Origin: Promethearchaeota archaeon
Lineage (GTDB): Archaea > Asgardarchaeota > Odinarchaeia > Odinarchaeales > JBHLKK01
Reading direction: 5' to 3'
Assembly (NCBI GenBank): GCA_048939465.1
Contig: JBHLPL010000009.1
Location: 1 to 32,000 of the forward strand
DNA: 32,000 bases
In this document: positions 1 through 32,000 of the stretch, one piece after another
How positions within the stretch are numbered: the stretch's first letter is position 1
Layout: every line of letters begins with the position of its first letter
Made by a program: the position numbers and the translations under genes
Notes under the pieces: generated by a model
Database searches by the model: none
Told to the model about the DNA's origin: nothing
What the model saw: the letters and a program-made list of their open reading frames with translations, nothing else

Positions 1-1349
1 TTGATAAGTATCTCAAGAAGATGGAACAAGAAAGCAAAAGACCAGGGGCTTCAAAGGCGATAAAGACAATATTGGAAAATCCAATCATGTCCAGCATTAG
101 AATTAGACTGCAGAGTCTGATTCTGCAGGGAATTGAACATCCCAAAATCTCAGCAATATCAAGGTTCGTGTCCAAATGGATTTTCAAAAAACCTGACTCA
201 CGTATAATCGTATTTACTCAATTCAGAGAGTCCGCAAGAATCCTAACGGAGACGCTGAGCAAGTTGGATAATGTTAAAGTCGTCCGATTCGTTGGGCAAG
301 CCAGCAGGACGGGCGATAAAGGAATCTCTCAGAAGGAACAAACGAGAATACTGCAGGAATTTAGGTCAGGAGAGACTAACGTCCTTGTGGCTACAAGTGT
401 TGCTGAGGAAGGTTTGGATATTAGTGAATGTGATCTGGTTGTTTTCTATGATTGTGTACCAAGCTCAATTCGGGCAATTCAGCGTAGAGGACGTACGGGA
501 AGGAGAATGACGGGGCACGTGTACATTCTAATAACTCGAGGCACGAGGGACGAGGCATATTATTGGTCCGCATTCCATAAGGAAAGAAGGATGTATGGCA
601 TATTGCGCGGTATGAAGAAAACATCTAGAGAGCTTTCTAAAGAGAGAGGAGAACAACATCCTTTGGAACGATTCATAAGAGATGGTGTAGCTGAAACTGG
701 TCTCAGCATTGTGACTGATTATAGAGAGATGAATTCACCAGTTGTCAAGGAATTGGCCCGTCTAAAGATCGGAGTAAAACCCGCGCAGTTGGCGGTTGCA
801 GATTATATAGTATCGGAAGATGTAGCAATAGAACGAAAGACTACGGAAGATTTCCTTCAATCATTGGTTGATCAGCGGCTGTTTAGACAATTGAAAGACA
901 TGATACAAGAATATGGGAATTCACTCCTAATAATAGAGGGCGAAAAACTATATGGGCTGAGAGCAATCAATCCGAATGCTATTAGAGGAGCTCTTGCTAG
1001 CATAGCAGTCGATTTCCGAATGCCAATACTCTGGACAAAAACACCAGTCGAGACCGCAAGACTGTTATCGGTTATCGCCCGGAGGGAGCAAATAGAACGA
1101 GACAAGGAGATCTCTATTAAGGGCGAGAAAGCGCCGCTAACGATAGGTGAGCAGCAAGAGTACTTGTTATCAAGATTGCCGGGAATCAATAGAAAACTTG
1201 CAGGGAGATTACTAGTGCATTTTGGAAGCCCAGAACAGGTTTTTGCTGCTACTGTTGATGAACTCCAAGAAGTTCACGGCATAGGAAAGAAGACTGCAGA
1301 GAGAATACGCCAGATACTAACGTCGAAATATGCTGATGGAAAGTCATGA
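1..1349 (+). CDS. hef: Hef helicase/nuclease (FANCM/XPF-like), 5' end outside the window: helicase C-terminal domain, ERCC4 nuclease and HhH
   Basis: The frame is open from the window edge. SF2 motifs ATSVAEEGLDI and QRRGRTGR, ERCC4 motif ERKTTED, and C-terminal HhH VHGIGKKTAERI. Confidence 0.93.
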   Translation, partial: DKYLKKMEQESKRPGASKAIKTILENPIMSSIRIRLQSLILQGIEHPKISAISRFVSKWIFKKPDSRIIVFTQFRESARILTETLSKLDNVKVVRFVGQASRTGDKGISQKEQTRILQEFRSGETNVLVATSVAEEGLDISECDLVVFYDCVPSSIRAIQRRGRTGRRMTGHVYILITRGTRDEAYYWSAFHKERRMYGILRGMKKTSRELSKERGEQHPLERFIRDGVAETGLSIVTDYREMNSPVVKELARLKIGVKPAQLAVADYIVSEDVAIERKTTEDFLQSLVDQRLFRQLKDMIQEYGNSLLIIEGEKLYGLRAINPNAIRGALASIAVDFRMPILWTKTPVETARLLSVIARREQIERDKEISIKGEKAPLTIGEQQEYLLSRLPGINRKLAGRLLVHFGSPEQVFAATVDELQEVHGIGKKTAERIRQILTSKYADGKS

Positions 1350-1691
1350 TTTTTGAATGCGTCTTATTTTTTCAAGAATATCCAGCAGTTCGTTCAGAAG
1401 TTTTGCAATCGAGCGGAGCTTTTCAGGATCTTTCTCCTCCTCCATTCTTTTATTGAGATCCTGAAGTTTGGAGGACACGATTTCATCCATCCGAGGGAGC
1501 AGAACGCTTGAAACAACAGAGCTGCTTTCCTCTCCCTCTTTTACGATCAGCACCTTTTTGTCACAAGTAGGACAGTAAATATCTCCGTGTACTTTGAATA
1601 AAGGAGAAGCGCATACAGGGCAAGAATTCGAGAGCATAGTTGCGCCAGACAGAAGTAATTCTACCATCTTGTTGGTTTTCTTCTTTTTCAT
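1344..1691 (-). CDS. UPF0148 / Sjogren autoantigen-1 family zinc-ribbon protein
   Basis: LLSGATMLSNSCPVCASPLFK...IYCPTC matches the family pattern (two CxxC pairs followed by a helical C-terminus). Confidence 0.85.
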   Translation of the reverse strand: MKKKKTNKMVELLLSGATMLSNSCPVCASPLFKVHGDIYCPTCDKKVLIVKEGEESSSVVSSVLLPRMDEIVSSKLQDLNKRMEEEKDPEKLRSIAKLLNELLDILEKIRRIQKS

Positions 1692-1773
1692 TTCTCGTCA
1701 CCATATAAGAACGTTTAAGAATATCTTTAATTACTTTTTCATACAACTCAAATTTAAGCGAGGTCGTATAACA

Positions 1774-2077
1774 ATGGATGAGGAAGCGGACGAGAAGGTA
1801 AATCAAGCAATGACAGTATTAGGCATGATAGCTGAAGATACCTCTGTCCCCAGAAACATCAGACGTGCAGCAAATGAGGCTACTGATGCACTTCAAGACT
1901 CCAAGATTGAAAGTATGGCTGTGAGGGCATCAAATGCGATATCGATTCTCGACGAGGTATCTCAAGATCCAATCCGTTAAGAGTGTCCTCTTGGCGGGGA
2001 TAAACTGCCCCTTACACGCCAGAACAAAAATATGGAATGTAGTGAGCATACTTGAAACCGTCAAAGACTATGAATAG
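1774..2077 (+). CDS. UPF0147 family protein, two exons (1774-1972 and 2004-2077), 90 aa after splicing
   Basis: Exon 1 gives ...DTSVPRNIRRAA...RASNAISILDEVSQDP. The conserved tail NCPLHARTKIWNVVSILETVKDYE* continues in another frame after a 31-nt insert. Confidence 0.92.
1973..2003 (+). other. BHB intron (31 nt) in UPF0147 mRNA
   Basis: Central helix AUCC(1967-70)/GGAU(1998-2001), 3-nt bulges AAU(1971-73) and AAA(2002-04), intron stem CCGUUAAGAG/CUCUUGGCGG (10 bp including 2 G-U) with a UGUC loop. Cutting 2 nt into each bulge restores CCA-AAC-UGC (P-N-C). Confidence 0.9.
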
Positions 2078-2232
2078 CCTTGAGAAATTCAGCTCCTCTC
2101 TATTTAATACTACCTGAGATTTCTTTTATTCCTTCTTGTTTCATATCAATAGTCCAGGATTTCACTATCAAGTAGCTGGACTTCGCACCGCGGAATCAAT
2201 TTCACTTCAGAAGAATTACCTGATTCCGAGAA

Positions 2233-2246
2233 AAGAATTAATAAAT
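2233..2246 (+). promoter_or_regulatory. BRE/TATA-like promoter of tRNA-Ser
   Basis: Purine run AAAAGAA followed by TTAATAAA about 35 nt upstream of the mature tRNA 5' end. Confidence 0.5.
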
Positions 2247-2277
2247 GGCTAATTAGAAAGTACTCTCGGAATGCTGT

Positions 2278-2459
2278 GCCGGGGTAGCCAAGTGGTCTAC
2301 GGCGCTGGCCTCGAGAGCAGCTAACATAAAAGGAAGAATACATAAAAGACAACGGAAATCCTTTGGGACAGATTGAACAAGAAAGTCAGTGACGCAGTAG
2401 CGTCTCGCGGGTTCGAATCGGCGCTACATTACGCCGCGAGAATCCTGCCCCCGGCGCCA
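2278..2459 (+). tRNA. tRNA-Ser(CGA) with two introns (37/38: 2316-2383; 59/60: 2418-2442) and encoded CCA
   Basis: Acceptor stem GCCGGGG/CCCCGGC, discriminator G plus CCA, anticodon arm CTGGC-CTCGAGA-GTCAG after removing intron 1, long variable arm GACGC-AGTA-GCGTC, T arm GCGGG-TTCGAAT-CCTGC after removing intron 2. Confidence 0.93.
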
Positions 2460-2538
2460 CTTAATACAACCCATGTTACCGATCAATTAGTGCATCAATC
2501 AACACGAGTCGGGATTGGAGGGTTGGTGTTGAGGCTGT

Positions 2539-2863
2539 GTAGACTGCCCCCCGCTTTCGCAGGGAGCCTTCCATCAGAGGTTGAGTATGGTGCACCGCAC
2601 CACGCAACCCCACCGTCAACAGGACGAAAGAGCCTGCCTACAGGGACTCCAGCTCTGGTAAACTGGGAAAAGACGTTGTACCCTCGAACTTCCCGCACCT
2701 TATCTCATCAATCCCCCCCGCGGGTCATTAACCGTTTCCACATGGGAGAAAAGCGTGCCTTTAGCCCTATTCGAATATATTGCAAGAATGTAGAATGTAC
2801 TTGGAGACGGTTCAATCACTCTCCGCCCTTCCGGACGGAGTTTCCTTGAGGTGGTTCAGGTGT
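2539..2863 (+). mobile_element. Element E1 (325 nt): ORF-less IS200/IS605-like (omegaRNA/HEARO-like) insertion near the 5' end of porG
   Basis: Starts GTAGACTGCCCC plus a hairpin, ends with hairpin CTCCG..CGGAG-TTTCCTTGAGGTGGTTCAGGTGT directly before ATGAA. Its 3' half aligns with E2 and E3. Family assignment is inference from end motifs. Confidence 0.7.
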
Positions 2864-3420
2864 ATGAAATTCGCTGGCATGGTCGAGGAGGACAAGGTGC
2901 AGTAACAGCATCCTATGTTCTCGTAGATGCCGCATATAGAGACGGCTATGAAGGCGTTCAGTCTTTTCCTTTTTTCGGTGCTGAGAGGAGAGGGGCACCA
3001 GTTAAAGCGTTTACTAGAATTTCAAAGACGATGATATATTCCCGCTGCCAAATTTATGAGCCTGATGCGATCATAGTTTTGGATCCTACTTTGCTGGATA
3101 TTGTCGATGTTACGGAAGGATTGAAAAGAGGCGGAGTCATTGTAGCCAATGCAAATGAGGTTCCAAAGAAATGGAGAAACAAGAATTGGAAGATATACAT
3201 AGTTGATGCTACTGCAATAGCGCTAGAAGTCGGCTTGATCGTAGCGGGATCCCCTGTATTAAACACGCCGATGCTGGGCGCATTTGCTAAAGCAACGGGA
3301 TTAGTAAGGCTGGAGAGAATCAAGGAAGCGATAAGCAATAAGTGGAAAGGCAAGGCCGGAGAAAGAAATATAAAAGCGGCAGAATTAGCATATGAACAGT
3401 GTAAATTGGTAGTATCTTAG
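2860..3420 (+). CDS. porG: 2-oxoacid (pyruvate):ferredoxin oxidoreductase gamma subunit
   Basis: YEIRWHGRGGQGAV and FFGAERRGAPVKAFTRIS. GTG at 2860 follows SD GAGGTG. Substrate specificity (por versus vor/kor) cannot be resolved from sequence. Confidence 0.92.
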   Translation: MYEIRWHGRGGQGAVTASYVLVDAAYRDGYEGVQSFPFFGAERRGAPVKAFTRISKTMIYSRCQIYEPDAIIVLDPTLLDIVDVTEGLKRGGVIVANANEVPKKWRNKNWKIYIVDATAIALEVGLIVAGSPVLNTPMLGAFAKATGLVRLERIKEAISNKWKGKAGERNIKAAELAYEQCKLVVS

Positions 3421-3436
3421 GCTAGGGGGACTTATT

Positions 3437-3769
3437 CTGAATTCTGGAACTCGGCAAAAGAGTCTGGTTCTTGGAAAGACTGCTAAGACCAAGAAAAAGA
3501 AAGCAGGAATTAGACCTGACGCAATACCTTTATCAAAGCCTGGCAGGGGATCTTACGGCAGAACCGGAGATTGGAGAACCTTCAAGCCGGTAATGGATAA
3601 AGAAAAATGCAACAAATGTATGCTCTGTTGGCTTTATTGTCCAGAAGGAGTAATAGATCAAGGGAAAGAAGGATATCCGAAAATCGATTATATGTATTGT
3701 AAAGGTTGTGGCATTTGTGCTCAAGAATGCCCATCCAAGTGCATAGAAATGGTGAGAGAGGAAAAGTAA
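3437..3769 (+). CDS. porD: 2-oxoacid:ferredoxin oxidoreductase delta subunit (2x[4Fe-4S]); start codon uncertain, missing from the ORF track
   Basis: The frame encodes PLSKPGRGSYGRTGDWRTFKPVMDKEKCNKCMLCWLYCPE...YCKGCGICAQECPSKCIEMVREEK*. There is no in-frame ATG/GTG/TTG before the conserved region; CTG at 3437 after GGGGGA is tentative. Confidence 0.88.
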   Translation: MNSGTRQKSLVLGKTAKTKKKKAGIRPDAIPLSKPGRGSYGRTGDWRTFKPVMDKEKCNKCMLCWLYCPEGVIDQGKEGYPKIDYMYCKGCGICAQECPSKCIEMVREEK

Positions 3770-4065
3770 ACTATTCCTCTCCTGTCGAAGGAGCTTATGA
3801 CTATGCTAGACCTCAATTCCCGAGCGGGCTTTGGTTCCGGTACACGCCAAATCAGGGGGCAGTTTACATCGTCCCAGCCCACTAGTCCCCATATAACGTC
3901 GGGGTTTATAGTTTATTTCACACATCTTCCCCACAGGTCGGTGACCGTTTCCGCGTCAGAGAGGGGTGCGCCTTTAGATATTTCAGCAAATATATAACAA
4001 ACGTATTTGAAGGCCACTAAATTCCTCTCCTCCCTTTCGGACGGATTCTCCTTGAGGTGGTTCAA
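3766..4065 (+). mobile_element. Element E2 (300 nt) at the porD/porA junction
   Basis: Starts GTAAACT (overlaps the porD TAA), ends TTCTCCTTGAGGTGGTTCAA directly before ATGAA (porA start). About 70% ungapped identity to E3 over 138 nt by hand count. Confidence 0.8.
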
Positions 4066-5277
4066 ATGAAAACACAGATTATGACGGGAAATACGGCTGC
4101 AGCGTATGCTGCCAAATATGCGAGAGCACAAGTTATCGCTGCTTATCCCATAACACCACAAACCACAATCGTAGAAGCGATAGCGAGTCTCATAGATGAA
4201 GGTGAAATGGAAGCAGAATACATTCGTGTCGAGAGTGAACACAGTGCTATGGCAGCTTGCATTGGTGCTGCCGCTACTGGAGCCAGAGCATTTACTGCAA
4301 CATCATCCCATGGCCTTACTTTGATGCATGAAATGCTTCATTGGGCTAGCGGATCTAGGTTGCCCATTGTTATGGCAAATGTCAATCGAGCCATGGGACC
4401 GCCGTGGAATATATGGCCCGATCACAATGATAGCATATCACAAAGAGATGTTGGATGGATACAATTCTATGTCGAAAACAATCAAGAGGTATTCGATACG
4501 ATCTTACAGTGCTACCGGATTTCTGAAAACCAAGAAGTTCTGTTGCCCTCCATGGTGAACCTCGACGGCTTTATTATTTCTCACACCTCTGCCCCGCTAA
4601 GCTTACCTGGTCAAGAAGAGGTCGATGAATTCATACCGGACTATAACCCAAATCCGGAGAAACAACTTGTCATGGATACTCACAAACCAGTGACACATGG
4701 CAACATCATTATGGTTAACAGTCCAGACGATTGGTATTATGAGTATCGTTATATGATTCACGAAGCTATGATGAACGCCAAGAAGGTCATTCAAGAAGTT
4801 GTAGAGGAGTTTCACAGAAGATTCGGTAGGTCACACGGGGGATTGGTTGAAGAGTATAAATGTAAAGATGCAAACCTGATTTTAGTATCCATGGGAACTA
4901 TTGCAAGCCAGGCTAAAGCCGCTATCGATGAGTTGAGACAGGAAGGATACAAAGTGGGAGCTCTCAAGCTAAGGGTTTTTAGACCATTTCCTAGGGAGGA
5001 GTTCCAAAGACTGGCAGATAGAGTCGAAGCCCTTGCGGTGATAGACAGGAACATATCTTTTGGAATGGGGGGTGCAGCTTCCGCAGAGATTAAGGCTGCA
5101 TTATACAATCACAAGAAACACCCATTAATCTTGGAGAACATCGCAGGAATAGGAGGGAGAGACGTGACATCCTCCGATATTAAAAAGATGGTTCTGGGTG
5201 CATTAGAAGTGCTAGAAACTGGTAAAACAGGAGAGGATATTAATTGGCATGGCCTCCGAGTGGGAGAAATGAAGTAG
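4066..5277 (+). CDS. porA: 2-oxoacid:ferredoxin oxidoreductase alpha subunit
   Basis: AYPITPQT, VESEHSAM, ATSSHGL, NVNRAMGPP, KLRVFRPFP. ATG at 4066 with SD GAGGTG. Confidence 0.95.
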   Translation: MKTQIMTGNTAAAYAAKYARAQVIAAYPITPQTTIVEAIASLIDEGEMEAEYIRVESEHSAMAACIGAAATGARAFTATSSHGLTLMHEMLHWASGSRLPIVMANVNRAMGPPWNIWPDHNDSISQRDVGWIQFYVENNQEVFDTILQCYRISENQEVLLPSMVNLDGFIISHTSAPLSLPGQEEVDEFIPDYNPNPEKQLVMDTHKPVTHGNIIMVNSPDDWYYEYRYMIHEAMMNAKKVIQEVVEEFHRRFGRSHGGLVEEYKCKDANLILVSMGTIASQAKAAIDELRQEGYKVGALKLRVFRPFPREEFQRLADRVEALAVIDRNISFGMGGAASAEIKAALYNHKKHPLILENIAGIGGRDVTSSDIKKMVLGALEVLETGKTGEDINWHGLRVGEMK

Positions 5278-5570
5278 ACTGCCCCTCCGATAAGAAAGGA
5301 GTTTATGACTATGTTTGACTACAATTTCTTCAGGGGGTCCGGTTGCATCACATGCCAAATCAGGGGACGGTTTATAGCGTCCCAGCCCAGTGACCCGCAC
5401 ACAGCGTCGAGGTATGTAGTCTCTTTCACCCATGCTCCTCATCCGTTATTAGCCGCTTCCTCCCTCCGAGAGCGTACCTCTGAATCCATTAGCACGGTTG
5501 AAACGAACGTATTTAAGGACCGCCCAATTGATCCCTTACTTTTCGGAAAGAAACTTCGTGAGGTGGTTTG
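5274..5570 (+). mobile_element. Element E3 (297 nt) at the porA/porB junction
   Basis: Starts GTAGACTGCCCC (overlaps the porA TAG), ends CTTCGTGAGGTGGTTTG directly before ATGAA (porB start). Homologous to E2. Confidence 0.8.
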
Positions 5571-6476
5571 ATGAACTCAATATTAGGACTTCCGAGGAAG
5601 GAACTCGTGTATAAGGGAAATAGCGCGTGTATGGGTTGTAGCGCTGTATTGGCAATGAGACATGTGTTAAAAGCTCTAGGTGAGCAAACTGTCATGATCA
5701 TACCGGCAGGCTGTAGCACAATAATTCAGGGTCTCTATCCAAAAACTGCTATTGGCGTTCCTCTGCTCAACATCGCTTTCGAGGCTGCTGCAGCTGCGGC
5801 CTCCGGCATTACAGCAGGATTTAGAGCTCAAGGAAAGAAGGACATTACTGTGGTAGCGTGGGCAGGAGATGGAGGGACATTTGATATTGGACTTCAGGCA
5901 TTAAGTGGTGCGGCAGAACGTCAGACGAATATGATTTACATATGTTATGACAACGAGGCATACATGAATACGGGAATTCAACGTAGCGGCGCAACCCCCT
6001 ACGGAGCCATAACGACCACGACGCCGGGAGGAAAGAGACTACCTAAAAAGGACCTTGATGCGATTGTCTTGGCTCACGACGTACCTTATTTGGCAACTGC
6101 CAACATAGGATACCCACAGGACCTCTATAGGAAAGTCAAAAAAGCGAAAGAAAAGGAAGGATTCAGATTCATCCACATACTAAGTCCTTGCCCCCCAGGA
6201 TGGAGGTTTGATTCAAGTCTTACAGTCACCCTGGCGAAGTTGGCGGTTCAGACTGGCATATGGGTACTGTTTGAGGTGGAAGACGGCAAATTCAGACTTT
6301 CAGGACCAAGCAAGAGACTGCTGGACCCGAATAAAAGAAAGCCTGTCGAAGATTATCTGAAGCTTCAGGGAAGATTCTCAGAGCTCACAGGTGAGGATGT
6401 GAAAGAGATAAATAGAGAGATCGTGGAAAACTGGCAAGAAATAAACAGAAAAGTCTCTCGAGCAGAAGGAGTGTAG
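5571..6476 (+). CDS. porB: 2-oxoacid:ferredoxin oxidoreductase beta subunit (TPP-binding)
   Basis: ACMGC, GDGGTFDIGLQ...CYDNEAYMNTGIQRS (TPP motif), SPCPPGW. Confidence 0.95.
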   Translation: MNSILGLPRKELVYKGNSACMGCSAVLAMRHVLKALGEQTVMIIPAGCSTIIQGLYPKTAIGVPLLNIAFEAAAAAASGITAGFRAQGKKDITVVAWAGDGGTFDIGLQALSGAAERQTNMIYICYDNEAYMNTGIQRSGATPYGAITTTTPGGKRLPKKDLDAIVLAHDVPYLATANIGYPQDLYRKVKKAKEKEGFRFIHILSPCPPGWRFDSSLTVTLAKLAVQTGIWVLFEVEDGKFRLSGPSKRLLDPNKRKPVEDYLKLQGRFSELTGEDVKEINREIVENWQEINRKVSRAEGV

Positions 6477-6688
6477 AAAGAGATTCAGAGACGAAATGAT
6501 ATACTACGTTATAGGACAAAGTAAGATGTTGTATGCCGACGTATTACGTTCTACGATTGCAGGAGGAGTACTGAGGGGTATTGGTTTCTTTACGCAAGAT
6601 TTTTAAGAAGATACAATAAATAAGAATCACCTCTTTAGAGGTTTTCAACTTCAAGTATAAAATCAGAGCCAAAATGGGGTGAAGTCTA

Positions 6689-6991
6689 ATGACAGAGAAC
6701 ACAATCTTTGTTGGAAACAAACCAGTTATGAACTATGTTTTGGCATGCGTAACTCAGCTGAATCAAACCGACATGGAAGAAATAGTCATTAAAGCAAGAG
6801 GACGGGCGATTAGTCGCGCAGTTGATGTTGCAGAGATACTCAGAAATCGATTCATGACCAATGTTGACGTAAAAGACATAAAGATCAGCACTGAGCAAAT
6901 TAATACCGCAGAGGGCGGAACAGCAAACGTCAGTGCAGTCGAGATCTCGCTGGGTATGAAAGCTGCCAAACCTAGTAAAAAGAAGAAGTAG
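6689..6991 (+). CDS. albA: DNA/RNA-binding protein Alba
   Basis: [38 protein letters not shown]; extra basic C-terminal tail. Confidence 0.96.
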
Positions 6992-7017
6992 AAATACCTT
7001 CTAAGGCAAAGGGAACT

Positions 7018-7036
7018 CTTTTTTCTTTTTCTTTTT
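7018..7036 (+). terminator. Oligo-T archaeal terminator after alba
   Basis: CTTTTTTCTTTTTCTTTTT-type run about 25 nt after the stop, between convergent genes. Confidence 0.6.
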
Positions 7037-7082
7037 AGTTGTATGACCTTTCAACACAAATATGAAGACGATGGGAATTTTG

Positions 7083-7643
7083 TTACCCAAGAACGTATCC
7101 AATTTGTTTGACAAGTTCACGACGTTCTTTGCGTTGATCGTCTGTTTCTATTCTTTTCACAGATTGTCCGTCCACAAAGCCCAATACTGCACGGCCTTCC
7201 ACACCATTGATGCCCACTTCTGCGACTATTACCTTGCAGCGATTCGCAGTTGCGCCGTAGACTATCGCGACATGTGGTAATAGCTTGATACTATTTAGAA
7301 CATTAATCGGCCATGCTCCCTGAATCATGATTACAAATACATGACTTGCCCCGATATTTCTGCAGTTTTCAGCCGTCAATTGCTCTAGTTCGGGGTCGTT
7401 ACTATTGACACGGGTAAGTCTGGGATCTGCTTCATTCATTGCACAAGCAAACTTCACATCACCAGTAGTTACTCCCGGAACTGACATCTGAATGGTCCGG
7501 AAGAGGTCGTCAACAAGTTTTACTGAGAAATTGGGGTCCCTCTACCTCTTGTATTGATCTTAAAGGGATTTCCCCTGTCCGACAATTATCTGATGCTCGG
7601 GTTCCTTCTTAATGTCTATTGAAATGAGTTTTATTTCGCTCAA
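7083..7643 (-). CDS. Adenosine-specific kinase family (DUF355/PAE2307-like), two exons (7643-7570 and 7530-7083), 173 aa after splicing
   Basis: TTG at 7643 with SD GGAGG 7 nt upstream gives MSEIKLISIDIKKEPEHQIIVGQG, then NFSVKLVDDLF...NEADPRLTRV..ND..L...IGASHVFVI...WPINVLN...ATAN...GFVDG...ERRELVKQIGY. Confidence 0.9.
7531..7569 (-). other. BHB intron (39 nt) in DUF355 mRNA
   Basis: Minus strand: helix GGGG/CCCC, bulges AAA and AAU, intron stem UCCCUUUA/UAGAGGGA (8 bp). Two in-frame stops (TAA, TAG) lie inside. Splicing gives GGG-AAU-UUC (G-N-F). Confidence 0.9.
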
Positions 7644-7808
7644 CTCTTGACCTCCTTTTCAATATCATGGATTAAGACATTATTTCAATCAGACTGTAAT
7701 AAATCCTTTTGAAATCCTTTTTATCTAGGTAAACCTTTTTCCCTAATATTCAGATGAATGAGGAGACTGATTGCATTCATAAGTGCCAAAAAAGAATATA
7801 AGAAGGAA

Positions 7809-8900
7809 TTACAGTGCTAATGTTCCTCGCTTGATAACAGGCTTTCCATCTAGCTCAATAGTTGGTTGAGTGGCGGTGATTTGTTGATACCAACTAGTTT
7901 CATTCCTTCCATGCTGTGCTTTATTGTCGCCTATCGCTAACGTAACTGTTCCTAGGACGATTTCGTTCTCAATAAAACCGGTTTTGGCCTTTGGGTTCAA
8001 ACCCAGCAGGAACAATCCTAGTCTGTCTTTGTCGCCTTTTGCGTTTTTCCAGCTTGATTTCATTGTTTCCACATTCTTGCTTCCTTCAAAGGACACTAGT
8101 CTTCCGTCTTTGAATTCCCAGGAAATACCATGGACTAGCTTGGCTGCAAACGCCTCAGGAATGTCTGAGACAAATCTCCCATTTACGCTTGCTTCCGAAG
8201 GTGCTAATCCAACAACCCCACCAGGCAAAATGACTTCTAGATTCCCCTTTCTAACATCCTCTTCATCGACTATACCATCATGGATGAAGGTAGGTCTATC
8301 TTCCAAGCTGAAGTTTATGTCCGTTCCCGTTGGGGTCGTGATACGAACCGTCTTCGCCTTTTCCAAGATATTGCCGATCTTGGTTCCAAGTCTCTTGATC
8401 TCCTCATACTCCACATCTAAAGAACTAATAGCGCTCTTCTTCCATTCGTCATAGTTGAATCCGTAGACTTTTGCTCTTTGAGGCGTAACTAGTCCTAAAC
8501 GAATATGTGCTGTCCGAACTCTTTTTTTAATCCACTTATCACGGTAGGACGTCCCTCCTTCGGAAGACGCAGCCCACCTTTCAGGATCAACTTGCTTCAT
8601 CCTCTCGGGATTCTCAGGACCCCATACGTTGATTGAGGCAGTCTGTGCATCCAATAACGCCAGTTCAAGGGGGTTGGACATTTTCAGATAATCTAAGGGA
8701 AGGTTGAGCATATAATCATAGAAAGTCTCGTCTGTATCAATCTGCAAAATCGCTTGTGCTCCAGTTCTTCTGCACTCCAACACAAAGGCCTTTGCCAAAT
8801 CAAGATTATGAGGGTATGCATAGATTACAACATTATCCTCTTTCCCTATTCTTAGACAGGTATTGATGACTCGCTTCACAAATGAAGGTACTTCCAACAT
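7809..8900 (-). CDS. Peptidase M29 (AmpT/AmpS-like) aminopeptidase homolog, probably lacking most metal ligands
   Basis: VRITTPTGTDINFSLEDR, DGIVDEED, LPGG..GLAP, FKDGRLV, LGLN, GTVTLAIGDN, ELDGKPVIKRG follow the M29 fold pattern. Confidence 0.8.
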   Translation of the reverse strand: MLEVPSFVKRVINTCLRIGKEDNVVIYAYPHNLDLAKAFVLECRRTGAQAILQIDTDETFYDYMLNLPLDYLKMSNPLELALLDAQTASINVWGPENPERMKQVDPERWAASSEGGTSYRDKWIKKRVRTAHIRLGLVTPQRAKVYGFNYDEWKKSAISSLDVEYEEIKRLGTKIGNILEKAKTVRITTPTGTDINFSLEDRPTFIHDGIVDEEDVRKGNLEVILPGGVVGLAPSEASVNGRFVSDIPEAFAAKLVHGISWEFKDGRLVSFEGSKNVETMKSSWKNAKGDKDRLGLFLLGLNPKAKTGFIENEIVLGTVTLAIGDNKAQHGRNETSWYQQITATQPTIELDGKPVIKRGTLAL

Positions 8901-9259
8901 GGACCGTCCCTCTGACTTTTTTCCTATGAAGCGACCTATTCCACCGTCTGAGTATATAAGAATTGGCTCTGATGAGTTGAAGTGAGAAACACGACAGGTT
9001 GATTCCCAACCTCGCAGAATCTAGTCTATTCTGGCAGAACCGATACGAGACGATAAAAGCAGCATATGATTCTGGAGTACAATGGAATACATAATAAGAC
9101 AGGAGAGTATAACTTCGACTCAAGCGAATCGCAGCCCACAACAGCAATCGAAGCAAGATTAATAGGCATGGACCATATGCCACCGATTTGCTCCGGGCCA
9201 TCGAAAGCTTTTAGAAGGTTAACGCGTCTACAATTTTGTATCCATTTGGGGGTTTTGAA

Positions 9260-9847
9260 TTGGAAGTCGAAAAATCATCCGAAAAAACGATAAATGAGGT
9301 TCAGTATTGGATAAAACGACAGCTGAGAGACCCAATCACAAAAATATTGCTTCCCAAATCCAGTCTGACGGAAATACAGTTAAATACGCTTTTATTAGAC
9401 CTCATGACGGATTCAATTTCACACAGAAAATTGACCTATAGAGAGAAGGCAACTTTGAGAAGACTGAAAGTCGAGGCCAAGAACGAGGGGAAGAAAACAA
9501 AAAGAAAGGTAGTATCAACTGCGGATGGAGTATCACGAGGTGCTTTCAACAGGGTGTTAAGGCAAGCCAGGCGGAACGTGATCCGTTCAGTCTACACCAT
9601 AATCCTATTAGGGTACCTGGGCATTTTTGAAGAGCCTAAATTGCAGCCATACTTGGTTTTGGCTAAGGAATTGAGAGAATATGTCAAGACCTATGAAGAG
9701 GTTTGGAATAAACACCAGAAACGAAAGACGAAGAAAAGTGAAATGGAATTACTGAGAACTTTTCAAGAGCACATCAAGGAGCTGGTGCAGAAACTTGGAG
9801 ATCCGTTAGCACTAAAAGAAGGAATAGAAACGGATTATGAGGTGTAA
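9260..9847 (+). CDS. Conserved hypothetical protein (possible HTH: GVSRGAFNRVLRQARRN...YTIILLGYLG)
   Basis: Long ORF with plausible composition; TTG at 9260 follows GGGGGT. Confidence 0.7.
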   Translation: MEVEKSSEKTINEVQYWIKRQLRDPITKILLPKSSLTEIQLNTLLLDLMTDSISHRKLTYREKATLRRLKVEAKNEGKKTKRKVVSTADGVSRGAFNRVLRQARRNVIRSVYTIILLGYLGIFEEPKLQPYLVLAKELREYVKTYEEVWNKHQKRKTKKSEMELLRTFQEHIKELVQKLGDPLALKEGIETDYEV

Positions 9848-10042
9848 ACCGCTCCTCTGGTTTGGGGGACAATGGAATACGCAGTCATATATTGTATTTG
9901 ACTCAGTCTATGTCTCATCTTCTCTCTCGCTTTTCCGGTCTTCACAGAGCCGAGCATTTGATAGGAAATCTCTGCATACAAAGCTAATCGAAATTAGAAA
10001 ATATATTTAAATACATTGATTTGTATCTTTTTGTGACAAACT

Positions 10043-10450
10043 ATGACAGGAGATCGGATTTCAAGCCCGGATAGAAGACTAGAACGTTTGACTAAGAGCG
10101 GGATTTGTCCGGCCGAAAACTCCATGGAATATGCCAAAGAACTCAAAGAACTTGTCGACCAGATTATGGAAAAGAGCAATGTGAAGCTGCAGAGTAGATT
10201 CTTTAAGGCTTTGTCGGATATAACTCGGATTAAGATTCTGAAGTTGCTCAGTCTTAGGCGAATGTGTGTTTGTGAGATAATGATTGCTTTAGATTTAACC
10301 CAACCTACAGCATCCCATCACTTACGTATTTTGGAGAACGTGGGAATCCTCAAGGATGAACGCAAGGGCAAATGGATTTTTTACAGTATAGCTAATCCAA
10401 AAACGGTCAAGGCTGTTGAAGAGATAGAGAACAGCATCTCAGGCGGTTAG
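10043..10450 (+). CDS. arsR: ArsR/SmtB family transcriptional regulator
   Basis: FKALSDITRIKIL, MCVCEI (CxC metal/arsenite site), TQPTASHHLRIL, RKGKWIFY; lies upstream of acr3. Confidence 0.92.
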   Translation: MTGDRISSPDRRLERLTKSGICPAENSMEYAKELKELVDQIMEKSNVKLQSRFFKALSDITRIKILKLLSLRRMCVCEIMIALDLTQPTASHHLRILENVGILKDERKGKWIFYSIANPKTVKAVEEIENSISGG

Positions 10451-10554
10451 AGAGTGTGTTCGTAAACTGTTTCTGCAAATATATCGAAAAACTTAAATAT
10501 GTAAATATGAAAACTGGACTTCTCTCCAAAAGAAGTTATTACTGATAGGCGGTT

Positions 10555-11592
10555 GTGGTCAAGATGGGCGACGAGAAAAGACTAGGTATCTTCGAGAAGT
10601 ACCTGACTTTGTGGATCGCCATATGTATAATTATTGGACTGTTGTTAGGTCGTTTTCTTCCTGCGTTTGGAGAGTATTTAGACTCTTTAAAAATCGGTCA
10701 GCTGTCCATTCCTATTGGCATTTGTTTGTTCTTCATGATGTACCCCACAGTGGTTCAAATACGATTTGGAGACGTCATCAAAGCTTCAAAGAATCCAAAA
10801 CCGCTTCTTCTAACTATAGCTGCAAATTGGGTTATCAATCCGCCTTTAGCAACACTTCTCGCAAACACATTTCTGGCGGGACAATCCGGCTTCATTGCGG
10901 GAGTCATCTTACTAGGCATATCACCATGCACAGCGATGGTCATGTGGTGGATTATGCTCGCTCGTGGAGATCTAGGGCAAGGACTTGTGAACACAGCAAT
11001 CAATGCGCTTCTGATGGTAGTCCTGTATGCTCCATTGGCAGCTTTCTATTTAGGTGTGAGTGCCATTCCTGTGCCATGGGATTTAATTGCCCTGAGTGTC
11101 CTGCTATTTATAGCACTTCCAGTAGCGAGTGGGTCGATTTCACGTTGGGCAGTCATCAGACGTAAGGGTCAAGAATGGTTTGACGAAAAGTATGTGCCTG
11201 TCTGGGGAAAAATATCGATCATTGCCTTGCTAACTACATTGATCGTCATGTTCTCATTGGAAGGAGAGACTATCATTAATCAGCCTTTGACCGTGGCGTT
11301 GATTGCCGCACCATTACTGCTTGGTTATGCAATAATGGTTTCCTTAACCTATGTAGTTTCATGGTTTGCCAACTGGAAGTATGAATCGTCAATAACTAAT
11401 GCACTCATTGGCTCCAGTAGTCACTTCGAGGTTGCTATTGCTGTAGCAACAACCCTCTTTGGTATTGGCTCAGGTGCAGCACTAGCTACAGTCATAGGTC
11501 CTCTTATGGAAGTTCCTATAATGCTCCTCTTAGTAAAGGTAGGTCTGCGGACAAGGCGATATTTCCCCAGGAATAAAATCAGTGAAGAATAG
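10555..11592 (+). CDS. acr3: ACR3 family arsenite efflux transporter
   Basis: FEKYLTLWI, MMYP, NWVINP, GISPCTAMV, SSHFEVAIAVA, GPLMEVPIML. Confidence 0.95.
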   Translation: MVKMGDEKRLGIFEKYLTLWIAICIIIGLLLGRFLPAFGEYLDSLKIGQLSIPIGICLFFMMYPTVVQIRFGDVIKASKNPKPLLLTIAANWVINPPLATLLANTFLAGQSGFIAGVILLGISPCTAMVMWWIMLARGDLGQGLVNTAINALLMVVLYAPLAAFYLGVSAIPVPWDLIALSVLLFIALPVASGSISRWAVIRRKGQEWFDEKYVPVWGKISIIALLTTLIVMFSLEGETIINQPLTVALIAAPLLLGYAIMVSLTYVVSWFANWKYESSITNALIGSSSHFEVAIAVATTLFGIGSGAALATVIGPLMEVPIMLLLVKVGLRTRRYFPRNKISEE

Positions 11593-11663
11593 TAATTAGA
11601 TATCAGTATTAACTCAGAGCCTCAGATCTAAACAGAAGAAACACCGACACATCATAAATTAGC

Positions 11664-12026
11664 TTATAATGTTTTTTCAAACATCCCGAGGATGCGTTTC
11701 TTGGTTTCAGGGTAACCAACTTCAAGGGCTTCACGTATGATAACGGAAGGCTTCGCAAAGGGTTTTGCCATAAAATCTTCGCCGAGAACTTCCACAACCC
11801 TATCGATATCCTTCTTTATGTGTTTCGGGATCCAGATTGAGATTTTGATCATTTCTGGTGTTTCAGTGACTCCGGCGGACTCCCCCGTTTCTAGAGATTG
11901 TAACTTCGAGCTGTCTCGTTCTCTTACAATACTATCCCATTTACCAGCAATATCTGAAGCTTTCCCTCCATCAACTTTCTTAAATCTGGATGAAAAAATA
12001 TCTTTGCTTCCCTTTTTCTTCGCCAT
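11664..12026 (-). CDS. Hypothetical protein with a disordered basic N-terminus and a C-terminal ribbon-helix-helix-like segment
   Basis: MIKISIWIPKHIKKDIDRVV...KPSVIIREALE fits the RHH beta-alpha-alpha pattern; co-directional behind an ATPase gene. Confidence 0.6.
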   Translation of the reverse strand: MAKKKGSKDIFSSRFKKVDGGKASDIAGKWDSIVRERDSSKLQSLETGESAGVTETPEMIKISIWIPKHIKKDIDRVVEVLGEDFMAKPFAKPSVIIREALEVGYPETKKRILGMFEKTL

Positions 12027-12090
12027 TTTTATCCCCCGTTATCCTACGTCAGAACACAACGTAATACAAACTAGGATAATGTAATACGTA

Positions 12091-13005
12091 CTATATTAGT
12101 CTTTGCATAGCGCTTTCCACAATCTCAGGAGTAATTGATAAATCGCCACCCGGATTTTCAATACGGACGTCGATGCACAAGGCACACAATTTCCTAACGG
12201 TTCTTGGATGTCCTTTGCTAAGTTTGTGGATAGTCTCAACAGCTTCTGGGGTGAAAGGATGTATTGCAGTACCACTGATTTCTTTATAGTCCTCACCCTT
12301 TGCAAAAGCGATCCACCTAGCTATGAATTCTGCAGTCTCTTTGAAGTCAAAACCCACTAACGGATATTTTATCAGTATTCTATCGACAAGGGGTTCCATA
12401 GTAGGGATGGAAAGACGCCGGAAAATTTCGTGCGTTGCCAGAAGGATTATCTTGCAGGCCTTTCGTCCATCATATTCAATGTCGCTAAATTGCTTCAACG
12501 TATCAAGGTTTGGTATGCTGAGTTTCTGAGCCTCATCCACAATTACCAGAGTTTGCAGTCCCTTCGTGGCCGAGAGTTCATAAATCTCCTGCAAAATCAT
12601 AGAGACTACGGCTTCCCTATTATTCCATTTACTTCCGAAGTCTATCTCAAGATCGTCCCCGATTAATCTCAGAAGCTGAAGATCGGTATATCGTCCGGGA
12701 TCGTCCACAACAATAAACTTGAACTTTCTGCTAATTTCAGGATCTTCTTCTAATTCTGTTACCATTTCACGCCTAAAACAAGATTTACCAATACCTGCAT
12801 CAGCATAAATGAGGATAATCTGGCTCTTCTCTCCGTTGAGAGCTTGGGCTATTTGAATAATACATTCCTCATTATTATCTACGTACGTTCTCGGATCCGG
12901 AAGTTCAACATCAGGAAAGGCAGGCCTCTCCCACCCTAAAATTTCGTAATATTTTGCTCTAGCTACGGCCAGATCCTTTACTCTCCCCACAAACGGTTCT
13001 CGCAT
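12091..13005 (-). CDS. ExeA/GspA-like AAA+ ATPase
   Basis: Walker A YADAGIGKS, Walker B LVIVDEAQKL, LVDRI..KYPLVGFDFKETAEFI, FTPEAVETIHKLSKGHPRTVRKLC. Confidence 0.8.
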   Translation of the reverse strand: MREPFVGRVKDLAVARAKYYEILGWERPAFPDVELPDPRTYVDNNEECIIQIAQALNGEKSQIILIYADAGIGKSCFRREMVTELEEDPEISRKFKFIVVDDPGRYTDLQLLRLIGDDLEIDFGSKWNNREAVVSMILQEIYELSATKGLQTLVIVDEAQKLSIPNLDTLKQFSDIEYDGRKACKIILLATHEIFRRLSIPTMEPLVDRILIKYPLVGFDFKETAEFIARWIAFAKGEDYKEISGTAIHPFTPEAVETIHKLSKGHPRTVRKLCALCIDVRIENPGGDLSITPEIVESAMQRLI

Positions 13006-13360
13006 CTACCTTCCCTCACAACATCGATAATCCGTTGTGTTCTAATGTAATACCTTATCCTATATCGGAATACATGCCATCAGCGCATTTTGCTAAGAGA
13101 GGATATACACCTTTCACTTAAAAAACTAGGCGCATCAGACAGTACTAGAAAGATGTGTAAATTAGAAAAAAGATTTCTGTGACGGATTCCCCACTAGATT
13201 TCCTACCGCGAAGACTAGGGGGGGGAAGAAAAAAGCATGAGGCTTTCACCAAACGGATGACTTGGCAAGTTGAGTAGGTCATGTAAACACAAACAGGATC
13301 TTATGAAGAACCAGAAGATATTCACTTATGTAGCCACAGGGTGTGAAAGAAATTGCATTG

Positions 13361-13945
13361 TTAGATAGTGCAAGGCAGAATTATAGCTCCATCACAGCTT
13401 TCGAAGGTAATCGTTTTGTGTTCGTGGTGCAACTTGGCCGTAAATGCACCAGTTATTGCATCCAGTTCGTGCAACGAAACCCCCATCTCTATCCCGCCGT
13501 AACCCAGTTCCTGAAAGGCGTTAATGATTCTTGCTTTGTTACGCAAGGGAAATCCCAGAGCCTTCCTAGCGGAGAGGGGGTGTGTTTCCGTCACATAAAT
13601 ATCATATTCCCTCAAATCCCTAGCCAGCCTTACGCCGCGATATGTTAGGGAACGCATAGCACCAAAAAGAGGAGGAAATAACCTGTAACCACTCTTTATG
13701 AGCTTTAAATCCACATCTCTAAATGAGCCATTACTGGGCAAAGAGAGCGGAGCATCAATAGCAACCACTGTTGGTTTTTCGCGAATTGTAGCGTCAAGAA
13801 TCTCTGAATTTTCATAGACCGACTTTGAAGTAAAGCATTTATCCTCGAGGATTGCCCATCCAGTAGGATTTTTCGGAATTCCTGCCAGATCAATGCCTAC
13901 AAATCTAAACTTCATCTTGCACAGCTCTTTCATCCTATATTGCAT
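13361..13945 (-). CDS. DUF429 family predicted RNase H-like nuclease (start may be ATG 13915)
   Basis: FVGIDLAG..KNPTGWA, VAIDAPLSLP, FRDVD, ETHP, HELDAITGA. Confidence 0.85.
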   Translation of the reverse strand: MQYRMKELCKMKFRFVGIDLAGIPKNPTGWAILEDKCFTSKSVYENSEILDATIREKPTVVAIDAPLSLPSNGSFRDVDLKLIKSGYRLFPPLFGAMRSLTYRGVRLARDLREYDIYVTETHPLSARKALGFPLRNKARIINAFQELGYGGIEMGVSLHELDAITGAFTAKLHHEHKTITFESCDGAIILPCTI

Positions 13946-14097
13946 TCTTATATATTACAATATATGACGACATAAGACATCATATTATCAAGTACTGTGC
14001 TCGTTAGGCTTTCAGGAGCCACACCATAAAGTTATTTTAGTCAAAAGAATGTTAGGAATTAGGTGTATTAGGTTTACTGTTACAGAAGTGAAAGACT

Positions 14098-15624
14098 TTG
14101 GGTTGTGAAACAGACAAGCTATTGAAAGCAGTGTTGGATGAGGGGTTTCAGATTTCACCTGAAGCACTCAACTCATTAAGCGTCATAGACAATCCAGAGG
14201 AACTGATTGCAGGAATAATCGGCAAAATAAAAGGGATGGCCGAAAAGCCACTAGTCATTACCAAGGAGCTAATCGAGCAAGAGGTACCGTTCAGAGAAAG
14301 AAGGAAACCGGTTGAGGAGATCAGACCCTTACCAGTCAGCATTACAGGCAGGAGGAAATTCAAACCCATTGCAAAGGAAATTGACCCAGAAATAGAGGTT
14401 CTCCGTGATCCAACAGGGAAACTGCACGGAAGGGGAAGGGTAGAGGACTTCATAGATTATTTTAGGGACAGGTACAACCGCCTATACAAACTGTTCCTTC
14501 AAAGAGGAGATCTAAACGTCGTACCGATAGCCGACCTTCCCAACTACAAGAATAGGGAGACCGTAAGAATCATTGCAATGGTGACCTCTAAGAGACAGAC
14601 TAAAACCGGGAAGCTGATGCTAGAAGTGGAAGATTTGCAATCAAGCATCCGGGCCATCGTTCCTATGTTAAACGAGCAGCTTGCGGAAAAGGCAGCCCGC
14701 ATAATGCTTGATCAAGTGTTATGTATTGAAGGGTTTATGAATGGAAATCTCTTGGTTGCAACAGACATAATGTGGCTAAATACGCCAACACATCATGCAC
14801 CCAAGAAAGCAAATGTCCCCATATGTGCAGTACTAATATCGGACACACACATAGGCAATCAGACATTTTTAGAAGACGCATTCAACAGATTCATATCATG
14901 GATGAGGGGAAAAACAGGAAGCGAAAAGCAAAGGGAAATCGCAGGACAAGTGAAGTATCTACTAATAGCCGGAGATATTGTAGACGGCATCGGCATATAT
15001 CCAGGTCAAGAGAAGGAGCTCGCGATCAAAGATATCTACGAGCAATACAATGTTTCAGCTGGATTCATAGAACAAATACCGGAGTATGTAGAAATAATAA
15101 TAATCCCTGGAAACCACGATGCCACAAGACAGGCGTTACCACAACCAGCTATCCCAGAGAAATACTCAAGGCCCCTTCATCAAATATCCAACGTAAGAAT
15201 GCTGGGCAACCCATCACAGGTCAAATTGCATGGGGTTAATTTTCTACTGTGCCACGGTAGAAGTCTGGACGACGTAGCTGCAACAATTCCTCGTATCAGT
15301 ATGAATAAGTCTGCAGAAGTGATGAAGGAGCTCCTAATAGGAAGGCACTTGGCACCACAGTTCGGCAACGTGGTACAAATCGCCCCTGAAGAACGGGACT
15401 GGCTCGTAATTGAAGATATACCTGATGTATTTCATGCAGGACATGTTCACATAAGTGGGCAACGTAGATACAGAAACGTAACTCTGGTGAATTCTGGGAC
15501 TTGGCAAAGTCAAACAGACTATCAAAGGAGAAGGGGGATAATCCCAACCCCAGGGAAGGCACACATTTTCAATCTTCAATCTCATCAGTCACTAATAATG
15601 AACTTTCTCGAGACCTGTGAATAA
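14098..15624 (+). CDS. polD1: DNA polymerase D small subunit DP1 (3'-5' exonuclease)
   Basis: FRDRYNRL, ISDTHIG, AGDIVDGIGIYPGQ, PGNHDA, HGRSLDD, RHLAP, HAGHVH, NSGTWQSQTDYQ. Confidence 0.96.
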   Translation: MGCETDKLLKAVLDEGFQISPEALNSLSVIDNPEELIAGIIGKIKGMAEKPLVITKELIEQEVPFRERRKPVEEIRPLPVSITGRRKFKPIAKEIDPEIEVLRDPTGKLHGRGRVEDFIDYFRDRYNRLYKLFLQRGDLNVVPIADLPNYKNRETVRIIAMVTSKRQTKTGKLMLEVEDLQSSIRAIVPMLNEQLAEKAARIMLDQVLCIEGFMNGNLLVATDIMWLNTPTHHAPKKANVPICAVLISDTHIGNQTFLEDAFNRFISWMRGKTGSEKQREIAGQVKYLLIAGDIVDGIGIYPGQEKELAIKDIYEQYNVSAGFIEQIPEYVEIIIIPGNHDATRQALPQPAIPEKYSRPLHQISNVRMLGNPSQVKLHGVNFLLCHGRSLDDVAATIPRISMNKSAEVMKELLIGRHLAPQFGNVVQIAPEERDWLVIEDIPDVFHAGHVHISGQRRYRNVTLVNSGTWQSQTDYQRRRGIIPTPGKAHIFNLQSHQSLIMNFLETCE

Positions 15625-15740
15625 AGACAGGCACGTAACAGGCGAGTATATCGTATAAAGTATGACGTTATCCTATGTTGGGAGAATATCAGACGGCGTA
15701 TGACATTATGCTACATAGTATTACTTTCTCATATGCAGCG

Positions 15741-16580
15741 TCATCTGACATACTCTGCGACTATCATCCCGTAGTAAGTAGGGTTCGCCCTTGCCAGCAC
15801 GTTAGATCGGAAATCGGCACCTTCAAGCATACCTTGAAGAATAACAAAACCGACATAGCCACAGCATAACGCGCTCTCCAACTTGAGACTAGCATTTCCA
15901 AGAAGAAGGCTTTCATCCATAGTAGATGCCCACTTCTCTATTGTACTATCAAAGGTTTTGGCCGCTTCTGAGAAACCGTAAGGTCCATCACGTGAATGTG
16001 TGTGAGCGAGATCAGCACTGATAATCACGACTGCTTTCCTCCTCTGCGACTCGAAAAAGGATTTTAGATACTTCCCTAAAGCCAAAGATTCAGGAACCAT
16101 CTCTTTTGCTTCACTATATCTTCTCGTCGGCTGAGACATTATTATGTACTTCGTCTCTTTTGACAAGCCTCTTAAGAACCATAGAGGCACCACTTCCCCC
16201 CATCGGAGGGGGGCATCAACACTCGCACTAAATGCAGATATTCCGCTCACAAGAGCTCCCCTTTTCCTGAGATACTCCAACAGTCTTCCTGCTTGTTCTT
16301 GATCAAATTCCACACAGACTCTATATTCCTTATACTCATTATCCCACTCAGCGCTTCCACTTCCAGCTGAATTCAAATAAATTCCAAAATCTCGAGATAA
16401 TGCAATACCATGGGGCGAAGTCAGAAAAACCAGGCTCGGTTTAAGGTTAATAATCGTGTTAGAAGCATCGACCATGGCATTGTGAAGTCTTATAGCCTCC
16501 TTTTGAACTGCCTTCTTCTTCGGGTCTAATATCATTGAACCGTGTGGAACGATAAAAGCACCAACCATTGGCATATCCAA
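15741..16580 (-). CDS. LigB / class III extradiol dioxygenase subunit B-like protein
   Basis: AFIVPHG, LTSPHG, LRWGEVVPLWFL, IISADLAHTH..GPYG, CCGYVG, TYYGMIVA. Confidence 0.8.
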   Translation of the reverse strand: MDMPMVGAFIVPHGSMILDPKKKAVQKEAIRLHNAMVDASNTIINLKPSLVFLTSPHGIALSRDFGIYLNSAGSGSAEWDNEYKEYRVCVEFDQEQAGRLLEYLRKRGALVSGISAFSASVDAPLRWGEVVPLWFLRGLSKETKYIIMSQPTRRYSEAKEMVPESLALGKYLKSFFESQRRKAVVIISADLAHTHSRDGPYGFSEAAKTFDSTIEKWASTMDESLLLGNASLKLESALCCGYVGFVILQGMLEGADFRSNVLARANPTYYGMIVAEYVR

Positions 16581-16662
16581 ACCTCCTTACTTCGATCCAG
16601 ATTGATCTGATGGCAAACACGAATTCAAACGCTGGAGAACCGTAACGGAAAAAGCCGGAGAA

Positions 16663-17895
16663 TCAATCACAGGGTACGTTCGGAATAAAACCTATGCACC
16701 TCTTAATTCTATAGTCCGCTTCCAGAGACTCCTTAACCTGAGAGTCTGTAATGCTCAAAGCTACGCGTTTAGTCCTACCATAGCGGCCCTTACTAACGAC
16801 CTTAACCCCGATTATACCCAACGTGTCAAGTTCATTTATCAAGTCATTGACGCGTCTCTGAGTCAAAGAGTCCATGTGTAGCATCTGTGAAAGATCCAAG
16901 TACACCTTGAAAATATTCCGAGTTACTATCTCTGAGCATCCGTGCTTCTCGAGCAAGTAAATACTATACAATACAAGTTTCTGCTGAATCGGAAGTGTAG
17001 TTAATGCCTCTAAGATCGTATCGCGATCAATCTCATGCAGGGCACGCCTTACGTAGCTCTCCGTAATCTTTTTAGCCCCCTCTCTCTCACCCAACTCCCC
17101 GGCAACACGAAGGAGATCCAAAGCCCTTCTTGCATCTCCGTGTTCTCTAGCTGCTAGAGCAGAACAAAGGTTGACCACACCGAATTCCAACACACCGTTG
17201 TAGAATCCCATTTCAGCCCTCTGGCTGAGAATATCCTGAAGTTCTAGGGCACTATATGGGGGAAAGACGATCTCTTCCTCGCTAAGGCTACTCAAAACCC
17301 GGGAGTCCAAATAGTCTTTGAATTTAAGGTCATTAGTAATCCCGACGATGCTCACACTCGCTTTCTTAAGCTGAGTATTTATCCTGGTTAAACCATACAA
17401 AATATCCGTACCACTTTTCTTCACCAGGATATCAACTTCATCCAGGACTATTATCATCAGTTGTTTCTTGGAATCGAGGTTCTTTTTGAACCTAGAGAAA
17501 ACAGTATAGGACGACAGACCAGTAGAGGGGATATTCGAGCTAACTTTGTCCGCCAGCTTTGTCAGAGCACGGTAATTAGTATCGACCATGCGACAGTTGA
17601 CATAGGCGTAGATGGGAGCAGGTACCCCCAGTTTAAGGCTCTTATCTGATAGGCGTTCGAGAACATACTTCGTCACAGCGGTTTTACCCGTTCCAGTCTT
17701 ACCATAAACAAAAACATTGGAAGGCGTGCCGTCTTTCAGTGCTGAGGCGAGGATGACTCCGACCCTCGTAATCTGTTCCTCTCTGTGAGGGAGTTCCTTT
17801 GGAACGAAAGTTGGTCGCATCACATCACGATTCTTGAATACTTTGCCAGAAAGGAACTTCTCGAACGTTTCATCTAGACTTTCACCGTACACCAT
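16663..17895 (-). CDS. cdc6: Cdc6/Orc1 replication initiator
   Basis: LPHREEQI, Walker A YGKTGTGKT, Walker B IVLDEVD, GDARRALDLLR, wH tail VSKGRYGRT. ATG at 17895 with SD GGAGG (the ORF track starts at 17976). Confidence 0.96.
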   Translation of the reverse strand: MVYGESLDETFEKFLSGKVFKNRDVMRPTFVPKELPHREEQITRVGVILASALKDGTPSNVFVYGKTGTGKTAVTKYVLERLSDKSLKLGVPAPIYAYVNCRMVDTNYRALTKLADKVSSNIPSTGLSSYTVFSRFKKNLDSKKQLMIIVLDEVDILVKKSGTDILYGLTRINTQLKKASVSIVGITNDLKFKDYLDSRVLSSLSEEEIVFPPYSALELQDILSQRAEMGFYNGVLEFGVVNLCSALAAREHGDARRALDLLRVAGELGEREGAKKITESYVRRALHEIDRDTILEALTTLPIQQKLVLYSIYLLEKHGCSEIVTRNIFKVYLDLSQMLHMDSLTQRRVNDLINELDTLGIIGVKVVSKGRYGRTKRVALSITDSQVKESLEADYRIKRCIGFIPNVPCD

Positions 17896-18444
17896 TAGTA
17901 AAGCCCTCCCAGACCCACCAAAAATGAAGTTGAAACTCTTAGTGTATTTTTCATTTTTAAGCGGTTTGCTTCTCACTCATAACGAAACGACACGACGACG
18001 AACAAACACAATAACGCCGGACATATATGAATTCACACGCGCCAATAACAATTCCACTGTGCTTCAATCCCCTGCCAATCGCCATGTAATTAATAAGCAG
18101 ATTCACACTAGGCGCCAGACCATGTGAACCCCAGTGACGGAGTTGACGATTAAAATGCGGTTTTCGTATGATGGCGCTGAAGAAGGGCAAATTTCATTCT
18201 GAAGGCCGACTAGGTTGCTTTCATTAGAAAAAGACAAAAGATTCGCTCATTAAATTCCAGCAAAACGTTCACACAATGTGTACATGTGAACATCCGATAA
18301 GGCCATAAAGGGGCCATATCCTCAAAAAAGACTTTTTGTCGGAGCTTTGTCGGCCCCCATCGTTCACAGATAAACATAAATAATAAGTTGATAGAGTAGA
18401 TACAGCAATGTTGGCATGACAGCGCCGGATGGGAGAAAGACGCA

Positions 18445-18909
18445 TTGAAAAAATTCAGGGTAAAGATTGAAGTTATGAACCACAACTCGGAAAAGATAAT
18501 AGTAACGATAGAGGGGGACCCGTCAAGGGAAATAAGAGATCTATCAGCACAGGTGCAAAATTACATATTCAAGGCAATTGGCCCCACCCCCGAAGCTAAG
18601 GAAAAGCAAGACCTCGAAGAATACATCGAACTGGACTCCTTATCAAAGAAACAGAAAATCGAACTTCTATTGATAAAGAATTTTAGAAATGGATCATTTA
18701 CATCAAGAGACGTTCAGGAGATGTATCTGCAAACATACAAAGAAGACATAGCAATAAATACTATTTCGACTTATTTAGGCCGACTATATAATGAAACGGT
18801 ACTTTACAGATCTGGCTCAAGAGCCGAACGAAAGTATCGACTGCAGACCGCAATAGCGAAAAGAAAGCTATCGTCACTCATGTCATACGCAAATCTCTCA
18901 AAAGAGTGA
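18445..18909 (+). CDS. Hypothetical protein with a C-terminal winged-helix-like domain
   Basis: FTSRDVQEMY...INTISTYLGRL...LYRSGSRAERKYRL; true start may be the ATG encoding MNHNSE. Confidence 0.7.
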   Translation: MKKFRVKIEVMNHNSEKIIVTIEGDPSREIRDLSAQVQNYIFKAIGPTPEAKEKQDLEEYIELDSLSKKQKIELLLIKNFRNGSFTSRDVQEMYLQTYKEDIAINTISTYLGRLYNETVLYRSGSRAERKYRLQTAIAKRKLSSLMSYANLSKE

Positions 18910-19053
18910 TGAATCATCGTCTACTTTTTTTTGAGGTCGCGCCAATTTAGCTAAGGAAAAGAGAAGGACCCACCGTATTATCAATACTTATATATTCCGC
19001 TTCAGTCTCCATATTATACATACCTTCTCAAGAACCAAGAACTGGCGAGGAAG

Positions 19054-19344
19054 ATGTCCAGACCAAAAGGTAAAGAAACAGATGCTGCTTCGGGGGAGCG
19101 TGTGTATACCTATACGGTTGGCGGGGAGCACAAGGTTACTGCAAACATCAAGGAGTACTTACTCGAGGTTCTAAAGGACCAAGGCCCCATCACAAGAGAG
19201 GAACTCTCGACCCACACTGGCATTCCGAGAACAACGCTTTACGACACTCTCGACAAACTGATCCTTAAGGATAAGGTTTACAAGTTTACACAACCAACAA
19301 AAAAGAGAGGAAGACCCAGAGTTTACTACGAAATCGCGAGATAA
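19054..19344 (+). CDS. Small winged-HTH (TrmB-like) DNA-binding protein
   Basis: GPITREELSTHTGIPRTTLYDTLDKL...KKRGRPRVYY; SD-like GGCGAGG upstream. Confidence 0.8.
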   Translation: MSRPKGKETDAASGERVYTYTVGGEHKVTANIKEYLLEVLKDQGPITREELSTHTGIPRTTLYDTLDKLILKDKVYKFTQPTKKRGRPRVYYEIAR

Positions 19345-19350
19345 CAAAAC

Positions 19351-19698
19351 CTAGGATTTTGACGGTTTCATTTTTTGGTATTTTTGAAGTAAGGACAGCC
19401 ACTCACCCACGTAATCTTTTGCAAAAGCAGTCTGCGACGGGTCGACTTTCTGTATATTCTTCCTGACGTTTTTGAGGAATCTTATGTATGATTTGATATC
19501 AGCTGGCGCCTCCTTCACCAAAATCGTGATCAACGCGCCAGAGGACGAAGACCTCAAAGCGTTCAGCCAGCCAGCCCAGGCAAGTTTCTTCCACATGGAA
19601 ACGCGACCCGGATTATCAAGTACACTAGTCAAAAGCGAGATGGCAGTCTTACGATCTCCCGACTTCAGCGCACTTGCCAATTTCTCAACGAAAGACAC
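19351..19698 (-). CDS. Hypothetical helical protein
   Basis: 115-aa ORF, convergent with the wHTH gene; no family recognised. Confidence 0.55.
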   Translation of the reverse strand: MSFVEKLASALKSGDRKTAISLLTSVLDNPGRVSMWKKLAWAGWLNALRSSSSGALITILVKEAPADIKSYIRFLKNVRKNIQKVDPSQTAFAKDYVGEWLSLLQKYQKMKPSKS

Positions 19699-19779
19699 CA
19701 GATCTCACCCACACGACAAAGCATTCTGAGACTCTCTCATAAAAAAGTAGTGACCAATAATTATTAAGCTTACCCAGCC

Positions 19780-19971
19780 ACCCCATGATTTCCGGTGGAA
19801 GAAGTAAAAAACAACGACAAGTAATAATAATAATAAATAAAAAATATCCCGCTTCGTATTGGGCGTTCTTATATTTATAGGTTGTAGTGAATGAATCTTA
19901 AGCTAAGGCTCAAAATTATCTGAGTTGCGTATCCTCTTGGAATAAAATTCTTCCACAGGAAACGAAGGGGT
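19780..19971. promoter_or_regulatory. Candidate replication origin (oriC): inverted ORB pair flanking an AT-rich spacer
   Basis: TTCCACCGGAAATCATGGGGT (minus, 19780-19800) and TTCCACAGGAAACGAAGGGGT (plus, 19951-19971) match ORB plus G-string. Between them lie AT-rich runs such as AAGTAATAATAATAAATAAAAAATAT. cdc6 is about 1.9 kb away. Confidence 0.8.
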
Positions 19972-19978
19972 GTCCATC

Positions 19979-20002
19979 TTATTAGAACATATGTTCTAAT
20001 AA
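19979..20002. repeat. 24-bp perfect palindrome, copy 1 (TTATTAGAACATATGTTCTAATAA)
   Basis: Self-complementary and identical to 20299-20322; 7 nt from the right-hand ORB. Confidence 0.95.
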
Positions 20003-20014
20003 ATAAATCAAGAG

Positions 20015-20293
20015 TCAGTCAATTACTCGGAATTTGTGTACGACGATTACATCCGAGTACTTGTCAAAAAACCCATCAAACTCTACTTCGTAATCATCTG
20101 ACACAAGTATAACACTGTCTGCAACTTTCCTACCATTCCTCATAACCAAAAATCCAAGTTTCTGGTTTTGCTTCAATCCAACCTTCGTGTCCCATTTGTA
20201 TCTATACCCGTAGAGCTCCTTATTGAATCTAGTTCTTTTCGGATCGTCCTGTTTCCCAGAAATGACGTCATAAGTGTACAATATTCTTGGCAT
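20015..20293 (-). CDS. 92-aa protein with a Cas2/VapD-like (ferredoxin-fold) signature
   Basis: MPRILYTYDV...KRTRFNKELYGY...GFL...GRKVADSVILV...: hydrophobic beta1 ending in YD, a helix, then an SV-hydrophobic strand. Fold assignment is inference. Confidence 0.65.
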   Translation of the reverse strand: MPRILYTYDVISGKQDDPKRTRFNKELYGYRYKWDTKVGLKQNQKLGFLVMRNGRKVADSVILVSDDYEVEFDGFFDKYSDVIVVHKFRVID

Positions 20294-20295
20294 GA

Positions 20296-20325
20296 TTTTT
20301 ATTAGAACATATGTTCTAATAAAAA
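20296..20325. repeat. Palindrome copy 2 (30-bp perfect, same 24-bp core)
   Basis: TTTTTATTAGAACATATGTTCTAATAAAAA ends 2 nt upstream of the ATG of the small minus-strand gene. Confidence 0.95.
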
Positions 20326-20438
20326 ACTTTCGCAATTTTGACCGTAAAGATAAAAAGCCGTTCAGGACAAACGTGAATCCAAAAGCGTTGAGCGCCACTC
20401 AGAATCAGAGCAGTACTAATTGCAGATGGGAAAGCCTC

Positions 20439-22418
20439 ATGCCAAAAACTTTTCTAGGTCCCCTACTCCTAAACTGGTGCGAAAAGTGTAACCTCCCTAT
20501 TTTGGAAGCCAAAGTATGTGGTGTGTGCGGGACCTCAACGTTTAAGGTTAGAATTAGCCCGCCGGGAGACGTAAGGCCCGCCCTGAAAGAGGATCTGCGC
20601 CGTTTAAGAGAAGTTATCGATGGAAAATACGGAAGGAATGTTGGAAAAAAAGTAATCCCTAATGACAAAATCCTCTTGCTGAATAAAGTCTCTGCGTTGG
20701 AGAAGAACGACGAAGTCGTAGTTGATGGGCAGGTTATCGGTAACCTCGTCTTTGACCCTGTGAAAATGGACTGGGACTTCTCGCCCAAGTTGGTCGGGGG
20801 CCGGAGAATCTTCCATTGTGGAGGGAAAAAATGGATCAGGGTAGATGTAGGCGCGGTCAATCCGATAATAAATGGCGCAAACGTACTCGCCCCTGGCGTT
20901 ATTGATTTTGACCCGGATATAGCAGAAGATGATTATGTGATCGTGCTATCCGAAGACTTCAAAGTTATAGCAGTAGGTAGAGCAAAGGTTGATAGCGCCG
21001 CGATTCCCGGTCTCAGAAGGGGTATGGTTATAAAATCAAAGGGATGTGGCCCCCCAGACGATCTCAAAATTCTGCCCGGGGGTCAACACTGGAGCGATGT
21101 TGCAAAAGCAAATGAAGCGGTGATCGAAAGAAGGGTGAGAACTGCGAAACGCTTCATTAATTCGACTGTAGAAGAATTCAAGTTGCCCGTCGCAGTTGCG
21201 TACAGTGGTGGTAAGGACAGTCTATGCACTCTTTTACTGGTTTCTGAAACAATAGAGTCAAACTTCACCGTCTTTTTTGTAGACACAGGTATAGAGTTTC
21301 CCGAGACAGTTGAATACGTTTATGATTCAGTCCGAGAACTAGGTCTGACCGATCGTTTTGTATACAAACGGTCGAGAAAGTCGTTTTGGAAAGAGTTACA
21401 TCGCTTCGGCCCACCTGCTAGAGATTATCGATTCTGTTGTAAGATACTTAAACTATCCAGTGTTGCTGAGCTAGTTCAAAATGAATTTAATGGAAAAGTA
21501 TTGACGTTTGTTGGACAAAGAAGGTATGAGTCAATAACGAGGTCACGGGAGAGGAGAATATGGACCAATTCATATATCCCCAATCAGATCAATGCAACTC
21601 CCATTAAGAACTGGACAAGTCTGCATGTTTGGTTATATCTCTATGCTAAGAAGGTCGCTATAAACCCCCTTTATTTTAGAGGTTATGAGCGAATTGGTTG
21701 CATATATTGCCCAGCAGCTAAACTATCTGATATTGAAAATCTGAGAGAAGTACATCCAAATCTGTTTAACAAATGGATGGATTTTCTAATTGCGTGGGGT
21801 CACCGATACGGGTTTCCTGACGAATGGGCGACTCGCGGTTTCTGGAGATGGAAAAAACTGAGCGGTGAAAGAATCCGCATGGCCAAGGAGATCGGAATCA
21901 ACCTGCGGCCCATTCGCCCCCGACTAAGCGATAATATTTCTCTTGATCTTGCTCACGGTTTTAGTCCTTGTTCAGACGGAACCTACTCAATTGAAGGCCG
22001 TTTCACCTGCACTGTCAACCTAGAAAAGGTGGCAAATAGGCTTGTGATCTTTGGAGACGTTAACTACAGCCGCACCTTGGGTGCTGTTAGCGTCTCGAGA
22101 AATGGTGTTTCTGCCAATATCTTTGCCGATGGCAGTCTAAAAATCCGATTAGCAGATATGGGTGGAAAGAATTTCAAAAAGGCAGCTCAGGAAATCCTCA
22201 AATTGCTAACACAGAGCGTAATGTGCTCTGGCTGCGGAATATGTGCTCAGCAATGTCTCAACGATTCAATAGAGTTTGTGGATGGATTTCCATGGATAGA
22301 CGAGCGGAAGTGCAATCGCTGCAAAAGCTGTCTCGAGCTTTGTCCTGTCCTGCGCTACGGGCTCACGGAACGTGTAGCAAAATCACCCGCCGGTAAAATA
22401 AGCAGTCTTAACCTCTGA
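20439..22418 (+). CDS. PAPS-reductase-domain protein with N-terminal Zn ribbon, PUA domain and C-terminal 4Fe-4S dicluster
   Basis: WCEKC..CGVCG, PUA GANVLAPGVID, PP-loop AYSGGKDS, CCKILK, GQRRYES, RIGCIYCP, CSGCGICAQQC...CNRCKSCLELCP. ATG at 20439. Confidence 0.9.
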   Translation: MPKTFLGPLLLNWCEKCNLPILEAKVCGVCGTSTFKVRISPPGDVRPALKEDLRRLREVIDGKYGRNVGKKVIPNDKILLLNKVSALEKNDEVVVDGQVIGNLVFDPVKMDWDFSPKLVGGRRIFHCGGKKWIRVDVGAVNPIINGANVLAPGVIDFDPDIAEDDYVIVLSEDFKVIAVGRAKVDSAAIPGLRRGMVIKSKGCGPPDDLKILPGGQHWSDVAKANEAVIERRVRTAKRFINSTVEEFKLPVAVAYSGGKDSLCTLLLVSETIESNFTVFFVDTGIEFPETVEYVYDSVRELGLTDRFVYKRSRKSFWKELHRFGPPARDYRFCCKILKLSSVAELVQNEFNGKVLTFVGQRRYESITRSRERRIWTNSYIPNQINATPIKNWTSLHVWLYLYAKKVAINPLYFRGYERIGCIYCPAAKLSDIENLREVHPNLFNKWMDFLIAWGHRYGFPDEWATRGFWRWKKLSGERIRMAKEIGINLRPIRPRLSDNISLDLAHGFSPCSDGTYSIEGRFTCTVNLEKVANRLVIFGDVNYSRTLGAVSVSRNGVSANIFADGSLKIRLADMGGKNFKKAAQEILKLLTQSVMCSGCGICAQQCLNDSIEFVDGFPWIDERKCNRCKSCLELCPVLRYGLTERVAKSPAGKISSLNL

Positions 22419-22456
22419 AAAAAGCTGTAGAAATATATGAAAGAAATAGCTACTAA

Positions 22457-23746
22457 TTGACGAGGTGCAATAATTTGGCAAAAAAATGGTGGGGCTTCAT
22501 AAAAGACCCTGTATTTGGGTATGTTCACATCAACGATATTGAGAGAAAAGTCATTGATTCTCTGCCTGTTCAGAGGCTTAGAAGAATAAAACAGCTTGCA
22601 GGAACCGACTACGTTTATCCTGGTGCAAACCATACTCGTTTTGAACACGCTGTAGGCTCGATGTTTCTGGCTGGCCGGCTTGCGGACAACCTCTCTTCAT
22701 TGCTACGTCCACAGGATGTGCAAGAGATCAGACTCGCCAGTCTGCTTCATGATGTGGGGCATGGTCCTTTCTCCCACGTTTTTGAGCCCCTATTGATAAA
22801 ATACATGAATAAAACCCACGAAGATATGACCACCTGGCTTATTCAGGTCTCGGAACTGGGGGATCTACTAAAAGAATTAGGATTTGACATAAAAAAGCTG
22901 GGAAGGCTGGCTGTGGGGAAATTAAACGATGTCAAAAGACCATTTCTGGATCAATTCCTACGCAGCGCCGTTGATGTTGATAAAATGGATTTCCTTGTCC
23001 GAGACTCTTATCATACTGGAGCCGAATACTCTGTTGATGTTTTTCGTTTGATCTATACTCTTGATGTTTTTGATGGAAATCTAAGCGTAAATCTAACAGC
23101 GCTTCATACGCTGGAAGCCTTCATTATCGCGCGTGTTGAGTCCTTCAAAAGCATTTATTTTCATAAGACGGCCCGCGCGGTTCAATTGATGATGGTTCAG
23201 GCATTGGAAGCTGCGAAAGACGAATGTGGCTTGATAGCAATCAAAAACCCTGTGGACTATCTCAATCTCGATGACTATACGACATGGACCGCCCTTAAGA
23301 ATTGTAGCGCATCGAACCCCATCATTTCGGCCTTGGAAAAACGAAAATTGCTGAAGAGTGTGTATGAGCAGATCTTTTACACGCAAGAAGAATTCATTTC
23401 TAACGTTTTTGTTAATGAAACCGTAAGGCAAGAGATCGAAAGTGAGATATCCAGAAAAGCAGGAGTTGCGGTCGAAGATGTTTTCATCGATGTACCTCTG
23501 GTGGCCTCCGTTCCCTATAGACATTCAATCCAACTTGAACCTATGGAAATCCCCATCTTCATGGAAACCAAGACCGGAAAAAAGATATCAAGACGTCTTA
23601 ACGATATTTCCAAAATCATAAGTCTTATGAAAGGATTCATGAACATACTCAGAGTTTACACCAAAGAAGAACATCGAGACAAAGTCGCCAAAGCTGCATT
23701 GGAAACGCTAGGTGAGCCCCCCCACTCTGCGAAGATATCTTTATAG
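22457..23746 (+). CDS. HD-domain phosphohydrolase (SAMHD1/dNTPase-like)
   Basis: IKDPVFG, QRLRRIKQL, YPGANHTRFEHAVG, LLHDVGHGPFSH, DVDKMDFLVRDSYHTG, YFHKT. Confidence 0.92.
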   Translation: MTRCNNLAKKWWGFIKDPVFGYVHINDIERKVIDSLPVQRLRRIKQLAGTDYVYPGANHTRFEHAVGSMFLAGRLADNLSSLLRPQDVQEIRLASLLHDVGHGPFSHVFEPLLIKYMNKTHEDMTTWLIQVSELGDLLKELGFDIKKLGRLAVGKLNDVKRPFLDQFLRSAVDVDKMDFLVRDSYHTGAEYSVDVFRLIYTLDVFDGNLSVNLTALHTLEAFIIARVESFKSIYFHKTARAVQLMMVQALEAAKDECGLIAIKNPVDYLNLDDYTTWTALKNCSASNPIISALEKRKLLKSVYEQIFYTQEEFISNVFVNETVRQEIESEISRKAGVAVEDVFIDVPLVASVPYRHSIQLEPMEIPIFMETKTGKKISRRLNDISKIISLMKGFMNILRVYTKEEHRDKVAKAALETLGEPPHSAKISL

Positions 23747-23752
23747 CAAATC

Positions 23753-24172
23753 TCAGTCATGTTTTTCTTTGATAATCACTGTTCCTTTCTCACCATCAAC
23801 ATATACCAGGTCGTCATTTTCGATATTCTTTACGGGGTCTCTGTTCAACATATCAACGAGGGGGATTCCCGCCAATATACAGCCTGCAGCGATAATTCCC
23901 TCCGTTTCTGTGTTAATCATTGCCAGCGGGGCTGTTCTTTTTTTGCTCATCTGATATATTGTGTATGCTCCAACGGTACTGCCCTTCCCGGACGGGAACA
24001 CCAGAATTCTGCCCTTCACACATTTTCCCTCTAGCTCATGATTCTTCTCAATAACGATTCCTGTACTTGGATCGACTCCGCCGTAAAATGAAATGGACTC
24101 TCTAGATACCAAAGCCCTTCCTTCTGTGGCTCCTTCAGATATCCCCCTGCCCCTTAAGACCTTTTCATTCAT
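23753..24172 (-). CDS. Aconitase X small (swivel) subunit / phosphomevalonate dehydratase small subunit (DUF126)
   Basis: LRGRGISEG..EG.ALVS...ISFYGGVDP.TG, FPSGKGSTVG, IIAAGCILAGIP. ATG at 24172. Confidence 0.92.
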   Translation of the reverse strand: MNEKVLRGRGISEGATEGRALVSRESISFYGGVDPSTGIVIEKNHELEGKCVKGRILVFPSGKGSTVGAYTIYQMSKKRTAPLAMINTETEGIIAAGCILAGIPLVDMLNRDPVKNIENDDLVYVDGEKGTVIIKEKHD

Positions 24173-24246
24173 CGAATCACCCCAAGCAAGTCCACCTACT
24201 GCCGTTGAGATATTCGGTAACCTTCTTGGATGTCTATCTTCTGCCC

Positions 24247-25446
24247 CTATGTTAATAATGATAGACATTCATCCAGAGATCCAAGCAAGACCGGTATTTT
24301 GCATGTTGATGGTACGTAATGCGCAGCTTTGCTCGAATTTGTGGCCAACCCATTGAACCCCATTCTTTCAAGAGGTGCAACAACCATACATGTATCCGCA
24401 ACAACAAGCCCTCCTGCCCTCTCAATCCTCCTTGCGTGACCAGTGCGTTCGGCAAGTGACTTAATTGAGGCAGACGTGCATATCCACAGTGTTTTGTCCC
24501 CCCTAATCTTTTTTCCCGATAGGGTTTCCGCAATATATTTAATCTCGTTCAAATTGCAGTGTGGGCATCCTATAGTAACGATATCCACATCCTCCCTCTT
24601 TGCTGTGGACAGCTTGTCAACGACATTTCTTATGTCGTTTTTCTCAATTTCTATCTTTTCCAGCTTTCTACATTCGCCTTCTCTAGGAGCCTCTGGTGTG
24701 ATACCTTTGATGTGATACATCGCTATTGCTCCAGATGCCGCTCCCCCCGCACCGAGCGCTTTCAACTCCTCTACTGAAGGTGAAGCGAGCCCACTGATAA
24801 CAGGAATTGCGTTTCTTAGCACTTTACCCATATGGTATCCTAGGCAACTATGCTCCAAAACACCTCTCAGCTCTGTCTTCACTTCGACGAGGTGAGTTCC
24901 ACGTCGATTTTCAGGATGATGATACCCAAATAGCGGGGTTCTAGCCGTCAGTGAGGCAGCAAGAGATGTAGGCCCACTTTCACGGTTTGTCTTTGCGCCG
25001 ATAATTGAGTTTGCAAAAGAAACTGCAGATGATTCTGCCCAGGCGACATGTTCTCCAAATAGGGGCATATTTCCAGAAATGTAAGGAGTACAACTGCACA
25101 GGGGAACTGCACCGAGTCGCTGAAGAGTCCGGACTATTCTCCATTGCTTCTTGGCGAAATCATTAGGGATACCCATTGCTTTCCATCGATTCAGATCCAT
25201 ACCTGCTGGATTCAATGTTGCAAGTGTTCTTATTGATCCACCCGCTGTCAACATATCTTCAATAAACTCTAATCCTGCATCGCCAATGTTCTTAAACGAG
25301 ATTCCGGATATTTGACTGCTCCGTATCTTGATTAGCTTTTCTGCACCAAACACTTCCCCAAGCTTAACCAGCAGCTTCATAGCTCTCTGGATTGCAGAAC
25401 CTTCTTCTCCCTCGATCATTCGTTCTTCTTCTTTGGTCAGGAACAA
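24247..25446 (-). CDS. Aconitase X catalytic subunit / phosphomevalonate dehydratase large subunit (DUF521)
   Basis: MFLTKEEE, TLNPAG, CSCTPY, AWAESSA, GAKTNRE, IGCPHC, DTCMVV, TNSSKAAHY. Confidence 0.94.
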   Translation of the reverse strand: MFLTKEEERMIEGEEGSAIQRAMKLLVKLGEVFGAEKLIKIRSSQISGISFKNIGDAGLEFIEDMLTAGGSIRTLATLNPAGMDLNRWKAMGIPNDFAKKQWRIVRTLQRLGAVPLCSCTPYISGNMPLFGEHVAWAESSAVSFANSIIGAKTNRESGPTSLAASLTARTPLFGYHHPENRRGTHLVEVKTELRGVLEHSCLGYHMGKVLRNAIPVISGLASPSVEELKALGAGGAASGAIAMYHIKGITPEAPREGECRKLEKIEIEKNDIRNVVDKLSTAKREDVDIVTIGCPHCNLNEIKYIAETLSGKKIRGDKTLWICTSASIKSLAERTGHARRIERAGGLVVADTCMVVAPLERMGFNGLATNSSKAAHYVPSTCKIPVLLGSLDECLSLLT

Positions 25447-25457
25447 AATTCACTCCT

Positions 25458-26771
25458 CTACAAGTCCTCTTGACCAGGTATTCTGGCTTTTCTAAACTTC
25501 TCTTTCGGCAAATCCAAAGGATGTGTAGCATCAATTCCGACTTTTGTGGTAAGTGCTCTTTCCTGATCTCCCATCGGGTCAAGACTAGATCCCCGTATGT
25601 TCGGTATGATTAGAATATCCTTATCTCCCAGCACTCGTGTAGCAATGGCCCATTCAACCTCGTTCATGTCATATGGATCTATATCCTCGTCGACGACCAC
25701 CGCATGTTTCAATGAGCCATGAGCCGAAAATGCAGCCAGCAATACGTTTTTTCCGTCACCCTCTGTCTGCTTTTTGATTGCCACTACCGCATGAAGCCAA
25801 CCAGAACCGCCGAGCGTAAGGTTTACCCCTCTTACATCAGGGACAACGTTTCTAGCTTGCTCCCATATCTTTACTTCCCTGAAGAACCCCATTAGCAGCT
25901 TATGTTCTGACCCTGCTGATAGAAGAGCAGAATAGATCGGGTTCTTTCGATGAAGTATGTTTGTTATTTCTATTACGGGCTGCTTTCTCACAATATCGTA
26001 TGTTCCTGTTATATCGACAAATGGCCCTTCATCCACTTCTTTATCAGGTAATATCCGCCCCTCAAGGACGATTTCTGCCTCCGCTGGAACCGTAATATTT
26101 ACCGTATTGCACCTTGTCGTTTGCAGCTCCCCTTTGAATAGTGTATTTGCGACTTGCATTTCATCTACTCCTAGCGGAACAGGAGCGCAAGAGGCCAACA
26201 TAACCACCGGATGAAGTCCTATTGCTATGGCTATGTCTAGTGGAGCTTTTTTCTCCTTGGCTTTTCTATGAATCGCGAACAGCTGCCTTGGTACGATACG
26301 AATCGCCAAACGATCCTTATCCATTACCATTAGTCTATGTATGGATGCATTTTGCATACCCGTCTCTGGATCACGCGCAAAGACCACACCTGCCGTTATG
26401 TACGGCGATTTGTCTTCAGCATAGTGCGTCAAGATCGGAAACTTCGTCAAATCTGGTTCTTCTTCTACTTCCTTTACGGGCGCGTTAGCAGCCTCATTAG
26501 GCTCTGAGGGCTGTTTCATAGCTTTTACAAGTGTTGGATAGATGTCCTTCCTTTGTACATTGAGGGCTTTGCCGAGCCTTTCACGTGTTCCACAGATACC
26601 TGCTGCAATCTTGATCGTCGAGTTTTTGACATTTTCAAAAAAAAGGGCCGGTCCATTATCGTATTTCTTCATTAATGCTGCTATTTGATATACTGGGGAA
26701 ACTTCTTCTTCTATAATAAGAATGTCATCTTCCTTCTTTAACTGCTCAATAAATCCACGTAGACTACTCAT
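25458..26771 (-). CDS. UbiD family prFMN-dependent decarboxylase (likely trans-anhydromevalonate 5-phosphate decarboxylase)
   Basis: NASIHRLM, EGPFVDITGTYD, SEHKLLMG, GGSGWLHAVV, VVDEDID, GSSLDP, KVGIDAT. ATG at 26771. Substrate is inferred from the operon. Confidence 0.9.
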   Translation of the reverse strand: MSSLRGFIEQLKKEDDILIIEEEVSPVYQIAALMKKYDNGPALFFENVKNSTIKIAAGICGTRERLGKALNVQRKDIYPTLVKAMKQPSEPNEAANAPVKEVEEEPDLTKFPILTHYAEDKSPYITAGVVFARDPETGMQNASIHRLMVMDKDRLAIRIVPRQLFAIHRKAKEKKAPLDIAIAIGLHPVVMLASCAPVPLGVDEMQVANTLFKGELQTTRCNTVNITVPAEAEIVLEGRILPDKEVDEGPFVDITGTYDIVRKQPVIEITNILHRKNPIYSALLSAGSEHKLLMGFFREVKIWEQARNVVPDVRGVNLTLGGSGWLHAVVAIKKQTEGDGKNVLLAAFSAHGSLKHAVVVDEDIDPYDMNEVEWAIATRVLGDKDILIIPNIRGSSLDPMGDQERALTTKVGIDATHPLDLPKEKFRKARIPGQEDL

Positions 26772-26775
26772 AGGT

Positions 26776-27333
26776 TCATCTCCCCTTCCATCTCGCAAAC
26801 AAATCATGCTTTATGCCTATTTGGTCCAGAATCTTGCCTATAACGAAATCCGTTAGTTCGTCTATATTTTTGGGCTTATGATAAAACGCCGGCATTGCAG
26901 GCAGGATGATCGCTCCTGATCGCTTTGCACGTAACATATTCTCCAAGTGTATCATGCTAAGTGGCGTTTCTCGAGGAACCAAGATTAATTTTCGACCTTC
27001 TTTTAAGACACAGTCTGCAGCTCTCGTAATTAAATTTGAGGAAAAGCCATTTGCGATTGCAGAAAGCGTTTTCATGCTACACGGAATAATAACCATCGCA
27101 TCAACTAAGAATGTTCCACTGGCAAGTTCTGTGAAAAACTCATCAGTTTTGTATGATTTCGATGCGAGTTTCTCTATTTCTTCTTTTTTCTGTTCGACTT
27201 CCCAGCTAATTATTTCTTTGGCAATTTCTGAAATAATTAAAGCTGTCTCAATATTCTCATCGCGAAGCACCTCTAGCAAACGAATACCATATATCACCCC
27301 TGAGGCGCCGGTAATTGCCACTATTATTTTCAT
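26776..27333 (-). CDS. ubiX: Flavin prenyltransferase UbiX
   Basis: VAITGASG, LASGT, PCSMKTLSAIANG..NLITRAAD..LKEGRKLILVPRETP, PAMPAFYHKP. Confidence 0.96.
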   Translation of the reverse strand: MKIIVAITGASGVIYGIRLLEVLRDENIETALIISEIAKEIISWEVEQKKEEIEKLASKSYKTDEFFTELASGTFLVDAMVIIPCSMKTLSAIANGFSSNLITRAADCVLKEGRKLILVPRETPLSMIHLENMLRAKRSGAIILPAMPAFYHKPKNIDELTDFVIGKILDQIGIKHDLFARWKGR

Positions 27334-27578
27334 GGAATCGCCTTAATAGAGGTTTCAGCTGTTGGAAATTAGGTAAATATGTCTTTCATACTTGTATAAA
27401 AACAGTGCAAACAGAATAATAGTAAAGTTGGAGACAGAAGTTTCTATATAAACATTATGATGGAAACACATTTTCAATACGTTTTATGCCGATTATTGAT
27501 GGGATCCTCAAGGATATCTAAAGAAACAATTGTGAAGCTAACGAGAGGTCTTACAAACCGCTTGTTTCAATTACTTCC

Positions 27579-27917
27579 TCATGAAGTTCTGATTTTGTCG
27601 AGTATTCTTTTCAAGAGTTTATATACTCTTGCTGAATCTTCTTCTGCTTTCTTCAAACTGATGATAACAACTGCAATTCTATTCATCTCGTGTGCAGTTC
27701 TCTCTGCCATACTCTTTGCAAAGATCTCGTTCCTTGTCCCGAATACCGGAAATGTTACTGCAGCCGTCTTCTTTTCCTCGATGCTTAACGGTACGCCTAT
27801 AGCTATGGTTCCAACTCTATACTCACCATCAGATATCGCGACGATTATTCCATTTTCTAGATTTATCGCCAGCGCTGACAAGTGTTCCTGCTTCTCTTCC
27901 AATACGTTTTTAGACAA
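27579..27917 (-). CDS. Hypothetical protein, possibly proteasome assembly chaperone PAC3/PAC4-like
   Basis: LENG..V.ISDGEYRVGTIAIGVP...AKSMAER...IAVVIIS resembles archaeal PAC4-like proteins; from recall, not searched. Confidence 0.5.
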   Translation of the reverse strand: MSKNVLEEKQEHLSALAINLENGIIVAISDGEYRVGTIAIGVPLSIEEKKTAAVTFPVFGTRNEIFAKSMAERTAHEMNRIAVVIISLKKAEEDSARVYKLLKRILDKIRTS

Positions 27918-27954
27918 TGCAATCTACTCTCCTATCTTCCCATTTGCTTAGTTT

Positions 27955-28953
27955 TTATGTCCTTTTCAAGATTTTGTTAAGAATTCGTGGTATATCAGAA
28001 TATCTCTGAAGCTGATAATATCTGCCTCCTCCCAGCTTTGATAGTCTCTCACACATCTTTTTGCCGATTGACTCCTTTGTAGGCAGCCCAATAACGTGTA
28101 AAACCGGAAAAGCTGCTGCGAAATTCTCTGGGGGTTCTCCAAAGTTGTGAAAACCGTCGGTTATAAGTATCCCCCATTTCCTTCTGTGCTTGATTTTTGA
28201 CAACTCGCAGAGACCTTTTTCCAATGCATCGGAAATGTTGGTGTAACCTGCCACTTCGGAATCCAGTATTGAATCTATAAGACGTAGCGTGGGCACTTTC
28301 CTATCGATAGGTTTCAGCACTGTGCCACGAGTGTTGAAAAGAATGACTCCGTAGTCGTCATTTCGCATATGATAAGCCGTAACTGCTGTCACCAACGCCG
28401 CATTTATTATTCTCCTATCGGACATGCTACCACTTGTATCCAGCATCAATACGCCTGTTTTCCTGGATTCTTTGCGTTCCAATCCAACGATATCGTCATA
28501 AGTAAGATATCTCTTTTCTAAATAATTCTCTAGTGTTTCTTCCATATCAAAATCTGCCATCCACGGCGTGTACCTGATTCTCTTTATCATTTCTCCTCTA
28601 ATGCCTCTCCCACTCACCCTAAGAGATGCTTTTAGAATCGATACTCTGGCTAATCGTCTAAAAACGCCCCTGTATCTTGATGAGAGTTTTCCCCTGACGA
28701 GAAAATACAATTCTGGCACTCTTGCGGAGTTTTCACTAATCTTTTGGCGCGTCAATTGTATGCCCTCATTTGCGGAGATAGCATCTGCGACTGCTAGCGG
28801 ATTTATGCCTGCCAAATTTACTAGGGCAGACAGATTCTCATATTTAATTGCCAGTTTGGACAGATGAACGAGTGAAGCATAGTCTAGTTTTTGCGCCAGC
28901 CTTTTGTAGATTTTAGGCGATTTCCCCTTGATTCTAATCTCTGCCTCAAGCAA
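27955..28953 (-). CDS. VWA-domain protein (CoxE-like), partner of the MoxR ATPase
   Basis: MIDAS LDTSGSM, GYTNISDALEKG, ILITDG; start codon uncertain. Confidence 0.88.
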   Translation of the reverse strand: MLEAEIRIKGKSPKIYKRLAQKLDYASLVHLSKLAIKYENLSALVNLAGINPLAVADAISANEGIQLTRQKISENSARVPELYFLVRGKLSSRYRGVFRRLARVSILKASLRVSGRGIRGEMIKRIRYTPWMADFDMEETLENYLEKRYLTYDDIVGLERKESRKTGVLMLDTSGSMSDRRIINAALVTAVTAYHMRNDDYGVILFNTRGTVLKPIDRKVPTLRLIDSILDSEVAGYTNISDALEKGLCELSKIKHRRKWGILITDGFHNFGEPPENFAAAFPVLHVIGLPTKESIGKKMCERLSKLGGGRYYQLQRYSDIPRILNKILKRT

Positions 28954-29030
28954 TTTTTCATCGGAGATTTTGCCAGATAATACAACCGGTGCTTCCTCAA
29001 TTGCGTCATCGGAGGATTTTTCCCCCTCGA

Positions 29031-29888
29031 TTAAGGAAAATCTCGGAGCGATTGCATTACTATGTCGCGTATGACATCCTCAAGTGACCTTTCGGCGCTA
29101 TCTTCCAGCTCTATCTTCATTGCTAAGGCAGAGGTCGCAGCTTCTATCCATGCCCCCTCGTCGTTGTTATCATAGTAGTTCATTATGCCTGCTATGTCTA
29201 TGGCTGCTCGGACAGAGGCTCCTCGTCTAATATCGGGGTGTTTTCGTGTGGTTCTTGTGATCTTCACAGCTCTACGAATCAATTCTCGGTCGGAGTTATT
29301 AGACCGCAGTTCTGTAATCTTACATTCGTCCTCTTCAGATTGATAATTCAATTTTATCCAAACAAAGCGGTCTTTCAATGCTTCTCCAAGTGTAGTCACC
29401 CCTACGTGTTCTTCCGGGTTCTGAGTCGCGATTATATAAAAACCGGGCTTTGCATGCAGAACCCCGAGCTTAGGGATGGTTATTTTCCCCTCATCCATCG
29501 CAGGTAATAAGACATTCTGTGTACCCTCTGGAAGTCGATTTAATTCATTCAGAAGTAAAACTCCCCCTTCCTTCATGGCCTTGGTTAAAGGTCCAGATAA
29601 GAAAGACTCCCAGTTGTATCCATCTTTTATGACGAGGGGTGGGTCGAAAACTCCGACCATCTTATTCTCATTAAACCTCTCGTCCCCATCTACCCTGAAA
29701 AACCCCTGATCGAAATACCTGGCGATGGCCTCAGCCAAAACCGTTTTACCTACGCCCACCTCGCCTTCTAACAGAAGATGCTTTCCTGCCAATCTTGAGC
29801 TAATCGCCCGTCCAAGCTCGCTGCTTCGTCCGATGATATTAAATCTTTTTTGTATTTCTATTATGCTCTCTTCTATGTTCTTATTCAT
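29031..29888 (-). CDS. MoxR family AAA+ ATPase
   Basis: LLEGEVGVGKT, LLNELNR, ATQNP, ALKDRF, GASVRAAI. ATG at 29888. Confidence 0.92.
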   Translation of the reverse strand: MNKNIEESIIEIQKRFNIIGRSSELGRAISSRLAGKHLLLEGEVGVGKTVLAEAIARYFDQGFFRVDGDERFNENKMVGVFDPPLVIKDGYNWESFLSGPLTKAMKEGGVLLLNELNRLPEGTQNVLLPAMDEGKITIPKLGVLHAKPGFYIIATQNPEEHVGVTTLGEALKDRFVWIKLNYQSEEDECKITELRSNNSDRELIRRAVKITRTTRKHPDIRRGASVRAAIDIAGIMNYYDNNDEGAWIEAATSALAMKIELEDSAERSLEDVIRDIVMQSLRDFP

Positions 29889-29919
29889 CTCGCTAGACCA
29901 CCGATTAGGCTTTTCAAAT

Positions 29920-31269
29920 TCATCTCCCTCTCTTCCGCTTACTCGCTGTCGACAGTTCCCTCCGTGCCATCTCAATGTTGGTAGTTTCTTGCACTTCAGT
30001 CTTCAAATTCTTTATTGTGATTTCTCCCCTCTCCATTTCTCGCTTGCCCACTATAATCGCATAATCGTAATTACTGCTTGAAGCAAAGGAAAGACTTTTC
30101 TTGAGGGTTCTATGCATCAGCTCCAATTCACACGGTATATTCCGTCTTCTTAGCTCCTGTGCAACTCTTGCTGCGTATGAATAGAGGTCTTCAGATGCCG
30201 CCACTACGAGTATCCTATTCATCCTCCAGAGGTCGGTAAATAGCTCTTCTTTTTCCATTGCCAGAGCTATTCTATCTAACCCAGGAGAGAAACCTACCGC
30301 CGGAGTCGGGGTTCCTCCAAAAAGTTCTACAAGCTTATCGTACCTACCCCCACCCCCAATTGCTATCGGTAGTTTCCTGTTAAATATCTCAAAGATCATT
30401 CCAGTATAGTATTCGAGTCCCCTGGCTAGACTGAGATCCAATTGTATTCTCTCTGTTATTCCCTGTGCCTTCGCTATTTCAACTATCTGATCCAGATTCC
30501 TCATAGCTCCTTTCGCTTTGGAATAACCTTCGACAATTCTGCGGGCATCCTCAACCCCTTTTTCAAGATCTTCGACTTTAATTTCCAGCAAGCGCCTTAT
30601 TGCTTCCAGGCATTTTTCTGATGCACCACGGTTGCTCAATAACCGGAACACTTCTGTCGTTTTGCCTGAATCAATCATTCCCAGTATTTCGTCCTGATAC
30701 CCTTCTTCAACACCTTCTTGTTCTAGGATACTGCGAATAATACCGACATGTCCTAATCGCAGTTCAAACTGTCCAAAACCAAGTGATGTCATCATATCAT
30801 AAGCTATGGCTAATATCTCGGCATCGGCTTCTGGATTTGGTGAACCAAAGATCTCGAAACCTCCCTGCCAGAATTCTCGATAACGACCCATCTGAGGTTC
30901 ATCGTATCTGAAGCACTGTCCTATGTAGCCCAGCTTAACCGGCTTTGGCACCGCTTTCATTAAAGAATCGATAAACAACCTCGTAACAGAAGGAGTCATC
31001 TCCGGTCTCAGTGCGACGGTTCTTCCACCCTTGTCCTCAAAAACGTACATTCTTTTTCTAATATCCTCTCCAGCTTTCATTGCTAATAATTCAAAATTCT
31101 CCACTATTGGCATCGAGACTTCACCGTAACCGTATTTTTCGAAGAGGTCTCTAACAACATCAATTACACGATCTAGCTTTGCTTTGTCTTCCGGCAAGAA
31201 GTCTCTCATTCCACGAACAGTCTTTATTATCTTGGGCAAGGGATTTCGCCTGCTCATTCGTTGTGACAA
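29920..31269 (-). CDS. hisS: Histidyl-tRNA synthetase
   Basis: RGMRDFLP, LRPEMT, FRYDEPQMGRYREFWQ, LARGLEYYTG, GGGRYDKL. Confidence 0.97.
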   Translation of the reverse strand: MSQRMSRRNPLPKIIKTVRGMRDFLPEDKAKLDRVIDVVRDLFEKYGYGEVSMPIVENFELLAMKAGEDIRKRMYVFEDKGGRTVALRPEMTPSVTRLFIDSLMKAVPKPVKLGYIGQCFRYDEPQMGRYREFWQGGFEIFGSPNPEADAEILAIAYDMMTSLGFGQFELRLGHVGIIRSILEQEGVEEGYQDEILGMIDSGKTTEVFRLLSNRGASEKCLEAIRRLLEIKVEDLEKGVEDARRIVEGYSKAKGAMRNLDQIVEIAKAQGITERIQLDLSLARGLEYYTGMIFEIFNRKLPIAIGGGGRYDKLVELFGGTPTPAVGFSPGLDRIALAMEKEELFTDLWRMNRILVVAASEDLYSYAARVAQELRRRNIPCELELMHRTLKKSLSFASSSNYDYAIIVGKREMERGEITIKNLKTEVQETTNIEMARRELSTASKRKRGR

Positions 31270-31348
31270 ATCTAACCAACAGCTGGTTTTTTAACTTATA
31301 GATTCATCACGATTATTTCTAAGACCCTTTGCGTCCCTTTATCCAACG

Positions 31349-31924
31349 CTAAAGGTTGACTTGCGCTGCAAAATAATATGTCGTTTCTCCTTGTCTATCT
31401 ACAACACCGAGAACGAGCCTTTTCCTAGAACTTGTTGCCGCTTTTATTATCTTCTCCAGGCTTGACAATTCTAAAGGTACTCCTTCAACCACAACATGTA
31501 TGAGGTATTTCGCCACGTCTTCATTCAAAACCGCTCCTCTTTCATAAACCCGAAAATCAACTCCGCTCCCATACCCAAGACGTACTATGTATCCTCTGCT
31601 TCGCAGATCCCGATACACAAGATATTTCGTCCATATCCTTGGGTCCACTTCTAATGTGCTTTTTAGGATACCCTGGAAGTCAAGCTCCTGTTTATTCTCA
31701 TCAAAAACTCTAAGCCTTCTCCGTTCCATAAGCAGTAGAGCCTCTACTATTTCAAGATTCAGCTTGTCCTCCTCCAGGATGCTTCCATAATAGCCAGCCT
31801 CATAAGTTGATGTTGCCTTTTCACCACTCACAATTACGCTATTGTCAACTAATACGCCTTCAACGATCTCTTCCTCTTCCAACTTTTTCCCCGCCTGAAG
31901 GTCTTGTTTCATCTTTGGAACCAC
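31349..31924 (-). CDS. endA: tRNA splicing endonuclease subunit, probably the structural (beta) subunit of an (alpha-beta)2 enzyme
   Basis: LEIVEALLL, YLVYRDLRSRGYIV, DFRVYERG, RKRLVLGVVDRQGETTYY. The catalytic His segment reads EDVAKY and the KYG/KFG segment reads GYGSG. Confidence 0.85.
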   Translation of the reverse strand: MVPKMKQDLQAGKKLEEEEIVEGVLVDNSVIVSGEKATSTYEAGYYGSILEEDKLNLEIVEALLLMERRRLRVFDENKQELDFQGILKSTLEVDPRIWTKYLVYRDLRSRGYIVRLGYGSGVDFRVYERGAVLNEDVAKYLIHVVVEGVPLELSSLEKIIKAATSSRKRLVLGVVDRQGETTYYFAAQVNL

Positions 31925-32000
31925 AAAGTTTATTCGCTTTTCACGGTTTCTGTAGAGATACCGTATTCTTTATTCTTTCGGTAGGGGTCATGATTCATGT

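What the first reader, a model, noticed from the sequence alone, without database searches (positions are those of the whole stretch)
1967..2006. Canonical BHB intron interrupts the UPF0147 protein gene
Seen in sequence: the gene stops early (DPIR*) and its conserved tail resumes in another frame. The 31-nt insert folds into a 4-bp helix, two 3-nt bulges and a 10-bp intron stem. Cutting 2 nt into each bulge gives exactly P-N-C-P-L-H-A-R-T. Established knowledge: BHB is the substrate of the archaeal splicing endonuclease, and to my knowledge cbf5 in Crenarchaeota is the only well-characterised spliced archaeal mRNA. Inference: this mRNA is spliced by EndA/RtcB, and pipelines would call it a truncated gene or pseudogene.
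Basis: partly seen in the sequence, partly recalled or inferred. Interest (0 to 1): 0.92.

Follow-up and report, generated by a model that had tools for sequence, protein, structure and literature searches.

The report
tRNA-type intron in Asgard UPF0147 gene
A small conserved gene of an uncultured Asgard archaeon is split by a 31-base insert shaped like a tRNA intron, and comparison with relatives indicates that it is cut out of the messenger RNA, which published work in archaea reports inside a coding sequence only for the gene cbf5.

Summary

- **Gene layout.** The UPF0147 gene (ATG 1774) stops early at 1978-1980, and its tail resumes in another frame. Removing 1973-2003 (31 nt) restores a 90-aa protein that matches Pfam PF03685 end to end.
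- **Fold.** The insert forms a 4-bp helix, two 3-nt bulges and a 10-bp intron stem. The exon-side outer helix has only 2 bp.
- **Conservation.** Eight distinct copies carry an insert at the same codon: congeners, metagenomes and Baldrarchaeum. The fold is kept through compensatory changes, including one between a synonymous exon base and an intron base.
- **Second site.** Odinarchaeum has a different 27-nt insert of the same shape 8 codons downstream.
- **Selection.** Exon 2 is under strong purifying selection in the spliced frame.
- **Machinery.** The genome encodes a two-subunit EndA (one subunit is in this window) and RtcB.
- **Annotation.** Public annotation calls the truncated proteins.
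- **Context.** I verified two further mRNA introns in this genome. Earlier stages of this scan noted the same kind of intron on other Asgard DNA; I found no published report.

Novelty: a new member of a known kind. Confidence about 0.88.

The parts
1774..1972 (+). Exon 1 of the UPF0147 gene: 66 codons plus the first base of the Asn codon. GAGGT lies 9 nt upstream of the ATG.
   Evidence: Pfam PF03685 positions 2-61; 13-16 synonymous against 1-2 non-synonymous differences between this copy and the three copies of its genus.
1973..2003 (+). 31-nt bulge-helix-bulge intron in phase 1. It carries an in-frame TAA at 1978-1980.
   Evidence: Removing it restores the full-length protein. It differs from the copies of its genus at 4-8 of 31 positions, and across all 8 copies 96% of pair cells stay base-paired.
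2004..2077 (+). Exon 2: the last two bases of the Asn codon, 23 further codons, and stop TAG 2075-2077.
   Evidence: Pfam positions 61-81; 0 non-synonymous against 4-6 synonymous differences between this copy and the copies of its genus in the spliced frame, and 0 against 12 between the two Baldr-type copies.
1967..1970 (+). Central helix H, exon strand (AUCC). It pairs with 1998-2001.
   Evidence: In one search the pair at columns 9:41 changes U-A to C-G together in the Baldr-type copies. This links a synonymous exon base to an intron base.
1971..1973 (+). 5' bulge AA|U, with the predicted cut after 1972.
   Evidence: The two exon bases never vary; the intron base is U or A.
1974..1997 (+). 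Intron hairpin h': 10-bp stem 1974-1983 with 1988-1997, and loop 1984-1987.
   Evidence: Five of its pairs show changes on both sides.
1998..2001 (+). Central helix H, intron strand (GGAU).
2002..2004 (+). 3' bulge AA|A, with the predicted cut after 2003.
   Evidence: The middle intron base varies (A, U or G); the exon base is constant.
31349..31924 (-). EndA paralogue of 191 aa, probably the structural beta-type subunit of the splicing endonuclease. This is the machinery, not part of the gene.
   Evidence: PF01974, 77.3 bits; best match is M. jannaschii EndA 1A79, and the position of its catalytic His (EHS) reads DVA here. The catalytic-type partner is on contig C90.

Best explanation
Positions 1973-2003 are a genuine archaeal bulge-helix-bulge intron inside the coding sequence of the UPF0147 gene of an Asgard archaeon.

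Proposed mechanism:
1. The pre-mRNA folds so that exon bases 1967-1970 pair with intron bases 1998-2001. This 4-bp helix is flanked by two 3-nt bulges and closed by a 10-bp intron hairpin.
2. [quoted passage not shown]
3. RtcB joins the exons. The 31-nt intron is released, probably as a circle.
4. The spliced mRNA encodes the full 90-aa protein. Unspliced mRNA gives only a 68-aa product, ending three codons into the intron.

Shown here: the anatomy, its conservation through covariation, selection on the spliced frame, and presence of the enzymes. Inferred: cleavage, ligation and circularisation in the cell.
For: 1. **Frame restoration.** Removing the 31 nt gives a product that matches PF03685 over 2-81 of 81 positions, against 2-61 unspliced. 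It aligns without a gap across the junction to the solved homologues 2QZG and 2QSB.
2. **Fold.** The minimum-free-energy fold and RNAalifold both give the 4-bp helix, a 3-nt bulge and the stem.
3. **Covariation.** In 8 distinct copies at the same codon, 96.1% of pair cells are paired, against 39-49% when the partners are slid. Six pairs change on both sides, and 0 of 500 shuffles reach the covariation score.
4. **Insert lengths.** They are 31, 29 and 27 nt in three lineages. These would need +1, -1 and in-frame-with-stop corrections respectively, and only exact excision at the bulges repairs all three.
5. **Selection.** Exon 2 has 0 non-synonymous and 4-12 synonymous differences in the spliced frame.
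6. **No spare copy.** There is one copy per genome and no intact second copy.
7. **Not an assembly error.** DNA contigs from three independent studies span the insert without gaps, and their variant bases mostly keep the stem.
8. **Machinery.** Two EndA paralogues are present. One resembles the A. pernix catalytic subunit (1.5e-44) and aligns without long gaps through that subunit's N-terminal region. The other lacks the catalytic His. There are also two RtcB genes. PMC5829648 reports (alpha-beta)2 EndA with the broad-specificity L1 loop for Asgard archaea.
9. **Other introns in this genome.** The same genome has further mRNA introns of this shape. I verified window 7531-7569 on the minus strand and pyrG. 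A neighbouring tRNA gene is found only after removing two inserts.
Against: - There are no RNA data of any kind, so the spliced junction and the circular intron are unobserved.
- The exon-side outer helix has only 2 bp at this site and none at the Odinarchaeum site, so the motif is relaxed rather than strict.
- The folding energy alone is unremarkable (z = -1.79).
- Covariation rests on 8 sequences from two lineages, so most double changes may trace to one ancestral split.
Confidence: 0.88

Rival explanations
1. The gene is a pseudogene, disrupted by a small insertion and decaying.
For: Taken at face value, the reading frame is broken. Public annotation lists only truncated products.
Against: - Both exons are under strong purifying selection. 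Exon 2, read in the spliced frame, has 0 non-synonymous changes against up to 12 synonymous ones.
- The disruption is kept at the same codon in three species of the genus and in Baldrarchaeum.
- No intact second copy exists.
Confidence: 0.03
2. The insert is not removed from the RNA and is handled during translation, by ribosomal bypassing, frameshifting or readthrough.
For: A stop codon right after the break plus a hairpin recalls phage T4 gene 60 (from my own knowledge). In Baldrarchaeum an AAC codon stands at both edges.
Against: - In this genome the codons at the two edges do not match (ATC against AAC).
- The three lineages would need three different recoding events (+1, -1, and a 27-nt in-frame skip), yet all share the endonuclease geometry.
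- To my knowledge no bypassing system is known in archaea.
Confidence: 0.02
3. The 68-aa truncated protein is the functional product, and the downstream tail is made separately or conserved for another reason.
For: An ATG-started 47-aa ORF (1934-2077) covers the tail in this genome.
Against: - That ORF is cut by a stop and has no ATG in the tail frame in Baldrarchaeum. In Odinarchaeum no ATG, GTG or TTG start codon lies between the intron's stop codon and exon 2.
- The tail completes the Pfam domain and the solved fold collinearly.
- The fold of the insert would then have no reason to covary.
Confidence: 0.04
4. The insert is a sequencing or assembly artefact.
For: The source is a fragmented metagenome-assembled genome of 152 contigs.
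Against: Contigs from three independent studies, two other assembled genomes of the genus, and JGI, ENA and Logan assemblies all carry the insert. They differ by strain-level variants and show no gaps.
Confidence: 0.01

Closest known systems
cbf5 pre-mRNA intron of Crenarchaeota (Desulfurococcales and Sulfolobales; Watanabe 2002, Yoshinari 2006, Yokobori 2009 = PMC2738675)
   Same: [quoted passage not shown]
- A relaxed bulge-helix-bulge fold.
- Predicted cuts between the second and third bulge bases.
- A host with a hetero-oligomeric EndA.
- Patchy distribution, implying gains and losses.
   Different: - A different gene and a different phylum (Asgard).
- The TruB_N domain of cbf5 of this genome is uninterrupted.
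- Here one gene carries introns at two sites 24 nt apart in sister lineages.
- Splicing of cbf5 was shown by cDNA and in vitro cleavage. Here it is inferred.
Non-canonical tRNA introns of Asgard archaea and Thermoproteales (PMC11291895; bioRxiv 10.64898/2026.10.13.758758; Marck and Grosjean 2003)
   Same: The same 3-4-3 motif, the same size range and the same enzymes. A tRNA gene with at least two inserts lies 200 nt downstream.
   Different: The host RNA is an mRNA. The exon half of the motif is therefore constrained by codons, and unspliced RNA can be translated into a truncated protein.
BHB element in the 5' UTR of Haloferax volcanii HVO_1309 mRNA (PMC7714728)
   Same: An mRNA processed by the splicing endonuclease.
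   Different: That element lies in the untranslated leader and does not interrupt a reading frame. The Haloferax enzyme is of a different subunit type from the two-subunit enzyme inferred here (from my own knowledge).
Unconventional cytoplasmic splicing of HAC1/XBP1 mRNA in eukaryotes (IRE1 cleavage; RtcB ligation in animals), named in PMC13149111
   Same: Protein-only removal of a small intron from an mRNA, which changes the reading frame of the C-terminus. RtcB is the ligase in animals.
   Different: The nuclease is IRE1, not EndA/TSEN. The recognition structure is a pair of stem-loops, and the event is stress-regulated.

Membership tests
Archaeal bulge-helix-bulge (EndA-type) intron | [quoted passage not shown] | tested here: met
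   Helix 1967-1970 with 1998-2001; bulges 1971-1973 and 2002-2004. The helix is 100% paired in 8 copies.
Archaeal bulge-helix-bulge (EndA-type) intron | Cutting after the second base of each bulge yields the functional RNA | tested here: met
   In silico only. The junction restores the full PF03685 match and collinearity with 2QZG. The same rule works for the 29-nt and 27-nt inserts of relatives.
Archaeal bulge-helix-bulge (EndA-type) intron | Flanking helices h (exon side) and h' (intron side) of the strict hBHBh' form | tested here: inconclusive
   h' is strong at 9-10 bp. h has only 2 bp, though it is paired in all 8 copies, and it is absent at the Odinarchaeum site. This fits the relaxed HBh' class rather than the strict form.
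Archaeal bulge-helix-bulge (EndA-type) intron | Structure rather than sequence is conserved (compensatory changes) | tested here: met
   6 pairs changed on both sides, and 0 of 500 shuffles reach the covariation score. The slid controls are 39-49% paired.
Archaeal bulge-helix-bulge (EndA-type) intron | The host encodes a splicing endonuclease able to cut relaxed motifs, and an RtcB ligase | tested here: met
   a catalytic-type and a His-less paralogue, consistent with an (alpha-beta)2 enzyme; two RtcB genes. Activity was not tested.
Archaeal bulge-helix-bulge (EndA-type) intron | Excision observed in RNA (spliced junction, circular intron) | not testable with these tools
   No RNA run was listed for this DNA.
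cbf5 intron lineage of Crenarchaeota | The intron sits in the codon of the catalytic Asp of cbf5 | tested here: not met
   The host gene here is UPF0147. The TruB_N domain of cbf5 in this genome is one uninterrupted match. This intron works like the cbf5 intron but is not a member of that lineage.
UPF0147 protein family (Pfam PF03685) | Full-length match to the family profile above the curated cut-off | tested here: met
   114.7 bits against a cut-off of 23.6, covering positions 2-81 of 81 after joining the exons.
Self-splicing group I or group II intron, or intein | Ribozyme core of hundreds of bases, or an in-frame protein-splicing domain | tested here: not met
   The insert is 31 nt and contains a stop codon. 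There is no Rfam match in the window.

The most novel reading that the evidence does not exclude
The UPF0147 intron is one instance of general, obligatory tRNA-type mRNA splicing in this Odin/Baldr-related Asgard lineage. Under this reading, many protein-coding genes carry 20-40-nt endonuclease introns. New ones are gained repeatedly, here at two sites 24 nt apart in one 270-nt gene, both in phase 1 and both after CAA. Unspliced transcripts are translationally dead. That would make a relative of the eukaryotic ancestor a prokaryote whose gene expression routinely depends on mRNA splicing.
Probability: 0.6. Interest if true: 0.92.

Novelty: new member of a known kind. Interest (0 to 1): 0.8.

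Why it matters
**State of the literature.** Published work treats endonuclease-type introns in archaeal coding sequences as a curiosity of one gene, cbf5, in Crenarchaeota. PMC7714728 says so explicitly.

**What this case adds.** This is a conserved case under selection, in a different gene and in Asgard archaea, the closest known relatives of eukaryotes. A second independent site sits in the same gene, and further examples occur in the same genome. Together these suggest that mRNA splicing by the tRNA machinery is a regular part of gene expression there.

**Why that is of interest.**
- It bears on how introns are gained. Half of the recognition motif must pre-exist in the exon.
- It raises the question of how a cell whose transcription and translation are thought to be coupled avoids translating unspliced mRNA.
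- It touches the ancestry of protein-only mRNA splicing in eukaryotes (TSEN and RtcB substrates).

**Practical consequence.** Gene callers truncate these genes. WEU40910.1 is an example, so Asgard proteomes and completeness estimates are systematically affected.

Tried and rejected
- **RNA evidence.** No RNA holder was listed in either search. The one raw-read DNA run laid (X21) had no reads on the stretch.
- **Genome-wide scan.** I searched for motif-flanked ORF fusions. The correct splice length scored no better than lengths shifted by 1-2 nt (for example 2664 against about 2600), because ordinary gene boundaries pass the filter. I dropped the scan, and it says nothing about intron numbers.
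- **Timed-out script.** A first version of the motif-density script timed out. It was rerun.
- **The neighbouring tRNA.** ARAGORN and Rfam find no tRNA or other RNA family in the window. Removing any single motif-bounded insert gives no tRNA. After removing a 25-nt insert in the T-loop, many second deletions give a tRNA call, so the borders and anticodon stay undetermined.
- **Other genomes that looked split.** G086, G177, G191, G200 and G223 hold two full-length copies each. G386 and G399 are cut by contig ends.
- **Literature.** Searches for UPF0147 introns or Asgard mRNA introns found only tRNA-intron papers.
- **Explanations considered and rejected.** Intein, group I/II intron, mobile-element insertion, translational bypassing, split gene, pseudogene and assembly error; the main ones are set out under rivals.

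Full report
**1. What is in the sequence**

The gene starts at ATG 1774, with GAGGT 9 nt upstream. It reads 68 codons and ends ...SQDPIR at TAA 1978-1980. The conserved family tail NCPLHARTKIWNVVSILETVKDYE continues in the +1 frame to TAG 2075-2077.

The unspliced product covers Pfam PF03685 (UPF0147) positions 2-61 of 81. The two pieces joined with X at the break cover 2-81 of 81 at 114.7 bits. They also align without a gap across the break to the solved homologues 2QZG and 2QSB, with the X opposite Asn.

**2. The fold**

The minimum-free-energy structure of 1955-2020 has these parts:
- helix 1967-1970 with 1998-2001;
- a 3-nt bulge, 1971-1973;
- a 10-bp stem, 1974-1983 with 1988-1997;
- a 4-nt loop;
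- unpaired bases after 2001, which include the 3' bulge 2002-2004 of the motif.

Exon bases form one strand of the central helix and the intron forms the other, as in an archaeal tRNA intron. Each cut falls after the second bulge base.

Two qualifications apply. The energy is not exceptional on its own (z = -1.79). The exon-exon outer helix has only two pairs, so the motif is the relaxed form rather than the strict one.

Motifs of this geometry with a stem of 9 bp or more occur about once per 10,000 strand positions in this genome (396 real, 294 shuffled). A chance hit at the one useful position is therefore unlikely.

**3. The organism**

The window is contig C139 of a 1.96-Mb, 91%-complete metagenome-assembled genome. 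It comes from mangrove or sediment samples.
- Its congener G001 is titled Candidatus Hodarchaeota archaeon DZ1B.307 in GenBank.
- The kinship used by the genome tool puts it in the same order as G003. G003 is Ca. Odinarchaeum yellowstonii LCB_4, identified through WEU40910.1 on a 1,418,269-bp contig.

Either way it is an Asgard archaeon.

**4. Relatives**

Among 400 Asgard genomes, 365 have the gene. Among the rows listed or checked, the gene is interrupted in three genera:
- **This genus (3 genomes).** A 31-nt insert at the same codon.
- **Ca. Baldrarchaeum yapensis.** A 29-nt insert at the same codon.
- **Odinarchaeum (4 genomes).** A 27-nt in-frame insert with a stop codon, 8 codons downstream, between RTK and IW.

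Metagenome, ENA and Logan contigs add further copies at the first site, giving 8 distinct sequences. Other genomes that looked split turned out to hold paralogues or to be cut by contig ends. 225 matches were not listed, so the count is a minimum.

**5. Covariation**

On the 8 distinct copies, 96.1% of pair cells form standard pairs, against 39-49% when the partners are slid by 1-3 columns. Six pairs change on both sides, and no shuffle of 500 reaches the observed covariation score. RNAalifold independently returns the same helix, bulge and stem.

One double change links a synonymous exon base to an intron base. GAU-CCA pairs with GGAU in this genus, and GAC-CCA pairs with GGGU in the Baldr-type copies.

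Within the bulges, only the intron-derived bases vary. The exon-derived ones are constant.

The Odinarchaeum site folds the same way: GCAC with GUGU, two AAA bulges and a 7-bp stem. It is 95.5% paired, but with four close sequences it shows only one compensatory change.

**6. Selection**

In the spliced frame, exon 2 shows 0 non-synonymous differences throughout:
- against 4-6 synonymous differences between this copy and the copies of its genus;
- against 12 synonymous differences, on about 14 synonymous sites, between the two Baldr-type copies.

Exon 1 behaves alike. The intron of this copy differs from those of its genus at 4-8 of 31 positions.

The tail is therefore translated in a frame that the DNA does not provide. 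The three lineages would need +1, -1 and in-frame corrections respectively. Only excision at the bulges supplies all three.

In every copy an in-frame stop lies within four codons of the 5' splice site.

**7. Not an artefact**

Contigs of three independent studies span the insert with no gaps and no joints. Their variant bases (for example 1975 C>U opposite G, and 1993 and 1994 G>A opposite U) mostly keep the stem. No allele without the intron was seen.

**8. Machinery**

The genome has two EndA paralogues.
- **Contig C90, 204 aa.** It matches the catalytic subunit of the A. pernix heterotetramer at 1.5e-44 and keeps the His of the GPGIDHS motif. It aligns through the N-terminal stretch of that subunit where, from my own knowledge, the broad-specificity loop lies. 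PMC5829648 reports that loop and the (alpha-beta)2 type for Asgard archaea.
- **This window, 31349-31924 on the minus strand, 191 aa.** It is closest to M. jannaschii EndA but reads DVA where that enzyme has its catalytic His.

Two RtcB genes are present. One has a profile match broken by about 1.4 kb within a single 973-codon open frame, as an intein would give.

**9. Context in the same genome**

I verified two more mRNA introns.
- **Window 7531-7569, minus strand (39 nt).** It has GGGG with CCCC, two bulges and an 8-bp stem. Removing it extends the PF04008 match from positions 34-153 to 1-153.
- **pyrG on contig C116 (31 nt).** Removing it restores the GIGKG motif.

The ahcY match is fragmented, and the TruB_N domain of cbf5 is intact. 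A class II tRNA gene at about 2278-2462 is invisible to ARAGORN and Rfam. ARAGORN calls it only after two inserts are removed.

First-stage notes of this scan list many more candidates in this genome and in other Asgard genomes. I used these as leads only.

**10. Known or new**

The library holds no paper on an interrupted UPF0147 gene.
- PMC7714728 (2020) states that cbf5 is the only reported additional BHB intron in an archaeal mRNA, and adds a 5'-UTR element in Haloferax.
- PMC2738675 describes the cbf5 intron as phase 1, relaxed, and cut between the second and third bulge bases. That matches what is seen here.
- Asgard papers report abundant tRNA introns but no introns in coding sequences (PMC11291895; bioRxiv 10.64898/2026.10.13.758758).

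Public annotation lists the truncated proteins.

**11. Verdict**

This is a real, conserved intron under selection, of the splicing-endonuclease type, inside a protein-coding gene. It is a new member of the kind so far represented by cbf5, in a new gene and a new phylum. Splicing itself remains to be shown in RNA.

Two questions stay open:
- **Shared or separate origin.** The site shared by this genus and Baldrarchaeum may be inherited or gained twice. Five of the nine shared stem pairs are the same pair type in this window and in Baldrarchaeum, which favours common descent.
- **The Odinarchaeum site.** Its intron shows no evident sequence similarity to this one and looks like a separate gain.

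Noticed in passing
window 7531-7569 (minus strand), gene 7083-7643: A second mRNA intron of the same kind. It is a 39-nt insert in the adenosine-specific-kinase family gene (PF04008), with GGGG pairing CCCC, bulges AAA and AAU, and an 8-bp stem. Removing it extends the Pfam match from positions 34-153 to 1-153.
   Followed up: yes
window about 2278-2462 (plus strand): A class II-type tRNA gene (acceptor GCCGGGG...CCCCGGC, GTTCGAAT T-loop, encoded CCA) that ARAGORN and Rfam miss. ARAGORN calls a tRNA only after a 25-nt insert at 2419-2443 and a second insert of about 65-70 nt are removed. The borders and anticodon were not settled.
   Followed up: partly
window 2794-2858, 4000-4064, 5506-5570 (plus strand): Three homologous 65-nt ends (60-78% identical), all ending in GAGGTGGTT. 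They belong to G+C-rich stretches that I read as non-coding, lying directly in front of successive genes of the pyruvate:ferredoxin oxidoreductase operon. There is no Rfam match for 2150-2900. Their nature is unknown.
   Followed up: partly
window 31349-31924 (minus strand): The probable non-catalytic (beta-type) subunit of the splicing endonuclease lies in the same window. It reads DVA where the M. jannaschii enzyme has its catalytic His.
   Followed up: yes
G000 contig C116:17805-17835 (minus strand), locus L078: A 31-nt insert of the same shape splits the N-terminal GxGKG motif of CTP synthase (pyrG). Removing it restores MTKYIFVVGGVMSGIGKGATAAS.
   Followed up: yes
G000 contig C31:2961-5708 (minus strand), loci L049 and L051: One of the two RtcB genes is a 973-codon open frame. 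Its profile match is broken by about 1.4 kb, as an intein would give.
   Followed up: no
G000 contigs C118:315-951 and C24:7080-7271, loci L079-L081: The S-adenosylhomocysteine hydrolase match is broken into pieces with stops between them. This is consistent with several small inserts, as a first-stage note claims.
   Followed up: partly
loci L025, L021, L024, L023 (Odinarchaeum genomes G003-G006): The Odinarchaeum UPF0147 gene has its own 27-nt in-frame intron, 8 codons downstream of the site in this window. GenBank WEU40910.1 is the product truncated at the stop inside it.
   Followed up: yes

Follow-up and report, generated by a model that had tools for sequence, protein, structure and literature searches.

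Bulge-helix-bulge (BHB) introns are recognised by a 4-bp central helix (H), two 3-nt bulges on opposite strands and at least one flanking helix, in the form hBHBh' or in the relaxed forms HBh' and hBH. Such an intron reportedly occurs in the cbf5 pre-mRNA of Crenarchaeota, in work said to be that of Watanabe in 2002 and Yoshinari in 2006. In Aeropyrum and Sulfolobus the cbf5 intron shows lineage-specific gain and loss, and no archaeal gene besides cbf5 was confirmed for mRNA splicing of this kind (Yokobori 2009, PMC2738675). We found no publication of protein-gene BHB introns beyond cbf5 in the literature searched. Non-canonical and multiple tRNA introns have been described in Asgard and Thermoproteales archaea (Valentin-Alvarado 2024, PMC11291895; bioRxiv 10.64898/2026.10.13.758758). 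On the enzymatic side, the CSL/L1 loop of the endonuclease EndA and its conserved Lys have been tied to a broad substrate range (PMC3241643, PMC5829648).

The 32-kb window analysed here, by which we mean the whole stretch of DNA, resembles the cbf5 case in that short BHB-bounded introns lie inside coding sequence, the cbf5 intron being removed by a hetero-oligomeric tRNA splicing endonuclease. It differs in scale: cbf5 is one gene in one phylum, whereas the predicted introns described below, 19-39 nt long, fall in at least 12 genes of a single genome from an Asgard archaeon, and one of these genes (ahcY) has three or more. With the Asgard and Thermoproteales tRNA introns they share the motif, the presumed enzymes and the genomes, and the tRNA-Ser of the window, with its introns in the 37/38 region and the T-loop, is typical of that group. 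Those two reports are confined to tRNA genes (the word 'mRNA' does not occur in the preprint), whereas the host here is an mRNA, so that the exon half of the BHB motif must also encode protein. We consider it likely (a probability of roughly 85%) that short BHB introns of 19-39 nt split both protein and tRNA genes in this Asgard lineage and are removed by EndA and RtcB.

Interrupted genes in the window

The UPF0147 gene lies on the forward strand. Exon 1 (1774..1972), delimited by its ATG at 1774 and by spliced translation, matches positions 2-61 of the 81 in Pfam PF03685, and exon 2 (2004..2077, stop codon at 2075-2077) is matched separately, in another frame, by positions 61-81. Between them is a 31-nt intron (1973..2003), its boundaries set by the BHB rule, with H = ATCC/GGAT, a 5' bulge AAT, an h' of 10 bp, a 3' bulge AAA and an outer helix of 2 bp. 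A TAA at 1978-1980, inside the intron, ends the unspliced frame; splicing in silico restores an in-frame product of 90 aa that reads ...VSQDPNCPLHARTKIW. The same site holds a 31-nt intron in two relatives (G001 and G002), with compensatory CG/TA/TG changes in the stem. In G003-G005 the UPF0147 intron stands at a shifted site, giving this gene two different intron sites within one order. The site in the window also recurs in a distant family (G012), as a 29-nt intron in which H shows a compensatory change between exon and intron.

The second gene, on the reverse strand, belongs to PF04008, the 'adenosine-specific kinase' family. Its exon 1 (7570..7643) starts with a TTG at 7643, preceded by a GGAGG ribosome-binding site, and its exon 2 (7083..7530), delimited by spliced translation, covers Pfam positions 34-153 of 154; the ATG-started ORF at 7083-7487 is part of exon 2 and accounts for these positions only. 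The 39-nt intron (7531..7569, BHB-rule boundaries) contains an in-frame TAA and has H = GGGG/CCCC, a 5' bulge AAA, an h' of 8 bp, a 3' bulge AAT and an outer helix of 1 bp. Spliced in silico, the gene reads in frame: IVGQGNFSVKLVDDLF. An intron is present at the identical codon in seven genomes (G000-G006), where it measures 39, 34, 34, 31, 30, 32 and 27 nt, respectively; these lengths fall in all three residues modulo 3, and the insert therefore cannot be coding. All of these genomes keep the GGGG/CCCC helix and have bulges rich in A, and double-sided changes are seen at several pairs of h'. The carriers represent two families and were independently assembled, the intron being retained across an order, and in two other Asgard genomes (G011 and G012) the gene is uninterrupted.

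Both introns thus have BHB geometry, with an outer h of only 1-2 bp that places them in the relaxed HBh' form. Over the junction, the joined ORFs agree with their Pfam families and with orthologues that lack the intron, and the intronless orthologues of other Asgard genomes read straight across the intron sites. What has been kept is structure over sequence, with covarying stems and, in the seven PF04008 genomes, lengths free of the triplet rule.

ARAGORN and Rfam found no tRNA or RNA family in the raw window sequence. Once a 25-nt BHB intron in the T-loop (2418..2442, forward strand; h' of 5 bp, outer helix of 5 bp) is removed in silico, ARAGORN calls an 89-nt tRNA-Ser(CGA) at 2278..2459 on the forward strand, with a 68-nt intron in the anticodon loop (2314..2381) whose BHB is relaxed and whose ARAGORN boundaries (36/37) hold to within 1-2 nt. 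Genome-wide, 19 of the 25 tRNAs callable by ARAGORN carry introns. An ORF at 2373-2849, which has no family and overlaps both the tRNA and a repeat copy, was treated as spurious. A sequence-only reading of the window had proposed four intron candidates in these 32 kb (two in mRNAs and two in one tRNA), with stop codons in both mRNA introns; all four were found in place, as were the two TAA codons.

Split protein genes across the genome

The source genome, that of an uncultured Asgard archaeon, is a MAG of 152 contigs, 91% complete with 3.8% contamination. It was scanned by homology using reference ORFs from G011, an Asgard genome with few introns, and from G003, a sister genome, with a spliced-alignment filter under which both flanks had to score at least 35; the comparison set includes G003, a closed genome (closed 1.42-Mb genome in the same order). 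The scan yielded at least 16 BHB introns of 19-39 nt, spread over at least 12 protein genes, and these counts are a lower bound since about 60% of G011 was covered. At least 10 of the split genes lie beyond the window on other contigs, where breaks defined by homology are mended by BHB-rule splicing. Strict BHBs of exact length were found in ahcY (three introns), an mtaD-like amidohydrolase, DRG, a class-III aminotransferase, a radical SAM gene and CitG. Relaxed BHBs were found in an EF-2 paralogue, an amidase and kae1, the last of which was missed by the strict scan because this allowed no G-U pairs in H. Taken together the split genes share no pathway, spanning translation factors, tRNA modification, the methyl cycle, an amidase, CitG and proteins of unknown function. 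The cbf5 gene of this genome has an uninterrupted TruB_N domain in a 345-aa open frame.

A strict BHB of exact length would arise by chance at a rate of about 5e-4 for each position and length, yet one was present at 9 of the 17 junctions set by homology alone, which excludes chance. A structure-only scan of the genome, requiring a BHB and joined open codon-biased frames, gave no excess over controls in which the 3' boundary was shifted by 1-2 nt (283,000 BHB-like matches up to 300 nt; 122,273 micro matches), its background consisting mainly of chance fusions of adjacent genes. Consequently the motif cannot by itself identify an intron, and how many introns there are in all is uncertain; the structure-only scan was dropped as a counting method in favour of homology to G011 and G003. 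Two kinds of candidate were also set aside. A break at C31:18818-18853 is a run of N, and repeats of about 300 nt between por genes, which might have been large introns, lie between separate genes that abut directly in G003, have no BHB at their ends and contain an internal ORF that is not conserved.

The sequence-only reading had predicted many more split genes and, with them, a hidden spliced proteome, to be sought by a genome scan for BHB motifs. The further genes did emerge, through homology rather than through the motif, but their scale appears to be roughly tens of genes, or about 1-2% of comparable loci, and would not amount to a large hidden proteome. The survey of sister genomes that it had proposed brought out differences: the PF04008 intron is present in G000-G006 and absent from G011 and G012, while G003, from a sister family, lacks five of the introns of G000 (those of DRG, the mtaD-like gene and the aminotransferase, and two in ahcY).

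Candidate enzymes and proposed mechanism

An EndA paralogue with both EndA Pfam domains is encoded at 31349..31924 on the reverse strand of the window (match 31376-31636). In an alignment with the EndA of M. jannaschii (1a79), its catalytic Tyr and Lys are preserved and Val stands at the position of His125; the catalytic His is indeed lost, as the sequence-only reading had noticed, although by substitution and not through a missing segment. Lacking this residue, the protein is presumed to be the structural beta subunit of an (alpha-beta)2 endonuclease. The genome holds a second, distinct paralogue on contig C90 (match C90:9287-9538; gene L001:1168-1782), in which Tyr, His and Lys are all present, in the motifs VYEHG, GIDHSPF and VRKKF. 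Its GIRKPK aligns with DVEKPR of A. pernix, the Lys corresponding to K44 of the CSL/L1 loop, and its match to chain B of 3P1Z (E = 1.5e-44) includes the loop and this Lys. The C90 subunit is thus like those of the CSL-bearing (alpha-beta)2 enzymes of A. pernix (3P1Z), S. tokodaii (2CV8) and P. aerobicum (2ZYZ), and, as in that type, the second paralogue lacks the catalytic His. Unlike the crenarchaeal enzymes, the window protein retains two residues of the triad, Tyr and Lys, and is far closer to the homotetramer subunit of M. jannaschii (E = 1.6e-28) than to crenarchaeal beta chains (E of about 4e-4). C90 EndA as the catalytic alpha and window EndA as beta would presumably form a heteromeric (alpha-beta)2 endonuclease with a broad substrate range, and the two paralogues agree with the (alpha-beta)2 EndA with a crenarchaeal-specific loop reported for Asgard archaea (Kaneta 2018, PMC5829648). 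Two genes for the ligase RtcB were located, on contigs C78 (E = 1.3e-97) and C31 (E = 1.8e-152), the latter match being interrupted by about 1.4 kb within a single open frame. The heteromeric enzyme suggested from the window alone has therefore gained its catalytic partner, and the rtcB genes that were to be looked for are in the assembly.

Observed are the motifs, the frames restored by excision, the covarying conservation and the genes for the enzymes; from these we infer cleavage and ligation along the following lines. The pre-mRNA would fold locally into H-B-h' or h-B-H-B-h', half of the 4-bp central helix being exon. The (alpha-beta)2 endonuclease, with alpha from C90 (CSL/L1 loop) and beta from the window, would cut two nucleotides into each 3-nt bulge, RtcB would join the 2',3'-cyclic phosphate to the 5'-OH end, and the full protein would become translatable only after ligation. 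Cleavage of the relaxed HBh' introns of the window would depend on the properties of this particular enzyme. The two split genes of the window belong to a genome-wide set of at least 12, and the introns turn over, being present or absent between sister families and occupying two different sites in one gene. A known parallel is the action of IRE1 and RtcB on HAC1/XBP1, where a protein endonuclease cuts two mRNA stem-loops and RtcB religates them, changing the reading frame. The role of RtcB in XBP-1 splicing is mentioned in PMC8718801, and the likeness, a protein nuclease with RtcB on mRNA, is one of analogy and not of membership: the nuclease (the IRE1 kinase-RNase) and the motif are unrelated, and IRE1/RtcB has a single regulated target.

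Alternative explanations and significance

One alternative is that the genes are dead, broken by pseudogenising insertions, by frameshifts or by errors of assembly, and that nothing is spliced. This would fit a fragmented MAG of 152 contigs and the truncation of both window genes if unspliced. It is nevertheless very improbable, given that up to seven genomes from two families, each assembled independently, are interrupted at one and the same codon, that insert length varies yet BHB geometry is kept by compensatory pairs, that the exons on both sides are conserved at the protein level, and that essential single-copy genes such as kae1 are hit too. Scarcely more credible is a bypass of EndA and RtcB by translational hopping or frameshifting, a self-splicing ribozyme or removal at the protein level. 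Nothing specific speaks for it beyond the precedent of cbf5 cases once mistaken for translational frameshifting (Yokobori 2009, PMC2738675), and inserts of 19-39 nt with stops inside them are too short for group I/II introns or inteins. Rfam found no ribozyme in the raw window, and the conserved feature is precisely the geometry that EndA recognises; in each of the genomes its cut sites yield the correct frame, regardless of insert length.

An extension of EndA/RtcB splicing is more probable than these two, yet still unlikely: the introns might also act as a switch, splicing efficiency (set for example by temperature or EndA level) determining the amount of functional protein. The in-frame stops of both window introns would yield truncated products from unspliced mRNA, and a function would be compatible with the way the PF04008 intron has been kept over the long term across an order. 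On the other side, the interrupted genes have no pathway in common, and the gains and losses between sister families (G003 versus G000) look neutral.

Within the preferred reading, removal of BHB introns by EndA and RtcB, we lean slightly towards a broader picture in which tens of enzymatically spliced micro-introns sit in ordinary protein genes, including essential ones for translation and tRNA modification, mRNA splicing is obligatory, and BHB introns are gained, lost and re-sited like a spreading element. If a dozen or more Asgard genes need such splicing, it would reach far beyond cbf5, the one archaeal gene whose mRNA has been shown to be spliced by the tRNA endonuclease. Gene callers would then systematically truncate or split real genes in such genomes; in the window, UPF0147 and PF04008 were called short or without their ends, and the tRNA-Ser was missed entirely. 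Presence and absence between sister genomes offer a tractable system for the origin and movement of BHB introns. Asgard archaea are the closest prokaryotic relatives of eukaryotes, and obligatory, protein-catalysed mRNA splicing at genome scale in these relatives would bear on the tolerance of interrupted genes before the spliceosome. Interrupted protein genes and mRNA splicing would, if this is true, belong to the normal gene expression of a prokaryote.

Two mRNA introns and their conservation among relatives

The UPF0147 reading frame that begins with the ATG at 1774 matches positions 2-61 of the 81-position Pfam profile and then meets a TAA stop, with the remaining 20 positions encoded 30 nt further downstream in another frame. 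The PF04008 frame, on the minus strand, lacks the first 33 positions of its Pfam profile, and these were found upstream, beyond an in-frame TAA. Both gaps fold into a 4-bp helix that is half exon, a 3-nt bulge and a long intron stem, after which come the other helix strand and another 3-nt bulge; cuts placed two nt into each bulge would take out 31 nt from UPF0147 (1973-2003) and 39 nt from PF04008 (7569-7531). The predicted spliced products, reading ...VSQDPNCPLHARTKIW... and ...IVGQGNFSVKLVDDLF... respectively, match intronless orthologues. Because the outer exon-exon helix (h) is only 2 bp in UPF0147 and 1 bp in PF04008, both introns are classed as relaxed HBh' forms of the tRNA-type bulge-helix-bulge (BHB) motif, H being the 4-bp central helix and h' the intron stem.

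The PF04008 intron occupies the same place, after an identical GGGGAA, in seven genomes from two families, with lengths of 39, 34, 34, 31, 30, 32 and 27 nt. Its H helix is constant (GGGG/CCCC, with one G-U in G004 of the sister family), the stem sequence is wholly unlike between the two families with several double-sided changes inside each, and splicing by the BHB rule yields IIGQGNFS in all seven; the gene is unbroken in two other Asgard genomes (G011 and G012). The 31-nt UPF0147 intron is common to both congeners of the studied genome (G000), with compensatory changes; in G012, from a distant family, exactly this site is occupied by an intron of 29 nt whose H shows a compensatory exon/intron change. 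The sister family G003-G005 lacks an intron at this site and instead carries a strict BHB intron of 27 nt (H = GCAC/GTGT, h' 8 bp) eight codons downstream (G003 L060 region, about 578.6-578.9 kb; G004 L171; G005 L172), giving this 90-codon gene two intron positions within one order. Since the lengths ignore the triplet rule while the geometry is conserved, coding inserts and sequencing errors are excluded.

Predicted splicing enzymes and tRNA introns

The sequence-only reading had described the splicing endonuclease subunit EndA at 31349-31924 (minus strand) as missing its catalytic His segment, and had proposed an (alpha-beta)2 enzyme. The His is indeed absent and the architecture predicted from sequence holds, but the "missing segment" is a point substitution: the M. 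jannaschii enzyme gives the best alignment, in which Tyr and Lys of the catalytic triad are kept and Val stands at His125. The closest named public record for this gene is a Candidatus Hodarchaeota MAG (84% identity), a phylum placed by NCBI in the Asgard kingdom Promethearchaeati. The putative catalytic EndA sought elsewhere was located on contig C90 as the second of two paralogues in G000; its match is to the catalytic chain of A. pernix (E = 1.5e-44), it possesses Tyr, His and Lys, and its crenarchaeal-specific loop includes a Lys that aligns with K44. Two genes for the ligase RtcB were found as well. This loop is the source of broad substrate range in (alpha-beta)2 enzymes (PMC3241643, PMC5829648), and this architecture has already been reported for Asgard archaea (Kaneta 2018, PMC5829648). 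One RtcB gene (C31:2961-5708; L027, L029) forms an open frame of 973 aa in which about 1.4 kb separates the two parts of the Pfam match, an interruption that is very likely an intein, and the gene at C78:9830-11013 has a similar in-frame insertion of ~1.2 kb relative to G003 and G011.

A 25-nt BHB insert (2418-2442), with h' and h of 5 bp each, also lies within a tRNA gene, and with it removed in silico ARAGORN calls an 89-nt tRNA-Ser(CGA) at 2278-2459 with a 68-nt anticodon-loop intron. ARAGORN called only 25 tRNAs in G000, 19 of them with an intron, a load that fits the published intron-rich Asgard tRNA sets (PMC11291895; bioRxiv 10.64898/2026.10.13.758758).

Genomic setting and a repeat at gene junctions

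The window is contig C139 of the G000 MAG (1.96 Mb, 152 contigs, 91% complete), and by Pfam annotation carries a usual archaeal housekeeping set: Hef, pyruvate:ferredoxin oxidoreductase subunits, Alba, Cdc6, PolD small subunit, UbiD/UbiX, AcnX and HisRS. Within 16663-18445, the Cdc6/Orc1 gene is followed by 470 nt without genes (17976-18445), a candidate replication origin.

A dispersed non-coding repeat of ~300 nt is present in at least 15 full copies (65-77% identity). Window copies at 3768-4068 and 5276-5574, and a diverged one at about 2560-2862, keep porG, porD/porA and porB apart; others lie at C66:3254-3552, C38:1586-1876 and C118:3637-3923, and on C23, C25, C61, C10, C59, C69, C73, C96, C106, C27 and C116. 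Every copy starts with GTAAAC exactly at the upstream gene's stop codon and ends in GAGGTGGTTyAGATG, from which the downstream gene takes its ribosome-binding site and start codon. The ends of the repeat are inverted complements of each other. The consensus folds only weakly, the internal ORF is not conserved, and the repeat is absent from G003, where porD and porA adjoin. It looks like a MITE-like element targeting gene junctions.

Split protein genes across the genome

A scan of G000 for BHB structure alone failed as an intron counter and was dropped; therefore ORFs of the whole of G003 (a closed genome of 1,418,269 bp from the same order) and of about 60% of G011 were compared with G000 by tblastn. 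Breaks were set by homology alone, as frame-shifting HSP pairs or stop-containing insertions within HSPs, and in-silico splicing at every BHB match was scored against the orthologue on both flanks. This recovered 7 loci at true boundaries versus 2-3 at shifted boundaries, most of the latter being the true loci again in another register. Eight strict BHB introns, each of the exact expected length, repair such breaks: three in ahcY (C118:346-377, 32 nt; C24:7305-7334, 30 nt; C24:7268-7289, 22 nt) and one each in genes for an mtaD-like amidohydrolase (C118:3265-3291, 27 nt), DRG (C113:448-471, 24 nt), a class-III aminotransferase (C4:11883-11912, 30 nt), a radical SAM protein (C127:114-143, 30 nt) and CitG (C62:14791-14809, 19 nt). 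An EF-2 paralogue on C68 (31 nt), an amidase on C77 (two introns or more) and kae1 on C69 (25 nt, two G-U pairs in H) are repaired through relaxed motifs, and the eS30 gene has a TAG inside its frame. The expectation of further split genes beyond the window is thus borne out, as judged from predicted splicing on other contigs. Six genes contain extra stretches of 200-290 nt between colinear homology blocks (C46:14390-14727, C137:17731-17942, C138:52420-52655, C62:9910-10262, C77:34681-34850 and C4:395-687), which may represent introns of greater length, insertions or variable domains.

In the incomplete set of literature searched, the only confirmed case of archaeal pre-mRNA BHB splicing is cbf5 (PMC2738675). 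In G000 this gene appears intron-free, its TruB_N domain being uninterrupted in a 345-aa open frame (C69:39744-40085; L030). Within the same set of literature we came across no account of BHB introns in protein genes of Asgard archaea, the Asgard papers found being on tRNA introns only. It had also been suggested that the introns may serve post-transcriptional control. This idea is unsupported, as the split genes share no common pathway and intron presence differs between sister genomes. The survey of relatives that had been suggested gave a mixed distribution, with the window introns conserved in some genomes and absent or re-sited in others, and five of the scan-found introns are absent from G003, so the G000 set is in flux. 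Only 617-712 merged loci were comparable and tblastn misses short exons; the true number of split genes or introns in G000 is probably a few tens. Broken genes also occur in the closed G003 genome, at about 737.5-738.1 kb and 535.3-535.8 kb, where an amidase ORF is limited to positions 1-153 of a 445-position profile and the other locus is frame-shifted when compared with G011; G000 is therefore not alone in having mRNA introns.

Follow-up and report, generated by a model that had tools for sequence, protein, structure and literature searches.

The closest described relatives of the insert discussed here are the PATEs known from Haloquadratum walsbyi (PMC3119063) and, in Geobacillus stearothermophilus, the PATE-like ISGst elements (Meers et al., PMC10055086). 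Like our insert, these systems are gene-less units of about 300 nt that carry subterminal hairpins at both the left end (LE) and the right end (RE), without inverted terminal repeats. They insert beside a fixed 5-nt motif, have a right end that descends from the 3' end of tnpB and the associated guide-RNA region, and rely for their mobility on a Y1 TnpA that acts in trans from another locus of the genome. Transposition of IS200/IS605 elements is described as proceeding without target-site duplication (PMC10055086, PMC8612924), and cleavage by TnpB is known to occur 15-21 bp away from the motif (PMC8612924). Two further systems offer points of comparison. Rickettsia palindromic elements are in-frame translated MITEs (PMC10969869), mini-elements within coding sequence through which translation can proceed stop-free. 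In archaeal termination-reinitiation (Huber et al. 2019, PMC6728339; 2023, PMC10666635), an upstream stop codon lies a few nucleotides from the next start, usually at a gap of -4 or -1 nt, and the Shine-Dalgarno sequence is embedded in the end of the upstream ORF. For Haloferax volcanii, re-initiation reaches 40-60% at a gap of 13-14 nt and is abolished at 22 nt (PMC10666635).

The window analysed here comprises the first 32,000 nt of contig JBHLPL010000009.1 from a Promethearchaeota archaeon (GCA_048939465.1). This genome (G000; 1.96 Mb in 152 contigs, 91%-complete) was compared with G001 and G002, two further genomes from its genus. The por operon in the window begins with porG, encoding the gamma subunit of POR, and continues 3' with porD (4Fe-4S), porA (POR_N, PFOR_II) and porB (TPP_enzyme_C), as assigned by Pfam. 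It carries E1 (2539-2863), E2 (~3766-4056) and E3 (~5275-5570), three inserts of some 300 nt that are related to one another. The type of element that E1 represents is known; its position, in the first codons of a gene, is uncommon. The overall reading that we consider probable is that this PATE-like element entered the first codons of porG, and that the gene was rescued by a ribosome-binding site brought along by the element together with a duplicated host codon. The locus would thereby show a compact archaeal genome absorbing a transposon hit to a gene of central metabolism, within its first codons, while keeping that gene. The new aspects are the insertion within an ORF, the short duplications of host bases, and an open leader frame that contains a 7-nt duplication.

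By its structural features, E1 (325 nt) is a non-autonomous, gene-less derivative of the IS200/IS605 type, PATE-like, whose own strand is the minus strand. G000 contains 19 full copies of about 295 nt and additional partial copies, and no terminal inverted repeats were found in copies of the E1 family. Subterminal hairpins are conserved at both ends in an alignment of 16 copies, which also shows a small number of compensatory changes, and G·T wobbles in these hairpins occur on the element (minus) strand only, opposite to por. An ATGAA or ATGAG motif abuts 14 of the 19 copies, with ATGAA (TTCAT on the element strand) at 13 and ATGAG at one, and most copies in G001 and G002 likewise abut a TTCAT-type target. 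At porG, this transposon-adjacent target motif occupies 2864-2868 on the minus strand; its plus-strand form, ATGAA, is made up of porG codons (T/AT GAA, with the slash marking the junction). The element is oriented with its right-end tip at 2539 and its left-end tip on the porG side. E1 has no transposase or nuclease gene, and its sole long frame is a 107-codon leader lacking any Pfam match. As regards a possible guide-RNA (omega RNA) scaffold on the element strand, Rfam gave no match to E1, whether the gathering score or an E of up to 1 was taken as the limit, and its minus-strand fold is only slightly better than that of shuffled controls (z -1.1).

Alignment with the other copies further indicates that E1 is a chimera, with bases 1-161 belonging to a second subfamily and bases 162-321 to the subfamily of E2 and E3. 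The right-end half, here called type B (2539-2699, minus strand), has a tip ending in AGTCTAC and a subterminal hairpin at 2547-2566, and its relatives are found at C10:25502-25653, C144:4070, C138:467 and on C62. The left-end half, type A (2700-2859, minus strand), has its subterminal hairpin at 2821-2840 and a canonical tip ending in GGTTCAG (2859). At C55 and C5, right-end halves of type A share their sequence with the 3' end of tnpB, which is encoded on the other strand, and E2 and E3 keep minus-strand remnants of the TnpB C-terminal coding region (blastx E 1e-5 and 3e-4). G000 has one Y1 TnpA gene, at C105. A tnpB-linked copy of the type-B right-end half was not found in the 91%-complete G000. 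E1 departs from the described PATE-like systems in several respects: it most likely lies within coding sequence rather than between genes, it combines two subfamilies, a probable 3-4-nt duplication outside the textbook mechanism flanks it, and, in the sense of the host gene, its left-end tip is also a ribosome-binding site.

The same-genus genomes provide the empty sites. Both G001 and G002 have porG orthologues that are 85-87% identical to that of G000, preceded by the same upstream tRNA-like gene and free of any insert. Deletion of 2539-2863 results in a gap-free alignment of G000 to both of them, so E1 is a genuine insertion at this junction. Without E1, G000 reads GGAGGGTTG GTG TTG AGG CTG T/AT GAA ATT, where G002 has AAAGGTGGG ATG CTG AGA TTG TAT GAA ATT and G001 has AAAGGTGGA ATG TTG ACA ATG TAT GAA GTT, each followed by CGC TGG. 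The initial annotation had stated that removal of E1 joins GGAGG and TTG AGG CTG T/AT GAA ATT CGC TGG in frame, and the empty sites match this reconstruction. It had also anticipated an xRLYEIRW N-terminus in relatives with an empty site. Such a terminus is indeed seen there, as MLRLYEIRW in G002 and MLTMYEVRW in G001, the upstream frame of the two being M-L-R/T-L/M-Y-E-I/V-R-W. TGT is present on both flanks of E1, which makes the boundary movable by up to 3 nt, leaving the restored sequence unaltered. Exact junction patterns, applied to genome and metagenome contigs, returned no second strain with E1 at porG. Two pieces of the ancestral gene are left on the 5' side of the insert on the plus strand. 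One is the native Shine-Dalgarno GGAGG (2517-2521), now orphaned, which aligns with AGGTGG of the empty-site relatives. The other is a stump of the ancestral porG 5' end (2526-2538; GTG TTG AGG CTG T), which would encode M-L-R-L and, with its final T, open the Tyr codon, as judged from the gap-free alignment to G001 and G002 and from orthologue N-termini.

The left-end tip of the family has the canonical form GAGGTG-GTTYAG/ATGAA, in which the Shine-Dalgarno always precedes the target ATG by 6 nt, this ATG being the host gene's own start. The element-borne GAGGTG site in the por sense serves at least 13 other copies; the type-B subfamily's own left end is without GAGGTG. At most other copies the motif mirrors a start codon plus AA, whereas in porG this ATGAA is read out of frame (T/AT GAA, Tyr-Glu), so that the insertion cuts the gene body off from its ribosome-binding site and start. 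The replacement Shine-Dalgarno, GAGGTG at 2848-2853 on the plus strand, belongs to the left-end tip, is kept in nearly all type-A copies, and stands 6 nt before the new start. That start is given by four extra bases, GTGT (2860-2863, plus strand), between the canonical tip and ATGAA; the resulting in-frame GTG occupies the place that the target ATG has in canonical copies, in the same order of GAGGTG, 6 nt and start. The arrangement of GAGGTG followed by an in-frame GTG had been correctly described in the initial annotation, which further attributed both to the 3' end of E1. The attribution holds for the Shine-Dalgarno and probably fails for the GTG, which is likely a duplicate of the host xTGT (2535-2538). 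Hence, the element itself probably gives only the Shine-Dalgarno and the spacer, with the start codon coming from host duplication. In that case, the end of the element would be a ribosome-binding site that travels with it, and a tiny target duplication would serve as the start codon.

The case for duplication comes from a comparison made copy by copy, in which the host bases flanking the right-end tip on its left were set against those immediately preceding the target. A shared suffix of at least 3 nt between the two flanks is present in 4 of the 19 copies, as opposed to 3 of 342 mismatched pairs (0.9%), and 15 of the 19 show none. Duplicated host bases amount to 3 nt (TGT) at E1, 3 nt at C10:14655, 6 nt at C38:1585-1878 and 9 nt at C150 of G002. 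The duplication at C38 is confirmed by an empty site in both relatives with a single AGATAT. The one at E1 is imperfect, with 3 of 4 bases matching (CTGT left of E1 and GTGT on the other side), and the relatives carry ATGT or TTGT once. GTG 2860 is thus probably a copy of the host codon preceding Tyr and not element sequence, an origin that would explain its in-frame position. Since no target duplication is expected of IS200/IS605 transposition, the textbook mechanism does not explain where GTGT came from. Aberrant cleavage by TnpA was considered as a source and rejected by sequence reasoning, as no motif support was found at the sites where such cleavage would have to occur. We speculate that the duplications are repair footprints, formed when an empty site cut by TnpB was refilled from a filled copy by homologous repair and a few host bases adjacent to the motif were kept. 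This idea fits the position of the duplications, their variable length and their microhomology joints. If the short duplications are indeed footprints of repair during homing by the RNA-guided TnpB, they would constitute rare natural evidence of homing.

Taken together, these features suggest the following course of events. E1 inserted 3' of the TTCAT target formed by the Tyr-Glu codons of porG (xTG T/AT GAA) and so separated the gene from its native ribosome-binding site and start; three or four N-terminal codons (M-L-R-L) were most likely lost with them. Its left-end tip, read in the por sense, offers GAGGTG and a 6-nt spacer, the same replacement site as for the genes behind E2, E3 and many others, and the probable GTGT copy of the host xTGT automatically sets a start-capable codon in frame, with the 6-nt spacing that is optimal. 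Initiation at GTG 2860, led in the ordinary way by a Shine-Dalgarno sequence, would accordingly yield PorG as M-YEIRW.... The present porG (2860-3420, plus strand; 186 codons, N-terminus M-Y-E-I-R-W) encodes a full-length POR gamma product (PF01558, E 8e-45). The Pfam domain begins at residue 10, so the loss of M-L-R-L is unlikely to matter to PorG. The orphaned native site and start are intact. If the native promoter is active, ribosomes starting there should read a 107-codon junk leader up to a TGA 10 nt before GTG 2860, and this may add termination-reinitiation coupling, although expression is explicable without it. E2, E3 and about 10 other copies depend on the same site with no ORF entering, and independent initiation at the element-borne ribosome-binding site would therefore suffice for porG expression. 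The transcription start, the start codon in use and the translation of the leader are, throughout, what we infer from the nucleotide sequence.

The leader ORF (2526-2849, plus strand) runs for 107 sense codons from the orphaned start through E1, and ends at a TGA (2847-2849) within the new Shine-Dalgarno; that the old start reads stop-free through nearly all of E1 to a TGA overlapping GAGGTG, as had been claimed, is correct. The terminal TGA belongs to the conserved TTGAGGTGG tip. A stop-free frame of this kind would arise by chance with P of about 0.02-0.07 (~0.02 in composition-matched simulation). When the same TGA-ended frame was scored in the 14 scorable other full copies, 13 had 2-7 stops and one, at C84, was open. 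Stops of the nearest relatives are missing in E1 at two places: 2685 is CGA in place of TGA, and 2802 is TGG where 12 copies have TAA, TGA or TAG. E1 further has a perfect 7-nt tandem duplication of its own, AGAATGT twice (2785-2798, plus strand; units 2785-2791 and 2792-2798), which is not seen in the 16 other mini-element copies or in the full-length IS aligned. Removal of one unit in silico leaves an insertion of 318 nt, or 106 codons, that is in frame and stop-free, giving one ORF of 295 codons that connects the old start with porG. These properties hint that translatability through E1 mattered, now or earlier. In being readable stop-free within a coding sequence, and in comprising exactly 106 in-frame codons without one 7-nt unit, E1 resembles the Rickettsia palindromic elements. 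It differs from them in that E1 as it stands is 325 nt, not a multiple of 3, that its frame stops at the TGA before the gene restarts, and that the open frame is not family-wide. The end of the leader likewise resembles archaeal termination-reinitiation, with GAGGTG 2848-2853 lying in the ORF end, but the gap from TGA 2847-2849 to GTG 2860 is +10 nt, unlike the usual -4 or -1, and the putative upstream ORF is transposon-derived junk and not the gene of a partner subunit. The leader peptide was rejected as a real protein, as it has no Pfam match and its frame is not conserved in other copies. The copy at C84:19830 was also considered as another instance in which an ORF runs into an element, and was dismissed as chance because its open frame begins after the stop of the upstream gene. 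If the open leader is functional, transposon sequence would have been recruited to the translational control of a host gene.

How much of porG was lost to the insertion depends on where the native start lay. Candidate native starts in G000 are GTG 2526, TTG 2529 and CTG 2535, and G000, G001 and G002 all keep three in-frame start-capable positions, located 2, 5 and 11 nt past the equivalent of GGTG. At 2 nt, G001 and G002 have ATG and G000 has GTG; at 5 nt, the codons are TTG in G001, CTG in G002 and TTG in G000; at 11 nt, they are ATG, TTG and CTG, respectively. It is possible, yet rather unlikely, that translation natively began at the last of these positions, the codon just before Tyr. This position is ATG in G001, TTG in G002 and, through the duplicate, GTG in G000, which is the usual set of start codons. 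On such an account the 4-nt duplication kept the whole ORF, E1 lies just 5' of an intact porG as canonical copies do, MLRL was never in the protein, and the current N-terminus of PorG is the native one with nothing lost. Its spacing from the GGTG-equivalent would, however, be 11 nt, compared with about 6 nt between Shine-Dalgarno and start elsewhere (the element tip, porD, and porG of same-order genomes), and start-capable codons at 2 and 5 nt are kept in all three genomes. Orthologue N-termini are commonly M-x-x-x-(hydrophobic)-[WYF]-E-[IV]-R-W, and in more distant relatives, same-order ones included, PorG mostly starts 3-5 residues ahead of the aromatic residue. The LRL codons of G000 and G002 show three differences, and all of them are synonymous. 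Spacing, orthologue N-termini and the synonymous changes thus favour one of the two distal codons as the native start, and E1 probably lies within the ancestral porG ORF, as the initial annotation had supposed.

A second set of alternatives concerns how porG is expressed today. Of these, the one that we regard as possible, though still tentative, takes the translated leader itself as the selected mechanism: ribosomes from the orphaned site would read through E1, melting structure or re-initiating at GTG 2860, and E1 may formerly have been an in-frame translated insertion in PorG that was later uncoupled by the 7-nt duplication. The low chance probability of the stop-free 107 codons, the 2-7 stops in all but one of the other full copies, the absence of the relatives' in-register stops (TGA to CGA at 2685, TAA to TGG at 2802), the in-frame, stop-free 318 nt obtained without one 7-nt unit, and a stop-to-start gap of 10 nt that is within the Haloferax range for re-initiation (PMC10666635) all speak for it. 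Against it, E2, E3 and the roughly 10 copies on the same site have about 290 nt of untranslated spacer there; the C84 copy is equally open by chance and fused to nothing; divergence of about 20% from the relatives makes the loss of two stops not improbable; and the sense-strand fold is no stabler than shuffled controls (z +0.9), leaving little structure to melt. Less likely again is transcription of porG from a promoter inside E1 (TATA-like TATATT, 2777-2782), which would render the old upstream start irrelevant. E1 and E2 both have TATA-like boxes some 70-80 nt before the start, and the TATATTA box found about 50 nt 5' of the start in the relatives reads CATGTTA in G000. Nevertheless, the element family as a whole does not share the box of E1 and E2, for which reason a conserved promoter in the left-end half was rejected, and in full-length elements this region sits upstream of tnpB on the other strand. 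That porG is dead or dispensable, and its apparent new start meaningless, is very improbable. A gamma-subunit paralogue with 46% identity is encoded in the same genome (C34:5019-5558), yet porG, porD, porA and porB are all intact with the expected Pfam domains, the dN/dS of porG against G001 and G002 is 0.08-0.11, pointing at purifying selection, and the gene has a strong ribosome-binding site, ideal spacing and an in-frame start. Least credible of all is the removal of E1 from the RNA, either as a tRNA-type bulge-helix-bulge intron or by IStron-like self-splicing, which would restore MLRLYEIRW. Excision would leave the frame intact, but the junction duplex (-17.5 kcal/mol) is weaker than the shuffled mean (-20.2), the junctions are unpaired and no bulge-helix-bulge can be drawn, and no Rfam intron or ribozyme family, group I and II intron cores included, matches even when E is allowed to reach 1; moreover, E2 and E3 are intergenic, where splicing would be pointless. 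Splicing of E1 was rejected on these grounds.

Rescue by the element-borne site and the duplicated codon thus remains the reading that we prefer. The stop-free frame, together with the in-frame length before the 7-nt duplication, suggests more selection on translatability than this reading needs. We can therefore conceive of a more elaborate history, which we put forward as doubtful: E1 was first tolerated as a read-through insertion of 106 codons in PorG and is now a translated leader that feeds the new start, and, in addition, the 3-9-nt duplications are footprints of TnpB homing with incomplete flap removal, which supplied the start of porG at E1.

Sites of this type also have a consequence for annotation, as gene callers will misplace starts or call extra ORFs there. 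ARAGORN found no tRNA over the window; directly upstream of the porG region, an intron-bearing tRNA-like gene is visible.

E1 (2539-2863), a gene-less IS200/IS605-type mini-element, lies within the first codons of porG. The TATATTA box that lies about 50 nt before the porG start in two same-genus genomes with an empty E1 site (locus L033, ~1437-1444) reads CATGTTA in this genome (window 2470-2480). Since E1 inserted, the original promoter of the por genes may have degenerated or moved. Further upstream, a tRNA-like gene on the forward strand (2275-2460; anticodon-loop region CTCGAGA, 3' end ...CCCCGGCGCCA) is conserved in both relatives, and appears to be interrupted by two inserts. Neither ARAGORN nor Rfam detected it.

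Downstream of porG, the porD frame contains no ATG, GTG or TTG from the in-frame stop at 3410-3412 to 3593, yet the N-terminal 52 residues of porD are conserved in both relatives. All three genomes share a GGGGGA-(6 nt)-CTG arrangement before porD (window 3425-3439, with the CTG at 3437; ~2065-2085 in L033 and, on the reverse strand, L032). The porD start is probably this CTG, or another non-standard codon, 16 nt past the porG stop.

At the porD/porA junction, the relatives do not simply represent this genome minus the second mini-element, E2 (window 3758-4070 versus ~2395-2450 in L032/L033). They carry ~27 additional bases (GAAATGAAGACAAAGCTCTCAGAA) between the porD stop and the ATGAAA matching the porA start of this genome. 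They also have two ATGAA motifs, the mini-element target, so the genomes differ either in where porA begins or in where E2 would have inserted.

Target duplication is not expected from IS200/IS605 transposition. In 4 of 19 mini-elements the left-end tip, on the porG side in E1, carries a 3-9 nt duplication of host bases adjoining the ATGAA target (E1, window 2860-2863; G000 C38:1585-1878 and C10:14655-14956 in this genome; G002:C150:1942-2240, L077, in a relative). Such short duplications could have been left behind by repair during homing driven by TnpB. Separately, a partial right-end tip (GTAAACTATCCCTCC...; G000 C59:1586-1616) lies immediately left of a full copy, and this direct adjacency suggests tandem or nested insertion into one target.

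Follow-up and report, generated by a model that had tools for sequence, protein, structure and literature searches.

Three probable TnpB-derived mini-elements at gene starts in the por operon of a Promethearchaeota archaeon

In a member of the Odinarchaeales (contig JBHLPL010000009.1), three similar segments of about 300 nt stand directly before the start codons of por genes, which raises the question of what these segments are and how a single essential operon can harbour three of them. The window, i.e. the whole 32,000-nt stretch of DNA that was analysed, contains the following por genes:

2860–3420, plus strand: porG, gamma subunit of pyruvate/2-oxoacid:ferredoxin oxidoreductase (ORF; 86% amino acid identity to the sister genomes)
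3434–3769, plus strand: porD, delta subunit (tblastn and junction sequences; either ATT at 3434 or CTG at 3437 may be the start codon)
4066–5277, plus strand: porA, alpha subunit (ORF; 87–89% amino acid identity to the sisters)
5571–6476, plus strand: porB, beta subunit (ORF; 88–89% amino acid identity to the sisters)

A sequence-only reading had described the three segments as homologous, and this holds. They share 72% mean column identity in a three-way alignment (pairwise identity 0.52 for E1–E2, 0.48 for E1–E3 and 0.65 for E2–E3), with a common start GTA(A/G)ACT, internal blocks and an invariant 10-mer, TGAGGTGGTT. Used as nhmmer seed against their own genome, a 1.96-Mb MAG, they retrieve 19 full-length copies (E 1e-47 to 1e-97) of about 295 nt and approximately 35 partial matches, and the MAG also holds mini and solo-end forms; mini forms of 97 nt belong to the family. 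The homology of E1–E3 is thus far beyond chance. The window contains no other full copy, as previously stated, but it does contain a terminal remnant that had been overlooked:

2539–2859, minus strand: E1, probable family-A PATE (gene-less IS200/IS605 mini-element), right end at 2539 and left end at 2859; the most diverged copy (nhmmer E 1e-47, alignments)
3766–4065, minus strand: E2, probable family-A PATE between porD and porA (nhmmer E 2e-82)
5274–5570, minus strand: E3, probable family-A PATE between porA and porB (nhmmer E 2e-68)
9844–9864, minus strand: fourth family-A copy, a 21-nt terminal-only remnant (14 nt of right end and 7 nt of left end)

The site orthologous to this remnant in one sister genome (G002) is occupied by a full 305-nt copy (L022:72-377). 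BLAST detected family matches in both sister genomes, G001 and G002 (13 in one and 3 in the other), and a full-length copy in 0 of 38 other genomes of the phylum; the family is confined to the genus. Contigs of independent metagenome runs span all three elements and their junctions with 0–3 differences, so E1–E3 are no assembly artefact.

E1–E3 are very probably (at roughly 93%) PATEs/MITEs, i.e. internally deleted, gene-less IS200/IS605 derivatives of the TnpB-only (IS1341-like) type. The earlier proposal of non-autonomous IS200/IS605 derivatives with subterminal hairpins and a fixed pentanucleotide is borne out by full-length elements that have both of the same ends and carry a tnpB of 380–381 aa. 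In this genome, two contigs (C70 and C55) merge via a 77-nt overlap into an IS of approximately 1.24 kb. TTCAT comes first, followed by the left end, a tnpB that is intact at 381 aa, and a right end that closes ...GTAGTTTAC. G001 contains an intact 380-aa tnpB in L025, and G002 contains copies in L046 and L047, the latter frameshifted. The partner gene matches PF07282 (4e-22) and PF01385 (5e-8), the nearest solved structures to its product are TnpB/Cas12f, and the sequences show the RuvC motifs DLG, EDL and NSDLNGARNI together with a CxxC...CxxC zinc ribbon. The mini-element is the left end fused to the final ~190 nt of that IS (3' codons of tnpB plus right end): its consensus aligns to IS positions 107–171 and 1198–1347, and TnpB residues 332–371 are still detected by tblastn inside five better-kept copies.

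The functional (top) strand of the transposon is antisense to the por genes, which reverses the orientation assumed previously: what had been read as a 3' hairpin with TGAGGTGGTT forms the left end, and the right terminus is GTARACT. On the top strand, the proposed order would be the target TTCAT, the left end (spacer of 19 nt, hairpin and the TATA-like TTAAATA), a segment of ~190 nt, and the right-end hairpin followed by 8 nt closing ...TAGTTTAC. The ~190-nt segment would represent the former last ~50 tnpB codons and the right end, the location of the omega-RNA scaffold in the parent element. The left and right hairpins, 19 and 8 nt from their respective ends, resemble each other when compared in direct orientation:

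2821–2840, minus strand: E1 left-end subterminal hairpin, foot 19 nt from the element end (sequence and family alignment)
4025–4046, minus strand: E2 left-end subterminal hairpin region (sequence and family alignment)
5533–5552, minus strand: E3 left-end hairpin region, degenerate (sequence and family alignment)
3773–3793, minus strand: E2 right-end subterminal hairpin, approximate, ~8 nt from the terminus (corresponds to consensus helix 7, which is 95% paired and shows compensatory changes); equivalents at ~2546–2567 in E1 and ~5281–5301 in E3
3766–3944, minus strand: E2 right half, tnpB 3' coding remnant and right end, the putative omega-RNA scaffold region (alignment with full-length IS right ends); equivalents at 5274–5452 in E3 and 2539–2740 in E1

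Two chance ORFs, 3797–3997 and 5305–5571, run antisense to the tnpB 3'-end remnants; the description of the elements as ORF-less stands insofar as no gene is expected in them.

Comparison with the sister genomes shows how the elements entered. The por operons of both G001 and G002 are devoid of all three elements. At the empty porA/porB site, ...GAAATGAA|ATGAAT..., the porA stop overlaps the porB start, and E3 is inserted exactly between ...GAAATGAA and ATGAA... with zero duplicated bases; one metagenome contig skips 5210–5570. In both sisters the corresponding site before porG is without E1, and metagenome contigs skip 2487–2860. At the E2 site the sisters have a porD–porA gap of 24–27 nt; since their 24-nt spacer is missing here, the E2 insertion is not base-exact by this comparison. 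The empty sites confirm the absence of a target-site duplication noted before. Read on the element strand, TTCAT lies on the 5' side of the insertions; read on the gene strand, ATGAA lies on their 3' side. All three elements had been placed directly 5' of ATGAA; this is exact for E2 and E3 (4066 and 5571), whereas E1, which by homology terminates at 2859 and not at 2863 as first given, adjoins the GTG start of porG (2860–2862), with the ATGAA at 2864 out of frame (TAT GAA). The E1 flank is TACAC rather than TTCAT, and its junction has 2–4 extra bases (GT/GTGT) relative to the sisters.

Across the family, 22 of 37 independent left ends adjoin ATGAA (14 of 26 intact ones in this genome and 8 of 11 in relatives), and most of the others are one base off; ATGAA follows just ~15% of ATG starts preceded by a Shine-Dalgarno sequence. 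Of the three outcomes that the sequence-only reading had named as contrary to its proposal, none was seen. Nine sites occupied in relatives are without a full element here: eight are empty and one carries the 21-nt remnant. In the relatives, three of the nine hold a full-length IS, with an exact junction 5' of ATGA in L025. Insertions between aclA and icd and between smc and scpA are common to more than one species. The mean identity of E1 (0.55) and E3 (0.63) is lower than that of an interspecies-shared copy (0.62 and 0.72), yet both are missing in the sisters, which calls for divergent sources, rapid decay, or a precise excision that took place in the sister lineage.

The persistence of three copies can be related to what their ends bring along. 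Read along the gene strand, TGAGGTGGTT, earlier taken for a feature of the element end, is a Shine-Dalgarno sequence, and its GAGGTG is complementary to the 16S 3' end ...GGATCACCTCC (16S from a same-order genome). At two junctions the right end also provides a stop codon:

2848–2853, plus strand: GAGGTG Shine-Dalgarno from the E1 left end; spacing to the porG GTG, 6 nt
4054–4059, plus strand: GAGGTG Shine-Dalgarno from the E2 left end; spacing to the porA ATG, 6 nt
5560–5565, plus strand: GAGGTG Shine-Dalgarno from the E3 left end; spacing to the porB ATG, 5 nt
3767–3769, plus strand: TAA in the E2 right-end terminus (G-TAA-ACT), now the porD stop (ORF ends at 3769)
5275–5277, plus strand: TAG in the E3 right-end terminus (G-TAG-ACT), now the porA stop (ORF ends at 5277)

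Thus porD ends ...GAA AAA TGA in the sisters and ...GAA AAG TAA here, and porA ends ...ATG AAA TGA in the sisters and ...ATG AAG TAG here. The left end, which reads GAGGTGGTTYAG on the gene strand, places a Shine-Dalgarno sequence 5–7 nt before the start codon; the right end, starting G-TAA/TAG, supplies an in-frame stop wherever the former stop codon shared bases with the following start (ATGA junctions). As the preferred target TTCAT is complementary to ATGAA, which is common at start codons, tolerated insertions accumulate directly before such codons; the supplied Shine-Dalgarno and stop would make them nearly silent for both neighbouring genes, so that three can persist in one essential operon. 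We infer that the por genes use the supplied ribosome-binding sites, and co-option of these sites is plausible. In the literature on PATEs, no description was found of such near-constant placement before start codons with an outward Shine-Dalgarno sequence.

Whether more than the ribosome-binding block has been retained can be judged from the right half, in which a conserved fold with compensatory changes is predicted only on the tnpB-sense strand. Among 25 sequences, the consensus energy is -31.1 kcal/mol on this strand versus -11.1 kcal/mol on the por-sense strand; 92.9–93.8% of the cells are paired, versus 40–49% with the partners slid; 16–17 pairs show double changes; and 0 of 500 shuffles reach any of these measures. 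G:U cells number 172 versus 26 A:C cells, a count biased toward the top strand because the structure used for pairing and G:U counts was predicted on that strand; the consensus-energy comparison of both strands is the fairer test. E1, E2 and E3 keep only 26, 28 and 30 of the 36 consensus pairs, the fewest of all 25 sequences.

This decay bears on the strongest rival, namely that the PATEs are now domesticated as a whole, either as expression modules (promoter, leader and Shine-Dalgarno) or as guide-RNA genes for antisense regulation of porD and porA. The Shine-Dalgarno block is fully intact in three copies that have otherwise decayed and that cluster in one operon. On the gene strand, the family consensus has a TATA-like TATTTAAG with preceding purines ~55 nt upstream of the Shine-Dalgarno, and any omega-RNA that is read out would lie antisense to the preceding genes at their 3' ends. 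However, the TATA-like motif is lost in E1, the sister species manage without the elements, and E1–E3 are among the most decayed copies, so that domestication of the whole element, already raised in the sequence-only reading, is unsupported and appears unlikely. Only the ribosome-binding block looks maintained.

A vertically inherited cis-regulatory leader RNA of the por operon, riboswitch-like or involved in processing and read on the gene strand, is much less probable still. In its favour are the common orientation of all three copies with the operon, their ending in a Shine-Dalgarno and start codon, the invariance of the 10-mer in copies otherwise 48–65% identical, and the unusual clustering of three copies in 3 kb when the family numbers ~26 in 1.96 Mb. 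Against this, por operons without elements occur in both sister and two same-order genomes, and other copies precede unrelated genes (icd, S27ae, scpA, and HAM1-like, PFL-like and aminotransferase genes). The conserved fold lies on the opposite strand, and neither strand gives a match in Rfam, HEARO included, at any E value up to 10.

Equally hard to credit are classical MITEs that have terminal inverted repeats and depend on a DDE transposase for their mobility (e.g. IS630/Tc1-like, with TA duplication). The ends do show 8–11 nt of inverted complementarity (TAAACCAC...GTGGTTTA), superficially like terminal inverted repeats, and TA occurs near both of them, but neither TA nor any other base is duplicated at the porA/porB junction and several other sites, the ends are common to tnpB elements and not to a DDE transposase gene, and the hairpins are direct and spaced as in IS608-type elements. 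The IscB-type origin proposed earlier, with a HEARO/omega-RNA at the left end and ATGAA as IscB TAM, had the IS200/IS605 family right and is in line with the ~300-nt size and the structured interior, but can be set aside almost entirely since every full-length element with these ends encodes TnpB, the conserved fold has the TnpB layout (tnpB 3' end and right end) and not a left-end position, Rfam gave no HEARO match, a search of the genome for the RRXRR domain (PF14239), run without a positive control, gave no match, and the motif, TTCAT, precedes the left end when the element strand is read, in the normal position of an IS200/IS605 target and TnpB TAM, and is not an IscB TAM.

For TnpB-derived mini-elements, established IS200/IS605 biology suggests that the copies would move as single strands, with a Y1 transposase (TnpA) acting in trans, and that each copy may still yield an omega-RNA with flanking host DNA as its guide. 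The genome has one Y1 transposase gene (PF01797, 7.5e-37), carried by an IS605 on contig C105, whose right end reads ...GGGTGGAGTAGTTCAC and whose hairpin and tail resemble the family-A ends; this sole tnpA found in the 91% complete MAG belongs to a different IS subfamily from family A. The genome also contains a second PATE family, which ends ...TCTTCT-TGCGGAGAAGAAG and adjoins ATAAA. Its hairpin-adjacent spacer motif is AGAAGA versus AGGAGA in family A, and this one-base change matches the targets TTTAT and TTCAT, as predicted by DNA-guided target choice in IS608-type elements.

IS608 of Helicobacter pylori and ISDra2 of Deinococcus radiodurans are the mechanistic models of the IS200/IS605 family. 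They insert strand-specifically and without duplication 3' of a fixed 4–5-nt motif at the left end, have a left hairpin ~19 nt and a right hairpin ~8–10 nt from the ends, and carry tnpB between the ends, with a guide RNA that overlaps both the 3' end of this gene and the right end of the element. Copies such as E1–E3 differ in containing neither tnpA nor tnpB and in targeting TTCAT instead of TTAC or TTGAT. ERIC/IRU, Correia elements and BIMEs are likewise small repeats tolerated inside operons, where they can alter the expression of flanking genes, but these inverted-repeat or REP-type elements are unrelated in sequence and mechanism and lack the base-exact position between a stop and a start codon.

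In Geobacillus stearothermophilus, PATEs "often encode omega-RNAs", with TnpB acting in trans (Meers et al. 2023, PMC10055086). As in these ISGst-type elements, many tnpA-less elements share ends with one candidate tnpA in trans, omega-RNA modules are retained in copies that need a TnpB encoded elsewhere, and clade-specific target motifs double as TAMs (PMC10055086). The ISGst-type elements are bacterial and experimentally tested, whereas family A is known from sequence, with a predicted TAM of TTCAT, and TTTAT for its sister family. Among haloarchaea, which carry IS605-type elements, the PATEs of Haloquadratum walsbyi derive from such elements by deletion (Dyall-Smith et al. 2011, PMC3119063). 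Family A resembles them in being gene-less, in the absence of terminal inverted repeats and target duplications, in near-terminal palindromes common to IS1341-type (tnpB) elements, and in its core-deletion origin, heterogeneous sequence and terminal-only remnants (here the 97-nt mini and 21-nt forms). It differs in lineage and sequence, and in standing almost always directly before start codons with an outward Shine-Dalgarno sequence. Elements of this kind are already known; what is remarkable is that each copy in the por operon replaces the ribosome-binding site it displaced, and two of them also the stop codon.

The 2-oxoacid:ferredoxin oxidoreductase (por) operon of the window contains three stretches of about 300 nt, E1, E2 and E3, one before porG, one between porD and porA and one between porA and porB.

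2539-2859, minus strand (top strand of the element), E1
2860-3420, plus strand, porG of the 2-oxoacid:ferredoxin oxidoreductase operon
~3434-3769, plus strand, porD of the same operon
3766-4065, minus strand (top strand of the element), E2
4066-5277, plus strand, porA of the same operon
5274-5570, minus strand (top strand of the element), E3
5571-6476, plus strand, porB of the same operon

The homology of these spacers, proposed from the sequence alone, is real: the alignment of the three has a mean column identity of 72%, and the features listed at the time are shared. Upstream (5') of the operon, the window contains a Hef-like helicase gene, a small minus-strand zinc-ribbon ORF, a small conserved gene and an intron-bearing tRNA. 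The latter (~2277-2460, plus strand) is a Ser-like tRNA gene with a long variable arm, also found upstream of porG in the two sister genomes, G001 and G002; it apparently contains two introns, the first following the anticodon loop and the second within the T arm, and was missed by ARAGORN, which reported zero tRNAs in the window, and by Rfam alike. In all three genomes of the genus, the conserved N-terminus of porD lacks an in-frame ATG, GTG or TTG before position 3593 (window 3421-3440, extracted loci L036 and L037), and the likely start is an ATT or CTG a few bases past GGGGGA. Both sister genomes also contain a further porA-like gene, more distantly related (43% identity), with two in-frame stops (L033 on G001 contig C2 and L034 on G002 contig C176), which may be introns rather than marks of a pseudogene.

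A parent of family A, the family to which E1-E3 belong, was searched for with the TnpB zinc-ribbon domain PF07282, and the matches coincide with partial family A matches. Contigs C70 and C55 (77-nt overlap) of the genome under study form one IS, consisting of TTCAT, a left end, an intact tnpB (381 aa) and a right end closing ...GTAGTTTAC. Its left end resembles the gene-sense 3' module of the mini-elements and its right end their gene-sense 5' module. Three more full-length IS of ~1.24 kb are present in G001 (L025) and G002 (L046 and L047), one with an intact tnpB (380 aa) and one with a frameshifted copy. The parent protein matches Pfam PF07282 and PF01385, shows three RuvC motifs and a zinc ribbon in its sequence, and has TnpB and Cas12f as its nearest solved relatives. 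The mini-element consensus corresponds to IS positions 107-171 plus about 1198-1347, and remnants of TnpB residues 332-371 are traceable by tblastn inside five copies. Since both ends and interior match a tnpB-bearing IS, E1-E3 are internally deleted IS200/IS605 elements, i.e., palindrome-associated transposable elements (PATEs), the gene-less derivatives of this IS class.

The same two ends are carried by tnpB elements in all three genomes, with no tnpA inside the family A subfamily. This finding bears out the IS200/IS605 class assigned by the sequence-only reading and overturns the IscB type assigned with it, as the partner gene of the shared ends is tnpB. An IscB/HEARO element would combine an iscB encoding RuvC and HNH domains and an arginine-rich (RRXRR) region with an omega-RNA at the left end; Rfam gave no HEARO match up to E 10, and the IscB RRXRR domain PF14239 had no match in the genome, in a search whose control was silent too. 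The assumed strand has to be reversed as well: the top strand of the elements is the reverse complement of the strand first read.

BLAST and iterated nhmmer searches of the 1.96-Mb assembly for further copies recovered 19 full-length members of family A (279-321 nt, E 1e-47 to 1e-97), in addition to two 97-nt mini versions and several solo ends, with ~35 partial matches overall. The family is present in both other genomes of the genus, and no full-length copy was found when 38 additional genomes from the order and phylum were searched. All copies start with GTAAAC(T/C)ACTCC and end with ...CTCCTTGAGGTGGTTYAG. The foot of the left hairpin (CTCCGYCC-GAAA-GGRCGGAG) is 19 nt from the element end, and the right hairpin (CTCCTTC-TGCA-AGGGAGGAG) is 8 nt from its end. 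Both ends are subterminal imperfect palindromes, alike in direct orientation and without functional terminal inverted repeats; the right-end hairpin (helix 7) is 95% paired and contains compensatory changes. The mini-elements (~295 nt) have no coding capacity and retain only degenerate remnants of TnpB residues ~332-381. A co-oriented gene starts within a few bases downstream of 15 of the 19 full-length copies, and the genes behind the copies are functionally unrelated, including those for isocitrate dehydrogenase, ribosomal protein S27ae, ScpA, a HAM1-type NTPase, a glycyl-radical enzyme and an aminotransferase.

Smaller derivatives of the family were also observed. The two 97-nt forms (C84:8667-8763 and C41:8644-8740) consist of 58 nt of the right end and 40 nt of the left end and both adjoin ATGAA, while C5:942-1316 is an intermediate deletion form that retains a TnpB C-terminal fragment. 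In the window, positions 9844-9864 constitute a 21-nt remnant of a fourth copy, with 14 nt of the right end and 7 nt of the left end; the orthologous site in G002 is occupied by a full 305-nt copy (L022:72-377). The TAA of this remnant still serves as the stop of the upstream gene, and the downstream start codon is shifted by two codons relative to G002.

The por operons of the sister genomes (PorA identity 87-89%) contain none of E1, E2 and E3. In the sisters, porG and porD are separated by 20 nt and porD and porA by 27 nt, while porA and porB overlap. The empty porA/porB site reads ...GAAATGAA|ATGAAT..., and the genome under study carries E3 exactly at the bar with zero duplicated bases. The old porA stop, a TGA overlapping the porB ATG, is replaced by TAG at E3 positions 2-4, with a silent change of the last codon from AAA to AAG. 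The porD/E2 junction follows the same pattern (AAA TGA to AAG TAA), and a 24-nt spacer of the sisters is missing. E1 is located directly 5' of the porG GTG start (TTG in the sisters), where ATGAA follows four bases on and is out of frame; this junction is inexact, with 2-4 extra bases relative to the sisters. The claimed lack of a target-site duplication therefore stands, base-exact for E3 and with small differences for E1 and E2. Metagenome contigs over E1-E3 include both element-present and element-skipping forms. Among nine sites that are filled in G001 or G002 and have no full element in the genome under study, eight are empty and one holds a 21-nt remnant; full-length IS occupy three of these nine sites in the relatives, and the L025 site among them is exact. 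The insertions at aclA-icd and smc-scpA are each common to more than one species.

A riboswitch or other cis-regulatory leader of por would be expected at the orthologous position in relatives, with a fold on the mRNA strand and functionally coherent genes downstream; the sequences are absent from the por operons of the sisters and of two genomes of the same order, the fold lies on the opposite strand and the genes downstream of the family are mutually unrelated. A TIR-type MITE mobilized by a DDE transposase is dismissed by the empty sites without duplication, and the short terminal complementarity coincides with the Shine-Dalgarno sequence (SD) and the right-end tail of the elements.

ATGAA (TTCAT when read on the element strand) adjoins 22 of 37 independent left ends in the genome under study and its relatives, with most of the others one base off; as background in this genome, ATGAA accounts for ~15% of SD-preceded ATG starts and 0.19% of positions. 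On the element strand, insertion takes place 3' of TTCAT, beside the left end and without target-site duplication. IS200/IS605 elements canonically insert in this geometry, and a TnpB TAM occupies the same position. The motif previously taken for an IscB TAM, ATGAA, is thus to be read as TTCAT 5' of the left end, at the TnpB TAM position.

The right half of the elements is a predicted TnpB omega-RNA (reRNA) scaffold with a conserved fold, made up on the tnpB-sense strand of the tnpB 3' end together with the right end. The fold was predicted from A3, an alignment in which 21 mini-element right halves are set against the tnpB 3' ends of four full-length IS. RNAalifold gives -31.1 kcal/mol on the tnpB-sense strand versus -11.1 on the por-sense strand. 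In the seven helices, 92.9-93.8% of cells pair (92-97% in individual helices) versus 40-49% with slid partners; 16-17 pairs show double changes, and all 500 shuffles fall short on every measure. Many of the double changes divide mini-elements from full-length IS and therefore represent few independent events, and the count of 172 G:U versus 26 A:C cells is biased, as the fold was predicted on the same strand. A candidate loop-tail pseudoknot between the hairpin-loop GUAAAC and the terminal GUUUAC is 97% paired, its single compensatory change being in E1, and would be located beside the guide. A pseudoknot next to the guide is a feature of TnpB omega-RNAs. E1, E2 and E3 keep 26, 28 and 30 of 36 pairs, the lowest values of the set (31-36 in the others); they are decaying copies.

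Rfam, which may be without a model for this clade, gave zero relevant matches for the whole window at gathering score and for 2400-5700 at E up to 10, with a chance snoRNA match at E 6. Folding of the full 323-column alignment with RNAalifold and a crude all-against-all helix scan yielded mainly purine/pyrimidine-rich noise, and A3 was used instead; a gene-strand consensus fold of E1-E3 was superseded once the strand was known. The ORFs 3797-3997 and 5305-5571 were set aside as probably not encoding small proteins: the strand opposite them carries the tnpB remnants, and the conserved ATGACTATG forms one side of a helix in the predicted omega-RNA.

Read on the por strand, the left end is ...TTGAGGTGGTTYAG, whose GAGGTG is a complement of the 3' end of archaeal 16S rRNA. 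The latter is unassembled in all three genomes of the genus and was taken from a genome of the same order, whose SSU rRNA closes ...GGATCACCTCC. GAGGTG is 6 nt from the start codon of porG, 6 nt from that of porA and 5 nt from that of porB. Each insertion moved the native ribosome-binding site away from the start codon it had served, leaving the element-borne SD as the sole one within reach. Among E1-E3, which are elsewhere 48-65% identical, no invariant block is longer than the 10-mer TGAGGTGGTT; this would fit selection at the level of the host, a reading tempered by the good conservation of the left-end terminus across the whole of family A.

It is possible, with a probability of roughly 0.4, that family A is fitted to translationally coupled junctions, such that its insertions are nearly neutral and the por genes have come to depend on transposon-borne ribosome-binding sites. 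Near neutrality within an operon would follow from a target before start codons (TTCAT being antisense ATGAA), a right-end G-TAA/TAG that supplies the stop at ATGA overlaps, and a left-end SD, the outward GAGGTG 5-7 nt before the start. A literature search turned up no description of an SD-bearing IS200/IS605 end at start codons. The operon may, in addition, be modulated by cassettes of promoter plus predicted omega-RNA that run antisense to porD and porA.

By chance, a family of ~26 in 1.96 Mb would place fewer than three copies within a single 3-kb operon. In the simplest reading, the three start-codon junctions of the operon are 'safe' sites; the more interesting one is positive selection. 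Overall shared derived sites give no support for E1-E3 as sister copies that arose by local hopping; only the right-end variant GTAGACTGCCCC (2539-2550 and 5274-5285), found in E1 and E3 only among 30 copies (consensus GTAAACTACTCC), favours it and may hint at a common source or gene conversion inside the operon. Neither sister has E1 or E3, although these two elements show greater divergence than one copy older than the separation of the species. Any of three histories would account for this: source copies that already differed, rapid decay within an operon that is highly expressed, or excision without a trace in the sister lineage.

A second PATE family of ~215-225 nt is present in the genome under study, with 43 nhmmer matches, 15 of them near full-length, and a parent tnpB at C2:26090-27244. 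Its copies are distributed as follows:

contigs C39, C137, C68, C141, C59, C133 and others, second PATE family copies; none in the window

This family ends in ...TCTTCTTGCGGAGAAGAAG and has the right-end tail ...TAGTTCAC. It is devoid of the SD of family A, and its left end adjoins ATAAA (target TTTAT), not a start codon. The hexamer beside the left hairpin is AGAAGA, versus AGGAGA in family A. In IS608, target choice follows a DNA-guide rule; the hexamer difference parallels that between the targets TTTAT and TTCAT, in line with what such a rule would lead one to expect. A loop-tail pseudoknot of GTGAAC with GTTCAC was not found in the eight copies examined.

The only Y1 transposase gene found in the assembly, a 91% complete MAG, matches PF01797 (7.5e-37) and belongs to a tnpA-tnpB IS605-type element at C105:~1000-2900, whose right end ...GGGTGGAGTAGTTCAC and hairpins resemble both PATE families. 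Its TnpA is a candidate trans-acting enzyme for family A. Movement of the elements in single-stranded form, catalysed by a Y1 (HUH) transposase, is likewise a candidate mechanism, on which the presence or absence of insertions between species and this one candidate tnpA bear. Just upstream of the C105 IS, a hairpin followed by TAGTTTAC looks like a family A right end or a one-hairpin mini element.

These findings settle the nature of the unusual ~300-nt spacers within an essential operon of energy metabolism and correct their strand and partner nuclease (TnpB, not IscB). They provide a natural example of an IS200/IS605 mini-element that sits inside an operon without breaking it, via a stop codon and a ribosome-binding site at opposite ends, and a predicted TAM (TTCAT) and predicted omega-RNA scaffold for an intact archaeal TnpB. 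The sister families within one genome (TTCAT and TTTAT), in which a one-base change in the left-end spacer matches a one-base target change, offer a ready test of DNA-guided targeting. Annotation of this genome requires caution, as porD and porA end in transposon-derived stop codons and the probable ribosome-binding sites before porG, porA and porB have the same origin. Core-deleted IS605-type PATEs, including terminal-only forms, occur in Haloquadratum (PMC3119063), and PATE-like elements that keep omega-RNAs and depend on TnpA and TnpB in trans occur in Geobacillus (PMC10055086). E1-E3 are of this already known PATE kind, to which the stop-plus-SD arrangement at coupled junctions is a notable extra.

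Follow-up and report, generated by a model that had tools for sequence, protein, structure and literature searches.

Mobile elements within transcription units

Small non-autonomous elements such as Correia/NEMIS of Neisseria, ERIC, and the in-frame RPEs of Rickettsia are tolerated in transcription units through the sequence they carry. These TIR-type elements duplicate their target and contribute promoters, processing sites, or in-frame peptides. The elements described here, which lie between the genes for pyruvate:ferredoxin oxidoreductase (por) of an archaeon, differ from them in bringing a matched stop codon and Shine-Dalgarno (SD) sequence to a start-codon target.

Gene-less elements like those of the por genes have been described as the PATE-like elements of the ISGst1-5 family in Geobacillus stearothermophilus (Meers et al. 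2023, PMC10055086) and as PATEs in Haloquadratum walsbyi (Dyall-Smith et al. 2011, PMC3119063). According to the available text of these two reports, such elements keep the hairpins of the left end (LE) and right end (RE) as well as the TnpB guide-RNA region, are mobilised in trans, insert and excise seamlessly, and show covariation of guide and TAM. TTCAT and TTTAT are given as TAMs and TTCAC as the TEM in the available part of PMC10055086, where TAM and TEM differ at positions 3 and 5. The por elements are distinct in residing in an Asgard archaeon. Furthermore, systematic docking at starts and stops, an SD in the LE linker, and use of the TEM as a stop are unmentioned in the available parts of PMC10055086 and PMC3119063.

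IStrons (Zedaveinyte et al. 2023, PMC10690162), in which IS200/IS605 or IS607 is joined to a group I intron, belong to the same transposon superfamily and also spare the interrupted gene. Their silence depends on RNA self-splicing, whereas in the por elements it would come from site choice combined with replacement translation signals, without splicing. The junction type occupied by some of the elements is the ATGA/TGATG overlap with termination-reinitiation known from archaea and bacteria (Huber et al. 2019, PMC6728339; here E3 and the copies C84 and C66). The coupling described there is native; in the genome studied here, an insert of about 300 nt separates the overlapping codons, and SD-led initiation presumably takes over from coupling. 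A literature search found no account of docking at start or stop codons with replacement signals.

Elements at the por gene junctions

The window, i.e. the whole stretch of DNA analysed, comprises 32,000 nucleotides and contains three mutually homologous elements (E1, E2, and E3; 70% mean column identity) next to por genes (Table 1). Their G+C content is higher than that of their surroundings.

Table 1. Positions of por genes, elements, and an element relic in the window
Feature	Position	Strand	Description
E1	2539-2859	-	IS200/IS605 mini-element without genes, immediately upstream of GTG (2860), the start codon of porG
porG	2860-3420	+	gamma subunit of pyruvate:ferredoxin oxidoreductase; matched in relatives over its full length by tblastn
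porD	3440-3769	+	delta subunit; start 3440 uncertain; stop TAA 3767-3769 within E2
E2	3766-4065	-	300-nt PATE-like element between porD and porA
porA	4066-5277	+	alpha subunit; begins ATGAA, the target motif; stop TAG 5275-5277 within E3
E3	5274-5570	-	297-nt PATE-like element between porA and porB
porB	5571-6476	+	beta subunit; begins ATGAA, the E3 target motif
Element relic	9844-9868	-	about 25 nt; RE tip GTAAACCGCTCC... fused to LE tip; same element family

An earlier reading of this DNA, made from the sequence alone, had claimed that element ends supply the stop codon and a GAGGTG motif at porD/porA and porA/porB, and this can be read directly. The 3' end of porD is GAG GAA AAG TAA, in which G3766 and the stop codon are the first bases of E2 (G-TAA), and that of porA is ATG AAG TAG, in which G5274 and the stop codon are the first bases of E3 (G-TAG). 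The final bases of E2, up to A4065, are GAGGTG (4054-4059) and GTTCAA, followed by the porA ATG; those of E3, up to G5570, are GAGGTG (5560-5565) and GTTTG, followed by the porB ATG. The motif is thus 6 nt and 5 nt from the respective ATG. In E1, which is chimeric with an RE half from a different subfamily and whose transposon top strand (LE to RE) is the minus strand of the window, GAGGTG (2848-2853) stands 6 nt ahead of the porG start.

In-silico removal of 3766-4065 gives GAG GAA AAA TGA AAA and removal of 5274-5570 gives ATG AAA TGA ACT, each with an ATGA stop-start overlap. The claim that both flanking proteins are unchanged and need no splicing is borne out by intact flanking ORFs and by full-length alignment of PorD, PorA, and PorB with their same-genus orthologues, which have the same termini (VREEK*, GEMK*/GEIK*, and MNSILG).

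Identity as IS200/IS605 derivatives

The sequence-only reading recognised the layout of the elements and did not identify them as IS200/IS605 derivatives. Judged by their ends and homologies, E1, E2, and E3 are non-autonomous, PATE-like deletion derivatives of IS200/IS605 from the TnpB (IS1341-like) lineage that lack both tnpA and tnpB. They belong to a family with 18 full copies in the genome. The RE half can be aligned with the 3' end of tnpB and the RE on contig C55, and the LE with that of a tnpB-carrying copy on contig C70. TnpB domains are encoded on contigs C2, C55, C105, and C70. The MAG contains a single gene for a Y1 TnpA (Y1_Tnp; C105:1180-1545), which is located within a type-B element and probably encodes the enzyme mobilising the type-A elements.

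The end carrying GAGGTGGTT is the LE and adjoins the target TTCAT, which is ATGAA on the coding strand, whereas the GTAAAC end is the RE. Subterminal imperfect hairpins are found at both ends in the same orientation, and terminal inverted repeats are absent. The LE hairpin (at about 4027-4047 in E2) has the form CTCC(G/A)(C/T)CC-loop-GGA(C/T)GGAG with compensatory A-T/G-C changes at one pair and a conserved C.A mismatch, its pairs having been counted by hand; RNAalifold returned no structure for the LE alignment. The RE hairpin is similar to it.

An ATG follows at the same offset after 22 of 28 left ends of the family, a layout far removed from chance. Directly after 18 of the 28 type-A left ends stands ATGA, corresponding to the TTCAT target, and there is no target duplication. 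In a sister subfamily, the LE guide reads TCTTC instead of TCTCC and the left end is followed by ATAA, which represents Watson-Crick covariation of guide and target. The LE guide covaries with the TAM, and the TEM at the RE resembles the TAM. The RE ends are GTAAAC or GTAGAC in type A and GTGAAC in type B, giving the TEMs TTTAC/CTAC or TTCAC, and this TAM/TEM pattern is the one found in the available part of PMC10055086. A stop triplet occupies bases 2-4 in 48 of the 49 recovered RE ends (the sole exception is GTGGAC). A minority of copies, including E1 and C38, have four extra bases beside one end, and one copy has seven.

Comparison with two genomes of the same genus

All three por elements are absent from both same-genus genomes. 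Empty alleles were found there for E1, E3, and six other copies, which supports mobility of the elements and their insertion precisely 5' of ATGA(A). At the E3 site, both genomes have GAAATGAA directly followed by ATGAAT, and porA and porB form an exact ATGA overlap. At the E1 site, TTG/ATG TAT GAA directly follows native upstream DNA in both.

The situation is different for E2. In both relatives the porD/porA junction is spaced (TGA, then 24 nt, then ATG), with 28 nt in place of the element. The expectation of orthologous ATGA overlaps therefore held for porA/porB but failed for porD/porA, where the closest relatives have precisely the spaced junction that speaks against it. E2 apparently did not simply split an ATGA overlap, and its restored overlap is arithmetic only. 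The 28-nt difference may have arisen by a post-insertion deletion between ATGA repeats or by a 21-nt duplication in the relatives.

The empty alleles represent several kinds of site: ATGA overlaps (E3, C84), TGATGA (C66), start codons with a native SD (C116, C59, C23, E1), and a stop site (C38). Those of E3, C66, C84, C116, and C59 are seamless. After insertion, the native SD is about 300 nt away in C116, C59, and E3. At the C69b site, a stop codon is found at element bases 2-4 in all three species (TGA, TGA, and TAA), while the remaining RE tip has diverged. The relatives have no syntenic site for the C27 copy.

Replacement stop codon and probable replacement Shine-Dalgarno sequence

The upstream ORF terminates at the element stop in 8 of 20 type-A copies with a recovered RE end, and two further copies add to these. 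This replacement stop had been proposed as a special device. A stop is indeed supplied; it derives, however, from the likeness of the RE motif (TEM) to the target (TAM), a published rule for IS200/IS605 by which A-TGA-A becomes G-TAA-A.

The claim that the last element bases supply an SD agrees with the 16S 3' end of same-order genomes, GGATCACCTCCT, whose anti-SD is matched by GAGGTG. Among heptamers upstream of starts in the genome, GAGGTGA is also the most strongly enriched (16-fold). The GAGGTG of the elements is thus probably in use as a ribosome-binding site. Copies beside a start have longer SD matches than the remaining copies (Mann-Whitney p 0.019), and the difference in retention of GAGGTGGTT gave p 0.09 in Fisher's test. 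Several copies with no gene downstream also have this sequence intact, and it is therefore a family trait that is not locally selected. In the sister family, which does not dock at starts, the corresponding position has GGAG, a weaker SD-like motif; hence, purine-rich sequence at this position may serve transposition.

Genomic distribution of the copies

Among the 18 ATGA-flanked copies, 11 are located at gene starts, four more at gene stops, and none within genes, and about 85% of all ATGA sites in the genome are intragenic. Random disruption of genes, which would contradict the sequence-only reading, is thus not what these copies show. The boundary excess (expected 16% and 20% among tolerated sites; p 2e-5 and 2e-8) was calculated with a null model built on crude gene calls and is inflated because decayed copies are more easily missed in neutral DNA.

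Copies at ATGA overlaps are over-represented as had been suggested (4 of 18 vs 1.3% expected, p about 8e-5), and roughly one in ten ATGA overlaps in the genome is occupied. The overlaps are, however, not the target as such, which is TTCAT/ATGAA anywhere. Plain start codons, plain stop codons, and spacers also harbour copies, and some copies are situated between convergent genes.

A search of 596 Gb of genome contigs with an 18-letter pattern, which is too short with its 17 specified bases, gave 117 matches, nearly all by chance. One of them is a real left end in a Methanoxibalbensis MAG, not at an evident gene start. A metagenome scan with a 20-mer yielded 15 contigs, many of them duplicates of one locus; ATGA follows the end in 14, and few are clear gene starts. 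A contig search with a 58-aa PorD gave no match.

Proposed mechanism and alternative explanations

The identity of the elements, their target, the seamless presence/absence, the intact ORFs, and the boundary enrichment are established. The best explanation for the whole, which we regard as probable, is that mobile IS200/IS605 mini-elements are docked 5' of ATGAA and that their ends replace the stop codon and the SD. Y1 TnpA acting in trans would mobilise the elements as single strands, and integration 3' of TTCAT on the transposon top strand places them immediately 5' of ATGAA on the host coding strand. This motif is common at start codons (ATG followed by AA), stop codons (NNA TGA A), and ATGA stop-start overlaps. 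The TEM (TTTAC or CTAC), which mimics the target as throughout IS200/IS605, turns A-TGA-A into G-TAA-A or G-TAG-A and so provides a stop in the same frame; the A-to-G change at the third codon position before the new stop is silent here (AAA to AAG, Lys). The linker between the LE cleavage site and the LE hairpin has GAGGTG at 5-6 nt from the junction. Since this is the canonical SD for the lineage, the downstream gene would regain a ribosome-binding site and shift from termination-reinitiation coupling to SD-led initiation. Copies at boundaries are presumably retained because the host gene becomes dependent on the element signals.

A further-reading interpretation, which is offered only tentatively, is that of an IS200/IS605 lineage specialised on the translation start/stop signal, with the RE as a portable stop, the LE as a portable SD, and possibly a relay ORF, the elements being 'addictive' at junctions. 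Host dependence on the element signals would then mean that only exact excision is tolerated. If true, this would account for the persistence of old, diverged copies and relics exactly at gene junctions and for the share of ATGA overlaps occupied in this genome, about one in ten.

In the opposite interpretation, the stop- and SD-like sequences would be needed by TnpA only, with no functional replacement and with downstream genes translated in some other way, and the boundary excess would result only from selection against other sites and from the easier detection of conserved copies. The similarity of TEM and TAM is indeed a mechanistic constraint according to the available part of PMC10055086. 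Type B also bears a stop triplet (G-TGA) and GGAG without start docking, and GAGGTGGTT is retained in copies that have no gene downstream. Several findings make such a pure by-product with survivorship unlikely: the real termination of upstream ORFs in the type-A copies counted above, the C69b stop that is conserved in three species while adjacent RE bases drift, the TAA kept in the relic, and the longer SD matches in start-adjacent copies. In addition, displacement of the native SD by about 300 nt, together with the strong genome-wide enrichment of SD motifs, implies that some replacement is needed.

In addition to replacement signals, the elements could contain a relay ORF of about 85-100 codons, running from an internal AAGGAG...ATG to just before the host ATG, which would carry ribosomes across and preserve coupling or encode a small protein. 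One frame of the family consensus is open over 98 codons, at least 83 codons are open in 11 of 18 copies including the three most diverged ones, and the usual end is a TAG beside the host ATG. However, about 8 open copies are expected when neutral substitution of the consensus is simulated, against the 11 observed (p about 0.1), E2 has a premature stop (66 codons), and roughly half of this frame runs antisense to what was once tnpB coding sequence, where frames tend to remain open. Such an ORF is considered improbable.

For cis-regulatory leader RNAs (riboswitch- or T-box-like) of the por operon and other genes instead of mobile DNA, the constant orientation directly ahead of start codons, the length of about 300 nt, the higher G+C content, and a predicted helix covering SD and AUG could be adduced. 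This reading has next to no probability: it is ruled out by the presence/absence polymorphism, which is seamless at orthologous sites of the same-genus genomes, and by non-significant folds (z-scores of -0.25, +1.0, and -0.25 vs shuffles). The homology to tnpB transposon ends and the copies between convergent genes also contradict it. An Rfam scan of the window found no family at threshold, neither a riboswitch nor a group I intron, and ARAGORN found no tRNA in it.

Introns (tRNA-type BHB, group I/II, or GT...AG) spliced from the polycistronic mRNA with restoration of the ATGA overlap in RNA, as the GTAA/GTAG starts, the mostly YAG finishes, and the overlaps recreated by exact removal could suggest, are extremely improbable and are ruled out by ORFs that are complete without removal and by ends that are IS200/IS605 ends with TAM/guide covariation; the empty sites are alleles at the DNA level, and no intron family was detected by Rfam in the window. 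The 5' group I intron that defines IStrons was likewise not detected in the por elements, with no Rfam family at threshold in the window and intact ORFs.

Consequences for compact operons and annotation

A mobile element may persist in compact operons through splicing, as introns, IStrons, and inteins do, or through insertion into neutral DNA; docking of mobile IS200/IS605 mini-elements at ATGAA would represent a third route, in which a start/stop signal is the target and spare copies of the displaced signals are carried along. It would also give the TAM/TEM rule published for IS200/IS605 a concrete consequence for host fitness, and an ATGA-coupled gene pair converted to SD-led initiation would provide a natural test of how translation changes. 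Host genes can accordingly have stop codons and ribosome-binding sites that derive from transposons, and tight gene junctions in archaeal MAGs can conceal transposon relics of about 300 nt that annotation pipelines would take for spacers or small ORFs. The relic in the window still provides the TAA stop of the ORF at 9236-9847, and both same-genus genomes have an element of about full length (approximately 300 nt) at this site.

Inserts at the junctions of the por operon

The porD gene ends with GAG GAA AAG TAA, in which G3766 opens a 300-nt insert, E2, whose tail GAGGTG GTTCAA abuts the porA ATG at position 4066. Likewise, porA ends with ATG AAG TAG, where G5274 opens the 297-nt insert E3, and the tail of E3 (GAGGTG GTTTG) abuts the porB ATG at 5571. 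In silico deletion of either insert leaves AAA TGA with an ATG overlapping the stop. The sequence-only reading had described stop, GAGGTG and overlap upon deletion in these terms, and a direct reading of both junctions agrees with it. A third copy, E1, ends with GAGGTG GTTCAG and is followed by the GTG start of porG. The three inserts align with a mean column identity of 70% and have a G+C content above that of their surroundings. One operon harbors three copies of the same element family.

Features of the window and of the element family. Contigs belong to this genome (G000) unless a same-genus genome (G001, G002) is named.
Feature	Location	Remark
E1	window 2539-2859	before porG
E2	window 3766-4065	before porA
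E3	window 5274-5570	before porB
Chimeric part of E1	window 2539-2700	
Extra bases at E1	window 2856-2864	
Predicted helices	window 2790-2880, 3996-4085, 5502-5590	mRNA sense
Internal ORFs	window 3797-3997, 5305-5571; C66:3268-3549; others	host-gene direction
Relic of the family	window 9844-9868	~25 nt
ORF ending in the relic	window 9236-9847	TAA stop
Type B left ends	C137:8603-8666, C39:12678-12742	examples
Micro-elements	C138:78760-78807, C69:17421-17467, C23:14124-14169, C48, C105:997-1043, others	45-48 nt
28-nt spacers	L002 (G002:C81), L003 (G001:C10)	relatives' porD/porA
tRNA-like gene	window 2279-2460	
porD 5' region	window 3420-3600	frame open from ~3434; first canonical start ATG 3593

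Identity of the elements

Iterated nhmmer searches of the 1.96-Mb assembly recovered 18 full-length copies, each deviating by 9-29% from the family consensus, and many partial ones. In host-gene orientation, homology to the 3' end of tnpB plus the transposon right end (RE) on contig C55 spans the first ~145 nt, and homology to the left end (LE) preceding a tnpB gene on C70 spans the last ~70 nt. Because of these homologies, the inserts are best classified as tnpB-less deletion derivatives of IS200/IS605-type transposons, comparable to the PATEs described in Haloquadratum and Geobacillus. The LE is marked by GAGGTGGTT and the RE by GTAAAC, the transposon top strand being the minus strand of the window. 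Compensatory A-T/G-C changes back the pairing of the LE hairpin, in which a C.A mismatch is conserved. TnpB domains are encoded at six places in the genome and a Y1 TnpA at one, on C105. Among 41 Asgard genomes searched, DNA-level matches to the family are confined to this genus (18, 5, and 12 in its three genomes); outside the genus, the guide-RNA core is the sole detectable part, in two other families.

E1 is chimeric, with an LE half of the subfamily of E1-E3 (type A) and an RE half of a different subfamily with copies on C10, C144, C138, and C62. The genome also contains micro-elements consisting of an RE tip (GTAAAC or GTGAAC), one hairpin and an LE tail, some of which directly precede start codons or directly follow gene ends. 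Such a unit is also part of the LE of the tnpA-bearing insertion sequence on C105, so that one hairpin carrying both motifs may be a minimal mobile unit.

Target motif and replacement stop

In type A, 18 of 28 left ends are followed by 2-3 variable bases and then by ATGA, mostly ATGAA. The 43 left ends of a sister subfamily, type B, have ATAA(A) in place of ATGA. The LE segment beside the hairpin differs by one base, TCTCC occurring with ATGA and TCTTC with ATAA; this Watson-Crick covariation of LE guide and target motif (TAM) follows the known guide/target logic of IS608. Type B copies end with GCGGAGAAG-AAG beside ATAAA, have the RE tip GTGAAC, and seldom adjoin start codons; in a few of them, G-TGA terminates an upstream ORF (e.g., 197 codons on C48).

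For Geobacillus elements, Meers et al. 2023 (PMC10055086) give TTCAT and TTTAT as TAMs and TTCAC as the RE terminal motif (TEM), with differences between TAM and TEM confined to positions 3 and 5. The pattern is the same here, with the TAM TTCAT and the RE tip TTTAC (CTAC in E1 and E3). Read on the coding strand, A-TGA-A of the TAM becomes G-TAA-A or G-TAG-A in the RE tip, and the replacement stop thus follows directly from TEM/TAM mimicry. A stop triplet occupies RE bases 2-4 in 48 of the 49 RE ends recovered, the exception being GTGGAC; it is TAA or TAG in type A and TGA in type B. The element's stop lies in the frame of the TGA severed by insertion, and the A-to-G change, at the third base of a codon, converts AAA to AAG in porD and porA alike.

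Putative ribosome-binding site

The MAG assembly lacks a 16S gene, and none was detected in the two congeners; in two complete same-order genomes, the 16S 3' end reads GGATCACCTCCT. GAGGTGA is the top-enriched heptamer upstream of candidate starts in this genome (16-fold; TGAGGTG, 8-fold). Based on this tail and this enrichment, the LE linker TTGAGGTGGTT, 5-6 nt ahead of the junction, is identified as a canonical Shine-Dalgarno (SD) sequence. At the same position, type B elements match the SD over at most 4 nt. In the mRNA, a helix between GG(A/C)CC(A/G)C, upstream of the LE hairpin, and GGTGGTT is predicted to span SD and start codon; its fold energies are no better than those of shuffled sequences.

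Empty sites in related genomes

All three por elements are absent from two same-genus genomes (PorA 87-89% identical). Their porA/porB junctions read GGT GAA ATG AAA TGA ATT, the exact ATGA overlap that had been predicted and that results from joining the window flanks. The same prediction failed at porD/porA, which is spaced instead: GAG GAA AAA TGA is followed by GAAATGAAGACAAAGGTTTCAGAA and then ATG AAA ACG, with 28 nt in place of E2. Each edge of E2 falls at an ATGA motif of the relatives, and the ancestor probably had no overlap at this junction. The difference could stem from a deletion of 28 nt between the ATGA repeats after insertion of E2, or from sequence gained by the relatives. Within their spacer, the units of a 9-nt direct repeat (AGAAATGAA) are spaced by 21 nt, and another in-frame ATG precedes the porA start by 7 codons; a start-region duplication is possible. 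The relatives' porG starts with TTG or ATG, followed by TAT GAA, at the point where E1 ends.

Other polymorphic sites agree with this. The empty allele of the C84 copy in G001 is an ATGA overlap (TAT ATT GA/A TGA GG) and that of the C66 copy in G002 a TGATG-type overlap (GAG TG/A TGA ATA). The sites on C116, C59, and C23 are start codons preceded within a few bases by a native GGAGG or GGTGG, which the element shifts by ~300 nt, and the polymorphic site on C38 is a stop codon. Excision of IS200/IS605 elements is seamless; therefore, an empty site represents either the pre-insertion or a post-excision state.

Extra bases, which are not expected for IS200/IS605, occur beside one end in a minority of copies (4 in E1, C38, C10, C25, and C73; 7 in the C84 copy). 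They sit between the element end and an ATGA-like motif, and in E1 and C38 the four bases duplicate those on the opposite flank. They may reflect boundary slippage as reported by Meers et al.

Genome-wide distribution

Crude gene calling based on codon-usage scores gave 1958 ORFs and a coding share of 86%. On this basis, ATGA occurs ~18,400 times within genes, ~2,800 times in spacers, and ~440-535 times as start codon plus A; 223 stops are NNA-TGA, of which 46 are ATGA overlaps that lead into a long ORF. The census covered 18 ATGA-flanked type A copies, with expectations given as shares among tolerated sites. Of the 18, 11 lie at gene starts (expected 16%, p 2e-5), 15 when sites are added where the element's TAA or TAG ends a long upstream ORF (20%, p 2e-8), and none inside a gene; these figures are qualified by the roughness of the gene calling, by some sites being related to one another, and by the easier detection of ends that are well preserved. 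Inferred overlaps, combining both, account for 4 of 18 versus 1.3% expected (p 8e-5), in line with the anticipated enrichment at ATGA overlaps. With the spacer count halved, p is 3e-3 for starts and 2e-5 for starts plus stops. Retention may account for this excess at gene boundaries, as a gene dependent on the element's signals would tolerate exact excision alone; alternatively, the target preference may be wider.

Probable use of the replacement signals

Three indirect lines suggest that the replacement signals are used. All three species carry a decaying element at site C69b, with the RE tips ATGAAA, GTGAAC, and ATAAGC, and the upstream gene still has its stop at bases 2-4 (TGA, TGA, and TAA). 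A relic of the family in the window (GTAAACCGCTCCTCTGG + TTTGGGGG), at a site where both same-genus genomes carry a nearly full-length element (~300 nt), remains the source of the stop of the upstream ORF. Finally, the SD match is modestly longer in start-adjacent copies than in others (p 0.019 by Mann-Whitney test, p 0.09 by Fisher's test). Copies with no downstream gene retain the intact motif as well, so that the SD could either be adaptive or have been co-opted from a purine-rich LE linker by exaptation.

The family consensus has 98 open codons in host-gene direction, and most full copies contain an ORF of 85-100 codons from after an internal AAGGAG to a TAG or TGA touching the host ATG. 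A 'relay ORF' is only a lead, because 11 of 18 copies stay open versus ~8 expected in a neutral simulation (p ~0.1).

The element belongs to an established type, the PATE-like IS200/IS605 derivatives, and its TAM and TEM types are known as well. In the literature covered by full-text searches, no description was found of docking at start or stop codons, notably at coupled junctions, with the RE tip as stop and the LE linker as SD. In contrast to IStrons, which splice, the elements are a non-splicing counterpart.

Other features of the window

The window also includes a tRNA-like gene with the acceptor GCCGGGG...CCCCGGCGCCA and recognizable D and T arms, interrupted by a long insert beyond the anticodon region and by another one within the T arm. 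It is called by neither ARAGORN nor Rfam; its 3' end is conserved in both same-genus genomes. In this genome and both relatives alike, porD lacks an ATG, GTG, or TTG ahead of its conserved N-terminal part, pointing to a non-canonical start (ATT or CTG behind GGGGGA) or to an unrecognized intron.

What the first reader, a model, noticed from the sequence alone, without database searches (positions are those of the whole stretch)
3766..3900. Conserved ~102-nt 5' RNA domain suggests guide RNAs embedded in the por mRNA
Seen in sequence: each element's 5' terminus can pair with a segment about 100 nt downstream. E2 GUAAACUAUUCC pairs with GGGGCAGUUUAC (3856-67), E3 GUAGACUGCCCC with GGGGACGGUUUAU (5363-75), and E1 more weakly with ...CCUAC (2637-41). 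E2 and E3 show compensatory changes, and G-U pairs favour the + strand. CCAGC and (A/G)CGU(C/U)G follow. Established knowledge: IscB omegaRNA/HEARO scaffolds open with a similar GUCAAC...GUUGAC stem and use the 5' flank as guide with a 3' TAM. Inference: the operon transcript could yield three guide RNAs whose guides are host sequence (about 2523-2538, 3750-3765, 5258-5273), targeting the empty allele or serving a repurposed regulatory role.
Basis: inference. Interest (0 to 1): 0.65.

Follow-up and report, generated by a model that had tools for sequence, protein, structure and literature searches.

The report
Gene-less TnpB mini-transposons splitting por operon
The three ~300-base repeats between the por genes are protein-less miniature IS200/IS605 transposons that keep the guide-RNA scaffold of a TnpB nuclease, but that RNA is written on the strand opposite to the por mRNA; this kind of element is already known, so the finding is real but largely ordinary.

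Summary
The first six bases of each repeat (GTAAAC or GTAGAC) pair with a complement about 97 bases further in, and this pair covaries between subfamilies.

The repeats are E1 2539-2850/2854, E2 3766-4065 and E3 5274-5570. They are gene-less IS200/IS605 mini-transposons (PATE-like), with about 85 hits, roughly 35 of them full length, in this 1.96-Mb Asgard MAG. Their ends match a full TnpB insertion sequence in the same genome. The 6-bp helix corresponds to the TnpB omega-RNA pseudoknot.

- **Nuclease:** no IscB and no HEARO match were found; TnpB and TnpA are present.
- **Insertion:** two same-genus genomes have empty sites, which show exact insertion without duplication next to TTCAT, which on the por strand is the ATGAA of the start codon.
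- **Effect on por:** the right end supplies a stop codon to the upstream gene, and the left end supplies GAGGTG to the downstream one.

This scan had already reported the same family elsewhere in this genome.

The parts
3766..4065 (-). E2: gene-less IS200/IS605 mini-transposon (PATE-like, subfamily A) between porD and porA. Right end (RE) at 3766, left end (LE) at 4065.
   Evidence: Repeat family. Ends homologous to the composite TnpB IS. Absent from the por operon of same-genus genomes G001 and G002. Contigs of independent runs bridge both junctions.
5274..5570 (-). E3: the same kind of element between porA and porB, in a decaying state.
   Evidence: The empty site in G002/G001 reads ...GAAATGAA|ATGAAYTC, so the boundaries are exact and there is no target duplication. 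On the TnpB strand its pseudoknot has 2 A-C mismatches.
2539..2854 (-). E1: an element in front of porG. Its RE/scaffold is of another subfamily (C, like C10:25653 and C144:4070) and its LE is subfamily-A type. The LE boundary is ambiguous (2850 or 2854).
   Evidence: Alignments. Only the LE matches the composite IS. Relatives lack the element. Contigs in runs X7 and X9 skip 2487-2860.
3766..3935 (-). omega-RNA (reRNA) scaffold of E2, read on the minus strand and ending at 3766; the guide-equivalent flank follows at 3765-3746.
   Evidence: Homologous to the last ~135 nt of the tnpB ORF plus the RE of the composite IS. Consensus structure and covariation on this strand.
3862..3867 (-). Inner arm of the pseudoknot (GTAAAC on the minus strand). 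It pairs with the terminal 3766-3771 (GTTTAC on the minus strand, which includes the TEM TTTAC).
   Evidence: The geometry matches the ISDra2 omega-RNA pseudoknot, -6..-2 with -102..-106 (PMC10097598).
3774..3793 (-). RE subterminal hairpin of E2.
   Evidence: An 8-bp hairpin with covariation, CUCCUUC/GGGAGGAG against CCUCAC/GUGAGG in TnpB-linked copies of other Asgard genomes.
4027..4046 (-). LE subterminal hairpin of E2.
   Evidence: Conserved hairpin CUCCGUCC-GAAA-GGGCGGAG in the LE alignment. It also matches the LE upstream of the TnpA+TnpB IS on C105.
4054..4059 (+). GAGGTG inside the LE, 6 nt before the porA ATG: a replacement Shine-Dalgarno for porA. The same motif precedes porB (5559-5564) and porG.
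   Evidence: Conserved in subfamily A. 14 of 19 subfamily-A copies have a start codon near the LE end that opens an ORF of 60 aa or more. The function itself is inferred.
4066..4070 (-). TAM/target TTCAT (ATGAA on the por strand), abutting the LE. It is also the porA start codon. The same motif is at 5571-5575 (porB) and 2855-2859 (porG).
   Evidence: Empty-site comparison and flanks of the family.
3746..3765 (-). Guide-equivalent flank of E2, the last codons of porD read antisense. The E3 flank is 5254-5273 and the E1 flank is 2519-2538.
   Evidence: Position relative to the RE follows the TnpB model. The flank matches only itself in the genome.
4000..4013 (-). TATA-like box of the element, about 30 nt upstream of the remnant of the tnpB start.
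   Evidence: Moderately conserved TTAAATA in the LE alignment. Its position relative to the TnpB ATG comes from the composite IS. Promoter activity is inferred.

Best explanation
E1, E2 and E3 are non-autonomous, protein-less derivatives (PATE/MITE-like) of IS200/IS605-family, TnpB-type insertion sequences.

**Anatomy.** Read on the window's minus strand, each element has this order:
1. TAM (TTCAT).
2. Left end with a subterminal hairpin, a TATA-like box and the remnant of the tnpB start.
3. A short middle part.
4. The last ~135 nt of the former tnpB ORF plus the right end, which together are the omega-RNA scaffold. This ends in the TEM TTTAC (TCTAC in E1 and E3).
5. The host flank, which would be the guide.

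**How they arrived.** A Y1 transposase (TnpA, encoded elsewhere in the genome) inserted them as single strands, without target duplication, directly 3' of TTCAT. On the por strand TTCAT reads ATGAA, which is a start codon plus the first bases of a Lys or Asn codon. As a result the family lands at gene starts, here in front of porG, porA and porB.

The 5'-terminus/+97 helix corresponds to the omega-RNA pseudoknot, where the last six scaffold bases pair with a loop about 100 nt upstream, read on the wrong strand.

**Likely function (inferred).** The elements are transcribed antisense to por from their own promoter. The RNA is bound by the cognate TnpB (381 aa, split over contigs C70 and C55, with the RuvC D-E-D and zinc-finger motifs visible). 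The guide would direct cutting of an empty TTCAT+flank site, which is the homing or retention function shown for bacterial TnpB.

**Why the insertions are silent for por.**
- The TEM resembles the TAM, so the reverse complement of the RE starts G-TAA or G-TAG. This restores an in-frame stop where the old ATGA stop/start overlap was, and PorA keeps its last Lys (AAA to AAG). If the ancestral porD/porA junction was also an ATGA overlap, which is inferred, the same holds for PorD.
- The LE carries GAGGTG 6 nt before the ATG.
For: **Family and parent element**
- nhmmer finds about 85 hits in the genome. About 35 are full length, in at least three subfamilies, and many are LE-only pieces.
- Contigs C70 and C55 overlap by exactly 77 nt. 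Joined, they give an IS made of an LE, a 381-aa TnpB ORF and an RE.
- The reverse-complemented mini-element matches the LE up to the tnpB start, and also the last ~135 nt of tnpB plus the RE.

**Proteins**
- Pfam assigns the composite ORF to OrfB_IS605 and Cas12f1-like_TNB. Two further TnpB genes are present, on C2 and C105.
- A TnpA (Y1_Tnp, E 4.9e-37) lies on C105, with the family's LE hairpin upstream of it.

**Empty sites in relatives**
- Same-genus genomes G001 and G002 have the por operon without E1, E2 or E3.
- Their porA/porB junction reads GAAATGAA|ATGAAYTC. This gives exact ends, no duplication, and the TAM TTCAT.

**TAM and TEM**
- TAM TTCAT and TEM TTTAC differ at positions 3 and 5. 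Subfamily B has TTTAT and TTCAC.
- The same pentamers (TTCAT, TTTAT) are the wild-type TAMs of two Geobacillus IS605-family elements, and the same position-3/5 relation between TAM and TEM is reported there (PMC10055086).

**RNA structure and strand**
- Single-sequence MFE is lower on the TnpB strand in 15 of 19 copies.
- With 7 TnpB-linked copies from Hodarchaeota and Borrarchaeota MAGs added, 93.0% of cells pair. Shuffles give 86.5 ± 0.6 and none of 500 reach the observed value. Slid partners give 38-47%.
- In the same alignment there are 69 double-change cells against a shuffle mean of 27 and maximum of 40. G-U outnumbers A-C 125 to 34.
- The GNRA loop (CCYGAAAGGG) exists only on the TnpB strand.

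**Pseudoknot**
- Its geometry equals that of the ISDra2 omega-RNA, -6..-2 with -102..-106 (PMC10097598).

**The insertions are real**
- Contigs from runs of at least two other studies bridge all element/flank junctions.

**Docking at gene starts**
- 14 of 19 subfamily-A copies have a start codon near the LE end (-6 to +18) that opens a long ORF.
- 9 of 12 copies with ATGAA open 60 or more codons, against 23% of all 7035 ATGAA sites in the genome.
- In 8 copies the stop at element positions 2-4 closes a long upstream ORF.
Against: - There is no expression evidence of any kind for either strand.
- E3 has two A-C mismatches in the pseudoknot on the TnpB strand. In that one helix, G-U pairs slightly favour the por strand (7 against 2). 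E3 at least may no longer give a working omega-RNA.
- E1's scaffold belongs to a subfamily for which no TnpB gene was found in this 91%-complete MAG.
- At porD/porA the relatives carry 28 extra bases that the window lacks. Simple insertion there is inferred, not shown.
- E1's LE boundary is uncertain by 4 nt.
- The promoter and the Shine-Dalgarno role of the LE rest on sequence motifs only.
Confidence: 0.88

Rival explanations
1. One reading: the + strand RNA, as part of the por transcript, is an IscB/IsrB-type omega-RNA (HEARO-like). Its guide would lie 5' of GTAAAC, so the operon mRNA would be processed into three guide RNAs.
For: The terminal helix exists. In E3, C106, C69a and C5 it has G-U pairs only on the + strand. 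The elements are certainly transcribed on the + strand if the por operon is one transcript. IscB omega-RNAs do overlap the SD and start of their ORF, and this element ends in an SD plus ATG.
Against: No IscB was found: PF14239 gives no match, and NF040563 gives only an HNH fragment of 34 bits against a cut-off of 175. Rfam gives no HEARO match or any other, even at E up to 10. The domain is collinear with the 3' end of a tnpB ORF on the other strand. Overall structure, G-U balance, the GNRA loop and MFE all favour the other strand.
Confidence: 0.03
2. The elements are dead transposon scars. No omega-RNA is made or used any more, and the conserved structure reflects only recent descent and the DNA-level needs of TnpA (hairpins and ends).
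For: There is no expression evidence. E3's pseudoknot is degraded. E1 has no cognate TnpB in the assembly. Copies differ by 23-33% from E2.
Against: At that divergence the scaffold helices far from the TnpA-recognised ends still keep pairing, through 69 double-change cells (shuffle mean 27, none of 500 reaching it) and a 125:34 G-U excess on one strand. This points to selection on an RNA, not on DNA hairpins. E2's scaffold and pseudoknot are intact. An apparently intact cognate TnpB and a TnpA exist.
Confidence: 0.07
3. The elements have been co-opted as expression modules of the por operon. The LE would act as a portable promoter plus ribosome-binding site on the + strand, and/or the antisense omega-RNA transcripts would regulate por. 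Mobility and homing would be secondary.
For: GAGGTG lies 6 nt before each start, and the native SD is displaced by about 300 nt. A TATA-like box lies about 55-65 nt before the ATG, with a purine-rich stretch on its + strand side (by inspection). Three insertions are tolerated in an operon whose four genes are all intact.
Against: Relatives run the operon without the elements. The same layout is explained by purifying selection on where a TTCAT-targeting element can survive. No transcript data exist. Subfamily B, which targets TTTAT, rarely sits at starts.
Confidence: 0.02

Closest known systems
PATE-like, gene-less IS200/IS605 elements carrying omega-RNAs in Geobacillus stearothermophilus (ISGst families; Meers et al. 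2023, PMC10055086)
   Same: LE and RE hairpins on one strand, and no coding gene. The elements are mobilised in trans by a TnpA and sit alongside TnpB elements with similar ends in the same genome. The TAM pentamers TTCAT and TTTAT are the same, and the TEM differs from the TAM at positions 3 and 5. The element abuts the TAM without duplication.
   Different: The host is an Asgard archaeon. The element has a TATA-type promoter remnant. It strongly prefers gene starts and carries an SD-like LE. Three copies lie inside one operon. Nothing has been tested experimentally here.
ISDra2 TnpB omega-RNA/reRNA (Nakagawa et al. 2023, PMC10097598)
   Same: The scaffold overlaps the 3' end of tnpB. The guide lies 3' of the scaffold, outside the RE. 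The pseudoknot forms between the last ~6 scaffold nucleotides and a segment ~100 nt upstream.
   Different: There is no detectable sequence similarity, and no Rfam model matches. The scaffold here is ~165 nt and sits in a protein-less element.
PATEs of Haloquadratum walsbyi and other haloarchaea (PMC3119063); sense-overlapping ncRNAs at the 3' end of IS1341-type tnpB in Halobacterium (PMC4615843)
   Same: These are archaeal, protein-less IS200/IS605 derivatives, and archaeal RNAs arising from the 3' end of tnpB.
   Different: They belong to a different phylum and have no sequence relation. I cite these papers from their titles and abstracts only.
IscB/IsrB omega-RNA (HEARO RNA, Rfam)
   Same: It is an OMEGA-class guide RNA of an IS200/IS605-superfamily element, about 200-300 nt long, with a flank-derived guide and stand-alone copies.
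   Different: Its guide is 5' and the RNA lies upstream of iscB. Here the RNA is on the other strand with a 3' guide, no IscB is present, and no HEARO match was found.

Membership tests
IS200/IS605 non-autonomous element (PATE-like) | Subterminal imperfect hairpins at both ends, on the same strand | tested here: met
   The RE hairpin (8 bp) and LE hairpin (8 bp) are both predicted on the TnpB strand and both covary.
IS200/IS605 non-autonomous element (PATE-like) | Insertion 3' of a specific 4-5-nt target (TAM) abutting the LE, with no target-site duplication | tested here: met
   The empty porA/porB site in G001 and G002 reads GAAATGAA|ATGAAYTC. The TAM is TTCAT on the element strand and there is no duplication. 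ATGAA follows the LE in 12 of 19 subfamily-A copies.
IS200/IS605 non-autonomous element (PATE-like) | TEM at the RE boundary related to, but distinct from, the TAM | tested here: met
   TTTAC against TTCAT in subfamily A, and TTCAC against TTTAT in subfamily B. Both differ at positions 3 and 5, as described in PMC10055086.
IS200/IS605 non-autonomous element (PATE-like) | Ends homologous to a protein-coding IS, and a Y1 transposase available in trans | tested here: met
   Composite C70+C55 TnpB IS. TnpA with PF01797 at E 4.9e-37 on C105.
IS200/IS605 non-autonomous element (PATE-like) | No protein-coding gene inside the element | tested here: met
   The elements are 297-320 nt. The only ORFs inside them are 66-88 aa and not conserved between copies.
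IS200/IS605 non-autonomous element (PATE-like) | Mobility (excision and insertion by TnpA) | tested here: inconclusive
   Presence/absence differs between species of one genus. No excised or empty allele of E2 or E3 appeared in the four runs laid. One joint skips E1.
TnpB omega-RNA (reRNA) | Scaffold derived from the 3' end of tnpB plus the RE, on the tnpB strand, with the guide 3' of the RE | tested here: met
   Collinearity with the composite IS. The same scaffold lies behind tnpB in 7 loci of Hodarchaeota and Borrarchaeota MAGs, all ending in ...GTAGTTTAC.
TnpB omega-RNA (reRNA) | Conserved secondary structure with a pseudoknot joining the guide-adjacent end to a segment ~100 nt upstream | tested here: met
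   compared with PMC10097598.
TnpB omega-RNA (reRNA) | Expressed, processed, and bound by TnpB | not testable with these tools
   No RNA run is available for this organism.
IscB/IsrB omega-RNA (HEARO) | Match to the HEARO covariance model | tested here: not met
   No Rfam match at gathering threshold, or at E up to 10, over 2400-5700.
IscB/IsrB omega-RNA (HEARO) | IscB or IsrB gene in the genome, with the RNA 5' of it on the same strand | tested here: not met
   PF14239 gives no match. NF040563 gives only 34 bits on an HNH stretch, against a cut-off of 175. The MAG is 91% complete.

The most novel reading that the evidence does not exclude
This TTCAT-targeting family may be adapted to dock harmlessly at ATGA stop/start overlaps inside operons.
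- The TEM mirrors the TAM, so the upstream gene keeps a stop at the same codon.
- The LE brings a strong Shine-Dalgarno, and possibly a TATA box that can fire towards the gene.

If so, translation (and perhaps transcription) of three of the four genes of a central-metabolism operon now depends on transposon-borne signals. Three antisense guide-RNA genes would also point into the por genes and could modulate them.
Probability: 0.3. Interest if true: 0.5.

Novelty: new member of a known kind. Interest (0 to 1): 0.3.

Why it matters
The work corrects a tempting misreading (IscB-type guides inside an mRNA) and gives a clean archaeal example of stand-alone TnpB guide-RNA cassettes. The ends, TAM and TEM are exact, and the empty sites are known.

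The one feature worth more attention is how an essential four-gene operon tolerates three 300-nt insertions. The insertion geometry explains why they change no residue of PorA, and none of PorD if its junction was also an ATGA overlap. It also explains why this family piles up at start codons. That matters for annotating Asgard genomes, because these elements create long 'intergenic' gaps and spurious ORFs. It also bears on how OMEGA elements persist.

The Asgard TnpB/omega-RNA pair, with its defined TAM, could be tested as a compact nuclease.

Tried and rejected
- **Rfam.** Searches of the whole window at gathering threshold, and of 2400-5700 at E up to 10, gave nothing relevant.
- **ARAGORN.** It found no tRNA in the window, although an intron-split tRNA is visible upstream of E1.
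- **IscB.** The family searches were negative.
- **Sequencing runs.** No RNA holder is listed for this stretch.
- **Laid contigs.** Contigs of four DNA runs showed no empty allele of E2 or E3. Two joints between elements (2743>4020 and 2749>5509) are repeat-induced assembly links, not deletions.
- **Off-target guides.** A genome-wide search for TTCAT/TTTAT-adjacent sites matching the three guides found none with 3 or fewer mismatches in 16 nt. I therefore dropped the idea of trans targets or a repurposed regulatory target.
- **Helix detection.** My first all-against-all helix count on the + strand alignment was inconclusive on strand. A structure-based count replaced it.
- **Start test.** A strict 'true start' test on reconstructed empty sites (in-frame stop within 20 codons upstream) passed only 5 of 19 copies. 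It is too crude to use.
- **BLAST in relatives.** The element was found only in the same genus among 40 relatives. More distant copies were reached only through the TnpB protein.
- **Not run.** I did not build a covariance model, fold any protein, or run complex prediction, because none would have changed the verdict.
- **BHB excision.** Other notes report BHB (tRNA-type) introns all over this genome. I considered excision of the elements from the por mRNA by that route and rejected it. The elements are intergenic and share ends with a TnpB IS, so nothing requires removing them from the mRNA; I did not search their boundaries for a bulge-helix-bulge motif.

Full report
**What is in the window**

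Positions 2851-6476 hold an intact porG-porD-porA-porB operon on the + strand. Pfam assigns POR, Fer4, POR_N+PFOR_II and TPP_enzyme_C to the four products.

Three related repeats of 297-320 nt interrupt it:
- E1, 2539-2850/2854, in front of porG.
- E2, 3766-4065, between porD and porA.
- E3, 5274-5570, between porA and porB.

All three have the same orientation. Each starts with GTAAAC or GTAGAC, and the TAA or TAG inside that hexamer is the stop codon of porD and of porA. Each ends with ...CCTTGAGGTGGTT + 2-3 nt, directly before the next start codon.

**The observation**

- In E2, 3766-3771 pairs with 3862-3867 by six Watson-Crick pairs.
- In 19 subfamily-A copies from the genome, the six pairs are Watson-Crick in 98 of 112 cells.
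- The complement sits at a fixed position (~97) in two subfamilies.
- In a third subfamily the end is GTGAAC and its partner GTTCAC. One copy has GCGAAC/GTTCGC, and E1 has GTAGAC/GCCTAC.

So the helix is real and covaries between subfamilies. The claimed E2/E3 'compensatory changes' are not double changes. The further pairing of positions 9-12 competes with a better-supported local hairpin, and with a GGGG/CCCC helix that does covary.

**What the repeats are**

This part was worked out before I opened the scan's earlier notes.
- An iterated nhmmer search gives about 85 hits in the 1.96-Mb, 152-contig MAG. About 35 are full length, in at least three subfamilies, and about 20 cover only the last ~110 nt.
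- TnpB domains occur at five places.
- On C2 and C70 the last ~70 nt of the repeat lie just upstream of tnpB, but on the opposite strand. On C55 the first 158 nt lie at the 3' end of tnpB, again on the opposite strand.
- C70 and C55 overlap by exactly 77 nt. Joined, they give one IS: an LE, a 381-aa TnpB ORF with the GVDLG, IEDL and NSDLNGA motifs and CxxC...CxxC visible, and an RE.
- The reverse-complemented E2 and C66 copies match the IS from the LE to the tnpB start, and again over the last ~135 nt of tnpB plus the RE.
- C105 carries a TnpA (Y1_Tnp, E 4.9e-37) followed by a TnpB, with the family's LE hairpin upstream.
- There is no IscB and no Rfam match.

The repeats are therefore gene-less IS200/IS605 mini-elements.

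**Empty sites**

Among 40 relatives, two same-genus genomes (PorA 87-89% identical) have the por operon without any of the three elements.

*porA/porB.* The relatives read ...GAAATGAA|ATGAAYTC, and the window has E3 exactly between these halves. This fixes the ends, shows there is no target duplication, and gives the TAM as TTCAT abutting the LE (ATGAA on the por strand). The original junction was an ATGA stop/start overlap.

After insertion:
- The last PorA codon changes from AAA to AAG, and both encode Lys.
- The stop changes from TGA to the element's TAG.
- The protein is unchanged.

*porD/porA.* The same arithmetic applies, but the relatives have 28 extra bases there. The ancestral state is therefore inferred.

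*E1.* Its LE boundary is uncertain by 4 nt (GTGT). Either way, the GTG start of porG lies at or inside the element's tail.

*TAM and TEM.* The TEM (TTTAC) differs from the TAM (TTCAT) at positions 3 and 5. Subfamily B has TTCAC and TTTAT. The same pentamers are the wild-type TAMs of two Geobacillus IS605-family elements, and the same position-3/5 relation is reported there (PMC10055086). Because the TEM mirrors the TAM, the reverse complement of the RE (G-TAA-A) carries a stop at the same offset as the TGA in A-TGA-A. This explains the 'seamless' stops.

**Which strand carries the RNA**

On an alignment of 19 scaffolds:
- The TnpB strand gives a consensus fold of -20.8 kcal/mol with 32 pairs.
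- Single-sequence MFE is lower on the TnpB strand in 15 of 19 copies.

The TnpB protein led to seven TnpB-linked loci in Hodarchaeota and Borrarchaeota MAGs. These carry the same scaffold behind tnpB, and all end in ...GTAGTTTAC. With them added (26 sequences, 33 pairs including the pseudoknot):
- G-U outnumbers A-C 125 to 34.
- Shuffled partners give 86.5 ± 0.6%, and none of 500 reach the observed value.
- Slid partners give 38-47%.
- Double-change cells number 69, against a shuffle mean of 27 and maximum of 40.

Clear swaps include UGAC/GUCA to UAGC/GCUA, GGGGCG/CGCCCC to GGGCUU/AAGCCC, and CUCCUUC/GGGAGGAG to CCUCAC/GUGAGG. A GNRA loop (CCYGAAAGGG) exists only on that strand.

Only the 6-bp terminal helix shows a slight G-U excess on the por strand (7 against 2), mainly from E3 and three other degenerate copies.

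The helix geometry, with the last six scaffold bases pairing ~100 nt upstream, is that of the ISDra2 TnpB omega-RNA pseudoknot, -6..-2 with -102..-106 (PMC10097598).

A guide RNA from E2 would be antisense to the end of porD (3765-3746). Its TAM lies at the other end of the element. Its only match in the genome is its own flank, and no other TAM-adjacent site comes within 3 mismatches. This fits the homing/retention role shown for bacterial TnpB, which targets the empty allele, and not a new regulatory role.

Expression could not be examined. E3's pseudoknot is damaged, and no TnpB gene with E1's scaffold type was found.

**Why start codons**

- 14 of 19 subfamily-A copies have a start codon near the LE end (-6 to +18) that opens an ORF of 60 aa or more.
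- 9 of 12 copies with ATGAA open 60 or more codons, against 23% of all 7035 ATGAA sites in the genome. The binomial P is about 2e-4 by my own arithmetic.
- In 8 copies the stop at element positions 2-4 closes a long upstream ORF.
- The LE carries GAGGTG 6 nt before the ATG, and the native SD is pushed ~300 nt away.

Whether this is adaptation, or only survivorship of harmless insertions, is open.

**Reality of the insertions, and habitat**

Contigs from mangrove and sediment metagenome runs of other studies bridge every element/flank junction with 0-3 differences. One joint in two runs skips 2487-2860, which may be an E1-less relative.

**Relation to earlier notes of this scan**

The same family had already been reported several times on other contigs of this genome, as PATE-like omega-RNA cassettes. 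One note reported docking at a start codon with a replacement RBS. My independent analysis agrees. What this window adds:
- Exact empty sites.
- The TAM/TEM explanation for the preserved stop codons.
- Three copies inside one operon.

**Verdict**

This is a new member of a known kind, of modest interest.

Noticed in passing
window ~2270-2470 (+): A tRNA gene lies directly upstream of E1 and ARAGORN misses it. It looks like tRNA-Ser(CGA) with a long variable arm. It appears to be split by a ~85-nt intron after the anticodon loop and by a second ~24-nt insert inside the T-loop (GGTTCGAATC|...|ATCCTGC...CCA). It is conserved in G001 and G002.
   Followed up: partly
window 2539-2550 and 5274-5285: E1 and E3 share the same first 12 nt (GTAGACTGCCCC; TEM TCTAC), although their scaffolds belong to different subfamilies. 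In E3 this end no longer matches its own pseudoknot partner. This may be end conversion between neighbouring copies.
   Followed up: no
window 3765/4066 compared with L035:1473-1500: The same-genus relatives have 28 extra bases (ATGAGAAATGAAGACAAAGGTTTCAGAA, with two more ATGA[AG] motifs) between porD and porA, where the window has E2. This is either a deletion that came with the insertion or a later gain in the relatives.
   Followed up: partly
G000 contigs C70 (start) and C55 (end): The two contigs overlap by exactly 77 nt inside tnpB, so the assembly broke within the full-length IS. The joined IS is itself docked antisense at the ATGAA start of a 177-aa ORF.
   Followed up: partly
genome-wide, e.g. 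C39:12680-12794, C137:8605-8719, C68:13257-13371: About 20 copies consist only of the last ~110 nt of the element (LE, TATA-like box and tnpB-start remnant) with no scaffold. Most are next to ATAAA (TAM TTTAT). They are solo left ends or a still smaller element type.
   Followed up: no
C48:18818-19209: A 392-nt subfamily-B copy carries a nested insert. The insert itself ends in ...GAAGTAGTTTAC, a subfamily-A right end, so this is one element inside another.
   Followed up: no
window 19979-20326: Two copies of a 28-nt AT-rich palindrome (TTATTAGAACATATGTTCTAATAA) lie 320 nt apart.
   Followed up: no

What the first reader, a model, noticed from the sequence alone, without database searches (positions are those of the whole stretch)
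7521..7580. Second mRNA BHB intron in the adenosine-specific kinase (DUF355) gene
Seen in sequence: on the minus strand a TTG start with an ideal GGAGG SD leads to ...IIVGQG, then 39 nt containing TAA and TAG, then NFSVKLVDDLF. The insert forms GGGG/CCCC with AAA and AAU bulges and an 8-bp stem. Splicing yields GGG-AAT-TTC. Without splicing, the annotated 134-aa ORF lacks the family's N-terminal strand. Inference: an independent second spliced mRNA within 6 kb of the first.
Basis: partly seen in the sequence, partly recalled or inferred. Interest (0 to 1): 0.92.

Follow-up and report, generated by a model that had tools for sequence, protein, structure and literature searches.

The report
tRNA-type intron splits archaeal kinase gene
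A small conserved gene of this Asgard (Odin-type) archaeon is interrupted by a 39-base hairpin insert shaped like the introns normally cut out of tRNAs, so its mRNA almost certainly has to be cut and rejoined before the full protein can be made, which in print is known for the coding region of only one other archaeal gene.

Summary
On the minus strand, a GGAGG ribosome-binding site and a TTG start open a 24-codon exon. A 39-nt insert follows (window 7531-7569, with TAA and TAG in frame), then a 148-codon exon.

[quoted passage not shown] Cutting 2 nt into each bulge restores the motif GQGNF and a full-length PF04008 protein of 173 aa.

All 7 species genomes of the class Odinarchaeia, plus 5 further metagenome variants, carry an insert at exactly this codon:
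- Lengths are 25-46 nt, and 8 of 12 are not multiples of three.
- The stem sequences differ, but 84 of 84 stem cells still pair.
- All seven stem positions compared show compensatory changes.
- Exon 1 is under purifying selection.

Forty-six homologues outside the class are uninterrupted. The genome encodes two EndA paralogues (one in this window) and RtcB.

No RNA data could be obtained, so splicing itself remains inferred.

This is a new member of a known kind, the cbf5-type archaeal mRNA intron. It is not isolated. I also confirmed such inserts in the UPF0147, aminotransferase, amidohydrolase, kae1 and pyrG genes of this genome.

The scan has noted such mRNA introns before in other genes and genomes. 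It has not noted this kinase intron on other DNA.

The parts
7651..7655 (-). Shine-Dalgarno GGAGG, 7 nt upstream of the start codon
   Evidence: Sequence. An SD-like GGAGG, GGTG or GAGG lies at the same distance in all 11 relatives with upstream sequence.
7570..7643 (-). Exon 1: TTG start (7643-7641), 24 codons (MSEIKLISIDIKKEPEHQIIVGQG) and the first 2 nt (AA) of the Asn junction codon
   Evidence: It has 24 codons in all 11 relatives with complete upstream sequence. pN is about 0.13 against pS about 0.72 between genera. It encodes beta1 and beta2 of the fold.
7572..7575 (-). Central 4-bp helix H, 5' strand (GGGG)
   Evidence: Pairs with CCCC 7533-7536. Invariant in 12 of 12 variants.
7569..7571 (-). 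5' bulge AAA; inferred cut between 7570 and 7569
   Evidence: Geometry of the BHB motif. The cut position is set by the reading frame. The bulge is AAA or AAU in all 12 variants.
7531..7569 (-). The 39-nt intron, with in-frame TAA 7562-7560 and TAG 7544-7542
   Evidence: Equivalent inserts of 25-46 nt sit at the same codon in 12 of 12 Odinarchaeia-type sequences. It is single-copy in the genome.
7561..7568 (-). Intron stem h', 5' strand (UCCCUUUA)
   Evidence: Pairs with 7537-7544. The first 7 pairs hold in 84 of 84 cells across 12 variants, with compensatory changes at all 7 positions.
7545..7560 (-). 16-nt intron loop
   Evidence: Loops range from 3 to 17 nt in relatives.
7537..7544 (-). Intron stem h', 3' strand (UAGAGGGA)
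7533..7536 (-). Central helix H, 3' strand (CCCC)
   Evidence: It is CUCC in two variants (a G-U pair) and CCCA in one low-coverage contig.
7530..7532 (-). 3' bulge AAU; inferred cut between 7531 and 7530
   Evidence: Geometry plus the reading frame. In this genome it is closed on the exon side by only A7576-U7529 and a weak outer helix.
7083..7530 (-). Exon 2: the last nt (T) of the Asn codon, 148 codons (FSVKLVDDLF...GYVLG) and the TAA stop at 7085-7083
   Evidence: It has 148 codons in all 11 relatives whose exon 2 is complete.
31349..31924 (-). One of two EndA (tRNA-intron endonuclease) paralogues of this genome, the presumed cutting enzyme
   Evidence: PF02778 plus PF01974. The second paralogue is on contig C90 (L060:1168-1779).

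Best explanation
The PF04008 ('adenosine-specific kinase') gene is split by a 39-nt archaeal bulge-helix-bulge intron.

Inferred mechanism:
1. The gene is transcribed as one pre-mRNA.
2. GGGG and CCCC form the 4-bp central helix, and the 8-bp intron hairpin stacks on it. This presents the AAA and AAU bulges to the splicing endonuclease, most likely the two-paralogue (alpha-beta)2 EndA of this genome.
3. EndA cuts 2 nt into each bulge.
4. RtcB joins the 2',3'-cyclic phosphate end of exon 1 to the 5'-OH end of exon 2. The intron is released, probably as a circle.

The join creates the codon AA|U (Asn). The resulting mRNA encodes a complete 173-aa protein with the conserved motif GQGNF. Unspliced mRNA would yield only a 27-aa peptide from the true start.

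What is shown here: the motif, the exact restoration of the protein, conservation across the class with covariation, and the presence of the enzymes.

What is inferred: cleavage, ligation, and which enzymes carry them out.
For: 1. Restoration of the protein.
- The joined protein covers PF04008 positions 1-153 of 154 (156 bits). The 134-aa ORF covers only 34-153.
- PDB 2d16 (PH1918) aligns at E = 2e-49 with IIGQGNFS across the junction.
- In an alignment of 34 full-length relatives, G22 and F26 are invariant and N25, the junction codon, is at least 90% conserved.

2. Distribution.
- 7 of 7 species genomes of the class carry the interruption.
- 46 homologues from other Asgard, Thermoproteota and DPANN genomes align as one uninterrupted piece.
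- In the 5.8-billion-protein collection, the 11 closest relatives are all called as truncated ORFs of 132-144 aa. Every more distant one has 161-172 aa.

3. Structure conservation across 12 distinct inserts of 25-46 nt.
- GGGG, an AA(A/U) bulge, a 7-11-bp stem, C(C/U)CC and an A(A/U)U bulge are always in register.
- 84 of 84 cells pair in the first 7 stem positions.
- All 7 positions show changes on both sides.
- Sliding the 3' partner by 1-3 nt gives only 30-64% paired.
- Column shuffles average 61 paired cells, and 0 of 2000 reach 84.

4. 8 of the 12 inserts are not multiples of 3, so the exons lie in different frames on the DNA.

5. Exon 1 keeps its SD, start codon and length of 24 codons. 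pN is about 0.13 against pS about 0.72.

6. Exon 1 forms beta1 and beta2 of a confident model (pLDDT 90.9). The ATG ORF begins only at residue 40.

7. Machinery. The genome has two EndA paralogues, each with N-terminal and catalytic domains, and two RtcB genes. Asgard EndA is reported to be the broad-specificity (alpha-beta)2 type with the L1 loop (PMC5829648).

8. Other genes of this genome show the same kind of insert.
Against: - There is no transcript evidence. No RNA run holding this DNA could be listed.
- In this genome the exon-exon outer helix is poor: A-U, two mismatches, then G-U and G-C. The energy-minimal fold draws the 3' site as a 2x2 internal loop. The motif is therefore relaxed on the 3' side and would need a broad-specificity enzyme.
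- The fold energy of the single sequence is not better than shuffles (z = -0.88).
- The 12 sequences are related, so the covariation counts overstate the number of independent events.
Confidence: 0.88

Rival explanations
1. Programmed translational bypassing, a 'hop' like that of phage T4 gene 60. The ribosome would take off before the stop codon, skip the hairpin and land on exon 2, so no RNA splicing would be needed.
For: A stop codon and a stable hairpin follow the break directly. In the Odinarchaeum genus, exon 1 reads ...AAU UUU UAA and exon 2 begins UUC. A Phe-tRNA hop from UUU to UUC would give the same protein (my reading of the sequences).
Against: In this genome and its genus there is no matching take-off and landing codon pair: exon 1 reads GGG AAA UCC and the landing would have to precede AAU. 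Bypassing does not require a 4-bp helix flanked by two 3-nt bulges in exact register, yet that geometry is what is conserved in 12 of 12 variants. Gap length varies from 25 to 46 nt.
Confidence: 0.03
2. The gene is expressed unspliced. The functional product would be the N-terminally truncated protein from an internal start (134 aa here), and the upstream 27-codon ORF would be a leader peptide or nothing.
For: Gene callers and public annotation report exactly such truncated ORFs of 132-144 aa, named 'adenosine-specific kinase, partial'.
Against: The internal start is not conserved, since called lengths vary from 132 to 144 aa, and the ATG at 7487 has no SD. Exon 1 matches the family's N-terminus residue by residue and is under purifying selection. 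The truncated form would lack two core strands and a helix.
Confidence: 0.04
3. The gene is a decaying pseudogene hit by a small insertion, or the break is an assembly artefact.
For: Stops in frame, and a broken ORF in every annotation.
Against: The same site is interrupted in 12 independent assemblies from different habitats, while both exons stay intact at 24 and 148 codons with low pN/pS. Contigs of four public DNA runs reproduce the insert. The gene is the only PF04008 copy in the genome.
Confidence: 0.02
4. The insert is removed from the RNA, but by something other than EndA and RtcB, for example another nuclease or a self-cleaving element.
For: Cleavage was not tested. The 3' site is relaxed in this genome.
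Against: The conserved features are exactly those that define an EndA substrate. No Rfam family, ribozymes included, matches the window. At 25-46 nt the insert is too small for group I or group II introns.
Confidence: 0.03

Closest known systems
cbf5 pre-mRNA BHB intron of Crenarchaeota (Watanabe 2002; Yoshinari 2006; Yokobori 2009, PMC2738675)
   Same: A short BHB intron sits inside a protein-coding sequence, in an organism with a hetero-oligomeric EndA. Removing it restores a conserved protein, and the unspliced gene is mis-annotated as split or truncated. Its distribution across lineages is clade-specific.
   Different: The gene (PF04008, not cbf5) and the phylum (Asgard class Odinarchaeia) differ. 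cbf5 itself is uninterrupted in all 7 genomes of this class. Splicing of cbf5 was shown by experiment; here it is inferred. This intron was found in every member of the class examined.
Archaeal tRNA and rRNA BHB introns (Marck and Grosjean 2003 definition: hBHBh' and relaxed HBh' forms)
   Same: A 4-bp central helix, two 3-nt bulges on opposite strands, an intron hairpin h', and cuts 2 nt into each bulge. The presumed enzymes (EndA, RtcB) are the same.
   Different: The host RNA is an mRNA, so the exon half of the motif is built from codons (GGN CAG GGG AA / U UUC UCN). There is no tRNA body to aid recognition. The outer helix h carries a conserved C-U mismatch.
BHB intron in the 5' UTR of HVO_1309 mRNA, Haloferax volcanii (PMC7714728)
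   Same: An mRNA as EndA substrate outside tRNA and rRNA.
   Different: That intron lies in the untranslated leader and modulates expression. This one interrupts the reading frame, so removal is obligatory for the full-length protein.
HAC1/XBP1 unconventional mRNA splicing in eukaryotes (Ire1 plus tRNA ligase/RtcB)
   Same: It works in a similar way. A protein endonuclease cuts two small stem-loop sites in an mRNA, and a tRNA-type ligase rejoins the exons and changes the reading frame, without a spliceosome.
   Different: The endonuclease (Ire1) and the RNA motif differ, and the process is regulated by stress. No homology is implied.

Membership tests
Archaeal BHB intron (EndA substrate) | 4-bp central helix flanked by two 3-nt bulges on opposite strands | tested here: met
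   GGGG/CCCC with AAA and AAU bulges. The same register holds in 12 of 12 variants. In the window the 3' bulge is closed on the exon side by a single A-U pair.
Archaeal BHB intron (EndA substrate) | Flanking helices h (exon-exon) and h' (intron) | tested here: inconclusive
   h' is met: 8 bp here and 7-11 bp in relatives, with covariation. h is weak here (A-U, C-U, A-C, G-U, G-C) and better in the Odinarchaeum genus, where 7 of 8 positions pair with a conserved C-U mismatch. The window's motif is therefore the relaxed HBh' form.
Archaeal BHB intron (EndA substrate) | Excision at the canonical bonds restores a functional molecule | tested here: met
   Cutting 2 nt into each bulge gives CAG GGG AAU UUC, the motif GQGNF, full Pfam coverage, and alignment to PDB 2d16 across the junction.
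Archaeal BHB intron (EndA substrate) | Host encodes a splicing endonuclease able to cut relaxed motifs, and an RNA ligase | tested here: met
   Two EndA paralogues, each with PF02778 and PF01974, and two RtcB genes. The (alpha-beta)2 assembly and the L1 loop are taken from PMC5829648 for Asgard archaea and were not examined here.
Archaeal BHB intron (EndA substrate) | Spliced RNA, or cleavage by EndA, observed | not testable with these tools
   No RNA run holding the sequence could be listed.
PF04008 adenosine-specific kinase / DUF355 family | Full-length match to the family profile and to solved members | tested here: met
   156 bits against a cut-off of 25, covering 1-153 of 154. PDB 2d16, 1wvq, 2ekm, 1rlh and 1vgg match at E = 2e-49 to 7e-26. 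The AF2 model has pLDDT 90.9.
PF04008 adenosine-specific kinase / DUF355 family | Adenosine or AMP kinase activity | not testable with these tools
   The name comes from database annotation.
cbf5-type intron (homologous intron) | Located in the cbf5 gene at the crenarchaeal site | tested here: not met
   The gene is different, and cbf5 (TruB_N) is uninterrupted in all 7 genomes of the class. The relation is the same mechanism, not the same intron.

The most novel reading that the evidence does not exclude
In this Asgard lineage, splicing of mRNAs by the tRNA endonuclease and ligase is a routine, ancient step of gene expression rather than a single-gene oddity.

At least seven protein genes of this 2-Mb genome carry frame-breaking BHB-type inserts at conserved motifs: the PF04008 kinase, UPF0147, a class-III aminotransferase, an amidohydrolase, kae1, pyrG and ahcY. 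Two of the inserts (kinase and UPF0147) are kept by every sampled member of the class Odinarchaeia.

Retention across such a depth of divergence would then point to a function, for example coupling expression of nucleotide and methyl-cycle enzymes to EndA/RtcB capacity, or to a lack of any route for intron loss.
Probability: 0.55. Interest if true: 0.85.

Novelty: new member of a known kind. Interest (0 to 1): 0.66.

Why it matters
In the papers I could search, a BHB intron inside a coding sequence is documented only for cbf5 of Crenarchaeota. PMC7714728 says so explicitly in 2020 and adds one 5'-UTR case. I found nothing on Asgard mRNA introns.

This case adds:
- unusually clean comparative proof, with presence across a whole class and covariation.

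It also has a practical consequence. Public annotations of every Odinarchaeia genome call this gene truncated or 'partial', so gene content and pseudogene counts in these genomes are distorted.

Together with the other interrupted genes in the same genome, it makes one question testable: how far protein-enzyme-based mRNA splicing reaches in Asgard archaea.

Tried and rejected
- **RNA evidence.** No RNA holder was listed for the locus, either in the 2.3-kb query or in the single-gene query.
- **DNA contigs.** Contigs of four public runs laid on 7400-7700 show the insert and a coexisting sister-species variant, but no intron-less joint. Contigs cannot show absence.
- **Metagenome pattern scan.** The scan for the intron-flanking pattern gave 73 hits, none next to a PF04008 gene, so all are chance matches.
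- **Rfam and ARAGORN.** Neither finds anything in the window.
- **Single-sequence AF2 model.** It was useless (pLDDT 42.7) and was replaced by an alignment-based model.
- **MAFFT alignment A1.** It did not keep the stems in register between genera. I compared stems anchored at the bulges instead.
- **Genome-wide count of mRNA introns.** I combined a BHB scan with an ORF-restoration test and used frame-shifted splice sites as the control. It showed no excess over the controls, with stems of at least 6 bp or at least 4 bp. The test lacks power: real introns such as the aminotransferase, amidohydrolase and this one sit inside a background of intergenic hairpins, and kae1 was missed because its central helix has two G-U pairs. 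My first conclusion, 'only a handful', was therefore withdrawn.
- **Candidates tested by Pfam.** Of 10 candidates from that scan, 2 span the junction (real), 5 are simply adjacent genes and 3 have no family.
- **Mobile repeat.** Rejected, because the 39-nt sequence is single-copy in the genome.
- **Group I/II intron or intein.** Rejected on size and the in-frame stops.

Full report
**What is in the sequence**

Read on the minus strand, the region runs as follows.
- GGAGG lies at 7655-7651, followed 7 nt later by TTG (7643-7641).
- The frame opens as M/L-SEIKLISIDIKKEPEHQIIVGQG.
- It continues KSL and stops at TAA (7562-7560). A second in-frame stop, TAG, lies at 7544-7542.
- From 7532 the same frame reads NFSVKLVDDLFRTIQMSVPG... 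down to the stop at 7085-7083.
- A gene caller would take ATG 7487 and report 134 aa.

The 39 nt between G7572 and A7532 are flanked by GGGG (7575-7572) and CCCC (7536-7533). Inside them an 8-bp stem (7568-7561 with 7544-7537) closes a 16-nt loop. AAA (7571-7569) and AAU (7532-7530) are left unpaired on opposite strands.

This is the topology of the archaeal bulge-helix-bulge motif as established for tRNA introns: each bulge lies 3' of its strand of the 4-bp helix, and the cut falls after the second bulge nucleotide. Cutting there removes 7569-7531 and joins ...CAG GGG AA to U UUC UCA..., that is Q-G-N-F-S.

RNAfold reproduces the central helix, the 5' bulge and the stem. It draws the 3' side as a 2x2 internal loop, and the energy is not better than shuffles (z = -0.88). 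One sequence alone proves little.

**What the gene is**

- The joined translation, with X at the junction, matches PF04008 over positions 1-153 of 154 (156 bits). The 134-aa ORF matches only 34-153.
- Five solved family members match at E = 2e-49 to 7e-26. PH1918 (2d16) aligns IIGQGNFSIFTVDDL across the junction, with N where the splice would create AAU.
- In an alignment with 34 full-length relatives, G22 and F26 are invariant and Q23 and N25 are at least 90% conserved.
- An AlphaFold model built on that alignment (pLDDT 90.9) puts beta1 at residues 4-10 and beta2 at 17-23, both in exon 1. The internal ATG is residue 40, so the unspliced ORF lacks two strands and the first helix.
- This is the only PF04008 gene in the genome.

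**Who the organism is**

The window lies on contig C139 of a 1.96-Mb MAG in 152 contigs, 91% complete. Titles of related records place it in the Asgard class Odinarchaeia. The sister genus of the order includes Ca. Odinarchaeia RPA3. A same-genus MAG is labelled 'Hodarchaeota' in its record. Public DNA runs holding the locus are mangrove and sediment metagenomes.

**Comparative evidence**

1. All 7 species genomes of the class have the PF04008 match broken at profile position about 18, or read through two stops. The 23 hits in other Asgard families cover 1-154 without stops.
2. A tblastn of the spliced protein against 46 loci from other Asgard, Thermoproteota and DPANN genomes gives one continuous alignment through the site in all of them, reading G-x-x-[N/H]-F.
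3. In the 5.8-billion-protein collection, the 11 nearest relatives (57-99% identity) are all called at 132-144 aa, one of them named 'partial'. Every more distant hit has 161-172 aa.
4. Fetching the contigs of five of those relatives gave five new insert sequences, again next to Alba and the por operon.

Altogether there are 12 distinct inserts of 25, 26, 27, 30, 30, 31, 32, 34, 34, 34, 39 and 46 nt, always after CAGGGGAA and before UUU(C/U)UC. Eight are not multiples of three, so the two exons lie in different frames on the DNA.

The architecture is the same in all 12:
- GGGG;
- a bulge AA(A/U);
- a stem of 7-11 bp;
- a loop of 3-17 nt;
- C(C/U)CC, or CCCA in one 547-bp contig;
- a bulge A(A/U)U.

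The stem sequences differ almost completely between genera, for example UCCCUUUA, CUUCUACUCUC, UUUUAACCCG and UCUUAAUU. Even so:
- 84 of 84 cells in the first seven stem positions form standard pairs.
- All seven positions have changes on both sides.
- Sliding the 3' partner by 1-3 nt drops pairing to 30-64%.
- 0 of 2000 column shuffles reach 84 paired cells; the mean is 61.

The sequences are related, so these figures overstate the number of independent events. The pattern is unambiguous all the same.

Exon 1 has 24 codons in all 11 relatives with complete upstream sequence, preceded by an SD-like GGAGG, GGTG or GAGG and a start codon. Between genera its pN is about 0.13-0.21 against pS about 0.7-1.0, similar to exon 2.

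The exon-exon outer helix is A-U, a conserved C-U mismatch, then up to six further pairs in Odinarchaeum. It is weaker in this genus, so the window's motif is the relaxed HBh' form.

**Machinery**

The genome has two EndA paralogues, each with the N-terminal and catalytic domains. One lies in this same window (31349-31924, minus strand) and the other on C90. It also has two RtcB genes.

PMC5829648 reports that Asgard archaea, including Odinarchaeota LCB_4, have the (alpha-beta)2 EndA with the L1 loop, which confers broad substrate range.

ARAGORN finds only 25 tRNA genes in the genome, 19 of them with introns. That fits the intron-rich, hard-to-detect tRNA genes described for Asgard archaea (PMC11291895; bioRxiv 10.64898/2026.10.13.758758).

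**Most likely mechanism**

The pre-mRNA folds into the BHB. EndA cuts after A7570 and after A7531. RtcB ligates the exons, and the ribosome translates a 173-aa protein from the TTG start.

The motif, the exact restoration of the protein, the conservation and the presence of the enzymes are shown. Cleavage and ligation are inferred. I put this at 0.88.

**Rivals**

- *Gene-60-type ribosomal hop.* It would give the same protein in Odinarchaeum (UUU to UUC). It has no matching codons in this genus, and it does not explain why the 4-bp helix and 3-nt bulges are conserved.
- *A functional truncated protein.* It is contradicted by the non-conserved internal start, by selection on exon 1 and by the fold.
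- *Pseudogene or assembly artefact.* Both are excluded by 12 independent assemblies with intact exons, and by public DNA contigs that reproduce the insert.

**Context in the same genome**

- Joining the exons raises the Pfam match from 2-61 of 81 (74 bits) to 2-81 of 81 (113 bits).
- All 7 genomes of the class are interrupted at the same profile position.

Earlier notes of this scan listed many more candidates in this genome. I checked some of them.
- A class-III aminotransferase (L159, gap 481-510) and an amidohydrolase (L165, gap 481-510) have single Pfam domains running across the joined junction.
- kae1 is split by 25 nt (L172:1477-1501) with an 8-bp exon helix, and the splice restores GPGL|GPCLR.
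- pyrG is split by 31 nt (L170:2297-2327), and the splice restores SGI|GKG.
- ahcY is in pieces.

My own structure-first scans could not count such introns. With frame-shifted controls they showed no excess, and 5 of 10 candidates were merely adjacent genes. The true number is open, but it is at least seven genes.

cbf5, the classic case, is uninterrupted throughout the class.

**Comparison with what is known, and novelty**

The kind is known. The cbf5 pre-mRNA intron of Desulfurococcales and Sulfolobales is a BHB intron in a coding region, cut by a hetero-oligomeric EndA (PMC2738675).

PMC7714728 states that cbf5 was the only such case to date and adds a 5'-UTR intron in Haloferax. I found nothing in the searchable literature on mRNA introns in Odinarchaeia or other Asgard archaea. 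The paper on the closed Odinarchaeum chromosome does not mention introns at all.

This is therefore a new member of a known kind: a different gene, a different phylum, and retention across a whole class.

Within this scan, similar mRNA introns have been noted before in other genes and genomes, including EF-2, RtcB, eS30, RNase HII and fbp.

**Verdict**

Direct RNA evidence is missing. Interest is 0.66. The score is carried by the Asgard context, by the quality of the covariation evidence, and by the indication that mRNA splicing by the tRNA machinery is widespread in this genome.

Noticed in passing
window 1973-2003 (+), within gene 1594-2077: A 31-nt BHB intron in the UPF0147 gene: AUCC/GGAU central helix, AAU and AAA bulges, 10-bp stem. 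Joining the exons extends the Pfam match from 2-61 to 2-81 of 81. All 7 genomes of the class are interrupted at the same place.
   Followed up: yes
window 31349-31924 (-) and L060:1168-1779 (+): Two EndA paralogues of 191 and 204 aa, each with N-terminal and catalytic domains. This is consistent with a heterotetrameric endonuclease. One of them lies 24 kb from the intron.
   Followed up: partly
L159:481-510 (contig C4 11883-11912, -) and L165:481-510 (contig C118 3264-3293, -): BHB inserts of 30 and 27 nt split a class-III aminotransferase (DVDGN|KYID) and an amidohydrolase (HTHAAM|TLLRG). In both, a single Pfam domain spans the joined junction.
   Followed up: partly
L172:1477-1501 (-), L170:2297-2327 (-), L167/L169 (contig C118 315-951): kae1/tsaD is split by a 25-nt BHB intron with an 8-bp exon helix. 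pyrG is split by a 31-nt insert after codon 15. ahcY is broken into several pieces with stops. These confirm leads from earlier scan notes.
   Followed up: partly
L062/L064 (contig C31 2961-5708, -): One RtcB gene lies in a single 973-aa open frame. Its Pfam match is split (1-57 and 45-426) by about 1.4 kb, which looks like an intein insertion. A second, uninterrupted RtcB lies on C78.
   Followed up: no
Many tRNA genes are probably hidden by non-canonical introns.
   Followed up: no
window 6689-7643 and loci L138-L144: The order kinase, then Alba (convergent), then por operon is conserved in all Odinarchaeia-type contigs fetched. The nearest full-length relatives of the kinase are Thermococcales proteins (55-59% identity). 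Most Asgard homologues are more distant (33-51%), which hints at an old transfer.
   Followed up: no
L145:1-547: One low-coverage metagenome variant has CCCA instead of CCCC in the central helix, giving a G-A mismatch at the outer pair, while keeping the register of the 3' bulge. It could be a sequencing error or a tolerated relaxation.
   Followed up: no
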